Made by a program: the position numbers and the translations under genes. This document shows positions 1 to 64,000 of a stretch of DNA of 64,000 bases, piece after piece. The DNA comes from Dimorphilus gyrociliatus (lineage: Eukaryota > Animalia > Annelida), in NCBI GenBank assembly GCA_904063045.1, contig CAJFCJ010000070.1, positions 133,502-197,501 on the forward strand, in the 5' to 3' direction. Every line of letters begins with the position of its first letter. The stretch's first letter is position 1. The notes under the pieces are model-generated. The model saw only the letters and a list, made by a program, of their open reading frames with translations, was not told the DNA's origin and did no database searches.

Positions 1-103
1 AAAGAACACTCAACTCCTTCCCTATTCCGGTAATATTTGATAATTATCATTCGTTAGACACTCCGACAGCGACCACTTGCTATGAAATTAGTTGCTTATT
101 AAA

Positions 104-246
104 GAAGTTCACTTGATTTTGATTTTCAGTAAGAATACAGACAGTGAAACCATGGCCTATCGATCCGTTTGTCATTATTTAAGAGCTTCAAGGAAGAGGT
201 GTCAGAGAAGTTACCACAGAGATAAGTGTTCATGGTGACGTTGCTA

Positions 247-280
<34 letters not shown>

Positions 281-285
281 CGAAG
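104..285 (+). pseudogene. 28S rRNA 3-prime fragment (dispersed rDNA pseudogene, peptidyl-transferase region)
   Basis: Matches the universally conserved LSU stretch CTTGATTTTGATTTTCAGT...GAGGTGTCAGAAAAGTTACCACAGGGATAA...TTTGATCCTTCGATGTCGGCTCTTCCTATCATTG. It has scattered substitutions and an about 18-nt deletion (CTGGCTTGTGGCGGCCAA) at 225/226. No flanking rDNA. Confidence 0.93.
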
Positions 286-2205
286 AATTTTGTCTTAGTA
301 CGCTTCCAGTAGAATAGCCAGTATTGTTCTTGATTGTGGTGACAGTGTTACCCATACTGTCCCAAACTATGAAGATTACGCTCTGCCCCAAGCCATTCTT
401 CGTAAATAAATTAATTTCGGTTGAAATTTTTGTATTCTATAGAAAAAGATGGAAAATGATAAAAAAATTAACATTGGACTTAATCAAGATTATTCTAGAT
501 TGAGAATAATTATTTTGAAGAGAATATATAGGGCACTAAAAGCATTATCTATCCTTCTGTTCCTTTCTTTCCGTTGCTTATTTTTATGTTTTAGCTATGT
601 CTTACTTTATCATTTACAAATTCATCAACGAATCTTTAAAATGAGAAAGGTGTGAATGGCAGCGATACTAAGAGAACAACTATATTATCTGTAAGTCCTG
701 AAGGCAATTGCTTTTTTCCATTTGGCGTTTCCTGCTGTCAGCTACAACGTCCAGTTTTCTTCTAGTTTTCTAAGGAATGAATGCTTTAATAATGAATGCT
801 TTAATAATGATTCTTAAATAAGTAAAGCAACTTTACCTTCTCTTGATAATTTGGAGCTGAAGGAATAGATGGAAATGTACAGACAATAACTCAGACGCAT
901 CTTTTTCTTTGTAATGAAATCATCTTTAAATACAGTTCTTTTTCCAGATTTCTTTCATTCAGATGGAGGTCGACTAACACACTGTCGTTTGGCGTCTCCC
1001 TAACAACTCAATCTCAAATTAACTTAATTATTTCTCAAAAAATTGCCAATCGATTATAGATAATGAAAATGACCCTTAAGCCTATAGCTATGGCATGTTA
1101 CAGGTTAATTATTTATCTATCGCAATTATAATCTATCTATGACAAATCAATCCAGGTAACCATCTAAACAGACAGACATCCGACCACCCTTATACTCTTC
1201 CTTCAGCATGTTTCTCTAGGTTACATTCATTTGAAGTCTTTTTCTTTCTCCTCCCTAAAGAGGGGATTCTCTATTTCCAAACTACAAATGGAGTTTACTT
1301 TCTGGTAGGAAACTTTGTTGGGGACCATTTCAATCTTCTGATCTAGCTTTGACAAAGGCCAAACCTGTGTAAAGTTCTCCCAACTAAAACACTCGTCTGT
1401 TATTTTAGAAGAAAAATGTCTGGTTCATCTCGCCTATTTCCTCTTCCTTTACTCTAAAATGGTGTCGCAAATATGCTAAACATCTAGCAAAAGTAGGATT
1501 TGATCCTTTGATTAAGAAGGATTGAAGAGGATAGAAGCCAAATTTCTTTTTTTATTAACTAGGAAATTCAGCGAAATTGAATGCGGCGAATTTCCATTCT
1601 GTTCTAAAAAGTCACACAAACACCTTACTGTTGTAAAGGTGAAATGCTCTGTACATTCTTATTTATAAACGAAAAGTCTATTCCTAAAAAGGATCAACTA
1701 TGCCCAACCGCTTTTCAATTCTACAGCAGGTGGTAACAGCACACTGAAATTGAATTACCCCGGTTAGTCATTCGGGGATTGTAGTGAGTTTAACTCAAGT
1801 TAAACAATTTCTCCTCTTCTCATTCTCTTTTTTGAAGACTGAGGTTATACTTTCTTTCGTCGAATAATCAATCACAGCCATTTCCCTTATATAGTGGAGG
1901 TTAGGGACACTTCGAGAATCTTCTCTGATCTCAGCTAATCAATACTGAATGCAGTAATAGCGTTTTATATGCTTATAATCAATAACATATTGCTTAGTAG
2001 ACATGGAGGTAAACATCTTCAACAGTAGTTAAGCAAAATTCCTATCATGTTGATAACATCAGATTGATTGTTTTCATTATCAACAATTGGCAATATTAAT
2101 TCCTTTTGAAATTTATTTATTTAATCTGGTTTAGGGAGAGAAGAAAAAATATATAAAAGAACATCTAATTAGTATTCACAGGGAAAAAAATTAACTTTAA
2201 CTCTC

Positions 2206-2500
2206 ATGGAGCTCACCAGAAAACCAAACAGATTCCCAATGGTCAAGGAACTAAATGATTCAATTTCCGGGTTAGGTAAAATCTGTGTTACTATAAAAAC
2301 GATTACCCCATACGAAAAGTTTGATAGTACTTCCTGGAAGCTAATATTGAAGATTCTGAGAAATGATAATGAAGAGCTTCTTGACTCTAGTAAGCACCTT
2401 GAATTTCTTCTACAAATCTTTAAGAAAAGAGGGACATTTCCCTTCTTGCTTTTGCAGATGATATGGTTATTATTGGATCAAAACTCGAAGAAATTCCAGC
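2206..2500 (+). mobile_element. Possible degenerate non-LTR retrotransposon RT fragment
   Basis: YEKFDSTSWKLILKIL resembles the RT motif DFEKAFDSVSWxFLxxVL. No other RT motifs are recognisable. Confidence 0.35.
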
Positions 2501-2527
2501 TAACCTCGACACATAGTGCTGCAAAGA

Positions 2528-2745
2528 GGGATCAACAGAAGTCACCCAGGACAGACGACGCTGAGAAATAGGCATAAGTCGCCCAGAACTGTGATTGAAG
2601 TTGCCCACAGACAGAACTTGCAATTAAGAATTCCTCCACATCCTTATTAGTTCTAATTGCATGTTGATATACTGACCATTGTTTTAGTGACCAAGTATCA
2701 TTCATAATCTGAGACCTGAACAAATCTGTCATTCTATATCTTTGT
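2528..2745 (-). mobile_element. Truncated MULE end (AGAAGTCGCCC family) with C-terminal transposase fragment
   Basis: Terminus GGGATCAACAGAAGTCACCC with subterminal repeats. The adjacent minus-strand peptide WSLKQWSVYQHAIRTNKDVEEF matches the MULE WSV...RTNNxxEG motif. Confidence 0.8.
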
Positions 2746-3293
2746 ACTGAAATGCTCCCGTTTCTATTCTTACGCCCTCAACATATTAATATTTAGAATA
2801 TCATCAAGGATAATGTTCGGCTACCAGAAGACGTAACAAACACGCCACCACAGCTATATTTATGTGTCGAATATGTAAGCAATTTGTTGCTGGCTTATTA
2901 CTACTTTCCAGTCCACGGCTTTGAGCATCTACAAACTTTGCCTGGACCTTTTGACTTCCGGGGGGGATTGTAGATCCATTTCGGATATTATTTGTAATAT
3001 TCGTTATTGTTTTATGCAGTTCTTTTACGGGTGAATTGAAGTCAAAGGAATGGTTAAAAACGATATGTCCGACCTCTTGCTGGATTTGTCTTGGCAATTT
3101 GAAAGAGCAATAAATGAAGAGCAGGAATAGTTGTAAATAATAATAATTTATAATAATTTAATTGATGATACTAGAAGGGGCGTTGACATTTTATTCAATA
3201 GTTCTAACAATTCACTTCGCTGTTGATGCCATCTTCCTCTTCTTTCCCGTCCTAGTCGCTGCGATCCTGTTTGCGGCGTTAATAAGGGTGAGT

Positions 3294-3885
3294 TCAAATG
3301 ATTATGAACGACACTTGAAACTTAGCCAGCTTAGAATTTTTACTATTCATAAAAGGAGAAATGACCATACTAAATTGATACTCTTTGTCACTTTGTTTAT
3401 AAAATTCTTGAGTAATGTTCTTCCCCCAGCGCTTCTTAAAGTGCATACGTGGTTTATCTTGGTAACCAAGTTCTAGAGTATGGAAGTAATTAAGGAACCC
3501 TTCCAATAGATTGTCCAGGATAGCTTTGTGTTCGATCATTATTACCAAATTACCAAATAACAAATAAGTGGGATTCATGGACAATGCAATTGGAATTAGT
3601 GTATATTGTTGCGCCATGAATACATATGGCTTTTTATCAACAATTGTTTTAGGGATGTGGTAGAAAACGGTCATAAATCTATGGTTTTACCCTAACCCTA
3701 ACCCAGCCCTTGTTTTTGTCTAACCTTTTTGAATACCCCTAACCCTTAGATGGGACCCTCCTAAGAACATATCAACAGTTATCTTATTCCTCCTAACCAT
3801 TTCCCAGGCTGAAATCTAACTTTCAAATATTTCATTTATGGCCGTTTTCGACCGGTCCCTTGTTTTAGTCGTATTGTCTAAAATA
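3294..3885 (-). pseudogene. Unidentified coding exon interrupted by a MITE
   Basis: Removing MITE 3653-3859 plus one TSD gives acceptor TTTTAG followed by an open frame NTTKTIVDKKPYVFMAQQY...FIII* (about 125 aa). No family recognised. Confidence 0.35.
3653..3859. mobile_element. MULE-type MITE (207 bp) with TTAGGG-like repeats
   Basis: Ends GGATGTGGTAGAAAACGGTC and (reverse complement) GGGACCGGTCGAAAACGGCC. Perfect 9-bp TSD TTGTTTTAG (3644-3652, 3860-3868). Internal CCCTAACCCTAACCC, homologous to 19025 and 42257. Confidence 0.9.
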
Positions 3886-3984
3886 TTTATGATAAAACTT
3901 TTGTAAAATAATTAAAAGGTAAAATATTTATTATAGAAAGTAAATAATGTTTTTAATTGGAAGTCTTAGATTTAACTTTTTATT

Positions 3985-4090
3985 TGAAATAAACCATTTA
4001 AATTAAACACTTTGTTTAAAGGTTCGGGTAGAACCAATACTGCTGTAACTTGTGAACAAGTAAATTTGCCAAGCAAGAGAAATACATTAT
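3985..4090 (+). repeat. Partial LTR family C (3-prime end)
   Basis: AATAAACCATTTAAATTAAACAC...GGTTCGGGTAGAACC homologous to 23930-24025, 26930-27032 and 57610-57700. Confidence 0.75.
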
Positions 4091-4221
4091 TAAATTTTAT
4101 TTCTGAAACATCAATTGTTTTTGACCATTCTATATCCAGGTTTTTTGATTCTCCCTAAAAAAGAGGCTTCCATGTTAGTTCCCGTTTTCAAAGCAGCATT
4201 CCAATATTCTTCTCTCTTTTC

Positions 4222-4490
4222 ATAGCTTGTCAGTTCAGTTCTCTAACCGTTAACTAGTTGTTTAAACTTGCTTGTTTAGAACTAGAAAATCATTTACTCA
4301 GCATTTTGCTAATTAATTTCTACCGAAATTACATTGATTAAGACTATTTGTGGACGAACTTGGAAAGTTCTATTTGTGTGAGTACTTTGATAAGTTGATA
4401 AATAATTGGAAAGGACGAATACTGTTCTGAAGAAACAGAAATTCCTACAATTACTATACAACAAAGATATTGTTCACAAAAATTTCAAGA
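4222..4490 (+). repeat. Partial LTR family B (3-prime part)
   Basis: Reverse-complement homologue of 29599-29870 (GAACTAGAAA...GGAAAGGACGAATACTGTTCTGAAG...CAACAAAG). Confidence 0.85.
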
Positions 4491-5452
4491 TTTATTTGTC
4501 TATTCATTCTGCTTGAATTTAATAACACTAGTTTTTTCTGCTCATGTTTTCTTTATATTGGAAATACTTAAAGAAAGAATTTTTTTTAACTCTACCAAAA
4601 TATTAAAGGTTACATGGCAACAGAAAATTATACCTTTCTTAGTCAATGCAGAAATCTGTCTTATTGTTTTTACTATCACTTTTTGTGGATTTTTTGTTTT
4701 TCTCTTTGCATTAATTTATAAAATGGGTTACAAAGAAATATTGGACTTTTAGCAATGAATTTGTCAACATTCTTTTAAACCTCTGGCAACAAATACCGGT
4801 TTATTACTCACGGAAAATTTTCATATTATTGAATATATGATAAATGTTGATAAAAATATTTGCTTAGCAACCAGATTTCACAAATTGTAAGTTTTTTTGA
4901 GTGGAAAAAGTGAATTATTTAACTGATAGAACTTCCTTAATTATCTTTTGTTTATTTAGAATGAAGATTATGACATTTATACAACCGAATTTATAGAAAG
5001 GACTCTTTAAAAAATTTTTTTTTACTTTACAGTAATTTTTATATATTTCAAATTTTCACTAAAACGGAGGAAAAGAGTTCTGTCTTGATCCCTTTTCATT
5101 CAAAAAAGTTAGATAATACTCAATTAAAAATTTTTTATGACATTTTCTGACTAGTGTTAGACAACTCTAGAACAAAAAAAAAATAGAGAATATTTCATAA
5201 TGAGGAAGAAAAGACTTGAATCGAGGGAAAAAATCTTTGGATTAAATAAAAGATGGTTATCTAGAATATCCAAAGAACTAAATGCAGCTCGCAGTGTTAT
5301 ACAGTAAAACCTAAAGAAGAGGATCAAATGTCCTTGAATGGAAGACAAATCCGGGCCTGATCTCCCCAAGAGACAAGAGAAGTCTTATAATTATTCAAAA
5401 GAAAAACTCTGTCAAAATTGACACTTTGTCTTATGGTTGTGAGGGTGATAAC

Positions 5453-5573
5453 GGGGTGAATATATGATGGCGTGAATGTTTGACTGTAAACGCCATCCAT
5501 GATTCGTGTTCCATGAACTACCATTCTCAGTCGCGAACCATAGTCGCGGATTGTGCGTTCAAGAATTCACCCC
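5453..5573 (+). ncRNA. Candidate 121-nt structured RNA or miniature foldback element
   Basis: Closing stem GGGGTGAAT/ATTCACCCC. Inner helices GATGGCGT(5466-5473)/ACGCCATC(5490-5497), TGAAC/GTTCA and CAGTCGCGA(5528-5536)/TCGCGGATTG(5544-5553). GC/CpG-rich against the background. No family recognised. Confidence 0.35.
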
Positions 5574-5949
5574 TTGAAATATGTATATGTTGTAAGTGGG
5601 TCAAGTTTGCTTAGTGACCTTTAGACAGGCGTTGAGCAGTGCCTGATAGTCATATATAAAGGCACGAACAAGAACCCTTATGAGCCTATAGCTCGAAGCG
5701 AAAAAACCAAAAATAGATTAAAGACGGATGGCTAACAAAGCATATCCATATATCTAGAACAAAAAAAGCGGACAGCAGCGACGTTTAATACAAACCGCTT
5801 TATTCAGCAAGACAAGCTTATAAACGACTTATAACAATATTGCTTAAAAGCGCAACAAATATCTAAATATTTGTTAAATAAGTTCTGCAGTTTTGGAAGT
5901 TTTAAGAGTATATTAAATTTATTTTCATAAAGATATAAAGAATTATTTA

Positions 5950-6863
5950 ATTGTAATATTTTCAAATTTAAAAATCTTGAAAAGTACTTTTACTGATTGA
6001 AGATATTGAGCAGTATGCTATTTTTAAAATTTGAAGTTTATGTAAATGTTTACATTTTATTTTAGATAAAATTGATATTTTTGTTTTTGATGTCAAGATC
6101 AATACGAAGTGGAATTTTTTTAAAAGATATATCCTTTTAAAGTGTGTTCACTTATATCAAGAATTTTAAGAAGTTTAATCATACTTATTACTTTCAAATT
6201 GTGAAGATTATTTTCCTAAGATTTAAATGAATAGCATTGTTAATTGTGATTTTTTCAATTTGGCTGAAAATGCAACTTTCCATTTTTCTAGAACTCAACG
6301 ATCCAAAAAAAATTTTAAATTATCAAGCCGAATTATTTCTGTAGAATTAATGATTTCGCTTAAATCTTTCAAATTAAAGTTACTTTTCTACAATTGTCTA
6401 TCACATTCTATTGAACTATATATGGAATATGTACAATTGTTAGGACAATTTAATTCGTCACTTTCCTCTCTACAATTCACAAATTCTAAAAGTTTCAATC
6501 ATTTTTCTTTCATTTTTACATTTAAAATAATTAGAAAGAAAAAAATTGTCTAAATTTTCTTTTATAAAAGAAAAGAATTTAGTATAGATCTTATAACGAT
6601 TCTTTCCATCACAAATTTGAACAACTGATATGCAAAAAGAAATAAATTTGCACTTATATTCACCTTTCTCCACATTCAACATTTATACAATTTTCAAGAT
6701 CCAGAAAAGGAGAATGAATTCTATTCCTTAAATTTCCCATAGTATCATAAATTAGTTTACATTGTGCAGAATAAATATTTCTTAATAGTCCTTTTGGATT
6801 GTATGACTGATATTCATTTCTTTTTAAATATTTCCAAGATACTTTATTAAAAAATTTGAGCAC
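5950..6863 (-). pseudogene. GRL101/LGR-type receptor remnant 1 (LDLa linker, LDLa, start of LRR)
   Basis: CKLIYDTMGNLRNRIHSPFLDLENC, GEYKCKFISFCISVVQICDG and YFKCKNERK align with CRVQYDSWGNLRTRPHFPFHNLFMC, GEYLCYLERFCISIQQFCDG and FFKCKNEKH of the intact gene at 61400-61730. Frameshifts and stops are present. Confidence 0.8.
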
Positions 6864-7047
6864 CTTTTTATAGTGTAAAAATAAGTTTGTTTTTTAGTCA
6901 TAAAATGCTTGGAAAAGTCAGGAACTCTAATAAAACGATATAGACAACTAATTCCAACTTAAAATCTATTAACTAACATAAAAAAAATGGAAAAGATTCA
7001 GCCTATAATATTAGATTTACTTTTAAAAATTAAGAATATACTTTTAT

Positions 7048-7990
7048 CTAATAAATTTTTTGAAAATAATGAAAATTCTTTACCAAATTCATATTTTTTC
7101 TACCAAAATTGAAAACTGCCTTATGACGGGTAATTAACTCCTGCTTTTTTGCTAAGCAAGAAGATAGGACTTCATTTACTTTATCTTCATCCTCGGCATG
7201 TACTTCAATAATACAATGATAAAGTTTCCTTTCCTTAGTTCTCATTAACAGTTGTTAAGAATCTTTTAAATCATTCTAGAGTATTCTAGAAAATATTTCA
7301 TTAGTAAATTGCTCAAATGCTTCATTATGTGGGAATCTTCAAACAAGTTTACTTCTATAATTCGACATCTACTCCACTTTTCTTATTCCACATAATATCA
7401 TAAAGAAATCTATTAATAGTTAAGTTTCTTCAATTGGAAAGTCTGATAGCTATTTTATTATCTTACCTTTTATTTCTTTTATTCAATCGAATAAATTGCT
7501 GACTGTTTATTTTGATATCCAATATTAGGCCTCTAACAAATTCTATATCTTTATTAGAAATATCAAACTGTTTTCTGCATTCTTCTTTTAAATTATTCTC
7601 ATCAATAATTGGATTAAATACTTCAACAGAATTTTTCCTTTCATTTAAATTGAAATCATTTTGAAATCTCTCTTTAAAATCAGCAAGTAAAGGAGCATTT
7701 GCCAAATTTCTACAAAGAGCTACAAGAGAAATTAGAAAGATGTCCCTTTCTTCTATTGAAACGGCTAATTCTGAACTGATATTTCGCTTAAGAGATCGAA
7801 GTAGTTCATTTGCCAAATAGCATGTTCCCAAACTATGTTCAAACTATTTTGAGTAGCAGTTGGATAAACCAAAAAACATGGGCCAAGTTGTTTGATATAC
7901 CGTAAACGTTGAAATTGAGGTGTGTCAATGACTTTAATAAGTAGAAGATGAAATATGCAATTTATAATTATGGATGTATTGATAGATATA
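7048..7990 (-). pseudogene. SAMHD1: SAMHD1-like HD-domain dNTPase paralogue, catalytic motifs lost, disabled
   Basis: [17 protein letters not shown] (about 7882-7932), EHSLG, FLYDIMWNKKSGVDV, EAFEQFTNEIF and FNFGRKNMNLV match SAMHD1 blocks. LCHDLGHGPFSH reads LCRNLANAPLLA (RN at 7706-7711). There is a 1-nt deletion near 7843, a TAG at 7355-7357, further stops and an internal deletion. Confidence 0.9.
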
Positions 7991-9482
7991 TTTCGTATAA
8001 TCAGAATGATTCATGCGCTTTGTTCTTTTAGAGATAGTTACTTAACTACTTTTAATAATTTTTTTTAAACATTACATCTTATAGTCTACTCTCAAAAATT
8101 ATTAATTTGATTTTTCAATAATAGCTCCCTCCATTATCTAAAGTAGATTTATAAAAATCATGAGACAATTGTTATAACTGTAGCTAATTACTTGAAAAAA
8201 TGGTCTTTAAGATATACCTAAAATATATTTAATCAAATCCATTCAGACATATAATACCCCAATTTTAAAAATGATCACGCAACCATCAAAATGCAGAAAA
8301 AGAGGTATATTAAAGTAGGACATTTCTACTAATAAACGTAATTAATGATTGACAATTGACAGTGAGAGTTCCTTTTTTTTGTTTTTAAAGCATATTTAAT
8401 CAATTTACAGATGATTTTCTTCTTTCAATTCATTGTTTGTTAAGTTAATGATGAATAAATAAAAAATGAATATAGATGAATAAATATCATTTTTGTATTT
8501 TTGTTTGTTTATCTCTGGAGAGATGTCAATACTGACTGTTTTTAAAAAAATACCCACTAATCAATGGAAGATCCAAAAAATGTGATCAATAAAGCACTCA
8601 TTTTCATTACCCACTGACCTAATCTTTTTTGCAATGACTGGTAAATTCTTATCTTTATCCGCTGGGACTTAAACTACTTGTTATTTTTTAAAAGTTTGTC
8701 AAAAATTTTTGATTTTGTTTCTTTTTAGCTATTCTTCTCCTGACTGCAGAAGATGATATTGCGAGGAATAAATGGCATTTCAGAGTTCAACCATTTATCT
8801 CAATTCCTAGTTTGGCTACTGATAGTAATGTTGAAATTGACAATGTTTTTTGATAAATGAGATCAAAGTTCACGAAAATTTTTTTTTCTAAACGACTTTA
8901 TTTTGTATTTCCAGCTTTTGAAGTATTTAAAAACCGATCAAAAGTTAACAAAATAAATCCCTTGTTTGGGAAAACTGGTTGATATTAAACTCTGTATTAC
9001 CAGGCGTAATTCCTGACAAAGAAAGTAGTTACTTACTTCCTGTTTACAAGATTTGAGAGTGGAAAAGTAAAATTTAAAAAGTTTCCTACAATATTGGTGA
9101 GTCGATTAAAGACAAAATATTGCGAATAAAGGTTTAATGTTAGATATTAATACAAAATTATGATTCATATCAAATATAGGGTGTAAAATATGTTTTTTCT
9201 GACAGGAGAATAGGCCTATAACATCAAATGATCCTTTTTTGAAATAAATATTGAATTTCTTCCTGACAATTTCCTGCAAAGAGATGCTTCATTTGGAAAT
9301 CAGAGAATAATCAAATTTGTAATCTATTGTCCCAAAACAAAGTTTGGTATTTGGATGGTATGTTTATGGTTGTCAAAGAACCATTTTTTCAACTTTTCTC
9401 CAATCCTTCCTTTATAAAGAAAGATGAAGAAACAAAGTAGATTCCTTTGACATTTATGTCCATGACATCAAAGAAGAAGAAA

Positions 9483-10495
9483 GGGATCAACAGAAGTCGC
9501 CCACTACCCATGGCAGAAGTCGCCCAGAACTGTGATTGAAGTCGCCCAGGACAAAGCAGAACTCGCCCTGTGCACTTATTAAAATTGTATAAATAGACGA
9601 AGTTGAATAGAGACTATTTTTTCTTGTTCATTTCAAATAGAGAGTAATTTCTGAATAAAGTTCAGAACATTTTTGCAAAACTTCTGATGAAGTCATCTGA
9701 AATGATATGTATGAGTTTCTAGTTCTATATAAGCGAATTTAAACAACCAGCTAATGGTTACAGAACTGAACTGAACTGTCAAACTGGAGAAATGTATTTC
9801 CTTTGATACATTTACCAAAGCTTGGGTTACCTTGGTCAAAGGATTGCAAACTTGAAATGTAACAGTCTCACAATGCATATATAACAAAAACATGAAAAAC
9901 TATTGCATCACTTATGGCTAAGATGTGGCACTGCAAAAACAAACCTGCCTCTTCTGCATCTGTTTTTGAATAAGATGTAACAAGTTTGACATGCATTTTT
10001 TCTATATTGTTTGTTCATTTGTTAATTCCATAATGACACCATCTTTTATGGTCAAAGAATCTATTTCCCACGAAATAAAGGTCTTTTTAAAGTTATAGAA
10101 TCTAATTCTACTAAATAGAAGTCTTTCTCAAGCTCGATAATTATAATTCCTATGAAATTACCTTTTTTGTAAACTTCCACAAATATAATTCCTACGACAT
10201 AAAAGTCATTCTATAGTTGCACCATTATAATTGCTATGAAATAAAAGCCTTTCTAAAGTTCTATGATATCTGAAGTCTATTACATTATTATTTCTAAGTG
10301 CACATCATTTCTTGTTTTATCCCTGAAAAACTTAAATAAATCAACAAAAGACTTTAAATATTTAAAACAACAAGAAAAAAGATATTTTCCCACTTACTGG
10401 GGCGACTTCTGTCATTCATCTGGGCGACTTCTGCCTTAGTTCTGGGCGACTTCTGCCATGGGCGACTTCTGTCCTGGACGACTTCTATCGTATTC
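9483..10495. mobile_element. Non-autonomous MULE (1013 bp, AGAAGTCGCCC family)
   Basis: Ends GGGATCAACAGAAGTCGCCC and (reverse complement) GAATACGATAGAAGTCGTCC with tandem subterminal repeats. Perfect 9-bp TSD AAGAAGAAA (9474-9482, 10496-10504). Confidence 0.93.
9711..10304 (-). repeat. LTR family B 5-prime part carried inside the MULE
   Basis: Homologous to about 29800-30364 and retains the LTR terminus TCTAAGTGCACA. Confidence 0.85.
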
Positions 10496-10968
10496 AAGAA
10501 GAAAGCATATATACAAGTATTAAGGGTAACTTAACAAATATTTCATCTGCCCTCATATTCTTGAGGAAATTCCAACACTTACAAGTTAATAAAGTTTCTC
10601 ATTTTGCACCAACTATATTATTTTATTATTTGCTTCTATTTCCTTTAAAATTAAAACGGTTGCTTTGCAAAAAGGGGACGAGTTTTCCAGTTCCCCAAAA
10701 TTAATAGTACTGCATGTGTTCATTAATAAAGAATACGTGAGTAGGCGGATCAAAAACATTCAAATGTAACATTCAAACAGTAGAATAGTACATATTTTCC
10801 TGCCACGATCAGTACAATTCTAAAACACACTAGAATTGTTTATTTTCCTAAATTTCATGGTCATTATTGATATCACTCAATTTCATTAAGTCCAAAAAAA
10901 GTGGAATGAAATTTTCAATTGTTTAAAGACATTCCAGAACAAGGTATCATGTGGATTGATATAATTTC

Positions 10969-11239
10969 TGTACTTTGTTACATTGTAATTGTAGGAATTT
11001 CTGCTTCTTCAGAACAGTATTTATCCTTTCCAACCATTTACCAACTCACCAAAGTACTCACACAAATAGAATCTTTTGAAGTTCCTACACAAATAGTCTT
11101 AATCTATGTAAGTTTGGTAGAAATCAATCAACAAAACACCAATATTACGTGCAAAGACTATATATTGAGTAAATGAGTTTCTAGTTGTAAACTAGCAAGT
11201 TTAAACAAGAAGCTGACGGTTAGAGAACTGAACTGACAA
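10969..11239 (-). repeat. LTR family B 3-prime part abutting an assembly gap
   Basis: Starts at the LTR terminus TGTACTTTG, is homologous to 29599-29870 and runs into the Ns at 11240-11249. Confidence 0.85.
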
Positions 11240-11313
11240 NNNNNNNNNNCAGAACACAATGATTCGACTATATTTAAATATTTAAAAAAATAGTAAATTG
11301 TTTAAATTACATA

Positions 11314-12492
11314 GTGGGTTCTAATTTTATGAATCATTTATATACATCTGTGAAAATGATACCGGATACAAATTATCAGATTGATGCAAAGTTTTGCAGT
11401 AAAGGAAAGACATATGCAAAATCTGGAATGCATGAATCATTGGTTGTCAAATGTGATGAAGTGTATTCTGGTAAGTATTTCCTTTTTCACCTCTACTTGG
11501 AAGGATCAAGTTCAAAGAGAACAATAGATATAAATGAACTCTATATGTATGCTAAATTATTGAATAAGGCAAAAACTCATGGTAAATTTTAAAAATCATT
11601 TTTTTGATAATATTAATTCTTTACCTGTTCAACAGTTTCCTTAACAACTTATAAAAATGTTATTAAAAAGATTATAAGAGACGGAAGTGACGTCAGTACA
11701 GATATATTAAATATTATGCAAGATGCAGTATATTATTTATCTTCTTCATTATTGGAAGATGTAAATATTGAAATAGAAATATTAACTGATTTAATCTACT
11801 TAAATACAATTTGCATATCTTGTATGTAAAAATTCTTTGTCTTTAATTCAGCTTTTAAAATTTATTCATATTTTTTTCCAGGCTCTAATGAAGGCATTGC
11901 TGCTGATGATGAAACTGTAGAAATTACAGATTATTTTAAAAATGAAATTGTAACTACAAAAATAAAGGGAGATTTTTTATCACAACATACAACTTGTGGA
12001 ACTTTTAACACTGTATTCTCAAAATATTTAAAACTTTTATCTTTAAGGAAAAGACCAATTTTTGAAATTGAACTTTCTGCAACAACAATTGCATCAAAAG
12101 AATGTTTGTAAATCGTGTTTATTTCTCTAAAATTTCCTATATTTATTTTCTTAAATTTTCTTTTAAAAGATGATCCTAGAAGAAATGAATTGGAAATATG
12201 TGAAATACAATCTTCAGAGCTTGTTTTAAATCTTACAAGTTTGCCAAGGCCACAAAATGATAATTTCTTTATGGTAAAACATTCATCTGAGATTGAAGAT
12301 GATCAGGCAGTGATAGTTAATAAAAAAGAGCTATTAAATGGAAATTTAAAACTCTGTGATGAGATACAACTGCCAGAAAAGAATGCATTTTTCAAAAACG
12401 AAAAATTTTTCAATTGCTCAACAACTTTTGAAGAGATTCAAGTTTTTAATACTAATATACACTTGAGATCATCTGTGCATGTCTATGTTTAA
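11314..12492 (+). CDS. Uncharacterised multi-exon protein, 5-prime end missing
   Basis: Phase-1 GT-AG introns at 11582-11635, 11822-11881 and 12104-12169 (possibly also 11471-11503) join open exons through to TAA at 12490-12492. No domain recognised. Confidence 0.6.
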
Positions 12493-12531
12493 AATTTTTG
12501 AATATGTGTTATTGGGATATGTAAATGCATT

Positions 12532-12690
12532 GTTTAACCCTACCCCTAACCTAGCCCTTGTCTCTCTCTAACCTTTTTGAATACCCCTAAGCCCTTAGAT
12601 GAAAGCCCTCTATTACAAATCAATAGCTACTTTACTCCTAACCATTTTTCAACCCAAAACCCTTAGGGGAAATTGGGAACTAAAACAGTA
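12532..12690. mobile_element. Truncated TTAGGG-bearing MULE MITE
   Basis: TTTAACCCTACCCCTAACCTAGCCCTTGTCTCTCTC...CCTAACCATTTTTCAA homologous to the 19025/42257 MITE interior. Ends not found. Confidence 0.75.
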
Positions 12691-13005
12691 TCACCTATTT
12701 TTAATTTTAACAATCCTGATCTGCTCATACTTTCAAAACTTGATGTCTGTCTCATTCTTCTCATACATAATTTTCCTTCAGTATTTATATATAATATTAT
12801 CATACTTTTCATAATCTAAAAATTACTGTTCACCTTCACCTCCCTTTATAACCCTAAATTTTATTGAAGAAAACATTATATGACAATTTTTCCACAAGGA
12901 TATCATTTGTTGAATATAATCGATTGTCAACAGTCATTAAAAGTGATTATTCATAAAATAGACATTTTAAGATATTAATTGACCTTTATTTTTTGTACAC
13001 TCTTG

Positions 13006-14995
13006 TCAAGTTTCATTTTTACAATGTTTAGACATTTCCATTGAGCTAACAAAACTATATGTTCTACTGGAAAGCTTTTTAATTGGAAATTTTGAAGATT
13101 GGCGCCATGTATAAATTATACCACCAAAAATTCCAATGAGAATACAAATAGCAATTATTAAGCCAATGCCAAGTCCAATTTTTAAACCAGTTCTATCATC
13201 AGAAGTCACAATCTTTGTGTTTATATCTAATGAAAACTGTACACAAGTTTAAGATATTAGATAGAAAAGATAAGAGCTCAATAGATAATAAGAGAATAGA
13301 TAATATAAGAGTAGAGATTTATACCTTTTATCAGATCAGTTTGGCATACAAAGGGAAAGATATTTTCAGAGCAAATATGGCTTCTCCGATGGCCATACAA
13401 AGAAGTACATAATGTCACACAATGTCCTTCTCTGTCATCAATATGATAAAAATATCAAAAACCTAAGTGATTTCCATTTTCCCAAATATAATTACCACTA
13501 TTTCCTCTCTTTAGGCCAATCCATAATCCCTCCATAAAATTAGGTAATTATTTTGTGGCATATTTTTCAATGAAAAAATTTTCTTCAAATGATGTTACTT
13601 CTGCTAAAGTGCCATTAATTCTTCTGCAAAATGCTTTTCAAAATTTACAAATATTTTCATTTCAAATACAAAACATTTATTATCAAACACTTTCCAAATG
13701 CCAGATTGAGAAAGTTTTGTGGGACAATGTCCTCATTCTGGGCTAGGAGTTGTTGGATAAGGCAGTTTTGGAACTTTGCATATGTAACCTGATGTTGAAT
13801 GGCTATCACTACACAAGCGTCTCCTCCAGGAGCCAGATGTTTCTTGATGCCCACCATTATAAAGCACAACACATTTGCCCTGTTTATGACCAGTCCTGCT
13901 CCAAAATTGAAATGTTAGAGGAGTGTTATCCATCCAGTTATATGGACAGCCATAGTCTTTCCAAAATAGACCAATCTTCAAACTAACAGTATTTGGATAT
14001 CTTTTAGCCATCATAGCTAGCCAAACTTGTTCTGAAAGGTCCTTAATACTGACCAGTCTGCTTTTGCTCCAGCCTTTTCGAATACATCCATGAAGTGCTT
14101 CTTTAAATGAGTTGGTTTTGTGTTCATCAAACAGATAGCAATAACTGCCATGACTGATCCACTTTTCACTATTAGGGCAAAGTCCATGAACAGAAGAGGT
14201 TGTCAGTGGAATGCCAGCTTGTATTTTACATATACTTTCAAGCTTTGTGCTACAAGGAAAGCCTTTCCATTTTCCATTTGGTGAAAGAGCCACACAGTGA
14301 TCTTCATCTCCAGGATATACATCCCAAATTGTAAAACCACTGTTGTATGATCACTCCAGTTATATAAGTCTGTAGCATTATTCCTATACATTCCAATCCA
14401 AATGTGATAATGTAGTCCTTCATTTAATGACATAGAATGAACAGAAGCCAAATTCATTTCCTAAAAAGTGTAACACTTAATAGAAAATAATTGTTAATAA
14501 ACAATCAATTGATTTACCTGATTTTTACAGGAATTTAAAGATTCTTTCCAGGTTTTCTTGTCTTTTTGTATACTATAACATCCATCCCCTAGAAATTCTC
14601 CTTTCTGACAAATTGTTTTCTTTGGAGGGGTTGTAGATGTCAAATTAATTTGATCTGAGTTCAAATATATAATTAAAAGCAAGTCAACAAAGGTCTAAAA
14701 TCCTAATCTTAAAATACATTAAAAGAAGGACAACTCAAAAACATGTTTTTGTGATAAGCTTTACATGTAATGGTATATACCTTTCTGGATAAGACAGAAA
14801 GCATCCCCAAATGCATTGTTTAACCCTAACTTTAACCTAGCTCTTGTCTCTGCCTAACCTTTGAGGACATTTTCTGCTAGCCCCTACCTTTCCAGATACT
14901 GCATACATAGCCTCTTCAAACTGAACGGTCACTTTCTTTCCAAACACCTGCTGTTAAACTTTGATAAGGGACTGCATTAGTTGACAGGAAATCAT
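13006..14995 (-). pseudogene. C-type mannose receptor-like (multi-CTLD, type I membrane) pseudogene
   Basis: At least three to four CTLDs (CYSIQKDKKTWKESLNSC, HIWIGM, WKGFPCSTKLESICK, WISHGSYCYLF, LWIGL) followed by TM GLKIGLGIGLIIAICILIGIFGGIIYTW. In-frame TGAs (about 14915 and 13733), a frameshift near 14335 and further lesions at 13400-13650. Confidence 0.88.
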
Positions 14996-15312
14996 AATTC
15001 TGAATGAATTTGACATTAGTGTAACAAATTACAACAAAGACATTGATTATATATACAATGAAAATTAATAAATAAATTTTGCTAATAATTTTCACAAATA
15101 TGATAATTTTCTATAATTTTTTTCAGTATTACATAAATATAACTCTTTCTTCATGGAAATTTAGACAAAAAAAACCAATTTAAAACAAAGATAACATTTT
15201 TGGGGTGTTTTCAAAATTGGCATATCAGAATTTACAGTGTCCGGGTATTATAGGCCTTGACTTTATACATATATATGAAAAATTAATAATTATTATCCTT
15301 ATCTCTGTTTAG

Positions 15313-15805
15313 ATGTATTTTTCAAAAAGTCCAATCTGCTGTACTTTACATATAACGAGTGAAGAAGCCAAAGGATGGGGTTTTTCATTCATAGTTTTCG
15401 GCCTATTAATATCACTAATTTGCATAATAATTTTAATATTTTATATTAAAATATGGAAGCAAACTTTAGATAGAAAGAGATTAATTAATAGAAATCAATT
15501 TAAAACTCAACAAAAGAAACTCAAATTTAATGCTTTTATCATTGTTGCTACAAATTTATGTTGTTGGTTTCCAATCTCCTTGTTAGGTAATTCAAACAAA
15601 CAAATAAACAAACGTCTCTTGAACGATCCTTTGTTCAGGAATATATTCTGTACTCTTTCATTTGGTGTTGAAGAAGGAAATCTATATTATGTTTGTTGTT
15701 GTCATCCTACCATTAAATTCAATCATCAATCCCTTTATATACACTTTAAGGGATGTGAAATTGTATTATGAAAGGAATCAGGCTAAACTCAAGAAACATA
15801 TGTAA
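15313..15805 (+). pseudogene. GRL101/LGR-type receptor remnant 2 (orphan last two exons, ECL2-TM7)
   Basis: Exons 15313-15586 and 15639-15805 (52-nt intron) read openly: PICCTLH...GWGFSFIVFG...VATNLCCWFPISLLGIYS...LPLNSIINPFIY*. No 5-prime exons are found upstream. Confidence 0.85.
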
Positions 15806-16172
15806 AGTATTCAGGGAAACAGTTTTTCCAGATACGTAGGCCTAATAATTTACTCTTTTTCTCTCTTTCATAGAGAACAACAAGTTAATTATGCAATAAC
15901 AGTAAATCTTGAAGAATGTAAACATTTTGAAGAGAAAATGTTTTCAATTCATTCATTTATTCTTCTATTCAAAAAAGGTTTGCAATGGATGAGAGAAAAT
16001 GAAAAATCACTGCTGCGCAATACAACAACAACGTCCGTTGAATTATTAAAGAAATCTTTGCCGTTTTATTTCCTTTCAAATATTTTTCAAATTACAAACA
16101 TCTCTGCAAAGGATTAGAATTGCGATCTCACATAATAAAACATTGACAAACTAAACAAAATATTTTCTTTAG

Positions 16173-16691
16173 ATTCGGATCAGGTAGCCAGACTACTCGG
16201 TTTTTCGGTATTATTCTTAAAATCTTACAAGTTACAAATTTTTTAATATTCAATTTAAAATATTCTAATGCTGTTGCTACTAAGCCAGAAATTCTGGCCT
16301 CGATATCGATTTGTGACCTCCGAGTTCTACAAGGCATAGGCCTAATGTATAAATACAGCAGCCTTCCATTTCTATTTTTGAATTATTCAGGTTGGAGCGT
16401 GAAGATTATCTAATCAAACCTTTGGCAGTTGTATATTATAATGGTTTCATTCTTGTTGTCCCTTCCAAGAAATATGTTGTAAGTTGACGGCAACGACGAT
16501 GCCGACGTCGGTTCTTGGACTTATAGCACAAATGATATAAATCTTATGTTAAACTGGATTTGGAAATGTACGAAAATAAGGACTTTGAGATTGTCGACAG
16601 TAATGTTGTTCATCCAGAGAAAAAGTATCCGTGCTGTCCCGAATTGTATGTTAGCTTAAAGTATACTATTCAACTTGGACGAAAAGTGTGA
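16173..16691 (+). pseudogene. Nicotinic acetylcholine receptor alpha / AChBP-like ligand-binding domain remnant
   Basis: AVVYYNGFILVVPS, GSWTY and loop C YPCCPELY (TGC TGT at 16632-16637), then KYTIQLGRKV*. The first Cys-loop Cys reads TGA, the loop is shortened and there are two frameshifts. Confidence 0.85.
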
Positions 16692-17336
16692 CCTACTTTA
16701 AATGTACTACCATTTTTCTTTTTGAATAAACAATATATCTATTAGTTTGAAAGTATTTGGCATATAAATTAATTAATAGATTTTATCCGTCAGCCATTAT
16801 TATATTGTTAATTTCCTCTTATAGATTATATTGTATTCCAACTACAGTAGCGACATCTCTATTCCTATAATACAAACAGTTTGGAATTACCTAACAAATC
16901 CAATTGAATAGACATATTTATTGTTTATATATATATTATGGAATAAGAAATATGAAATGTTAAATAATAGATTTATATAAGCAAAAGAAAAGACTTAAGC
17001 ATTAAAACCCACAAAACCATTCAATAAATGCCTTTGGTCAAATTTAATTGAACAAATAATCATATATTTTATGATGTTTTGCCGTCCAATCAAAAATTCT
17101 CCATTTTGAATGAATAGGAGGAATTTGAGCATAAGCGTTCCCTTTAAAACGATTATATTCTGATCTTTGATAAACTTCTTCAAATTTTCCATCTGCTGTT
17201 TAGAAGCGGCGAAGCAGATGAAGCATTTCAACTTTCCTTCATTAGTCATATTCTGTTAATGCAAATTATTCGTTGAACTAACCCTTGAAATTAAATTAAT
17301 AACCACGTGGTTATTGGACCATTCATTTAAATAATA

Positions 17337-18317
17337 TTACTCGACCAAAGCGACATCTACATTTCTAGAAGAAATCCTCCCCATAATATTTTTATAGAAT
17401 GTTTTTGTTTGAATTCTTATAGAGGATTTAGTATAGCCGTGAACCAGCGGGTTTACTGTTGAATTTGAAGCCATAATCGCCGTAAATGAATCAAATAGTA
17501 ATATAAACTGGGAATCAGAAAGAGTATATTTCATTCCTTGTCGATTGTAATGAATGACAATTAATACGGCTGATAAACTCCAAAACAAACAATTCATTAT
17601 CAATAGACATGTTAAAACTGGTATACTACTGCCTTTAGATTCTAAATTAACGGCGTTCACTCTATCAGAAATTCTTTTTCTGTGTCTTCTGATCGCTTGA
17701 AGAATGGGAATGTAGAGTAAAAGGCTTGCAAATGAACTCGGTAACACTGTACTAAACGACCAAAAGTGAAGATAAGAAAATGAGAAAACTCTTAAAATAT
17801 CGCATTGAAAACTATCATTCCTATTCAAACTTAATTCGTAACGATTCCAACCTAAAACCGGAAGTGAACAAACAAAAACGTTAAAGAACCATATAGCAGA
17901 GAGTAGGATAAAAGCCCTTCTAGTTGTCCATAGTTTAGAGAAGGTTAACGGTTTTACAACTGCCATAAACTTTTCAAATGTGATTAGAGTCAATGTAAAA
18001 CAGGAGATTGAAACTACAAAGAAAATAACTTGAAATCCGCAAAGACAACTGTAATAGCTTATATCATAATTATGCAGAATTATGAATATGAGTAACGTCA
18101 TTGAATATAAGATATCGGTAAATGTCAATGCAGTCACACCAAAGTTATGTAATTTCCATAAATCTTTATTAACCGTATGAATTATTATTAAATTACTGTT
18201 TAAAAGTAGGCCAATAATTTGAGCGCAACCAGAAAATATCGATATATAAATGCTCACGTACGCCATCTTTATTAATCTACAATTTTTTGATAGAAAAAGA
18301 AGCATCAAACCAAACAA
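17337..18317 (-). CDS. Intronless class A (rhodopsin-like) GPCR, orphan, MECA/adenosine-like features
   Basis: 326-aa ORF with 7 hydrophobic segments: TM1 N, TM2 LTFTD, TM3 TFEKFMAVVKP (DRY variant), TM4 W then LPVLGWN, TM7 NSTVNPLVHGY. The true start may be MAYVSIY. Confidence 0.9.
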   Translation of the reverse strand: MFGLMLLFLSKNCRLIKMAYVSIYISIFSGCAQIIGLLLNSNLIIIHTVNKDLWKLHNFGVTALTFTDILYSMTLLIFIILHNYDISYYSCLCGFQVIFFVVSISCFTLTLITFEKFMAVVKPLTFSKLWTTRRAFILLSAIWFFNVFVCSLPVLGWNRYELSLNRNDSFQCDILRVFSFSYLHFWSFSTVLPSSFASLLLYIPILQAIRRHRKRISDRVNAVNLESKGSSIPVLTCLLIMNCLFWSLSAVLIVIHYNRQGMKYTLSDSQFILLFDSFTAIMASNSTVNPLVHGYTKSSIRIQTKTFYKNIMGRISSRNVDVALVE

Positions 18318-18376
18318 AACTACATTATAGCAATGATTATAAAAATGAATAATAAATATTTATCATTTGCTCAACG

Positions 18377-18387
18377 CTGATTGGCTG
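18377..18387 (-). promoter_or_regulatory. CCAAT box (CAGCCAATCAG) upstream of the GPCR
   Basis: NF-Y consensus match 60 nt upstream of the ORF start on the coding strand. Confidence 0.45.
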
Positions 18388-18789
18388 AATAATAAAATAT
18401 CCCTATAGTAGTTTATTATTTATATATTTAGTATCTGCGTCAGAGTAAAGACTCTTTAACCTTCATCTTTCGACTACTAATTGGATGAAAGCTCTCAAAA
18501 ACAGGGAACAAATTGTATAGATTGATAAAAATAACTGGGAGGAATGAGATACCTATCTATTTATTTCTTACCAAAGGCTATTCCATCAAAGGGTGTTTTT
18601 AAAATCTGAATGTCCTACATTGTATATATTGAATAGACAGTTTGGCAGTAATTTTGTCCGCAATTTTCATAAATATGAAAGATTGATTATGATTTCTACC
18701 ATTAAATTGTCATTCAAAATGTCGGCCATTGAAAGCTGGTTCAATCTCTAAATCTAATAGAATATATAATAAGAGGCTGTTGGAAAGAT

Positions 18790-19024
18790 GATTAAGGAGT
18801 TGGGATATAGAAAAACCTATACAAAATAGACCCCATGTGATCGTAAAGGGTTAATAGAATGAGGTGAAGGTGAGCCATTGTTGTTCTTAGCTACTCCAAG
18901 ATAGAAAAGAAGACTTTTTGGAAAAAACAGTTACTGGAGATGAAACTGGGTTACATCTTTATGATCCAGAATCAAAGAGGGCTTCTTTGACCTATATGAA
19001 GACCCTGCAAAGGCTAAGAAAACC
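18790..19024 (+). mobile_element. mariner transposase remnant
   Basis: DFLEKTVTGDETGLHLYDPESKRAS matches mariner FLxRIVTGDETW...PESKRQS. It is cut by the MITE at 19025. Confidence 0.75.
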
Positions 19025-19213
19025 GGGGCCGACAGAAAACGTCCCCAAATGAGATTTTTGAAAAATGGTTAGGAGGGGTAAAGTAGCTTTTGATTTATAG
19101 TTAGGGGGGGTTCCATCTAAGGGTTAGGAGCAATCAAAAAGGTTAAGGAGAGACAAGGGCTAGGTTAGGGTTAGGGTTAAATCATGAATTTGGGGACGTT
19201 TTCTGTTGTATCC
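19025..19213. mobile_element. MULE-type MITE (189 bp) with TTAGGG repeats
   Basis: TIRs GGGGCCGACAGAAAACGTCCCCAAAT and (reverse complement) GGATACAACAGAAAACGTCCCCAAAT. Perfect TSD AAGAAAACC (19016-19024, 19214-19222). Confidence 0.95.
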
Positions 19214-19908
19214 AAGAAAACCATTACATAGTCATCATATTGAAGCATATTGACTGGCAGTCTTTATACTATGTTTTGGATAACTAAATCGTATCGTTCA
19301 TCAATTCTTTAGCTTGTCATAAACTGTTCAAGTTTTGTTTTTCTTTTAAAATGGCTGCCTCTCTTTTACTCCAATTGAACGAATGACTTATCCTAAAATA
19401 TATCATCATCTCTTTCTCCTACATTTCAAAATGACTTATGAATATTTGATTAAATTATTTTTACAAGATAATTGCTTTTCACTTTTCTCATTTGTCTTTA
19501 TTAATTATTCAATTTTTAATTTAACCAATTCCAAGTCATAGTCAGTTGATGGAATCCTTTATATAGGTCATAATCTAATTCCAATTGATTAATGATTTTC
19601 ATCTAGTATGATAACCTTCTCCTTTTTCAAAGTTCTACTTATGGAGCTCATACCAATCACAACAAACTGCAATTTGCTAATGATACTGGAAGATGTCTGT
19701 GAAATAGATTTTCAAAATAGTGAAAAAAAAACTGTATATATATAGGCCTAATTGTTTATTCAATGTGTCTTTTTAAAAGTTGTCTCCAAATCTAATAGAT
19801 GGCACTAGTAGTTTTCTTTGTATAACTTGAATTAAATTAATGAAACTCTGTCTGCAAAACATTCCAATAAATTCCAATATTGCGACCAAGTACAGTTGTT
19901 GTGAACTA

Positions 19909-20560
19909 TCAAATGTAAATTGAATTTCTTCTTAGGAATTCTTTTAAAAAATCAATAAAAATAAATTTAAATGGCGTTTTTAATTTGAATATTTTCAAAT
20001 TAGAAAAACATGTCGATATTTGATTTTCATTGTTTAAAATTTCATTTAAAAATCTATTTTCCAAATCATAAAATATATCTGGATTTATAATTTCTAAATG
20101 TTGTAGATTTTTACATTTTTTTAAAAGTTTCCCACAATTCAAATTTCAGTATCTTTATCATTGGAGATGATGAAATTAGCCATCAAAAATATATAAAATC
20201 CTATTACCAGGATTAGATTTTGGTGAAAAAATAAATATTTTATTGTTGAGTAGTTTCTTAAGAAAATATCCAAATTGTTTATAATTTGAATTTGAATTAT
20301 TTAACAATACAATTGAATTTAAATTTCTACTCCAATTATTTATGATTGTTTCATTTAAAAATTGTTTACAAAATATTGATAATCCTCCATTAGAGCATAT
20401 AAAATATTTCAAATTTTCGCATCTGTTCAAGAATTGTCTGACAAACTTTTTCGATGAAATATTTTCACACAAATTGAATTTTATAAAAATTAATAATTTG
20501 GGTTCAACCATTTTTCTCAGCTCAACCAATTGAAAAATAGTTTTTCCCTATTGAATATTT
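19909..20560 (-). pseudogene. RNI-like/FBXL-type leucine-rich repeat remnant
   Basis: FLNRCENLKYFIC, LLKKCKNLQHLEI and CFSNLKIFKL repeats, broken by stops and a frameshift between two ORFs. Confidence 0.55.
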
Positions 20561-20638
20561 TGAAGGAAATTCAAACAATAGCAAACAATTGAAATCCCAA
20601 AAAACATAAAAGTAAGAAAAGGTCAGATTATATATAGA

Positions 20639-20642
<4 letters not shown>

Positions 20643-20670
<28 letters not shown>
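20643..20670. repeat. (AT)n microsatellite
   Basis: Direct sequence; similar (AT)n tracts at about 24031, 25859 and 36200. Confidence 0.95.
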
Positions 20671-20671
<1 letters not shown>

Positions 20672-20697
20672 AGTACAAGGATATAAATAGCATTATA

Positions 20698-21596
20698 CAG
20701 TGCATGACAATGACTTATAGCCACCTGTTTTATTTTTATATTTTTTCCTAAAATTTTTGTTTTGTAGAATTTCCAAATAACAATTAGAGGAAATGTTTTA
20801 GACATTTGAAATATTCCATGCAGATGAAAATTCTGCTTCAAATATTTTTATTTTGTGTTTTCTGTACAATGAAAGTTTTACTCTATATACAAAATCAAGA
20901 CATTAATTTATAGCCAGGGATAAAAAAAATAAGGAATATTTTTTATTTAATAATCTCAAGGGTATCCTTGCTTTTCTAACACTCCTGGTCTCTTTGGAGA
21001 CATGAATTGGTGCATTATCCTGTTGCAAGATGCAATCATTGCCATACAAGGCATGTGCACCAGGTATTATGTGATTATCAATCACATCAGTAAATTTTGT
21101 TGAATTTCATGTTCTTTTCTACAATCTTTAGATGTAACTCTCCCACCATTGATATCCCTCCCCATACCATGAAAGACCCCTGTTTGAAATTTCTGTTGGA
21201 GAACCACCTCTCTTCTTTCCTGATATCATGTAGTAATAATCTAGCCCATCAGGACTATCCAAATTCCATTTCTTTTCATCAGTGAAAATAATCTTATTCC
21301 ACTCTTGATAATTATGGAACTAATGGGCATAGCTTAATCTGGCATCTCAATTCCTGTTTTTAATTTTTGGTATTTGGTTCATTTTTTTGTATTTTAGAGA
21401 CATTATGTTCAAAACTCTCTGAATTGTTCTGACACTTCCTCCTAGTCCTGCCCATTCCTTTATTTTTCTGGCACCAATGGCCTTATTTGAACCAGCATCT
21501 CGAATTTTTGCTCATATGGAGTGTGAATTCTTTTCTGAAAATTAATGGAAAAAAAAAAAGAAAAAGCAGGTGGCTATAAGTCATTATCATGCACTG
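20698..21596 (-). mobile_element. Tc1/Tc3-type transposon, internally deleted (899 bp)
   Basis: TIRs CAGTGCATGAYAATGACTTATAGCCACCTG at both ends with TA duplications. Transposase motifs WNKIIFTDEKKWNLDSPDG and ILQQDNAPIH are present with frameshifts. Confidence 0.92.
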
Positions 21597-22987
21597 TATA
21601 TTAATTTACTTCTTTTTCCATTGATTCTTCTGATTTTTCTTAAGCTACAAGAGGTTTTTTAACGAATTCCCTCTCTGTTTGCTTATGAATTTCTGTCTTA
21701 TTTCTCATTTAGGCAATCATTATCAAGATCATCCTCAGTTTCCTTATTATGCTCTCTCACTCAAATGTACAGTTTTACTCTAACCCTAACACTAACCCTA
21801 ACCCTTGTCACTTTTTGTCTATGCACATTATTCTGCTATCATTTCAACTTGGAAGTTCAACTTTAACCTGAGGATATAAAATTATATTACATGTTTTAAA
21901 CTTATCTCTTTTCTCGGCCCTAATAACCTAACCATTCGAGTCTTTTCTTCCAACTTGATTTTGCAACTTGGCTAAAACTGCCTTCAAATAATTTTAAAAC
22001 TAAAACTGCTAGTGATTATTCACATTCCTCATATTGTTAACTGGATTCCCTAGTAGTTTACTTATAACCCTGAAATATAGATTTCATATTTCTAAACATT
22101 TTAATAACCAAAAATATGTTTTTCTCGCAAATAGACTTTACTTTTAGACTGTGGAAGAATGATACTCATCAATTATACAATAAAACATCAGAGGGAGAAA
22201 AATTTTCTGGAATTGCTCAAGTTTCGTTTGACAACATTTTTTATAATGTTAATCCAAAGTTCATTAGGATAAAAGAAGTGGACCTTTTAGGTCAATACTT
22301 TGGATTTAGTCAAGGAAGTCAAATTTTTTGATGAAAAGCAGAGATCAATAACAACAGTAAAATCTGTAAACTTTTATGATACTTGCTATTATTTATTTGT
22401 TTCCAACAAGAAATATGATGTTTATGAAATTGAAAGCTTTTGCAACAGAAATGGTCTATCAATTGTTGATTTATCATTTATCAATACACATTATATTATT
22501 TATTTATTATTCATTGCAAAAAGATATTTAACATATTCCAAAAGCTAGACAAACAAGCATGGACTGAATGCTTTCATTTGATTTCCAATGATTTATTAAA
22601 ATTATCTAGAATTAAAAATACCAAATGTTCTAGTAAATATAAAAAGTATGTTTGTCAGTTTCTTCTAGGTATTGCATTTGGACAAAAAAAGTCTATGGAT
22701 GATATTAATGATAATACATTTGAACAGATATTGTCAATAAAAGAACAACCATTATTTCCTGGCTTCCTTCTAATTTCAACCAATTCTTCTATTGTTCTAA
22801 AGAAAGCTGTTATATTAATATCATTTTTGTTTGCGATGGAATTATTGATTGGAGAATGTTTGGACAAAAGTGAAATATATAATCAAGAGAAAAATTGTCT
22901 TGATAATTCTGATGAACAAAACCAACATTTCCGTTAGTGTTAAAAATCAATGTACAAATAAGTGTCAATTTTTTGACATACATTAAA

Positions 22988-23021
22988 ATGATTGACTGAT
23001 TGATTGATTGATTGATTGATT
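22988..23021. repeat. (GATT)n microsatellite
   Basis: Direct sequence; a second (TTGA)n tract lies at about 25221-25241. Confidence 0.9.
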
Positions 23022-23390
23022 CAAAACTAGTTTAGCTAACTATAAATCTATTGACACACTTTCTGTTGAAATCACCTTTAAGAATAATTTTACATACACA
23101 TCTTCTAATCTTGCCACAGAGTATTGTAAACGTACCATATGTGACTTTAAATGCTCTGACGAGAATGAACTTTGTCCGCCCTCTTGCCAGCTATGTGAAG
23201 ATTATAGCTACAATGGTAACTGATTGATAACTGAAATATGGAATACTAAAGGTTTACGTTTCTAAAAAATATATAAACAGCGTGTCGCAAGCTAGCCAAT
23301 TTGCATCTTTCTTTTTCAAAAAATTCTCCTATTTTTTAATTCATTCAATTTTTAAAAATTTTTGAAAAGGATTATTTTTCAAAAATATAT

Positions 23391-24025
23391 TGTACAACTT
23401 TGGTTATATTTTACATGCTTGAACTCTATTATTTTATGCAACATATACATGTACATCTTAAAACCTACGCAAGAAAATGCTATAACATTGGCCAAACATA
23501 AGTCTGATTAGTCAGCTTGAAGGCTCATCTTTAATTACCAATAAAGGTTTGGCCAAGTTATAATTTAATTAACTTGCCTAGGGTGTGGCCAAGTTATAAT
23601 TCAATTAACCTTCCTAAATGTTGAACCTTGTAACATCCTGTTACTAAAGATAAATATGAACTACACATTTCGGCAACTGTAAAGTGATGATTGGATGTCA
23701 GAGACAAACCTCAAAGTATATAAATCCTCATTATTCTCATTTGGCATGCAGCTTCCATCTGGACCCAAGGACCTGGGAAAATCATCTGGAAACAACCTCC
23801 ACTGGAACCATCCATCTACTCCTCAACATTGGAAGACAGTTTGGTAATTTGGCAACCTGCTATTACAAACTATCTACTCTGCTATTGAACTCTCATATTG
23901 TTACTTGCTTAAGTATTATTATTGCGAATAAACCATTTTAATTTAAACATTTGTTTAAAGGTTCGAGTAGAACCAGTATTGTTATAACTTGCAAACGCAT
24001 AGATTTTGCCAGCAAGAGCAGTACA
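23391..24025 (+). mobile_element. Solo LTR, family C (635 bp)
   Basis: TGTACAAC...GCAGTACA termini, internal AATAAA and 4-bp TSD ATAT (23387-23390, 24026-24029). Confidence 0.88.
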
Positions 24026-26495
24026 ATATTTATATATATATATATATGTATACCAGTTTATTTTATCTTATCATTAAACTTGAATAATTCTACATTAAAA
24101 CAATTTCTAACTGAATTTTATTTCCCCAATCTTATATTTCTACAACTTTCAAATGTCTATTTTGAGATTGGATATGTATCAAAATCAATTTTTAATCTAA
24201 CACAAATTCAAAGTTTCAAACTGGAAAATGTTCATATTGAATCACGTGATAATTATATTTCTTTTTCTGGTATTATTCAATTACGTAATTTACACTTGAA
24301 TCGGATAAACATACATTATTTAAGTAGTGAATCATTTTTTAAACTTTCAAAACTTAAATATTTGAAAATAATCAATTGTCCAATTAAATCTATTGAAGAA
24401 GATGCATTTAAACATATTTCTAATCTAATAAGTTTGATATTTCATCGGGTAGTTCTTCCATCAAATTTAACCAAGAATTTTTTTAAACCATTAATAAAAC
24501 TTGAGTATTTCCGGAGTGAAAATTTCAAACTATGCTGTTTTATATCACAAATTCTTTCTCAGAAGATAAAATGCTATCCATTCATTTCAAATAATCAAAT
24601 TTGTGAACTATTACTAGGTTCACACGTGCTCAGAGTGTTTACTTGGATTTTAGGAATATGTGGATTAATTTTCAATATCCTATCAATCTTCTTGAGAATT
24701 TTCACATTCAAAAAATCAACAGCTATATTTTATTGTACTCTAGCATTTGCTGATTTGGTAGGATCTATTCAAACTGTAATATTTGCAATCAAAGACAGCG
24801 AACTTAATGGCATATATATGGAAAATGAAAGTTTATGGAAATCCAGCAAACTATGTTCTATTGTAGGCTTATTTTCAACATTTTCGCTTATTCTATCAAC
24901 TACCAGTTTATTATTAGTGACTGCAGAAAAATATAGCGAAATTGATAATATAGGCGTTGGTAAATTCAGCCTATTAAGAGTAGTTATTTTATCATTATCT
25001 AGCTGTCTTTTTGCATCGATATTGGCTGTGTTACCTTTATTCCTCTATAAAGTGAGCAACAGTATATTGTTTTTCTTCCATTTGTATAATTTAATAATTC
25101 ACAGGCCTACTACGAGCAATTTTCCACCTGTGTGTTTTAGTAAATCCACTGCTCTTTACAGGCATGCTAATATCACAGATTTTGAAACAAAGAAAACTTA
25201 ATAACAGAAATAAAAGGTCATTGATTGATTGATTGATTGAAATTAAGAAAAACCTTGTAGAATGATTATTGCTTTCATTGCAAACTGCAGTTTATTGAAA
25301 ATATTCAATTGGAAACAAATAATAAAAGTAAATTTGTTATTTCATACTTTCATGATCACTCATTCACACCTTTTTTTCAATATAGATTTAATATTTTTGA
25401 AAGGCCTATACAAGAACTTTATAATACAAGATGAAGATCAAAAACCATTTGAGAAAACAGATACAAACAAAAAATTGACTTGAAAGATTTACAACATATA
25501 CATTCTTTCCTTTTGTCCAATGACAGCAATGGATTACTGTGTAAAGAATTCATATTCACTCAATTTTAAAGAAAATGCTATTTATCCACTGGCTAGTGAT
25601 TAATTACACATATATTTGTTACATATTCATAATCAAATCATTTTTTTCCCTTCAGAAGAGATGTTATTACTATTCTTATGACGCTATTGAATGTTTTAAT
25701 GAACAATACCAACAAAAATACATGTTCGATTTTGGATTTTATATTAGGCAGGCGTTGCAAAAAGAATATGTTCAAAGAAAAATGGGTGATCAATTTGTTT
25801 GTTCAAGCAACAAACAACTTTATACATTATCACCTATGAATCATATGTACAAATCATAAATATATATATATATATATATATATACTGCATATATTTAATA
25901 AAACATTAACAACTATTGAAATTTCATCCCTTCAACTTTACAACCAGTAATTCCTTTTCAAAATTTTCTAAATGCCCAACATTTGTATTTTCACCCAAAC
26001 CTCAATCTAGATTGGAAACATTGAAATCACTTTAGCTTAACCTAACTCAGTTAAGACTAACTTGAACATCTCCATAGTAATTTAATAGCTACGAGATTCA
26101 GGGTCAAAGGTTACAACTCACAAGTATCATTTCCCCATTGATTTTCACATATAGAATTTTCACATAATTTTTTATAATAAATAAGATCCTATATAACTTT
26201 ATTAAAATTTCATAGCATTGTTTTATTTTGTCATCAAATATTCATTATAGTTACAATACATATTTTCATTTTGCAAGATTTTGTCTCATTTATTATTTCA
26301 CGATTCATGATATGAATGAATTGAATTGAATTAATGATATTAATGATTAAACTCAATATTGCCCTGCTAACTCTTTTATACCATAACAACAAATCTCCAA
26401 AGGATATAGCCAAAATACCAAAAGGTCTAAAGTAACACATATTTAAATATTCAGCTATTCAAAACAACACTGAAAAAATATATGAACCTCGATAC

Positions 26496-26528
<33 letters not shown>
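26496..26528. repeat. (GATA)n microsatellite
   Basis: Direct sequence, abutting LTR-C. Confidence 0.95.
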
Positions 26529-26529
<1 letters not shown>

Positions 26530-26530
26530 T

Positions 26531-27032
26531 TGTACAACTTATGAATATATTTGTATTATGCTTGAAACTATTATGATAGGCCTAAAACTTATGCTACTCC
26601 CAAACCACTTAAGAAAACACATTAACCTTCGGCCAAGTTATAATTTAATTATCTTTCATAAAAGACAATCATTATGTCTAGTGGACTTTGTGACATCCTC
26701 TTACAAAGAATATATAAACTCTTGTAGTTTTATTTGAGTCAGAGAGACAGAAAGCCTTCTCTCTCCTCTCTATCTCTACCTCTTGATTTGAGAAGATAAC
26801 CTGGAAACAAGCAGAAGTCTGCAACTTCTACTCCTCCTGGTTGAAAGCTACTTGGTAACTTGGCAACTGCTACAAACTATCTACCCTGATATTGAACTTT
26901 CTTATAACTACTTGCTTAAGTATCTATTTTGAATAAATCATTTAAAATTAAACATTTTTGTTTAATGGTTCGAGTAGAACCAGTACTGTTATAATTCTCA
27001 AACAAACAACTAAGTTAAGCAGAAGCAGTACA
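26531..27032 (+). mobile_element. LTR family C copy (502 bp), probable solo LTR
   Basis: TGTACAAC...GCAGTACA termini. Flanks ATAT/ATGT (one mismatch from a 4-bp TSD). Homologous to 23391-24025. Confidence 0.85.
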
Positions 27033-27078
27033 ATGTTGGTAAGAAACATCAACAAGTTCAACAACTTTTGGAATACAT

Positions 27079-29667
27079 TCAGGATACTTTAACAAGACAT
27101 AAAGAGCACATCAGCTTTGCAAATGATCTTGGTATTGATGCTGGTTTGTCTACAACTGAACACTTAACTGGTTCCCCTCTTCTAATAAAGAATGGAAGAG
27201 AAACTTGTTTTGTTGCAAAATTAATAATGGCTCCAGAATTTCGTAGGAAGTCACAACCAAGTATTATAGCCATATCCAATTTTTCCATAATGAAAAATTC
27301 TTGTTTCATAATTCTTCCAGCGAACTGGATGTTCAATCTTGCTTTTCCTTTAGTCTTTAAAGCTTTTCCATCTGCTGAAGTGATGTTTGGTAAGTTAGTG
27401 GTTTCTATCTTGATGAATTTATGGTCCATTAACTTGATTTCTTTTTCTGTAATAAAGGACATAAGGGCTCCTGTATCACATAATGCAATGACTTCTCTTC
27501 CATTGTGGTTCTTCATTCTAAACTGAAAATCATCTCTGCCTTTTACTTGAGAGGTGCACTTGAAATGTGCAATTTTGTCCTCTTTAAGGTTAAAGATTGC
27601 CATTGTTCCTTTAGAAGTTTCTCTTTCATTTGGTTCATCAGGTTCAGTATGTATTAGTCTGTTAAATGTGCCTCTTTCCATTGCTGTGTTTCCCATTCTT
27701 TGATGTGGTTGAAATCTATTTTGGGTAAAATTTATGTTTGGATTAATTGGGTTATTGTCAAATCTTCGTTTAAATTGTTTGAATTCCTTTTCATCTTCTT
27801 TCCTTGCATCGTTGAAAAATACCTCTGCTCTTTTTGCCAGTTTAATATACTGGTCCACTGAGCTGATTTTTCCATCTTTTTCCACATGATTAACAATTTT
27901 TCCTTTAAGACCATTCCTGAATACAGTTAACAGTTGAAGCTCTCTAACGCTTTGTGTAACACAAGCCATTTCTGTATTATTGAATGGTAGTAATTTTTCC
28001 ACAAGTTCTTTACTTCTTCTAATAAAACTTTGAACAGTTTCATCATTAAACTGTCTCAATCTATCAATATCTTTTTTAAAAGCCATAGGATCTGGATTGA
28101 ATTCTTCATCCAATGCATCCCAAATTTCATTTTCATTTGCCATGAAGGGTAAGCTTTCAATAACATCTCTGGCTCTTCCAGTAGTGTATTTTCTCAGCAT
28201 TCGAATTCTTTTCTCCTCTGTGTCCCAAAGGTTCAATTCACAAGCTGTTTGAAAGTTCCTCTTAAAGGACCAAGTATCTTTGCTACCAGAATAGGGTCTC
28301 AGCAAAGTAGTATTAGATGAATACGACAGAAGTCGCCCAGGGCAGAAGTCGCCCAGGACAGAAGTCGCCCAGACATTGATAGAAGTCGCCCAGAGCTGTG
28401 ACAGAAGTCGCCCAGAAGTGTGATAGAAGTCACCCAGGACTATGACAGAAGTCGCCCAGAAGTGTACTAGAAGTTTACAGTATGCTTAATAAAATGCAAA
28501 ATATATGAAAATAATTTATGAAGTAGTTTGTATTTATTATTTGTAATCTCTGAGTGATAATGAAAGAAATTGTTTTACCAGTTTTTTTTGTAGAGTAATG
28601 TTTTACCACTTGATTTGTTGTGAAAATTGAATTGTTAGCTATTCGAATTAAGTGATTTTCTGCATTGTAATCCTTCAAAAGTAACAATTGTTTTGATAAA
28701 AATATTAGTCTCTTTAAAATCATGTATATATCTTACAATTTTTTTTTAATTCTCATGATCTTTGACATAAGAGGTATTTGAAAGAAATTGATGAACATGG
28801 CAAAATTCTGCTTTGAATGTAGAAACAAATTTAATAAATTAAATGAAATGCATAAGATTTTTAGTTTAAAACTCAATACTGTACTTTGTATTGTGATTGT
28901 GGGAATTTTCTGCTGTACTGATCCAAATAGAACCTCAAGTTTGTGCACAAGTTTAAGCAAATAAATGATATTTATGTGAAACCTTCAACAGAATGCCAGT
29001 ATTTTATTATTTAATTCATTCACTATTTAGTTATTATTAAATGATGCATTCTATATTTATTAATACTTATTATATATTTCAATTGTCAGAAATCAATAGA
29101 AACAAAGAACAAACACATTATGTCTTCTACAGTTCTAGGCGACTTCTGTCATAGTCCTGGGCGACTTCTATCACAGTTCTGGGCGACTTCTGTCACAGCT
29201 CTGGGCGACTTCTATCAATTTCTGGGCGACTTCTGTCCTGGGCGACTTCTGCCCTGGGCGACTTCTGTTGTTCCCGTATTAGATTTCTCATTAGCATCAA
29301 TTAAAAGACTTGCAATTGTCTTTACCAAAGCATTATCTTGAAAGCCAGAATTACTGAATTTTGGTTGAGTAGGATCAGGATTAACCATACCTTCAGGAAT
29401 TGTAGTTCCCCCAGTTAATGAATGGTATTTCAAAAAGCTATTACCATCAATCTTGGCTCCACTACCCTTAATTCTCAACATTAATTCATTTATTTTAGAG
29501 AGATACTCATCTATTTCTTTTGCTCTGGTTTTGTCACTTTCATAAACCAAAATATCAGTCCTTAGAGTTGAATTGTGGGCTGTCAACTGCACCATATTTG
29601 TACTTTGTTGTATTGTAATTGTAGGAATTTCTGCTTCTTCAGAACAGTATTCATCCTTTCCAATCAT
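27079..29667 (-). mobile_element. Ty3/gypsy Gag-aspartic protease ORF interrupted by a MULE; no RT/IN
   Basis: Capsid-like LRPYSG...W..LDEEF...LRQFNDETVQSF...FRNGL and retropepsin ALCDTGA and ILGCDFL. Removing 28319-29275 plus one TSD gives a single open frame DANEKSN-TTLLRPYSG of 1623 nt (540 aa). Confidence 0.93.
28319..29275. mobile_element. Non-autonomous MULE (957 bp, AGAAGTCGCCC family)
   Basis: Ends GAATACGACAGAAGTCGCCC and (reverse complement) GGGAACAACAGAAGTCGCCC with 6-7 subterminal repeats at each end. Perfect TSD GTATTAGAT (28310-28318, 29276-29284). Confidence 0.96.
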
Positions 29668-30364
29668 TTATCAATTTACCAAAGTACTAGTCCAATTAGA
29701 ACCTTTCAAGTTCATCCACAAATAGTCTTAACAAATGTAATTTTGGTAGAAATAATTCAACAAAATACCAGTATTTCGTCCAAAGAATATGTATTGAGTA
29801 AATGAGTTTCTAGTTCTAAACAAGTAAGTTTAAACAACCAGTTAACAGTTAAAGAACTGAACTGACAAGCTGGGGAAATGCATTTCCTTTTATACATTTC
29901 CAAAGCTTGGGTTCAAGTGGTCAAAGGATTACAAAGTTGAAATCTGACAGTCTCATAATTCTCATGTAACAAAAATATGAAAAACTGTTATATCACACAT
30001 ATAAAATATAATCCTAAGATTAGGGCCACATGTCAAACATGTGCCACAGTAAACAGGCCGGCCTCATCAGCATCTGGTGTTTGACCTGCATCTTTTCCAT
30101 GTTCTTTGTTCCTTTGTTAATTCCCAAGTAGCCACCATCTGTTACAGTCAAGAGTCTATTTCTTACGAAATAGAGTTCTTTCTAAAGTACTAAAAGCTAA
30201 CACTACAAAATAAAAGTCTTTCTAAAATTCTACCACTATAATTCCTACAAAATATAAGTATTTCTATAGTTGCACCAGTCTAATTCTTATAAAATAGAAG
30301 TCTTTCTAATGTACCCTTATATCTAAAGTCTAAGTATTGATATATCATTATATCTAAGTGCACA
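29599..30364 (-). mobile_element. 5-prime LTR, family B (766 bp), followed by putative PBS
   Basis: Minus strand TGTGCAC...AAAGTACA. Both boundaries are shared with dispersed copies. It is followed by AATA-TGGTGCAGTTG, a weak tRNA-Gly-like PBS at about 29583-29594. Confidence 0.82.
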
Positions 30365-30618
30365 GATTTAATGGCAGAAAGAGTAGATTTCAAATATCAG
30401 AATGAGAGTTAAAAAAAAATTTTTTTTCTACAAAATAAATATAATAAGCTTAGGCTGTTGAAAAAAATCACCACTAGAGGACTCTATGAGTTGTTTACAG
30501 GTACTTTCATTTGAATGGTGTAGGAATTTAAATAGTCCCCTTCATTTTCGTGCCATCTTTTAAAAAGGTAAGAGCTCAGTTATGTAAAATAAACCTCAAA
30601 ATTCTCAATATTCATTTC

Positions 30619-31585
30619 TGTGCTTTTTGAAAAGTACAGCCTGGCTTTTTAAGCTTTTTCTCTGACTTTTTGGCATGTAGAGTATGAAATAATCTTTGTG
30701 TAGGTTCTGTTTTGTCCATGCATTTGACTAATGTTACTGTAGTAATATTTTTCATTTGCATTGTTTTGTCTTTAGTTTAGCATGTGTAGGCATAGATATA
30801 GGCTATGTTGTAATGTTATTGTTTGATTGTGCTTTTTGAAAAGTACAATCCCCTGTTTTCTTCAAATTTGTATAAGTAGGTAAAAAATTAATCTTTGGGT
30901 AGGTCTTATTCTGTTTTTTGTGCTATTTGATTATATATCATAACCATCAAAATAGGATGGAAATTCTGGTCTCTTTAGAAAAAGACCTCCAACTGAAACA
31001 ACTACTGGTCCTTCATAATAGTTGTTTTCAGCATTATTATTGTAAAATGAAAATGTTGATTTACTAAATTCTTTTTTATTAATTATCAAGTCAAAAAATG
31101 AACAGAGTAGAAGAGAAAACAACCACAAATTTTTCATATTCTTTCTCTCTCTTTAAAACGAAAGAGACTGTAGATGATGGTGCATGATTTCTTTAACTAA
31201 CCTTTTTAAATTATTATTAATTCTTCTTTTTGTACTAAAGGCATGTAGAGTACTGTATAATACTATTCCAAGATTGTTGTCCATTCATCAATGGAATGTA
31301 ACAATTTTGGTGCACACTATGAAAAGTGCATACTCATTGGTAAGCATATGCATACAGTGTATGATAATGACCTACAAGTGTGCATATAAGTTAATTAGGC
31401 TTAATATTCAAATTAATTATAAATTAGTATAAATGGTAGTGTATGTTGTATCTTAGGCGTTTAGAGTACTGTATAATACTATTCCAATACTGCTTTTCCA
31501 TTGATGAATGGAATGTAACAATTTTGGGCACACACTATGAAGTGTGCGTACTCCTTGGAAAGTATTTGTGTATGGTGCACGTAAA
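30619..31585. repeat. Degenerate tandem duplications with a period of about 210 bp
   Basis: TGTGCTTTTTGAAAAGTACA at 30619 and 30828 (209 apart). TAGAGTACTGTATAATACTATTCCA at 31246 and 31462 (216 apart). Confidence 0.75.
30931..31137 (-). CDS. Possible small secreted peptide or first exon
   Basis: ATG-initiated 68-aa ORF with signal-peptide-like MKNLWLFSLLLCSFFDLII and a KR dibasic site. No homology recognised. Confidence 0.25.
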   Translation of the reverse strand: MKNLWLFSLLLCSFFDLIINKKEFSKSTFSFYNNNAENNYYEGPVVVSVGGLFLKRPEFPSYFDGYDI

Positions 31586-31596
31586 CTTCCTAAATA

Positions 31597-31989
31597 TGTA
31601 CAAAGCAAGTAGTTATAAGAAAGTTCAATATCAGGGTAGATAGTTTGTAGCAGTTGCCAAGTTACCAAGTAGCTTTCAACCAGGAGGAGTAGAAGTTGCA
31701 GACTTCTGCTTGTTTCCAGGTTATCTTCTCAAATCAAGAGGTAGAGATAGAGAGGAGAGAGAAGGCTTTCTGTCTCTCTGACTCAAATAAAACTACAAGA
31801 GTTTATATATTCTTTGTAAGAGGATGTCACAAAGTCCACTAGACATAATGGTTGTCTTTTATGAAAGTTAATTAAATTATAACTGGACCAAAGGTTAATG
31901 TGTTTTATTAAGTGGTTTGGGAGTGGCATAAGTTTTAGGCCTATCATAATAGCTTCAAGTACAATAAAAATATATTCGTAAGTTGTACA
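31597..31989 (-). repeat. LTR family C copy in inverted orientation relative to 26531
   Basis: Reverse complement of 26531-26917. It lacks the AATAAA/hairpin segment and ends in TGTACA. Confidence 0.92.
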
Positions 31990-32948
31990 CTATTTTATCA
32001 TAATTTTATCAAAATTAATTTGAAAAACCCTAAGTTGTACAATAGTAATATGTTTTTTTTTAATATTGACAACACAGGATTGGTAATGTCAATCCTATAT
32101 TTATATTTTTCCTAGATTTATAAATAAAGAAACTTGAAACTAATAAAAAAAATATAAATCTCTTTGTTACAATATTCTTTTATTTATTTATTGAAAATAT
32201 TTCTATTTTTAATCCAATATCTAAGATTGTTGTCTTGAAAGAAATGATTGTCAGAAATAGGATCTTTGTTCGGGGATTTTGAAGGAGTGGTTAGGGGATC
32301 AAATAGTTTTGCCCTAATCCAACAACTGAATGAATAAATTAACTTAATATGTATTAATATTAGGAATAACGATTTGAAAATGTTGTTGGAAATTATTAGT
32401 TATTTAGAGTTATTAGAGTTATAAAATATTTATTTGTTTCATTAGGCCTATTTTATATTATTCAATGAATATTTTATTTATACATTGAATAGAAAAAAGA
32501 ATACAAAAGAAATAATAAAAAAAGATACAAAAGAACTTGCTAGAGAACAAATTTAAATAGTGACACAGCTAGCGTAGGCAAAGATTTTTTCATAACTCTT
32601 GATATCAGAGTATCCTCTAGAATCCTTTACAAAAGCACATATAAAAAAAATATATATTTTATTTTAGTGTTTTCATAATTAAAAAAAATAACAATAATTT
32701 TTAACAGTAGAAATAAATATATTAAAATTGTAAGTAGCTCAATAAACATACAAAGAAAAGTGTAATTAATTAGGACAAAACATTTTGAGTCTGAAATAAA
32801 TCATTATATCACAAAGAAAACTATCCTTTGCCCAATATTGTCAGTAGGAGGCGCCTTGGAGTCTTAGCAAACACTACAACAGCATTTTTATTTGTGACTC
32901 CAACAAGTCACAAAAAGAGAAAGTTTGGTATTTTTTGAAGAAATACAA

Positions 32949-34658
32949 ATGGAGGTGGGACTTATTAATTCAACTGGTAGATACCTGACAGCTGAATTCT
33001 TTGGATTCAGAATTAATGCAACTGCAACAACTTTGGGAAAGAAACAATGTTGGTTTATTGAACCTGGTGATAATAATGTTTTCTACATAAGATCTCATCT
33101 TGGACGATATTTAAGTGGTGATGAAAAGGGAAATGTCTCATGTACATCAGAAAGTAAAGGACCTAATGAGCAATTTATTATTGAGTATTGTCCAGAAAAT
33201 TCAGGACGCTGGGCTCTCCGGAATCAGCAAACAAGTCGCTATTTTGGAGGCAATGAAGACCTTTTGAAATGTTATGAGAAAGAACCAACTTCCATGGAAT
33301 GGTGGATTCCACATTTGGCCATTCATCCTCAAATAAATTTACAACATGTCCATAGAAAGACAGTTGCTTGTCTAAAAGACAACAGCTTGTTATGCTTGAA
33401 GACCATTCCATGGGGTAGTGATAGTCTTATCACCATTGATTGGGAAGGTAAAGATGGAGAAGCAAAATACAGTTTGAAATCAGCTAATAATCTTTACCTT
33501 GAACAAAATGGAGATTTAAAGGAAAACTCATCACAGGCATGTTTATACAGACTTGAGGTTATATGTGGACTTAAAGGTGGTTTGGCATTTAAAGATGAAG
33601 CTGAAAAATATCTTACTGCAGTTGGACCATATGGAAAAATGCAAACAAGAAAAGGCACAATTGGCATGGAAGAATCATTCATATTCCAAAACAGTTATCC
33701 ACAAGGAGCAATGTTGGCACAAAATCACAGGAATGTGTCAATTCGGCAAGGTAAATGATTAATCATGTAATCTTTTAAGAAAAAATTTTTGAGATTATAC
33801 ACAAAAATAGGATTACAATAGCCCAGAGAGAAAACAGCTAAATACTTATTTTTTTTAAAAAGTAGGAAAAGTAGTTAGAGTTTTTCAAAGAGGTTTTATT
33901 TGTTTGCTTCCAATTTTAGGTGTATCGTTATTAGCTAATCAACAAGAATTGGAAGATAATGAAATACATCAACTTGAATTTGAGAAAGAAAGTGGAGGTT
34001 GGTCCTTTAGAGCTGCAAATGGTAAATTATGGACAGTGGTCAATGATGGTATTGATGCAATAGCTGACAAGAAAAGTAAACACATACTATTTGATTTAGA
34101 ATACTTTTCAGATGGTTGGATGGCAGTTAAAGCAAGGGTTAGCAAGAAGTACCTCACTTTAAAAGACTCTAGCGGAAAATTATCAGCAGCAAGTACCCAT
34201 CCTGAAAAATTTTTATTCTCCATGATTAACAGACCTATAATTGTATTACGTACTGAATATGGATTCATAGGGTACAATCAATATGACATGTCGATAAAAT
34301 GTGATAATAATTTATCTCATACTTTCTTTTTGGAGCACAGAAATGGTGAATATCATATTAAAGGTTGGTATACTTTCAAATAAATAATTTTCCAATACTT
34401 GTTTTACATTAAATGACATTTTAATTCAAATTAATTTAACTGACAGAGAAGCAAAACACTGGCAATTATTGCTGGACAGTGACAAGTAATAAGAAAGTTA
34501 TGTTACATGATGGTGTAGCATATCCATTCTACTTTGAGCATTCATCACAAAATAAATTTGTTATAAGAACGCAAGCAAATGTTTATATTAAGTGTGAACA
34601 AAATGGTACTGTGAAGGCAGAAGCCAACAGACAAAATGCAACAGAAATCGAATTTTAG
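32949..34658 (+). CDS. FSCN: Fascin (actin-bundling, four beta-trefoil domains), 3 exons, 485 aa
   Basis: Exons 32949-33750, 33920-34363 and 34447-34658 with phase-1 GT-AG introns. Motifs GLINSTGRYLTAEFFGFRINA, YIRSHLGRYLSGD, HLAIHPQINL, RPIIVLRTEYGFIG and CEQNGTVKA. Confidence 0.96.
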
Positions 34659-34839
34659 AAAAAAAACTATCTTTGCAAAATTTTTAACAACACTTCTACT
34701 TCTCTGAATGAGTAGATAATGTATGCTTTGGGTTATTCCTAAAAATGTTTTCCAGTTTTGCAGTGGTTTTTAAAAAGTTTTAAAAAAAATTATACCTATT
34801 GGAGTTAATATAACTTTTGAAGTGATTATATCTGTGATT

Positions 34840-35080
34840 TTGTTAGGGTTTGAGGTTGGGGTTTAGGGGAGGGTTATAAAAAATTTTTAGGGTTTAGGTT
34901 GTTTTGGTAGGGTTGAAATCCACTCACAAAACTGTACTTGATGATAGTATTGTGATAGGCTAGAGTTTAAGTTATTGGATATGTGGCATATATAAACCAC
35001 ACTGTCTTGTGCTGGTTAGGGAACTGGTTAGTACCACTTCCACTGTTTCTTTGAGTACCAGGGTTAGGGTTTTTCAATTT
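34840..35080. repeat. Degenerate TTAGGG-rich MITE-like remnant
   Basis: TTAGGGTTTGAGGTTGGGGTTTAGGGGGAGGG...GGGTTAGGG; ends not recognisable. Confidence 0.4.
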
Positions 35081-35319
35081 AATTTTGACAAAAGTCAAAA
35101 TTATAATAAAGTAGTTTTTCAACTAAGCTATAAATGTGTTAAATAGTTGACCTATGCTTAAGATTATTAGGGTTAAGACAAAAATGTTATGGTTTTGCAA
35201 ATAATTTCTAAACTAAAAAAGATGTATTAAAAGAAAGTGATCTAAAACAAAAAAATCTAATGCTATCACTACTTAACTCTATTTGATCACCATTGTCAAT
35301 ACAGCTTTGCCAGTGTGAT

Positions 35320-35650
35320 AGCAATGCCTAATAACTCCTTTCTTATCGTAACTTTGTGACTCATGATTTTCTCCCCTAAGAGAATTTTTCAAATTTCCAA
35401 ATAATAAAAGTTGGATGGAGGTAAATCAAGTGAGTTGGGAGATGAATGAGAACTGCCTACAGTGTTTTGTCAAGAATATTTGATATGTTTTGATCAAAGT
35501 GACAGATCCAGGTCTCATTACCTGTCACAATTTTCTCAGAAAAGGCATTCCCTTCATTTTCAACTCTACAAATAAGGCAACTGTAAGATTTTCACCCTGT
35601 CTTCTTTCTGGTCTGATATTAGATCACACAGAATCCACTTAGCAGAAACT
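35320..35650 (-). mobile_element. mariner transposase remnant
   Basis: KWILCDLISDQKEDRV (WVPHEL-like), EKIVTGNETWICHFD and SPNSLDLPPSNF (YSPDLAPSDF-like). Confidence 0.7.
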
Positions 35651-35691
35651 GTGTGAATCTTTTATGGCTTTTAGGAATTTTTGTACAGCAC

Positions 35692-35910
35692 TGTGCTTTT
35701 TTGTATTGTAATTATAGGAACTTTTAGTTTGTCACAATCAAATTTGTGCTTTCCAATCATTTATCAATCCACGAAAGTACTCACACCACATAAACCTTTA
35801 ATACACCAGTATTTCATTCAAAGGACCTTTAGTCGTAAACAAGTTTCTAGTTCTAAACAAGCAACTTTTAACAAGTTGGTCATTAGAAAAGTGAACTGCT
35901 GACTGGCAAA
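35692..35910 (-). repeat. Diverged LTR family B 3-prime part
   Basis: Homologous to 29599-29850. Its continuation to about 36050 matches 42600-42790 in inverted orientation. Confidence 0.7.
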
Positions 35911-36551
35911 ATTTGTAGAGTTGATATATTATGCCAATAGTTCATAATTCACAGATCATACTTATTCACACAAAAACAATTGTATCATTTTGGATAAAGG
36001 AAAAGTCTAAATTTGGTTCCATATTTCTTACTTTTGCATTGTTCTGGAGAACAGATTATGATACTTTGGAAGAATTAAAAAAAATCCATGACCCAATTTT
36101 TGAGAGGAAAGAGTCCAGACTTCTATTTGCACAGCATCAATCTTCTTCCAAAGAAATGGCAGCAATGTATTGACAAAGGTGTGGAGGGGGAGTACCTAAT
36201 ATATATATATATATATAACATAGATTTTGAGAATTATGCATTCTAGATCATGAAGCATCTCTGGTAACAAAACTCTAAATAACATTTTTTTTGGCTATGA
36301 TACAAATTCAAATAAGGCCAAAGTAGGTCTGCTATATTTTTAAGTTAATAGCAGGGTTAATATAAGAACATAACCCACCTTATTATAACTTGTGATATAT
36401 AAAACAGGCAATGGTAAGGAGTTGTTTGATTTACCTGTTGATAAATTTGAACAAGCAGATTTCAATTTCAAAAAGATGTGTACTGACTCTGGATTTTCAT
36501 CTTCATCGCATCTTATTCAAGTATTTTTGAGCACAAATGAATGGTATAATA

Positions 36552-39500
36552 GGGGTCGACAGAAAACGTCCACGAAAGAAAATGTCCATAAACTGAAAGA
36601 AAACGTCCATGAATGGAAAGAAAACGTCCATTAAAATAAATTTCATTTAAATATAAATATATGTTGAAAAAGTAAACCTTTGGTAAAAGAATATGTTAAA
36701 CATATAATTAATAAATGAAATATTCACAAAAAAAATCACTTAACTTTTCCTATTAGCTTAATTTTTTAGGAATTATATTTCCTTATGGAGTGAAAGAAAA
36801 CGTCCATACAGTGAAAGAAAACGTCCATAAAATGAAAGAAAATGTCCATACAGTGAAAGAAAATGTCTATAAACTAAAAGTAAATATCCATGAACTAAAA
36901 GAAAACATGAATAAAAATAAATTTCATTTAAATGTAAATCTATATTGAAAAACAAGTTAATAGAAAACTTTTTATATATACAAATTTGGGTTTACCATAT
37001 AAATTGTGTATTGATTATTTGTAAACAACTTTAAAAGAAAGACAAACTTTTTTCAAGTTTTACAATTAAATGACCAGTGTTTTCAAGTAAAGTTTTTTGA
37101 TATCAAGGTATTGTCAATTATTTTCAATAATATAATTCTGAGCAAAGCTGCAGAAGCTGGTTTGCATTAATTTCACCTGTTTTAAAATTTTCCCAAATTA
37201 AGAAAAGATCTTTTTGAATTTGGCTATAAGTCTTCCTTTGAAGTCTAATTATCTTTCTCTCACTTAAAAGCTTTTTGTACAGATTTATCATGTCTGCTTC
37301 CCTCTTTAACTCATCAATCGCTAAATAAAAAGAAACATTTTCTCCAACAATTTTATTGAGCCTTTGATGATAACCTTCCAGATCATTATTTGTCCTTATG
37401 CTTTGATCAAAAACAGACCAAGTCTCTGGAGACCAAAATGTATTTTTTATCCAAGTATTAGACACATAGTCCAACAAATCAGACAGTTTATTTTCTTTTG
37501 TCAGTTGATTTTGAATTTTAGTGAATTGATTTTCAATCATGCCATGAGGCAAATATGGCAAAGACATAATCATTCTCATGGATTCCCAAGCTCCCTCTTT
37601 TTTTCTAAATTCCCTGCTATAACCAAGTTCCTTAAACAAAAAAAATATTAATTGGATTGTTAAAAATTTTAGAAATCAATAAACCTGAATTTTTCTAAAT
37701 ATTGCCTGAGACCAGTGAAATGAACATCCAGTCAAGACAGCATCAGGCCATATATTTTGTAAAGTTTTCCAAACAGCCTTTTCATAGTCTAAGACTATTT
37801 TCTTAGGAGCACAATTTTCAGCTAAATCCTTCACAGCCTTAAAAATTTAACATGATTGCTTATTAGTAAGTATATTTATGAAATGTAATTCTTACCTGGA
37901 AAAGTAGTTTATATGCTCTCTTTTTTTTAGAAGACAGAAAAGAAAAAAGCAATGGAACTTGCTTAAGCTGTCCATTTTTTTTCAAAAATACATGAATAGA
38001 GTACATTTGAATGAAAGGTTCATTGGCAATCTTAAAAGTACCATCAAGGTACCAAATTTTCCCCTTTGACAATAGCTCCAATTGATGATTTGTTGCAAAG
38101 ATAATGATCCTCTCATTATTCATATTTATATCCTTCTTTAAAAATTCAGGAGGAATGAATGTCATATTCAGCTCAAAGTTTTTATCATTGGGTACACTAG
38201 GCCTGTTCTTCCTTCTATTCCAATTTGCCACTTCTTTACAATTAATTATATTTGGTAAGTTTGAAGTACTAGAATACTTGACAAGAACATTTTCAGCAAT
38301 TCTTTTACCTGAAGAATTTATATCACTAGAACAATTGTCTTTGATTTCATTTCTTATACGAATCCTGGTTTCTAAATTTTTTATTGGTGAATGACAATGA
38401 ATGTTTGTCCCAATTGCAAAATTGCTTCCTTTTTGATTGATGCTTGCTTTACATTTTCTTTTTTTGCTTCTGACAGAACAAGTCCATACAGTAGTTGTTT
38501 TTGTTTTTAATTTAATAGTATATGAAAAACCTTTGTGAAAAAGTAAGTCTTTGCCTTTTTGACTTCCATGTGGCAGAATTTTAAAATGAAAATCCTCAGA
38601 AGAATTTTCTTTCGCAGATGTTTCACTTTCAAAAGATTCTTCCTCAATTTTTTCAGATTCATTTTGAATTGTTTCAAAATTTTCAACTTCAATTTCATTA
38701 TCATATTCAATATCACTTCCATTAATGATATTTCCTTTGTCAACCTTTGTGTTTATACTTTCATCATTATTGTCATTGCTACTCCAAGATATAGATAATC
38801 TCAATTCTTCTGTGAACTCTTCAGTACTCTTTTCTTGTCCTTGATTATTGTCTCCTTTCTCATCAATTTTTAATTTTTCCTCAGTCATGCTGTTATTCTC
38901 CTCAAGATTCTTTTCTGGATATTCAACAATTGCTTCTTCCTTCTCATTAAGTTTTGCAGTAGAATTACTTTTTATTGGTACACTTTCCCTGCATTTTTTT
39001 GGTTCATCAATTCTCTTTAACATCACAAAACAGGTTTTTTTAGTTATTTTATAACAAATAAAACAGAGTGGTGATGCTGTTGATGAATCTGGAAGAAAAA
39101 AAAACAGTAAATGTTTTTCAAATAGAAGATAGTACAAACCATGCAGACATTTTATATGACAAATATGCAGGCACAATGAGCATTGGCCTTTTATTTGCCT
39201 ACCAACAAATTTATGCAAATAGAACACTTGTCCATTATTCAATATTTTTTCTAAAATATTGGAGAAAAAGAAGAGCTAAACTAAAATTAATAAATGAATT
39301 TCTCATATCATTATTATGATTATTTATGTAACAATTAGTATTTTGACAATAACATTGAAAAAAAACTTCATCAACAAATAAAATTGCTAAATTTATGTTA
39401 GATTGATTATTAATAAAATAATCAATAACTTTTTAATCACAGAGATTAATAAGAACAAAAAAAACCTCTAAAAATTAAAAATTTCATATTACCTCAAGAG

Positions 39501-39755
39501 AGTGAAAATAGAAGAGGAAGTTGATATTTTATATCTCTTTTCCTGAAGATTTCTTCATCTCTACCAGTTTTTTTAAAGTTTTGTGTTAATTTGTTTTTCA
39601 ATATATATTTATATTTAAATGAAAATTTCTTTATTTTATGTGTTCTTTTGATTCATGGATGTTTTCTTTCAGTTTATGGATGTTTTCTTTCACTTTATGG
39701 ACGTTTTCTTTCAGTTTATGGACGTTTTCTTTCATGGACGTTTTCTGTCACATCC
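36552..39755 (-). mobile_element. Near-intact MULE transposon (3204 bp)
   Basis: TIRs GGGGTCGACAGAAAACGTCC and (reverse complement) GGATGTGACAGAAAACGTCC with tandem subterminal AGAAAACGTCC repeats. Perfect TSD GGTATAATA (36543-36551, 39756-39764). Confidence 0.97.
37124..39235 (-). CDS. PHD-FLYWCH-MULE DDE transposase, 4 exons, one frameshift in exon 1
   Basis: Introns at 39089-39139, 37838-37895 and 37631-37684. PHD-like CSIC...CSLCLHICHIKC...CFIC, FLYWCH KGKDLLFHKGFSY...WTC...C...H, catalytic WYLDGTF, VLDYEKA, GCSFHW and RTNNDLEGYH. Frameshift near 39210. Confidence 0.93.
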
Positions 39756-39890
39756 GGTATAATAGGATAATTTTTTGAACTTTTTTTTTCATATAAACAA
39801 CAATGAAACAATGAAGTATGAATACATATCTAAACAATTGATAAAAAATATAGAAAATTCAATAGAATTGCCTCCAAATACTAGTCTTTC

Positions 39891-40165
39891 TGTACTTTGT
39901 TGTATTGTAATTGTAGGAATTTCTGGTTCGTCACAACTGTAATCGTCCTTTCCAATCATTTACCAACTTGCCAAAGTACTGGTCCAAATAGAACCTTTAA
40001 AGTTCGTCCACAAATAGTCTAACAAAGGCAATTTCGGTAGAAATTGATTAACAAAACACCAGTATTTCGTCCAAAGAATATGTATTGAGTAAAATGAGCT
40101 TCTAGTTCTAAACAAGCTAGTTTAAACAACTAGCTGACGGTTAGAAAACTGAACTATCAACTGTT
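39891..40165 (-). repeat. LTR family B 3-prime part
   Basis: Starts at the terminus TGTACTTTG and is highly similar to 29599-29870. Confidence 0.88.
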
Positions 40166-40999
40166 AATTTCGTAGGGTTTATATACTCTTTTAAGGGTTG
40201 ATAGTTCACAAATTTCAATGTTCACAAAAACAAAAGTAACATTTGAAGACAAAGAAAAGTTCTAAATATGGTCATGTTTTTATTGTTTTCCTCTTCTAAA
40301 TAATAGTTGAATTTCGAAGGTTGGAGAGTTGCATAAGATGTAACAATTTTAGTAGGACAAGTCCAACAATCAAGAAAACATGTAGATTGTATATTTGACC
40401 ATTTTTATATTCTACCTTAATAATGATATTCAATTGATTGAGTTAGTAAATTTAGCATCAGCATATGCAGAGGAAGTATATCTGATTAATGCATGTTAAA
40501 AAGAACAGTATTGTGTATACAATACTGTTGAATAGTGAATATAATCTAACCTTAGAATTTAAGCATAATTGATAATTAATTGAACTAGTTTTAGTTCGAA
40601 ATCATAAATTTATGGATTAATAAATTGTAATATTAATGCTAGGTTGCAAATAGCAAATATTCTTTATATAATTCAATAGGTTTTATTACTGCATAATGTG
40701 TATGCACTGCCCTATGCGAAACTAGGTCACTACTGCTTATCTTTATCAGTGCTATCTGCATAGTACAATACTGGTTCAATACTACTTCTCTATTGTAGAA
40801 TATAGCTGACGAATGTATGTGTACACTTTCAATCATTAGATTATTATCAAATTATAATGATTTTGATTCTTCAAATTATTATTTTATATATATTGCAAAA
40901 AAAAATTATTTTTTTTAACTTGAGAATTCAAATATGAAAATTTTGTAATTTTTTTCAGGGTTTTTTAAAAAAATTATCAGTTAGGTCAAATTCTAAAAA

Positions 41000-42110
41000 T
41001 TCAAGTAAAATACTTTGGAAAATTATTAAAAAATACCATAATTCAGTATTAGATGATGATTTTGATTTTGAATGTTTACATAACACTGAATGTACTCATG
41101 TGATCAATCTAGAATGTTTGGATATTATATATTCACTTGGAGTTTTTTCAGTAGTGTTGAATTAAACAATAACATTTATCTTTTGGTTAAATATAGACAA
41201 AAAAAATATGATAGAAATGATTTCTGTAAAATAATCAATAAATTGAAGAGAACTGAAATTGAAAATAGATGTAAAACTTTATGTTATCACTTAGCTTATA
41301 AAAATATCTCCAATTTAGTTGAAAATCTTTCTCAAATCAGTGATAGAAGTGTATTTGATTGTTGGAATGAGACATTTAACAAGTTGTCCCTTTCTATGAA
41401 AATTAAATGTAAATCTTGTTATTTCATTTCAAATGTGAAATGTATGAGAAGATGACAATTGTTAATTTTTTCCCCTACTAATCTCTTAATCCGCCATTTT
41501 GTTTTATTGTACAGATTTAACATTGGATAATAATCTTTATGCTTATATCAAAGAATTAAATTTCTATAAAGTTGTTTTAATGGATGAAGCTGTGTTATAC
41601 AAAGCAATTTCTAGAATAAATATTGCTACAATAGTATGTAAAAATCTGGGATTAGGACCAGCTTATCTTCAAAAATTTAATCAAAACACACAAAACCTCT
41701 ATCAAGAAAACTATATTAAAATATTTAAGAAAAATCCAGTTTCTTTGATAAATCATCAAACTTATTATAATTGCATTGCTGAAGAAGATTCAATCTTTGA
41801 ATGCTCATTTCAAATTATCAATTTTTTGGATAAAACTGTCACAATGAACTTCCATGCCAATTTTAAAATTGTAATTAATATCACATTATTATGCAATGAG
41901 CATAGAGTTTCAAGTTGGTGATTTGATAATGATAACAATATTATTCATAAAATCTTCTTCATCTTTTCTATCTCAAGATTCAAACAAGAAGAATTTACAA
42001 TTAAAATTGAAACTATTTTAACAAACTCATCAAATTTTGGAAGGCTTTTATTATGGAAAAATCAATTTTGGCATACAATATACAATGATAATATCTTCAA
42101 CTATGACATA
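41000..42110 (+). pseudogene. Orphan CTL-like and SRCR-like extracellular exons (possible receptor remnant 4)
   Basis: ATIVCKNLGLG...YYNCIAEEDSIFEC is SRCR-like, preceded by a Cys-bearing CTL-like ORF. No downstream LRR/7TM is seen. Confidence 0.4.
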
Positions 42111-42256
42111 AATGTAAATTATATCTATTTTCAGAGGGAGGGAGAGAGAGAGAGAGATGAGTGTGATGAAAAACATTCCCAAATTGATGCTTTTTTCCCC
42201 AACCCATTAAGGTGGATCCCTTTTTGAGGTCACTTTTCAATGGTATCAAATTCCTC

Positions 42257-42463
42257 GGGGCCGACAGAAAACTTCCCCAAATGAGATTTTTGAAAGCAAC
42301 ATTTTGGATTGAAAAATGGTTAGGAGGGGTAAAGTAGCTTTTGATTTTTAGTTAGGGGGGTTCCATCTAAGGGTTAGGAGCAATCAAAAAGGTTATGGAG
42401 AGACAAGGGCTAGGTTAGGGTTAGGGTTAAATCATGAATTTGGGAACATTTTCTGTGGTATCC
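42257..42463. mobile_element. MULE-type MITE (207 bp) with TTAGGG repeats
   Basis: Near-identical to 19025-19213 apart from a short indel. Perfect TSD AAATTCCTC (42248-42256, 42464-42472). Confidence 0.95.
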
Positions 42464-42854
42464 AAATTCCTCAATACTATTTTAGGTGATCAATTAATTA
42501 CAAATAAGAACAGCATTATGCTGACAAAGGTCTATTTTTGCATGTTGGAACCAATCCAACTGCTGCCAAAAATTCTTACATTTTCTGTCATTTTCTCACA
42601 TACTGCAAATATGGAACAACAGCACCTCTCCAGAACAAAGACAAAGTAAGAAATATGGACACCATATTTGGATATTTGTGATCTGTGAACTATGAATAAT
42701 TGGAAAAAGTATATGAATGCTGTGAATGTACCAGTTGGCAGTTCAGTTTCTACTAACTAGAACTAGAAGCTCATTTACTCAAAATCACATTTGTGGATGT
42801 TTTCCATTACCCCTCCTTCCCCTATATGTATATATATTATTTATTGTCATGTAG

Positions 42855-43480
42855 AAAGTTGCTATAGCTGTATCACAAATCAGAAAATAAATTATCCAAA
42901 TGCTCTAAAAGGTATCTTCCCTTTTACATTACTACTGTTGACCTTGAACTTGAAATATATTTAGCCTATAAAACAAAGTTTTAATATATATATTTATATA
43001 GGTTGTAATGAAGAAAATGCAAGTTTTATTCATATTAACAGTGTTCATGAGTCACAGTTCCTTGTAAATATTCTTTTGAATGATGTAAAAGTGAAACTGT
43101 TAGAAGGTTTGCCTTAATTTCAATGATAAATTGCATTATATATTATAATTATAGGACTAATTTAAAAAAAAGAAACAGATAATAAGCTTTTAGTGCCACC
43201 CAAAAAAGGAAAATTTTCTCTTGCCCAAAATGTCAATGTTCCAGCAGGTATAAACATCGAAATTATATACTACTCTTAATAAAAACATTTAAAACAGGTA
43301 TATTTGTTAAACGTGAAAAAACTGGTAAAAGTAAACTTTATTCAGATGACAATACCATTCCAGAGTTGACTGCAATATGGCTGTTAGTTAGAATTTCTTC
43401 ATTTTGATCATTGTTTGTTTTTCATATTTTTTTTAAAAACAGACCAAAATTTTTGGAAAACAGAGATAAAATGAGGTAAT
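42855..43480 (+). CDS. Run of short open exons, possibly the N-terminal part of the caspase-like gene
   Basis: Phase-consistent GT-AG introns join ESCYSCITNQKINYPNALK, GCNEENASFIH...KLLE, DNKLLVPPKKG...VPA, GIFVKREKTG...AIW and LPKFLENRDKM. Confidence 0.45.
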
Positions 43481-43649
43481 TCTTTATCTTTTGTTGACAT
43501 ATTAAAAATACACATTTATATGTTTAGATCATTCATGTGTGCTTCAGGAGAATGGTTGGCAGATCAAATACCATCATATTTTCAAAATATGTGTTTCTTT
43601 TATAAAATTTTTGAATATTCATTGTTGGATTCTAAATTGTTGGAATTTG

Positions 43650-44030
43650 GGATATGCAACTGACTATAAAACCAGCAAAGATTCAAAAAATATGATAAGA
43701 AAATTATTAGCTCTATCTTTCCTTTCATCTCAAGTAATTCCGCCTGCTTTTTCCACCTTAAAAAGAAAAACTTTTGAGAAAAATGTATATAGACATTTAT
43801 ATGAATATGTTGAGAAGACTTGGATTAAAACTTAAATTTGTACTCCAGATAGTTGGTCTGTATTTGGAATGAGCCTTCATACTAACAATTGTGTTGAGGG
43901 ATGGCATAGAAGACTTAATGTAAAAGCTATGCCAAATACTTGTTTCTATTTATTAGTTGATTTTTTGAAACATGAAGCATCTCTAATTGCAGTCTTTCAA
44001 AAGCTCCTATCGAAAAAGAAATTGAATAAA
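43650..44030 (+). mobile_element. MULE transposase C-terminal remnant
   Basis: MIRKLLALSFL...YEYVEKTWIKT*...WSVFGMSLHTNNCVEGWHRRLN. Confidence 0.85.
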
Positions 44031-44273
44031 TATAGTTTGCTTCAAGAAATATACTTTTTTTATAAAAGTGCCATCATCCAACAAAGATATTTTAAGATTC
44101 AGAATCTTTATAACGAAAACTTCCCCAAAAAAAGGATCACACCTTCTGGCAAGGGAAATGAGAGCAGAGATGACAATGTGAAAAATGAGTAAGAGGAAAG
44201 AAAAAAGGCGAATTACTTTTGTCAAAAAATTTCTATGTATAATTTTTGGAAATGTTTTTTTTCTAATTTTCAG

Positions 44274-44951
44274 AAGTTATATGATACAAGAGGATTGAAT
44301 ATCGCTATTATTATAGTTCAAATGAAAAATAGAGAAATTGGAACAGTAACAGACATAAAAAATCTCTTTTTACTGTTCAACACTTTAAATTACCATGTTG
44401 AAGAATGGAAGGATTTTGATAGACCAAAATTATATGAAAACATTCTGAATTTGGAGACTTCATTACAAATTCAGCAAGAGGATATTAAATCATTAATTGT
44501 ATTTGTTTTAGGACATGGTAATAATGACTGCTTTGAACTGATAAGTTCGAATAAAATTGATTCTGATTTAATGCCATTTAGTGATCTGTATACTAAATTC
44601 AATATAGATATCTTGAAAGGAAAACCCAAGATATTTTGTACACAATCTTACAGAAGTAATTTAAAACTAAACCTAACATATTGTTTATTTCTCACAATGT
44701 CTTTTTTTGCCCAACCAGATACAGTGCCCAATGATACCAATGATTTTATAACCTTACATATGAATTCATCAACTGGTTCTGATATGCTTTGTCTACACTC
44801 AACAACTATGGGTGGAACCTCACTAAGAGGGAACAGAGGCAGTATTTTCATTAGAGAATTGATGTATTCAATGCTATATTTACAGCATAGTCCACGGAGA
44901 CTTTTCAAGAATATTGAAATTTTAACAAAATATTCAACATTTAGCAATTAA
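44274..44951 (+). CDS. Caspase-like (peptidase C14A) domain lacking the catalytic Cys
   Basis: AIII...R.GT..D...L...F..LNYHV, LIVFVLGHG (His at 44514-44516), LKGKPKIFCTQSYR (TAC at 44649-44651 instead of TGC) and p10 SDMLCLHSTTMGGTSLRGNRGSIFIREL. 63-nt intron at 44656-44718. Confidence 0.85.
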   Translation, partial: KLYDTRGLNIAIIIVQMKNREIGTVTDIKNLFLLFNTLNYHVEEWKDFDRPKLYENILNLETSLQIQQEDIKSLIVFVLGHGNNDCFELISSNKIDSDLMPFSDLYTKFNIDILKGKPKIFCTQSYRSNLKLNLTYCLFLTMSFFAQPDTVPNDTNDFITLHMNSSTGSDMLCLHSTTMGGTSLRGNRGSIFIRELMYSMLYLQHSPRRLFKNIEILTKYSTFSN

Positions 44952-47599
44952 GCAAACTCAAAGCATATAACATTATATTTACCAGTTCAACAACAATTTT
45001 CTATCAAATTATATTCAAAATTTCAATCTATAACTTTAGAAATTCAGCATCAAATATATTTTTTTTAATGAAATTTTTTATGTTGCATTTAAATTCCATA
45101 TAATTAATTAATTATGTTTGAAAATTGATTGCAGTTTGTCAAAATATGTTAAGACAGATATTCTAGATGCTTCGAATGCTCTAAAATGAATATACCTTAT
45201 AAATACTCATATAAAAAACTTGTTTGTTACTTTCAAAAGTGACCCTGACATTAATTTTTTTATAGATAACTATTTTCAAAAAATCTTGGTTGGAATTTCT
45301 TAGTGTTTGATTTATCATTCAAACTGGACTATGGTGAAACTTTTGGTGAACTACTTTGTAACCGGAAGTCATTAATTCGTAATCAAAAGAATTATTCAGG
45401 TAATCTCTTGTGCTGATAGCATAAATTTCGTTTTCCAATTTAAAATGAATCCAATTAGAGGCATTTTTAACCCAGAAGGATATTTCAAATGTTTAAGAGA
45501 AGAGAAACATATCAATACAAGTAAAATGAAAGTTGCACAATCCTATACTATATGTCACATGGCATATGATATAATATTAGATAGGCCTAAAAGAACTCAC
45601 TGTCTTAATGTGGTAGCACTATTTTTAAATAAATTCTATTTAATCAATTAAATTTTGAGTGCATTTCTTAATAAAGTACCAAACAGAGGCGCCATCTTTC
45701 ATCGAAAATATAAATGCAAAGCGTGTGGCAAAAATGATCCAAATAAATATCGATTATTTTGTAATAAGATATTAAATTCGTGTTTCAAAAGCTACGTGTT
45801 CGTTTATTGCATAGTCAGCTATTGATTTCTACCAGTTTTTATATAGACAAGTAAAAAAGAGACAGACAGAAAATGAACATCACAAAAATTGAGGATGAAT
45901 GATTCAACAATGTTTGGAAATAAAGAAAATGAAATGGAAAATTTTCAAACAGTTTATGTTTGTAAAATATTTACAATATTTAATAATAATTTAGGTCCAA
46001 ATTTCAGACTCAGATGAAGCTGTTTTTCAGACATTTTCAAACTTTCTTTTAACATTGATTTTGTCTAATTTTTTGTCTTGACCTATCTAACCAGGTACAC
46101 TGCCCGGTTTTAGACTACCTTCATACCAATAAAGAGAAAATTTGAGAGAATTTCAAAATTTTGAAAATATATTTGGCTTTCTATTAATGATAAAAATATA
46201 GGCCTACAGTGTACCGTTTTAAAAATACAGCAAAACAGCAAGAACTTTCCGGGTGACCCTAATATATTTCTATTTCCGGTGTGTAAAAACACATCTTTTA
46301 TTATTGTAATTAAATGACTAACATATAAATTGTAGTTTTATTGATAAAATTTTTTTAGTATGGTTCCGACCAACTATTCCTTTCTTTCTGTATTTATTGT
46401 GATAATTAAAGTAATAATTATTTAGGTTATGGCTAGCAAATCCTTCTTAAAACAGTACACTGTAGGCCTACTTGTTCTATCTCCTTTAAATTCAGTTTTT
46501 GGCATTGATCAGAGATAATAGATGAATTATAGATTATAAATCTATAAAACAAGGTATGCAGAAAGATAGGAAAAAATATTTTGTTGATGTTTATAAAGCA
46601 ACAAACATGTGTGAAGGGAAATCTTCTGACAATAATGTAATTGAATTGACCTTTGTGGATTGTTTACCTGATGACCTTGAAGAATTAGATGTGTCGTTTT
46701 CTGGCTTCTTTTAATTCCAGAGGAATGTGAATACTGTTCTCATAAAGCATCAAGTTTTGCTTGAACTTCTTGAATATCTTTATCAATTTCTTTTTATTTT
46801 AAGAGTTGTGGATCGTTTGTTGAATTACATTGTACAAGCGGTGCTCCAACCATTTCTGCCAATCCTTTACCACTTGGCAATCTTTGATTTGGAGTATTCC
46901 CAGCAACTTTTGCACTGTTTGGTGCTGGTGAGTTGTTAACTGCCTCTGCTGCTTCTTTTTAGTGATTTAAAAGTGTCATTTTTCGTCCTAAAAAACTGTC
47001 GCAGAATGGTTTTTATTTAGAAAAAAACTTCAATTGATAATTTTCTTCAAATGATTTTTGAAATTGTCTAGTTTTATATTTTCTTTGAAGTTTCATCCAG
47101 TTAAGGATAAATTTTTCATTTTATTGACAGATCACTTCTACCAACTTGATTCATTTTCACCTTTTTCAACAACTTTCAAGCTCCTTTACATTCAATTTGG
47201 AAAGATGGAGTTTAAAATACACATTTGCATTCTGGACCAATTCTTTGCGAAATGGTAAATTTCTCAAAAAAGTCAGGTTGATTTGAAAAAGATTAATTCC
47301 ATTGATTCTCAATCACCTTTCATCCAAAGAGAAAATATTGCCAAATTCATCGAATTTGTCAAAACCAGATTGTATTCTTTTTCAGAAGTTTGTTCATATA
47401 ATACTGATCATTTAAAAATATCTACAAAAAGTTTTTGAGAAAACCATGATTGATAATAAATCGACCAATAATCAAAGATTGACAGAGCTTTTTGAAATTT
47501 CAGATGATAGTTCAGATATGGAGCACTTATTGAGGTTTCAAAATTATCAGAAGCAAGAAATTTTACCATAAAAGATGCATTAGAAATAATCAAAAATTT

Positions 47600-47800
47600 A
47601 GATTTTAGAGATGGTAAATGTAATGCAACAGAGTATCTTGCATAAAGTTAGGAAAAACATCCAATAAAGCTAAAGCTTCAAAAATTGAACAAAATAGGCT
47701 TAGAAAAAAAATTAAATGAATTCTTCAACCTCCCTGCTACTACCTGCTCAGTTGAAAGTGTTTTTTTACTTGTTCAACTTGTAAATGCAGACAATTCAAA
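47600..47800 (+). mobile_element. Possible hAT dimerisation-domain remnant
   Basis: NLPATTCSVESVF resembles hAT IPATSxxVERxFS. A TAGGGTCACC-like hAT end lies on the minus strand at about 46245-46262. Confidence 0.4.
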
Positions 47801-47980
47801 GATGAAAATGTAATTTTTTACTTGAGAAATTTATATGAGGCAAGTAAATAAAAAATAGGAATTTTGAAAAGAGCGTTGTTTCGAAAAAGCTATGTTTTTT
47901 ATGTTCATTTCCCATTTTAAAAATATTTAATCCGCAAATCTCCTATCTCGCCAAATATTGAGTCAATAGATCTTTTTTTA

Positions 47981-48187
47981 GGGGTCGGGTGCGAACATAC
48001 CTGTTAGCAAATATTTCCAACCATGAAAACATTTTAGGAAAGGGTTAGTTTGAATATTTGGATGAATTTATTGTTAGAGGGGCTCCAATTTAGGGTTAGG
48101 GAATATAAAAAACACAGATATTACACTCAATTTCAGATATATTAAGGTAGGCTTCAACCCGCCATGGGTACGTTCGCACCCCCATCC
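47981..48187. mobile_element. MULE-type MITE (207 bp), third TIR family
   Basis: Ends GGGGTCGGGTGCGAACATACC and (reverse complement) GGATGGGGGTGCGAACGTACC. Perfect TSD CTTTTTTTA (47972-47980, 48188-48196). Internal TTAGGGTTAGGG. Confidence 0.9.
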
Positions 48188-48619
48188 CTTTTTTTACAAA
48201 AAATGTAAACAGGTTTTTAAGATTAATTTGAAAAAAACCACTCATTTTATTTCAAACCATTTTTTGCATAGATTTTTCTTTTCACCCTAGTATATAAATA
48301 TAAATGGTAAAAAGTCCACATTCAGGCAATCATTGAATATTACTAGGAATCTTCTTATTCGTCCCCAACAAGGTCTTCCGTGTAAGGATGTTGGATAAGA
48401 CAACTTGGCCTATCTGAAACTACAACTTTGCTATTTTTGTTTACTTTGCCATTCAAATGAAGAGACATTTTTTGAAACAGTTGGATCTATTTGTTTATTA
48501 TCACTCATATACCTTATCAGTGAAATGTGAAGAGAATAGATATAAGGTATTTAATTAAATTATTTGAAAATTGGAATGAAGAGAGAGAGAGAGAATTTGT
48601 GTTTGTGTTTTTTTGATTT

Positions 48620-51025
48620 CTAGATTTTCAATATAGATTATTTAGTGTTGATGAGAGAATTTTGACAAAATCATAATTATACTGAATTTATTGGAAATTT
48701 GCAGATTTTTTATAAAAATGTCTGGTATCAACCAAGCATTCAATCATTTATATTTCAAAATATCATTCATTTATGTAAATCATTCACTTTTCAATATGGA
48801 ACAATCTACAATGTTTTAACTTTCACTAGTATGACAAACTTTTATTATGCAACAATGAAATGTTTAAAATCCAAAGGAAAACAAATGCCTTGTAGTTTTG
48901 AAATTAGTGAGGAGTATATAGTAAATTATCCAGCATCATTAGTAAAAGATGTAGGCTTAAATCATTATGGAGCATTGCTTATAAAATGTACTCATGAAAC
49001 TAATAATGAAAATGGTAATATTCATGTGTGCTACTGCGTGTCTGTAAAACTATTAAGTTTGTGAAATTACTGAATGTTTTAGAAGGCACTTAGTTGAACT
49101 GTTTAACATAAAAGGAATAGCCCATATTTCTACCAGCCGTGTTGAAGAAATTAGGAAAGAAGTAATCAAACAAAGGCTAAATGTGGTTCCTAGTATGGTA
49201 GTGTCAATGAAGAAAATTTTTGTATCCTTCAAGACAAATAGTTCAGGCTGCTAATCAACTTTTGAAGAACAAAATAGTTAGAAATTCTAGGCAATAATTG
49301 TTTCAAAGCTATTGAAAAGAGTTGAATGAGCACAAATCACAATTCAGGATATGCTGACTGGCAGAAAAATTTCATAAATTTCTAGTTTTACAGATTTTCA
49401 GTAGCATATATTGACATATAATTAATCTCAGTGGAAATTTTAAATAAATAGTTTGCAGGGATCAACAAGCATTTTTGTTCAACAGAGTTTGTTACATTCA
49501 CATAAGAGTTAAAAAAAATATCAATAAAACAGAGTGAAATGATTTGCAAAGAGAACAATAGTTCTCTTTTGTATTTACAATTTAAAAATGATTATTTTTT
49601 CAACATAATAAGAAAATTTTTGTCTCATTCAAGTGTCTTTCCTAATGGAATATCCAACTTACCAGGAAGTAGGATATCACTTTTTCTTTAATAGAATTTT
49701 TGGGTTGTTCTGTTTTGTTGTTCTTTAACAGAGATGAAAATTGTGAAGATAAAAGAAATAGATCAATAATTCTTCATCAAGACAATAAATCCAATGATTG
49801 AAAAGGGAGTATTTTCTCAGTTGACTTCCCTAGAGTCACTAGTATTGGAAAAGTCTGTTATAAATATGAAATATGGTAATTTTCTGGTGAAATATTTAAA
49901 TGTGTTGGAAAATCTTTCTAGTGAATATTTTCAGTTGTGTCGTTTTGCATGGAAATTTTTGAAATATGTTAAAAATTGTCAACCAAACAAATCACTATTT
50001 AATTCTTGCTCTGATTTATTAGAATCCATTTTAATAAGGGTCCTTTTATGGATAATTAATGTTACATCCTTTATTGAAAATTTCTTTTCAATAATATTTC
50101 AAGTCATTGTTTCCAATAAAAAATTAAATCCATTTCTTTTGAGTCTAGCTTTTGCAGATTTAAATATTTCAATCTATTTTATTTCAATAGGAATAGTTGA
50201 TTTAAAATTTAGAGGTAAATATGCTGAAAATGACTTCCAATGGAGGAATAGTTCTTTTTGTCCATTACTTGGAATTTTTGCTGGTTTTTCAATTCAATTA
50301 TCTGTGTTGAGTTTATTGTTTATCACAATTGAAAGATTTCAAGTAATCATATAACCTATGTGGAATATATTTAAACCTTACTATTTGCTGTGTATTGTGG
50401 ATTTTATCTGGATTTGGTCACTTTTATGTTCAATTGTTCCATTATTTATTTATAGAGTATAGAAAAAGTTTAAAAAATACAACTGCATTTAAAAAATTTT
50501 TTTTTTTTAAATTTTTAGAGTTACTACACAAAAACTTCAGTATGTTTTACTCTTCACATCTCTAGCAATAAAAATGAAGGATGGGTTTATTCTTTTATAG
50601 TTTTTGGCTGTTTTATTGGATTTGTATGTTTGTCAATAATAGCCCTATATTTTAGAATATGGAAAAGAACTTTAAAATCTAGAAATGTGTTGGAAAAATC
50701 TGTATTTAACACATTACGAAAAAAAATTAAACTTCGATCGTTTTTAGTTGTAACAAATATTTTGTGTTGGTTGCCAATTTCAATTTTAGGTCATTATTTT
50801 TTCAAATTTTCCATTTCTAAAATTATTTTCTATGGTCTTTTTTTCTCTATAGGAATATATTCAGTTTTTTTCAAATTAATTATATCTAATCAAGTATACA
50901 CTACACTTGTTGTTGTTATGTTACCAATAAATTCAACTATAAACCCTTTGTTATATAACTTGAGTGATGTCATTAAGTATATTAAAAGTTTGTCTTGTAG
51001 AGCAAAAGAGGCAGGGTTGGTTTGA
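48620..51025 (+). pseudogene. GRL101/LGR-type receptor remnant 5 (late LRR, complete 7TM with one nonsense codon)
   Basis: FQLCRFAW...CSDLLES...LAFADL...WRNSSFCPLLG...TIERFQVII then TAA (50352-50354). PMW...LFIYR continues in frame, followed by two spliced exons VCFTLH...TNILCWLP...NPLLY. Most LDLa/LRR repeats are deleted upstream. Confidence 0.88.
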
Positions 51026-52341
51026 AAGAGAGAGGAAGAAAGAGTATTTTTTTTATAAACTTATTCCTTATTTTTACAGGCATAAATTAGAAGGAGAAAA
51101 TATGACAAAATGTACGTGTTTTTTTCTTTTTTCACTCTCTCTCTCAGTAATACTGAATTATAACAGATCTGAAATTTTCACACCAAATGAAATTATTGGA
51201 TCTCAAAGATAATCTTGATGTAAAAGATATTTTTTCATATGGAGAAACTTCAAAGGAAATGATTGAAAAATTATCCCAGTCGAAAAAATCAGTAGTGCAA
51301 ATAGTCTTTTAAAATAAATAACCTTTATTTGCAATGAAAAGTGTATTTTTTTTAATTTTTCCAATTAAGTTTGTAACACAGATTTTGGCATATGATTTAG
51401 CACCAAAGAATGAATGAAAAGACACCTGCAAAAGGTTCATTCTATCTGCTCATAGGAAATCAACTCTTATCGCAAAAGTAGAGAAACTTCTATCAGGAAA
51501 TAGGATAAAGATGAAGAGTGTGATTCAGATGCAGAATCAAGTGTTTGCTTATTATAATTGTATTATAAGATATAAACCCTATGCAATTAACAGTTGATAG
51601 TTTCAGTTCTCTAACCTTCATTATTAATGACAGGAGACCAAGCTCTTATATCAGGCACAATAAATTACACAACAATTAGTTTGGAATAAGATTATGCCTT
51701 ACTCTACCATTTCTTCCCACAGATCAAATCAAACAACAATTTGAAATTGAAAAAAATAAAATGGATTGATAATTTGGCCTCTGTCATCATCAAGTTTTCC
51801 CAAAAGAGGGACAAATTAAAACTTTCTTCTTTTTATAATTGAAGTGTTTACTTTTTACACATTTCCATTTTTTTTCCAATTTACACAAACGAGGATCTGG
51901 AGGGCTAAAACTGGAAATTTAAGTCTAATAGTTCAGTACCATCTACCCCACTGACAACATCTACTCTAATATAACATAAGTATCATTTTTATGATCAAAC
52001 AAATAGAACCTTCCAAGTTCATCCACAAATAGTCTGAATATATGTAATTTCACTAGAATGTGTAATATGGTCATTTTTTATACTCCTATACACTTTAAAA
52101 CAGAATAAAATCTGTCAGAAAAAAAGGCTGTAGAAGATTCAGATGCAGAATCAAACATTACTGTTTAAGATTAATATAGAATTACAATGATTATATCTGC
52201 TGTCCTCTTGCATAAGATTGCATTAATTTATTTATTGTAACTTTTAGTGCCTCAACATACTTTGTTTTCAAGTAACTTTGAAACTTTCTATAACATTATT
52301 AGCTTCAACATTTTTGGATTGGAAAAAAATTTTAACTAAAA

Positions 52342-52600
52342 ATGAAATTAATAAATTGTGTGAAACTGAAACTTTCTCTTCTGCAAAACATTTGGCTTAG
52401 GAAGTATTCAAACATCGCCTTGATTTTGAAAAAGTTATTCCATCAATGGATAACTGTTGCCAAGGTTAGCAAATTGGATAAAAGCAGATTTCAGCCAAAA
52501 GAGCTCAAAGATATTTATTCAGATTTTGAAATAACATTTATGCCAGATGAGTTTTTGGTAAAAGATATTAATATGAAAGATGACAGAATAACCAACTCCA
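52342..52600 (+). mobile_element. MULE transposase fragment
   Basis: RFQPKELKDIYSDFEITFMPDEFLVKDINMKDDRI aligns with RPSVPNDKNFELNMTFIPPEFLKKDINMNNERI. A second fragment LPFLPTDQIKQQF lies at about 51700. Confidence 0.7.
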
Positions 52601-53000
52601 AAACAAATAAAAAAATTTTTTATCTAACAATAAAAGAGGCAAAAAATTATTCAAAAATAATACCACTAAACCAAAAACTAATCTATAGAAAATTTAGGCC
52701 TAATACTCTCTCACTAGCATTGCCAACAGGCTATCTTAATAAGATGTAATCTATGTAATAAGCATGGAGGCAACAGAAAGCATTCACAAATCATTGCTTT
52801 TACCCTAACCCAAATACAGAAAAAGGGACACAGAATTGAGTCTAGGTCTTCCTGTCTTACATATTATGAAAAATACTAAATACTTACTTAAACATCAACA
52901 TGTTTATGATGGAAAAATAAAGATGAGATATTTGTAATTGCTAAAAAACTCATGTGAAAGATAGATAATTTTTCTTATCAAGTTTATATATGTTTAAAAG

Positions 53001-55027
53001 GGGTACAGGAGAAAACGTCCACTGGAGAAAACGTCCACTGTTTGGAAAAAACGTCCACTGCTTGGAGAAAACGTCCACTGGAGAAAACGTCCACTATAAA
53101 ACTTCAAAGTAAGATATAAGATATTTGATAGATGGGGTTTTTAGAGCAATTTGACAGAAAAAAATGAATAATAAGAATTACAAATATTTAAATATTAATA
53201 TATTGATTAAGTAAAAACAAGCATTATAACAAGAATGATTGACAACAGTGTAACAACATTAAAGAATAAAGGTATTTTAAACTGGTGAATAAATGTCAGA
53301 AGCTTTATCAAGTAAGTCCAGGGAGGTAATTGAGGCAATTTCAAATTGTTCCCATAAGCTGAATATTTTGCTCTGAATATTCTGATATGCTTTTCTTTGC
53401 TGTCTACAAATTTTCTTTTCACTCAGTAATTTTTTATATAGCTTTATCAGATCAGCTTCTCTTTTCAGTTCATCTAAAAGCAAATAGAATGCAGTGTTAG
53501 AGCAAAGATTCTTGTTAAGCCTGTGATGCCATCCTTCAAGATCATTATTTGTCCTTATAGCCTCACCATAAACAGACCATACCTCTGGTTTATAAAATCC
53601 ATTTATCCATTGTGTCTCAATGTACTCCAATAGAGACTTCATTTCAATAGGACTTATTTCTTTAATAGTCCAGTTCAGCTGGTCTAAACTTCTTTCTTGT
53701 CCAGTTTGCCAGTCTTGTACAATTATCTAGAGATGGAATAACTTCACCAGAACTACAATGTTTCACCAGAACATCTTCAGCTAAACGTTTTCCTGAACTA
53801 CTGATATCTTTATTACAAGCATTTTTTAGTTCATTCCTAATCATTATTTTTTGTTCCAAATCAGGTACTCTTTCATGAGAATGGGATAACTTTCCAGGCT
53901 AAAAACTGTTCCCATGCTGACTAACTGTTGCTGAACATTTGTTTCTTTTGTTCCTAACACTGCATATCCAGAATGTTGTCTTGTTTCTTTTTTCTTTAAT
54001 ATTGTAGCAGAAATTGTTGAAAAGTAGCAAATCTTTTCCTTTCTGGCTCATTCCCTTTAAGATTTTAAATGAATAACTTTCTTTCTCACAATCTGATTTT
54101 GGAGAAACTATAAATGAAACTTCCATCATATTATTTTGCTGAGCTGGAAGATCTTCAACTAAAACATTGTGTGATTCCATAATACTGCCATTTGTATCAT
54201 TTCCACTTGAATTTCCACAATGATTTTCACAAACAATAGTTTGCTCATTTCTATTATTTTCTGTATCAAAATTTGGTGTTTGTCTTATTTCTTCATTAGC
54301 AGATGCACTAGAAGGTAGCCTTTGAAGTGCAACAATGCATTTCTTCATTGATATGTCACAGCAAATGTTACAATAAAATGATTGATCTGTGAAAAAATAT
54401 AAAAACATATTTGTAAGGAAGGATAGTGACAAAAAACTTAAACAAACCTTTATAATCCAAACATTTTTTATGTATTTTAAATAAATGACAGCAAAGCTGA
54501 CATTTCTCTTGATTTTGTCTTCCATATATTCTCTCTTCACAAATGTAACAAATTGGTGCCATGTTCAATTTGGAATCTCTATCAATAACCAACTGTATAA
54601 ATTTAAAAATTAAACAATTAACAATAATGATAAACAAAATGGCTGCTATAAAAATAAAGCTAATTTATAAATAAATCATTTCAACACAATATTCTATAAC
54701 TTACTGATATCAATTCTAAAGTTTGTGTTTTTTCTGATGGTTTTCAATAGTGAAATATATTTCAAACTGCAAAAAATTCTGAAAAATTGTAGATGAAATA
54801 TGCACAATATTCACTTTCCATGAAAAACATAGAAGATCCCAGAACTGTTTCCTGTCTGGATTTCAAAATGGCTACCAAAAGTGATTGCATTATGGGAATG
54901 TATTGGATATATCTCAAAATCAATAATAAAAATTTAAATTTGAAAAAGTATTTTTTAATATATTCTTCACATAGTGGACATTTTCTCCAGTGGACGTTTT
55001 CTCCAGTGGACGTTTTCTCCATAATTC
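53001..55027 (-). mobile_element. MULE deletion derivative (2027 bp): PHD-FLYWCH kept, DD core deleted
   Basis: Ends GGGTACAGGAGAAAACGTCC and (reverse complement) GAATTATGGAGAAAACGTCC. TSD GTTTAAAAG (52992-53000, 55028-55036). MAPICYIC...CQLC...HKKC|DQSFYCNIC, TAG at 53899-53901, and a junction near 53660 that joins RPAELDY directly to the WSV/RTNNDLEGWH block. Confidence 0.93.
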
Positions 55028-55529
55028 GTTTAAAAGTGTTAGAAGGTAAAATATTATTTGAAAACAAGTATGAACTATTAATTTGATGTTTCAAGATTAA
55101 AAAAATAGTCTTCCATGTATTTGTTACATGTGAAATAAAAATTCATCAGATTTTATCTTTTTAAACTTTTGACCATTTGAAGCTTTGGTAAATGTATAAA
55201 AATGGCAGCATTCCCAGAGCTTCTCAGTCTGTAATTTAATATATATGATAGAATAGAAATGACAAATGAATGTGTACAATATGCCGATGTATTTTGAAAT
55301 CATATTGTTTTTGTTTGTCAATACCAAAGCCTTAGCAGCTCTAGAGGTGACAATATTGTACATTCAGCAATAGCGAAAAAGGGAGAAGCAGGAAGTATTA
55401 CACCCTGTAATCAAAACAAAAATATAGTCAAACTTAAGTCTAAACATTCATTGTGTATTCAGAATTTTCACAAAACAAACAAAGATATTAGTTGTATATC
55501 ATGTGATACAATAATGGATGCTAAACTTT

Positions 55530-56650
55530 TTAAATACAAATATTTATGAGTTTATTAGTTGATTGTAAATGAATTTCACAAAATTTTAACTTACAAGTAT
55601 AATTAATTATTGTTACAGTTTCAAAATTTTTGCCAATGCAAGAAAATTTACAACTGTTTTGTAGTGTTTCTTTAATGACACACAACTTTTTCCTGTTATT
55701 TGATTGGTCAATATTAAACATAATATTTATACAATTTTTATTATTTCCATCTGTGGAAATGGTCACATCTATTTGAGTATATTCATGAAATGCTGAGTGT
55801 GCTGTAAAAATGACTTTTGCAAATAATGGCATAAAATTTGTACTTGGTAAGCATTGAGTATTTGTATTACCAAGAAATTAATGATAATCATTAATTGTTG
55901 AATTTGAAAAACACACACCAAATAGTGATATATCAAACATAGCTGAAAAAAACAAAGAGAAATGGGGATGGTATTAAAAAATTTAGCATTCATTTTTTTA
56001 ATCACCTATCTAAACATAATGGTTTTTGAAGGGTATAACTTCCAGATATGCTTTCCAATGCTCCCTCAGTTCATATACTTTTAAGTAGGTCACAAGAATA
56101 ATTTCCATTTACTGCTACATTTATTGAACAACACTCTTCAACTTTTAGACATTCATTTTTACACATTTCCTCATTTTGAACAGCTACATTTTTAAATAAG
56201 CAGGGATCACAGTTGTAAATAACGTCACCTGTACTCTTTTGCCAGATTTTACAATCTATAAAAAGAAATAAAATGATTGGAAAGAAATCAACATAAAGGT
56301 CAAATGTCAGATGGAAAATTATCCCTTACCTCCATTAATTACTTTAGAATAATATAAAACATGTTGAGCACTAATAAGATTTGTTCCATGAGAACCTTAC
56401 CTTTTTAGATAGCATTCATCACTTGAACTATTATACTCAAAGCTTGATACACTATTGTCATCATTACATTCATCAAGACAATTTTCAAATCCTTTTCCAT
56501 TGTCATACACTCTTCTTCTATTATTTTGTAATTTCTTATTAAAGTGTTTTGTATAAGATGAGCATACTGTAAAAGAATAGAAAATATGAGATAAGAAAGA
56601 GAACTCATTAATATTGAAGAAATGATTACAAGATTTTTCAATATATCCAT
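55530..56650 (-). pseudogene. Cys-rich secreted/PAN-apple-like gene remnant
   Basis: Exon DCKIW...CKNECLKVEECCSINV...YSCDLL has PAN-type Cys spacing and an in-frame TGA at 56071-56073. The next exon has an in-frame TAA. Confidence 0.5.
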
Positions 56651-57136
56651 TATTTGATAATGAAAAGATTTGATGAAATAAGAGTTAAAAACAAGTAAAG
56701 GAGAAGTTGTTTAACATTGTTCCAATTTATGTGCTCTTTTTATAGAACAATTTTTAATTTATATAATCTTAATTCTGAAAGTAAATACAATTCATAATCG
56801 TTTACTTTACATTTTACATTGAAAGCATAAACTTTTACTGTAATTAGAAATTTTTGAATATATGTTTGCAAAGAAGAAACTCAATTGATAAATTCAACAG
56901 AAATGACTTAAAAAGAAAATTACTCAGGAGCTTCACTTTCAATGAATATTCTATAGATTATATATTGTCACAGTAATAATAGCAAACATTTTGAATGAAT
57001 TGATGATTTAAAAAATTGATAGAAAATGCATTAGAAGGTTAATTTTATAGAAAATATATTGCTCTATATATTGACTTTTCACTAATTGTATTTATTCAAG
57101 AACAATGGTATCTTTGCATGAAAGATAAGAAAATTG

Positions 57137-57720
57137 GGTGCAGGAGAAAATGTCCATAGTAAAGGAGAATTTTTCTTTTTAAATCATTGGAGATTAAGAT
57201 TTGAAAAGTAAATTTTAGAGATTTAGTATGTAATTATTATTCATGAAGTATGATGTGCTGAAAACAAAAACAACTAACTACAAAACATACTATAGTAAAA
57301 TTATAAAAAAATAACATTTTTGTAACAGATAACAAGCTAAATAAATGAGCAATGATGTATATAAATCCTGGCTGCCTCTTTTGATAAATCTGAAGCAGAT
57401 ATTGATCTGACTTTGAATTTTCTGATGAGGTTTTCTCAGTTGTCTACATATCTTTTTCTCACTTGACAATTTTTTATACAATGTGATCGATGATCACACA
57501 CAATGGAGATTTTGCATGGATATTCCTATTTAATCTATTGGGCCATTCTTCTTGGGCCAAAAATCTACTCTGCTATTGAACTTTCATATTGTAACTTGCT
57601 TAAGTATTTTTTTCAAATAAACCATTTAAATTGAAACACTTTCTTTAAAGGTTCTAGTAGAACAAGTACTATAATAAATTTCAAACACATAAATGGGCTG
57701 GGCAAGATAGTTCATGACAC
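57137..57720. repeat. MULE end and C-terminal fragment plus LTR-C 3-prime part
   Basis: GGGTGCAGGAGAAAATGTCC end, KLSSEKKICRQLRKPHQKIQSQ (minus strand) and TACTTGCTTAAG...AATAAACCATTT...GGTTCTAGTAGAAC. Confidence 0.7.
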
Positions 57721-59642
57721 ACCTACAGATTTACTCTGAAAATACAGAATTAAAGGTTGTCAACAGCCAACAGCAAGTTGAAAAATCTCAATATTTTCAG
57801 TCATCAGCTGACTATTGAAAGTACAAGACAGGAAACTTTTTGCAGAATGGGGAGAGTTTAAATGGTATTAAGCCTAAAATACATGAAGCCTTTTAAATAT
57901 CAGTCTGGTAGCAACTCATTGAAAAAAGTGAAAACTATCTCTAAAATATTGTAAGGTTTAAATTAGTTAAAAGTAGACTAGTGCAGAAAAGATTCCTTCA
58001 CTCTTGTTGAGAATTATTACACATGTTAGTTTGTGACACAGGGATAGCTTAGGCCAAGAACTGCTACTCTAGATAGTAGTTATTAATAGGCACACTAACC
58101 TTAGCCCTAACAAAGTTCATATAGTGAGAGAAATAACCAGATTGTCAGTAACAACAAAATTGATAAAATCTCTAATTCTAATTGTACTTTCCTGCTGAGG
58201 TTGTAGGTAAGTACTGGTCCAAATAGAACCGAAGCAGGAGTAAGCCTCTTAGAAGAGAGATGTAGAATTGAGGGAGGATGAATATAGAACCAAAATGTAA
58301 GAATAATATAACTGTATTCTAAAGTAATACTAGACCTGTTCACTAAGGGAGTTGATTCAGGACTGAATGCCTGTTACTGCCTACGCCCTGCTTTTATACA
58401 ATTCCTTATCAGTTGTTTATACCTTGGCTGTCAACAACAAGGGTCTAACCCCAGATAAGGATTGTTCACAACAAACAGGGTCAAGGGTTATCATATTATG
58501 CAATAGTGATGTAAACAACAACAACTGTGTGTAGGTTACCCCTCAAGGGTCAATTCTTACATCATATTTATGTAAATAAACACTTGTTGTTGTTGTCAAC
58601 ATGTTTGTTATGTAATATCTTATCCTTTGCTTATAAAAGGGGTTGATTCTGGCAGTTGGGTACCATCTACCCTAGAGGCAACATCTACTTCAACACTTCT
58701 ACCATATAGTAAGTATCATTTATAAAATATCTATAAACTATAGTTCATAAGTGTACACTAATCAGTTTATTTTACTACAAAAACTTTTATTACAAAACAA
58801 ATTAAGTTAAAGATTTTTTTTGTTTTTTTCATGAGCTTTTTTCTGCAGCATACTTCTTAGAAACATTCCATAATCAAAAATATTTCTTTGATGACTTTCA
58901 CTAGAAAAATCAATAACCTTCTTTATATCCATATAATACTTATTACTTTTTCTCTAAAATGCATTGATTTTTTGAAAATAAATGAAAAATATTCATTTTT
59001 TTAATAGATCAATAAATACATTAACCAAAATATTCTCAATTTGTATCTTTCCTTTAAAGCATAATGATTTACTGAATAGAAAATTCAGTGATTTAATAAC
59101 TGTTGTAGAAAGTTTAAATAATTCAAATGTCTGAAAGATTCTATGCATATAACATTCATCAACTCTTCTAATAACATTAAATGGTATTGGATATGAAATA
59201 TGAGTAGCTACAACAGAATTGAAAGAAGAAATAGCTATATGTAAAAAAGAAAAAAGTCATTAATACATATTTATGTTACAGTTTTTATTCCAAGCTTTTC
59301 CCAACAGAATACACAAAAGGGTTAAGTCTAAGCATCTCTGAGTCTATGTGTTTGTGTATCCAAACTGAATACAGTTCAGCAAAAGATTCCTACTTAATTA
59401 ACTTATATTTAATGGGTTTCAATTAAATTTACAAATGCAAGTAAAAATGTATGCATGTATCCATCTTCACAACATCAATGTGCTCACACCATTACCCAAA
59501 ATAATGATGGTACTTAAATACCCAACTTCACAAATACAATATTAAACTATTATTTTCTAAGAATATTGAAAAAAAATTATACCTTCTCCTTGCATTTTCA
59601 AAAATTGCATTTTAATAAATAATTTACTGGAAACAGAAAAAA

Positions 59643-62600
59643 TTAGCCAACAGGAAATGCATTACTTTCATTGTTCACCAACCTCTGATTTTCAGCTCTT
59701 TCTCTTTTAACTTTTTTATATTTAGAGTACGAATTAGAAAGAAAAACAACTGCATTAACAACAGAATTCACAGGCAGAAATATAATGAGAATTAAATAAT
59801 AAATGTTACTATTTATATCAAATTTTGTGGATATTCCTAAAATAGCAAGAAGAGATGATGGCATCCAACAAATTAAATTTGTAAACATAATTATAGAAGC
59901 ACTTTTTGATAATTTGGTGTTTTTTCTCTCATTATTTAAAAACTTTGTAAATTTCTTTCTTGATTTTCTAACAGTTAACATAATAAAAAAGTAACACCAT
60001 AATATTATCATGTTATACACAAAAAGCAGTACACCAAAAAAGAAAAATGAAAAAAACCATTGATTTGATGAATCTCTTTTAATATAAATATTGAAACAAA
60101 TTGGTGTTTTTGAAAAGAAATTCTGAAAAAAGATTCCATTAGTAGTGTCATTTGAAAGAGATTCCTTTTACTGGATAAAAAATAGCTGGTGAATATCCCA
60201 ATACAAATGACACAATAAAATTTATTAATATAATCCAAAATTTCCTTTTCACCAAAATGATTGACTCTTTTATGATACTATTTAATACCAAAACTCTCTC
60301 AAGTGTCAATAAAACAAGACTACTTGATGACAATATAATTGCAAAAGTCATTAGACTTCCTAAATATTTACAAATCAAGCCGTATCTCCAGTTGATGTCA
60401 TCATCAAGGTAATTGTCTCCATAGTAGCCATCAGTTATTGCAATGGTGAGAATATAGAGACAAATGAAAAAGTCTCCAACAATCAGTGTTGATTGGTAGG
60501 CCAACTTTTGTCTTTCATAGATATGCAAAACAGTTATTGCCAAGAAATTTCCCAAGAATCCGCCAATGCCATAAATCCAAAAGAGAAATTTCAAAAGTTT
60601 TGTTCCCAAAAGATTGGAACATGTTTGAAAGCGTAAAGGCCGTGGCAGACAGGATATATTTTTCTTAACATAAGCCCAAGCCAAACAGCATAGATTGAAA
60701 CTGATGCTAAAGACTTTTTCAATATGTTGCAATTTATGTACAATAAATTTTCCCTGATCAAGTGGAAAGTCTGTTGAATTCATATGCAACTCTTTCAATT
60801 CTGTCAAGTGTACAAAGAAGTTTCTTTCAATATCTTGTAATTTATTTCCTGACACTTTAAAAATCTGTAGATTTTTCAATTGAATTGAATTGTTTGAATG
60901 CAAATGAGTAATTTTTGTGTGAGAAATGTCTAGAAATCTCAGCAAATTATTGTTGAATTTTGTTAAAAAGTGAATGTGTCTTATTGGATTATAGGAAATA
61001 TCAATGTACTGAATTAACTTTGATGAAGTCTTGTCACTCAGAGTAGTCCAACTCAAAAGGCTTGTATTCTTCAGAATGATAATTACAATGTTAGGGAAGT
61101 AATTGATTTTAAAAAACCTCTGTTTTGTATTCTGAATGTTGATTAATGTCAGAGAAAATAGTTGTTTTTTCAAATTAATGTGAAAATCTCCAAAAATGAT
61201 TAACGATTTGATTTGTTCATCTAAAATTGTCAGTTCACATATTTCATTTGATTGTTGTTTGTTTTCGCAAACAAGACTGTATGTCATGTTGTTATTACAT
61301 AGTTCATTGTAAACCTTTGGTTGCAAACATAACAGCTCATCACTGCCATGTAAACAATCTATGATGCCATTGCAAACTTTTTCCATTAAAATATAATGCT
61401 TTTCATTTTTACATTTAAAAAATCCTTTGGGTTTGAATTCATCTGTTTTTCATATATTTTGTGTAGTCAAACTTGTCCTTAAGTGAAAACTGTTTGTTGA
61501 TTGCTTACCACAATAAATTTCATCATCACCATGGAAACAATGATTGATTCCATCACAAAATTGTTGAATTGATATGCAAAACCTTTCCAAATAACACAGA
61601 TATTCACCCTCATTACAAAATGATAAATTACACATGAATAGATTATGAAATGGAAAATGTGGCCTTGTTCTTAAATTACCCCAAGAGTCATATTGTACTC
61701 TACATTTATTTTCATCAGTGAAAAGAGAGCATGTTAAAGTCCTGTTGAATTTTTTACAATAACTTTCATCTTCATCTTTTTCATTATGACAATCTTTTCT
61801 GTAGTCACAGAGAAAATCGTTTGAAATAATATTTTTGGTGCATGATTCACTTTGTACTGTGAGGAGTTTAATTTCAATGATTGATTAAAATTTGGTGATA
61901 AGACATTTGTAATTTATACTCTGATAATTATGATTTTCCTTTGAGAATTCCAGATTTTCATCACTTTTATCAAAGCAATTTCTCTCATTATTACTCAAAA
62001 TTGTATCATTTATGCATTGACCATTTAAACAAGCACTATTAAAGAGTTTTTTTTAAGTTTTTTGATTTTTAATGAGTATTATTATTTTAGAGAATTTGTC
62101 AAGTGATGATTTACCCTTACCCCAACCCAGACAAGACTTTTATGTTAAAATTTCAAAAAATGCACATTTTTTGTTAGCTAAAAGAAAGGCTAAAAGAAAA
62201 TGAATGGCATTTTCTTGACAGCAACTAACTTGTTTTAAAGTTTCATCCAAAACAAAATCTCAGAAGTATCAAAGTATTACCTTGTGTTATCTTCACATGT
62301 TTTCCTATCTGTGAAATTATTTTTTTTAATAAAGCAAACAAATATTCATAGGAAGTAGTATTGAACATACTACAAAAATCCTCATCTGAACCATCAGGGC
62401 AGTTTTTGACAAAGTCACACACCAATTGGTGACTAATTTTAACTGCAGAATTAATGCAATAAAAATTTAGCTTAATATTCTTTTTATCACAGTTCAATTC
62501 ATCTTCTTTCAATGGACAATCATAATCTCCATCACATAAATATGCATTTGATATGCACATCCCAACTGAACTACACAAAAACAAATTTTGAGAGCATAGG

Positions 62601-63888
62601 ATTTTTACAGGTTTTACCAAATATTTCATTAATTCCCCATAATTCTTCCTTTCTACAACAATAAACTATATTGTAAGCATATGAAGACAAGAATATAAAA
62701 AAAATACTTGGCTGTTTATGACATATAAAATATTTTGTCTGAATACTACAATCTTTTTCTTGTATTTGAATAAAAGAGAATGCACTAGATTGAAAATTCA
62801 TTGTATAGCAGCCATAGAAAGATTTTGACAGAAACATATGTTTTTTTTTTTTAAGAAAATGTTCGAATATTTCTCTGTTTTGTTGGCAGGCCTGTACAAA
62901 TCAGTTATTAACTAAAAGTTTATTTTTGAATGTATTATTATTATGACTTTCATTAAAGTATAAAAAAAAAGGGTAAAATTTCTTTCTTGGCAGTTTACCT
63001 TATTAAAATCCAAATATACATTTGATTTATACAAAAGAGGAGTTTTGCTTTGCGTTACATAATACTTTTGAAATGTTGTATTGTTTTGGATAAGATTTAA
63101 TGAAAATGCTCCTGTAAAAGTAGACACCCATTTATTTCTAATCTATAAAGGTTGAAAAGTGCAAAAATATCAAATACTATTTGGAAACAGGTAGGAACTA
63201 TCAATTTGATGTTTAAAAACAAGATGTAAAAGCATAAAAGGAAATTGAACATTTGAAGATGGTAAATCAGTAAGTGTTAAATTTTTATTAGCACACTCCT
63301 TTTCAATTTGTTTTAAGGATAAGGATTTTATATTTTTGAAGATGTAATAGCAGACATCAAATATTGTGTGTGCCTCCTCTTCACCACAATCTATTACTAT
63401 CATTGAAAAATAGTTGTCATTTTAGATAAAATTTTGAAAAATGTTGGTATAGGACCTTTTTTTTTTGAACACTTAATGTTATATAAAGTATTTTTTGCAA
63501 ATGCTCTGTATAAATTAGAAAGGTAAAGTTATTATGGCTGGATATTTAGGAGTTGAAATTAATAGATTTTGCATTTAAACACTTACCCTTTAGACGAATG
63601 TTTGATTTTGCAATCTTCTAGTTTTGATGTAGAGCTATTACAAGAGAAACTCTCTAAATGTATACCAGAATCAAATTGAAGAGGTATGACAAATTGATCA
63701 CTTTCAACAGGAATAAGAGTGCCATAATTGAAACCAAAACTTTTACAAATAACTTGAATTTCTCTATATCTTAACATTATAAAATGTTTCCAAATATTTG
63801 ATACAAGAACTAGAAAAATTCCAGTATATTCCAAATAATTATGTTTTTCACCAAAATATAGATTGCCATCTTTCTCATTGAACATCAT
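59643..63888 (-). CDS. GRL101/type-C2 LGR-like GPCR: SRCR-CTL-LDLa(x6)-LRR-7TM, apparently intact, 5-prime end may lie beyond window
   Basis: SRCR VICKSFGF...HLESFSC...LEDC, CTL VCYYIF...EKEC...DCSIQTKYFICHK, six LDLa repeats, LRRs, hinge FNLCCLAW...TCSNLLG, and 7TM TLERVL and TNLICWMP. Phase-consistent introns at 60123-60171, 61443-61508 and 61857-61919 plus a 28-nt exon at 62281-62308. The exon structure at about 63400-63530 is uncertain. Confidence 0.9.
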
Positions 63889-64000
63889 ATATTTTGAATC
63901 TTATTTTGTGATGGAAAAGAGAAAAAAAAAGATTTTCAGCTTTAAATTTGGTAATAGGAAAACAAATATTGAAGTTTTGTTTTGTACTACTTGTTTTTTC

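What the first reader, a model, noticed from the sequence alone, without database searches (positions are those of the whole stretch)
5950..63888. Birth-and-death array of SRCR-CTL-LDLa-LRR GPCRs: one intact receptor among four or five decayed paralogues
Seen: homologous receptor pieces at 5950-6863 (-), 15313-15805 (+), 22116-25140 (+), 48620-51025 (+), possibly 41000-42110 (+), and an intact copy at 59643-63888 (-). They share an ECL2 phase-0 intron and a C..YD.WG...H linker but differ strongly in protein sequence. Established: GRL101/type-C2 LGRs have LDLa arrays plus LRRs and are expanded in lophotrochozoans; SRCR and C-type lectin domains are typical microbial pattern-recognition modules. 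Inference: this is a rapidly turning-over family of lectin/scavenger-tipped GPCRs, possibly pathogen or chemical sensors, reshuffled in a TE-rich island.
Basis: partly seen in the sequence, partly recalled or inferred. Interest (0 to 1): 0.78.

Follow-up and report, generated by a model that had tools for sequence, protein, structure and literature searches.

The report
Mixed graveyard of GRL101-type receptor genes
This stretch of the small marine worm Dimorphilus gyrociliatus holds one open-looking and four broken genes of a family of at least 150 hormone-receptor-like surface receptors, but the five are distant cousins that ended up side by side, not one locally duplicated array.

Summary
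Partly confirmed. The window (G000:C70:133502-197501, Dimorphilus gyrociliatus) does hold LDLa-LRR-rhodopsin 7TM receptor genes with an SRCR-fold module and a degenerate C-type-lectin-like module.

- **Open copy:** 59643-63900 (-) reads open through 11 GT-AG exons. Its 5' end lies beyond the window, in sequence that reads N.
- **Multi-domain pseudogenes:** 22.1-25.2 kb and 48.7-51.0 kb.
- **Fragments:** 5.8-6.9 kb and 15.3-15.8 kb.
- **Not a member:** the "possible" copy at 41.0-42.1 kb.

The "birth-and-death array" reading fails. Each copy has a much closer relative elsewhere in the genome (59-78% identity, against 28-45% between window copies). They fall in separate well-supported clades, and an AU test rejects their monophyly (p 9e-58).

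The family is genome-wide: more than 150 scored loci and 300-650 loose candidates, mostly on small TE-rich contigs. The shared ECL2 phase-0 intron is a family-wide trait.

New here: the open copy and an inverted neighbour just outside the window share a 1676-bp, 99% identical gene-conversion tract between otherwise saturated flanks.

The architecture is not new. Amphioxus, Lingula and clam GRL101-like proteins carry SRCR and/or Lectin_C heads. GRL101 expansions and CTL-GRL101 clusters are published for snails.

The scan has noted this family before on other pieces of this genome.

The parts
59643..63900 (-). Open-looking GRL101-type receptor, visible part. It has 11 exons and 3405 coding nt: SRCR-like, CTLD-like, six LDLa-like modules, LRRs, hinge, 7TM.
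   Evidence: Exon-by-exon frame check: all ten introns are GT-AG (49-245 nt), phases are consistent and there are no internal stops. Pfam by exon.
63587..63900 (-). SRCR-like exon. The micro-exon 63456-63505 supplies the last strand and the fourth Cys.
   Evidence: Pfam SRCR E 1.6e-4, below the cut-off. Family profile against PDB SRCR proteins E 7.9e-11. 14 of 30 members hit Pfam SRCR. AF2 pLDDT 85; VIA Z 8.7 to CD163 SRCR.
62708..63396 (-). C-type-lectin-like module in three exons: 63178-63396, 62999-63111 and 62708-62891.
   Evidence: hhalign of the exon-A profile against the genome's own CTLDs gives 83% probability, E 9e-6, in register. Exon C aligns in register but weakly. CD302 is a weak PDB hit. 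No Pfam Lectin_C hit.
61509..62652 (-). LDLa array (modules 1-5) with the conserved C..YD.WG...H linker. Exons are 62371-62652, 62281-62308, 61920-62035 and 61509-61856.
   Evidence: Pfam Ldl_recept_a E 4.6e-14 and 8.2e-5. Splice model.
60172..61442 (-). Main exon: LDLa6, LRRs, Cys hinge, TM1-TM4 (ERV in place of DRY).
   Evidence: Pfam LRR_8 2e-8, Ldl_recept_a 7e-5, 7tm_1 4e-4. phmmer against LHCGR/FSHR/TSHR/RXFP1.
59643..60122 (-). TM5-TM7 exon after the 49-nt phase-0 ECL2 intron. CWMP is present; NAVVF stands in place of NPxxY.
   Evidence: Pfam 7tm_1 E 2e-10. Sequence.
60022..61697 (.). Gene-conversion tract shared with the inverted paralogue at C70:201947-203622, outside the window.
   Evidence: blastn 99.1% over 1676 bp. 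Flanking exons are 55-67% nt identical with dS saturated.
63943..64000 (-). End of an upstream exon, cut by the window edge. No GT donor is visible at the expected place.
   Evidence: Comparison with relatives L004, L005 and L010, which splice ...ACA A|GTAAAA here.
58810..59256 (-). Possible spliced cytoplasmic tail exons (kinase-like remnant), conserved in the inverted paralogue.
   Evidence: tblastn to the Pkinase tail of amphioxus P0125, E 0.057. No Pfam hit. Low confidence.
48666..51022 (+). Pseudogene. It keeps an SRCR-like exon, a frameshifted lectin-like remnant (49448-49688), a truncated main exon (49770-50456) with TAA at 50352-50354, the intron 50457-50518, and an open TM5-7 region (50519-51022).
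   Evidence: The nearest kin, C106:63111 (68% aa), matches only from window 49811 onward.
22074..25229 (+). Pseudogene. It has a degenerate SRCR-like exon (conserved Cys lost), lectin-like exons, LDLa remnants, a TE-like insert (23841-24001), an open LRR-TM1-4 exon, the intron 25052-25104, a TAG at 25138-25140 and a TM7 remnant. TM5-6 are deleted.
   Evidence: Nearest kin C92:22465 (59-64%).
15313..15802 (+). Lone 3' fragment (TM5-TM7) in two exons with a 52-nt phase-1 intron (15587-15638). No TM1-4, LRR or LDLa lies upstream.
   Evidence: Nearest kin C12:2687072 (73%).
5807..6893 (-). Decayed fragment: linker, LDLa, LRRs and hinge with at least four frame changes. No 7TM.
   Evidence: Nearest kin C22:829549 (78%). 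No flanking inverted repeats.
41490..41918 (+). It is not a detectable family member.
   Evidence: Pfam SRCR only E 0.021. No family-profile hit without window rows. Singleton in the genome.
11240..11249 (.). Assembly gap at the end of a repeated TE segment.

Best explanation
**What it is**
The window is a TE-rich island of the Dimorphilus gyrociliatus genome. It has collected members of several old subfamilies of one very large family of GRL101-type (type C2 LGR) receptors.

**Domain order (shown)**
- In the relatives of the open copy, about 400 residues with no Pfam match and a signal peptide come first.
- Then one SRCR-fold module, one degenerate C-type-lectin-like module and about six LDLa modules.
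- Then LRRs, a Cys-rich hinge and a rhodopsin-class 7TM.
- A short kinase-like tail may follow.

**State of the copies (shown)**
One copy is open in everything that can be seen. Two are multi-domain pseudogenes and two are fragments.

**Origin (tree shown, mechanism inferred)**
The copies are not a local tandem series. Each has closer kin on other contigs. The island was therefore most likely filled by dispersed (ectopic or segmental) duplication, followed by deletion and decay.

**Gene conversion (shown)**
The open copy has exchanged a 1.7-kb block with its head-to-head neighbour. The block runs from just upstream of LDLa5 through LDLa6 and the LRRs to TM5.

**How it works (inferred from RXFP1, GRL101 and snail work)**
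The ectodomain captures an extracellular ligand and the 7TM couples to G proteins. The size and turnover of the family point to environmental sensing (chemosensory or immune), not to a hormone axis.
For: - **Architecture:**
- **SRCR:**
- **CTLD-like:**
- **Family size:** 97, 150 and 135 loci scored at E below 1e-20, with 653, 398 and 435 first-look candidates. The SRCR-like exon is found at 121 places and the lectin-like exon at 97, at fixed spacing upstream of main exons.
- **No local clade:** identity rankings. An ML tree places the window copies in three separate starred clades. AU test dlnL 323, p 9e-58.
- **Decay:**
- **Conversion tract:**
- **TE context:**
- **Organism:**
- **Ancient head:**
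- **Literature:** PMC6573481 (29-132 GRL101 genes in apple snails, tentacle expression), PMC12297450 (CTL-LDL-LRR GRL101 cluster with truncated members and presence/absence variation), PMC11863921 (LGR types).
Against:
- The open copy's 5' exons are in sequence that reads N.
- The visible upstream junction lacks a GT donor.
- Its TM7 motif is NAVVF, not NPxxY, and DRY is ERV. It may itself be non-functional.
- The lectin identity is only moderately supported.
- Family counts are limited by the scoring cap and may be inflated by uncollapsed haplotigs, for example the near-identical C75/C99 and C150/C173 pairs.
- Ligand and coupling are pure inference.
Confidence: 0.75

Rival explanations
1. Local tandem birth-and-death array. 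The copies arose from one another by duplication in place and then diverged fast.
For: Five family pieces lie within 58 kb. Recent local duplicates do exist elsewhere in the genome, for example pairs 8-10 kb apart on C36, C21, C34 and C90 with equal scores.
Against: Every window copy has closer kin on another contig: 59-78% identity against 28-45% between window copies. They sit in separate starred clades and the AU test rejects their monophyly.
Confidence: 0.08
2. The short pieces are gene fragments picked up and moved by DNA transposons (Pack-MULE style), not genes that decayed in place.
For: Two MULE/FLYWCH transposases lie in the window. One complete MULE with TIRs at 52993-53097 and 54971-55035 abuts a weak 28-residue family match at 55050-55133.
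Against: No inverted repeats flank the 5.8-6.9 kb or 15.3 kb fragments. The two large pseudogenes keep collinear multi-exon structure with introns, as expected of in-place decay.
Confidence: 0.12
3. The open copy is also a pseudogene or a non-signalling relic, so the window holds no working receptor.
For: There is no GT donor at the exon junction upstream of the SRCR-like exon. NPxxY is replaced by NAVVF and DRY by ERV. TM5-TM7 differs from the inverted paralogue at dN/dS about 0.7, against 0.18 in the LDLa exons, although dS is saturated.
Against: 3405 nt over 11 exons stay open with consistent GT-AG splicing. CWxP is intact. The conversion tract shows recent sequence exchange but says nothing about function.
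Confidence: 0.3
4. Assembly artefact: collapsed or duplicated haplotigs and sequencing errors create the apparent multiplicity and the defects.
For: C70 is a small 283-kb contig with a gap. Most family members lie on small contigs. Some contig pairs carry near-identical copies.
Against: The defects are kilobase deletions and multi-frame decay, not single-base errors. The window copies are 28-45% identical, so they cannot be haplotypes of one another. The inverted twin is 99.1% identical, not 100%, and only over 1.7 kb.
Confidence: 0.05

Closest known systems
GRL101 of Lymnaea stagnalis / type C2 LGRs (classification as in PMC11863921, PMC4079206)
   Same: Multiple LDLa modules, LRRs, a hinge and a rhodopsin-class 7TM related to glycoprotein-hormone and relaxin receptors.
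   Different: It has extra N-terminal SRCR-like and lectin-like modules. It belongs to a family of at least 150 loci, where most lophotrochozoans have a few. TM7 and DRY motifs are degenerate in this copy. Placement in the C2 clade was not tested by tree.
SudRes2 cluster of CTL-LDL-LRR GRL101-like GPCRs in Biomphalaria sudanica (PMC12297450)
   Same: A lectin-headed GRL101-type receptor family in a cluster with truncated members and presence/absence differences. It is proposed as an immune or recognition locus.
   Different: The snail cluster holds 12 mutually paralogous genes. Here the neighbours are not each other's kin, the lectin module is below the Pfam threshold, and an SRCR module is added.
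GRL101 expansion in ampullariid apple snails (PMC6573481)
   Same: A massive lineage expansion (29-132 genes) and a proposed role in environmental sensing.
   Different: In snails the copies sit in tandem clusters and are expressed in tentacles. Here no expression data exist and the local cluster is polyphyletic.
Amphioxus 'GRL101-like/RXFP1' proteins such as XP_078576616 (P0125); Lingula XP_013411505 (P0082); Mercenaria XP_053373490 (P0103)
   Same: The module order SRCR, Lectin_C, LRR, 7TM matches, with LDLa modules present, and amphioxus adds a kinase-like C-terminal tail. The brachiopod and clam proteins carry CUB, Lectin_C, LDLa, LRR and 7TM.
   Different: Those modules score far above Pfam thresholds and a CUB domain leads. 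The Dimorphilus modules are degenerate, no CUB was seen, and the gene number is far higher.
RXFP1/RXFP2 (type C1 LGRs)
   Same: The LDLa-LRR-7TM layout. The best ESM Atlas cluster is 'Relaxin receptor 1' at 0.91, and RXFP1 is a PDB hit at E 6.5e-6.
   Different: C1 receptors have a single LDLa module and are single-copy hormone receptors.

Membership tests
LGR type C2 (GRL101-type) | Rhodopsin-class 7TM of the LGR group | tested here: met
   Pfam 7tm_1 on both 7TM exons. The best solved relatives are LHCGR, FSHR, TSHR and RXFP1. The Atlas returns relaxin receptor and GRL101-like clusters.
LGR type C2 (GRL101-type) | LRR ectodomain and Cys hinge directly before TM1 | tested here: met
   LRR_8 E 2e-8 in the same exon as TM1-4.
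LGR type C2 (GRL101-type) | Several LDLa modules N-terminal of the LRRs (C1 has one or two) | tested here: met
   Ldl_recept_a in three exons (E 4.6e-14 with two stretches, 8.2e-5, 7.1e-5). Six Cys-patterned modules in the splice model.
LGR type C2 (GRL101-type) | Falls in the C2 clade with Lymnaea GRL101 in a tree with C1, A and B references | not tested
   No reference GRL101 or RXFP sequence was placed in a rooted tree. In one search the long mollusc, brachiopod and amphioxus GRL101-like proteins join the same tree but without outgroups.
SRCR domain | SRCR fold | tested here: met
   AF2 model pLDDT 85. 56 of 130 chains reach Z 5 or more. The 42 listed at that level are all SRCR-domain proteins. 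Best Z 8.7, rmsd 2.6 over 89 residues, to CD163.
SRCR domain | Sequence match above the Pfam gathering score | tested here: not met
   22.4 bits against a cut-off of 26.1. The family profile does reach SRCR proteins in PDB at E 7.9e-11, and 14 of 30 members hit at E 0.01 or better.
SRCR domain | Six or eight conserved cysteines | tested here: not met
   Only three invariant Cys in the exon, plus one in the micro-exon.
C-type lectin-like domain | Match to Pfam Lectin_C | tested here: not met
   None of 28 members hits. None of the genome's 138 Lectin_C matches lies at any SRCR-like or lectin-like exon place listed.
C-type lectin-like domain | Profile-level homology in register, with the conserved Cys framework | tested here: inconclusive
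   N-terminal half: hhalign 83% probability, E 9e-6, CTLD positions 7-48. C-terminal exon: in register at positions 98-131 but 9.5% probability. CD302 E 0.34. The whole module could not be folded because it is split over three exons and joining was left out.
C-type lectin-like domain | Ca2+/sugar motifs (EPN or QPD, WND) | tested here: not met
   Not present in the three exons as read. If it is a CTLD, it is a non-lectin type.
Local tandem birth-and-death array | Neighbouring copies are each other's closest relatives | tested here: not met
Local tandem birth-and-death array | Intact genes mixed with pseudogenes and fragments | tested here: met

The most novel reading that the evidence does not exclude
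Dimorphilus gyrociliatus was published as a streamlined genome with 211 class A GPCRs and only nine expanded families. It may in fact carry several hundred SRCR/lectin-headed GRL101-type receptors hidden in TE-rich, poorly annotated islands. These would form its main environmental (chemosensory or immune) receptor repertoire, diversified by dispersed duplication and by gene conversion between neighbours.
Probability: 0.3. Interest if true: 0.65.

Novelty: new variant of a known kind. Interest (0 to 1): 0.42.

Why it matters
- GRL101-type receptors are orphans. Their repeated, independent expansion in apple snails, Biomphalaria and now an annelid suggests a recurring role as environmental sensors.
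- This window adds two points. First, the SRCR/lectin head is an old bilaterian design, not a local invention. Second, in a famously compact genome the family is large, sits in TE-rich islands, turns over by deletion and exchanges blocks by gene conversion.
- The published GPCR count for this species (211 class A, PMC7854359) is hard to square with more than 150 cap-limited six-frame loci of this one family. The annotation probably misses many of them.
- For this window alone the result is ordinary: mostly dead copies of a known kind of gene.

Tried and rejected
- **Word-index protein search** with the main exon found only two unnamed ORFs, because full-length kin fall outside its length window.
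- **Sequence beyond the window end:** C70:197502-200785 reads N. The 5' ends of the open copy and of its twin could therefore not be read.
- **Pfam Lectin_C** on lectin-like exons gave nothing.
- **A paralogue with the whole lectin-like module in one ORF**, wanted for a fold test, does not exist among 60 loci.
- **hhalign of exon profiles against amphioxus P0125:** the best local alignments fall inside its SRCR and Lectin_C domains but are not significant.
- **Pseudokinase-like tail:** weak tblastn only, no Pfam hit.
- **Logan ORFs as expression evidence:** they come from another organism (best 38% identity in this genome), so they say nothing about transcription here.
- **Apparent frameshift in the 15.3-kb copy:** rejected as decay; it is an intron.
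- **The stretch ending in ...YLFPN** in the lectin-like exon was first taken for TE sequence. This was rejected because FPNS is conserved in relatives.

Full report
**Organism and setting**

The window is G000:C70:133502-197501 of a 77.9-Mb, 349-contig assembly. GC is about 29%. The genome is Dimorphilus gyrociliatus. The annotated protein DgyrCDS9719 (CAD5121185.1) is 100% identical to G000:C14:366223-366750, and its contig length of 2,241,898 equals that of C14.

**The assembly gap**

The ten N at 11240-11249 follow the last alignable base of a repeated TE segment. Other copies of that segment lie at 29599-29868, 39887-40155 and 4224-4300, and the sequence to the right of the gap differs from all of them. 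No receptor piece lies within 4 kb. No reading frame is affected, but linkage of the 5.8-6.9 kb fragment to the rest is unverified.

**The open copy, 59643-63900 (-)**

- Pfam by exon gives Ldl_recept_a (E 4.6e-14, 8.2e-5, 7.1e-5), LRR_8 (2e-8), 7tm_1 (4e-4 and 2e-10) and a sub-threshold SRCR (1.6e-4).
- Checking exon by exon, without joining them for any search, I found 11 exons totalling 3405 nt. All ten introns are GT-AG and 49-245 nt long, with consistent phases and no internal stop.
- Two micro-exons (50 and 28 nt) are needed. The first carries the last SRCR strand and its Cys, and it is conserved in a paralogue.
- The ECL2 intron is phase 0 and 49 nt long.
- The gene is not complete in the window. 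The closest intact relatives (C99, C75, C40) have five more upstream exons with a signal peptide and about 400 residues with no Pfam match.
- The window shows only the end of the last of these exons, at about 63943-64000. At the homologous place there is no GT donor.
- The next 3.3 kb of the contig read N.
- TM3 has ERV and TM7 has NAVVF in place of DRY and NPxxY. CWMP is kept.
- Downstream of the stop, two ORFs conserved in the neighbour resemble the catalytic-loop and subdomain-IX regions of a kinase. The support is weak: tblastn E 0.057 to the Pkinase tail of an amphioxus homologue, and no Pfam hit. This fits earlier scan notes on other members (s1-080454).

**SRCR and lectin modules**

- The SRCR-like exon recurs at 121 places in the genome, 2.3-3.5 kb upstream of main exons.
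- A 30-row profile finds only SRCR proteins at E 0.0011 or better in PDB: PIT54 at E 7.9e-11, then CD5L and LOXL2. MSR1 and Mac-2BP follow at E 0.6-0.9. Fourteen of the 30 rows hit Pfam SRCR.
- An AlphaFold model (pLDDT 85) aligns to CD163, CD6, MARCO, DMBT1 and other SRCR domains at Z up to 8.7.
- The module is therefore a true but degenerate SRCR with four Cys.
- The lectin-like module is split over three exons and recurs at 97 places. No member hits Pfam Lectin_C. None of the genome's 138 Lectin_C matches coincides with a listed SRCR-like or lectin-like exon of the family.
- Profile-profile comparison with 16 of the genome's own CTLDs gives 83% probability (E 9e-6) for the first exon, in register with CTLD positions 7-48. 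The last exon aligns in register but non-significantly.
- CD302 is a weak PDB hit. No EPN, QPD or WND motif is present.
- I read it as a probable non-lectin CTLD, with moderate support.

**The other copies**

- *48.7-51.0 kb (+).* It has an SRCR-like exon and a lectin-like first exon broken by a frameshift. No LDLa array and no N-terminal LRRs remain. Similarity to its closest kin begins only at 49811. An in-frame TAA lies at 50352-50354. The ECL2 intron is correct, and the TM5-7 region is open and reads through a 60-nt in-frame intron.
- *22.1-25.2 kb (+).* All module types are present as remnants. The LRR-TM1-4 exon is open and the ECL2 intron is correct. Eleven codons later comes a TAG, and then an out-of-frame TM7 with NPLLF. 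TM5-6 are therefore deleted.
- *15.3 kb (+).* Only TM5-7 is present. The supposed frameshift is a 52-nt intron that many relatives share, since their open frames end at the same residue.
- *5.8-6.9 kb (-).* Linker, LDLa, LRRs and hinge are spread over at least four frames, with no 7TM.
- *41.5 kb.* It is not a member.
- A 28-residue match at 55050-55133, next to a MULE terminal repeat, is too weak to count.

**Not a local array**

Whole-genome six-frame searches show that every copy has closer relatives elsewhere.

| Window copy | Closest relatives elsewhere |
|---|---|
| Open copy | C46 60%, C75/C99 51% |
| 49.8-kb copy | C106 68% |
| 24-kb copy | C92 59% |
| 15.3-kb fragment | C12 73% |
| 6.6-kb fragment | C22 78% |

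- Window copies match one another at 28-45% and rank about 39th to 143rd in each other's lists.
- An ML tree of 84 hinge-TM1-3 regions puts the three usable window copies in three separate starred clades, on both sides of a 97% split.
- Forcing them together costs 323 log-likelihood units (AU p 9e-58).
- The shared ECL2 intron is family-wide: nearly all hits end at residue 424-433 of the main exon.
- In a joint FastTree with 142 public proteins, the Dimorphilus rows break into 31 pure clades interleaved with 51 clades of public rows.
- Most of the closest public rows are unnamed ORFs from read assemblies. The one tested, P0006, is at best 38% identical to anything in this genome, so it comes from another organism.

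**Family size**

Every scored list was full to its cap at E below 1e-20. First-look candidates numbered 299-653, and 1036 for a longer query. About 80% of hits are on small contigs (C34 and above). Six to 14% of main exons carry stops. Near-identical pairs on different small contigs may be haplotigs, so counts are rough.

**Gene conversion**

Just outside the window, at about C70:200.8-204.1 kb (+), lies a head-to-head paralogue with the same architecture. It is 99.1% identical to the open copy over exactly 1676 bp (window 60022-61697, from the linker to TM5). On both sides the exons are 55-67% identical in nucleotides with dS saturated.

**Neighbourhood**

- LTR-retroelement gag-protease (27082-28485)
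- MULE/FLYWCH transposases (37866-39275 and 53280-54564, the latter with TIRs)
- A C-type-lectin transmembrane gene (13009-14694, -)
- A single-exon rhodopsin GPCR (17340-18359, -)
- Fascin
- A caspase
- A 207-bp repeat with at least 30 copies

**Comparison with what is known**

- LGR types follow PMC11863921 and PMC4079206.
- GRL101 expansions of 29-132 genes with tentacle expression are published for apple snails (PMC6573481).
- A cluster of CTL-LDL-LRR GRL101-like genes with truncated members is published for Biomphalaria (PMC12297450).
- Pfam on public homologues shows that the head is ancient. Amphioxus P0125 carries CUB, LDLa x10, SRCR, Lectin_C, LRR, 7tm_1 and Pkinase. Lingula and Mercenaria proteins carry CUB, Lectin_C, LDLa, LRR and 7tm_1.
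- The finding is therefore a degenerate, greatly multiplied annelid variant of a known receptor kind. This window is a polyphyletic, mostly dead sample of it.

**Limits**

- Part of the contig is withheld.
- The spliced model was never joined for a search or a fold.
- Function and expression are untested.

Noticed in passing
L001/L002 = G000:C70:200786-204110 (just beyond the window end): A head-to-head inverted paralogue of the window's receptor. It shares a 1676-bp, 99.1% identical tract with window 60022-61697, while the flanks are 55-67% identical. This is a clean gene-conversion event.
   Followed up: yes
window 58810-59256 (-); L002:2055-2525 (+): Conserved ORFs downstream of the TM7 stop resemble a kinase catalytic-loop region and subdomain IX. 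They may be spliced tail exons. The amphioxus homologue P0125 has a Pfam Pkinase tail in the same position.
   Followed up: partly
L004, L005, L010 (G000:C40, C99, C75), first 1500 nt: Relatives of the open copy have five further N-terminal exons with a signal peptide and about 400 residues with no Pfam match, upstream of the SRCR-like exon.
   Followed up: partly
window 13009-14694 (-): A separate gene with at least two canonical C-type lectin domains and a transmembrane helix (Pfam Lectin_C E 1.9e-12). It is unrelated to the receptor family.
   Followed up: partly
window 17340-18359 (-): A single-exon 340-residue rhodopsin-class GPCR (7tm_1 E 4e-20) of an ordinary small-receptor type.
   Followed up: no
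window 52993-55035: A complete MULE/FLYWCH element. Its terminal inverted repeats are built of tandem 16-18-nt subrepeats, and a 28-residue weak match to the receptor family lies just outside one end.
   Followed up: partly
window 47981-48187: A 207-bp repeat with at least 30 copies at 82-99% identity across the genome. It is probably a recently active MITE or SINE.
   Followed up: no
window 32898-34380 (+) and 44193-44948 (+): A fascin gene (Pfam Fascin E 8e-24) and a caspase-domain ORF (Peptidase_C14 E 1e-15) lie between the receptor remnants.
   Followed up: no
public proteins P0001-P0081: All 13 of the closest public relatives looked up are unnamed ORFs from read-archive assemblies. P0006 is at best 38% identical to anything in this genome, so an unidentified other species also carries many such receptors.
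   Followed up: partly
genome-wide: Many equal-scoring pairs of family members lie 8-10 kb apart on one contig, some of them inverted (C146, C13, C83). Others sit on two small contigs (C75/C99, C150/C173). These are recent segmental duplications or uncollapsed haplotigs.
   Followed up: no
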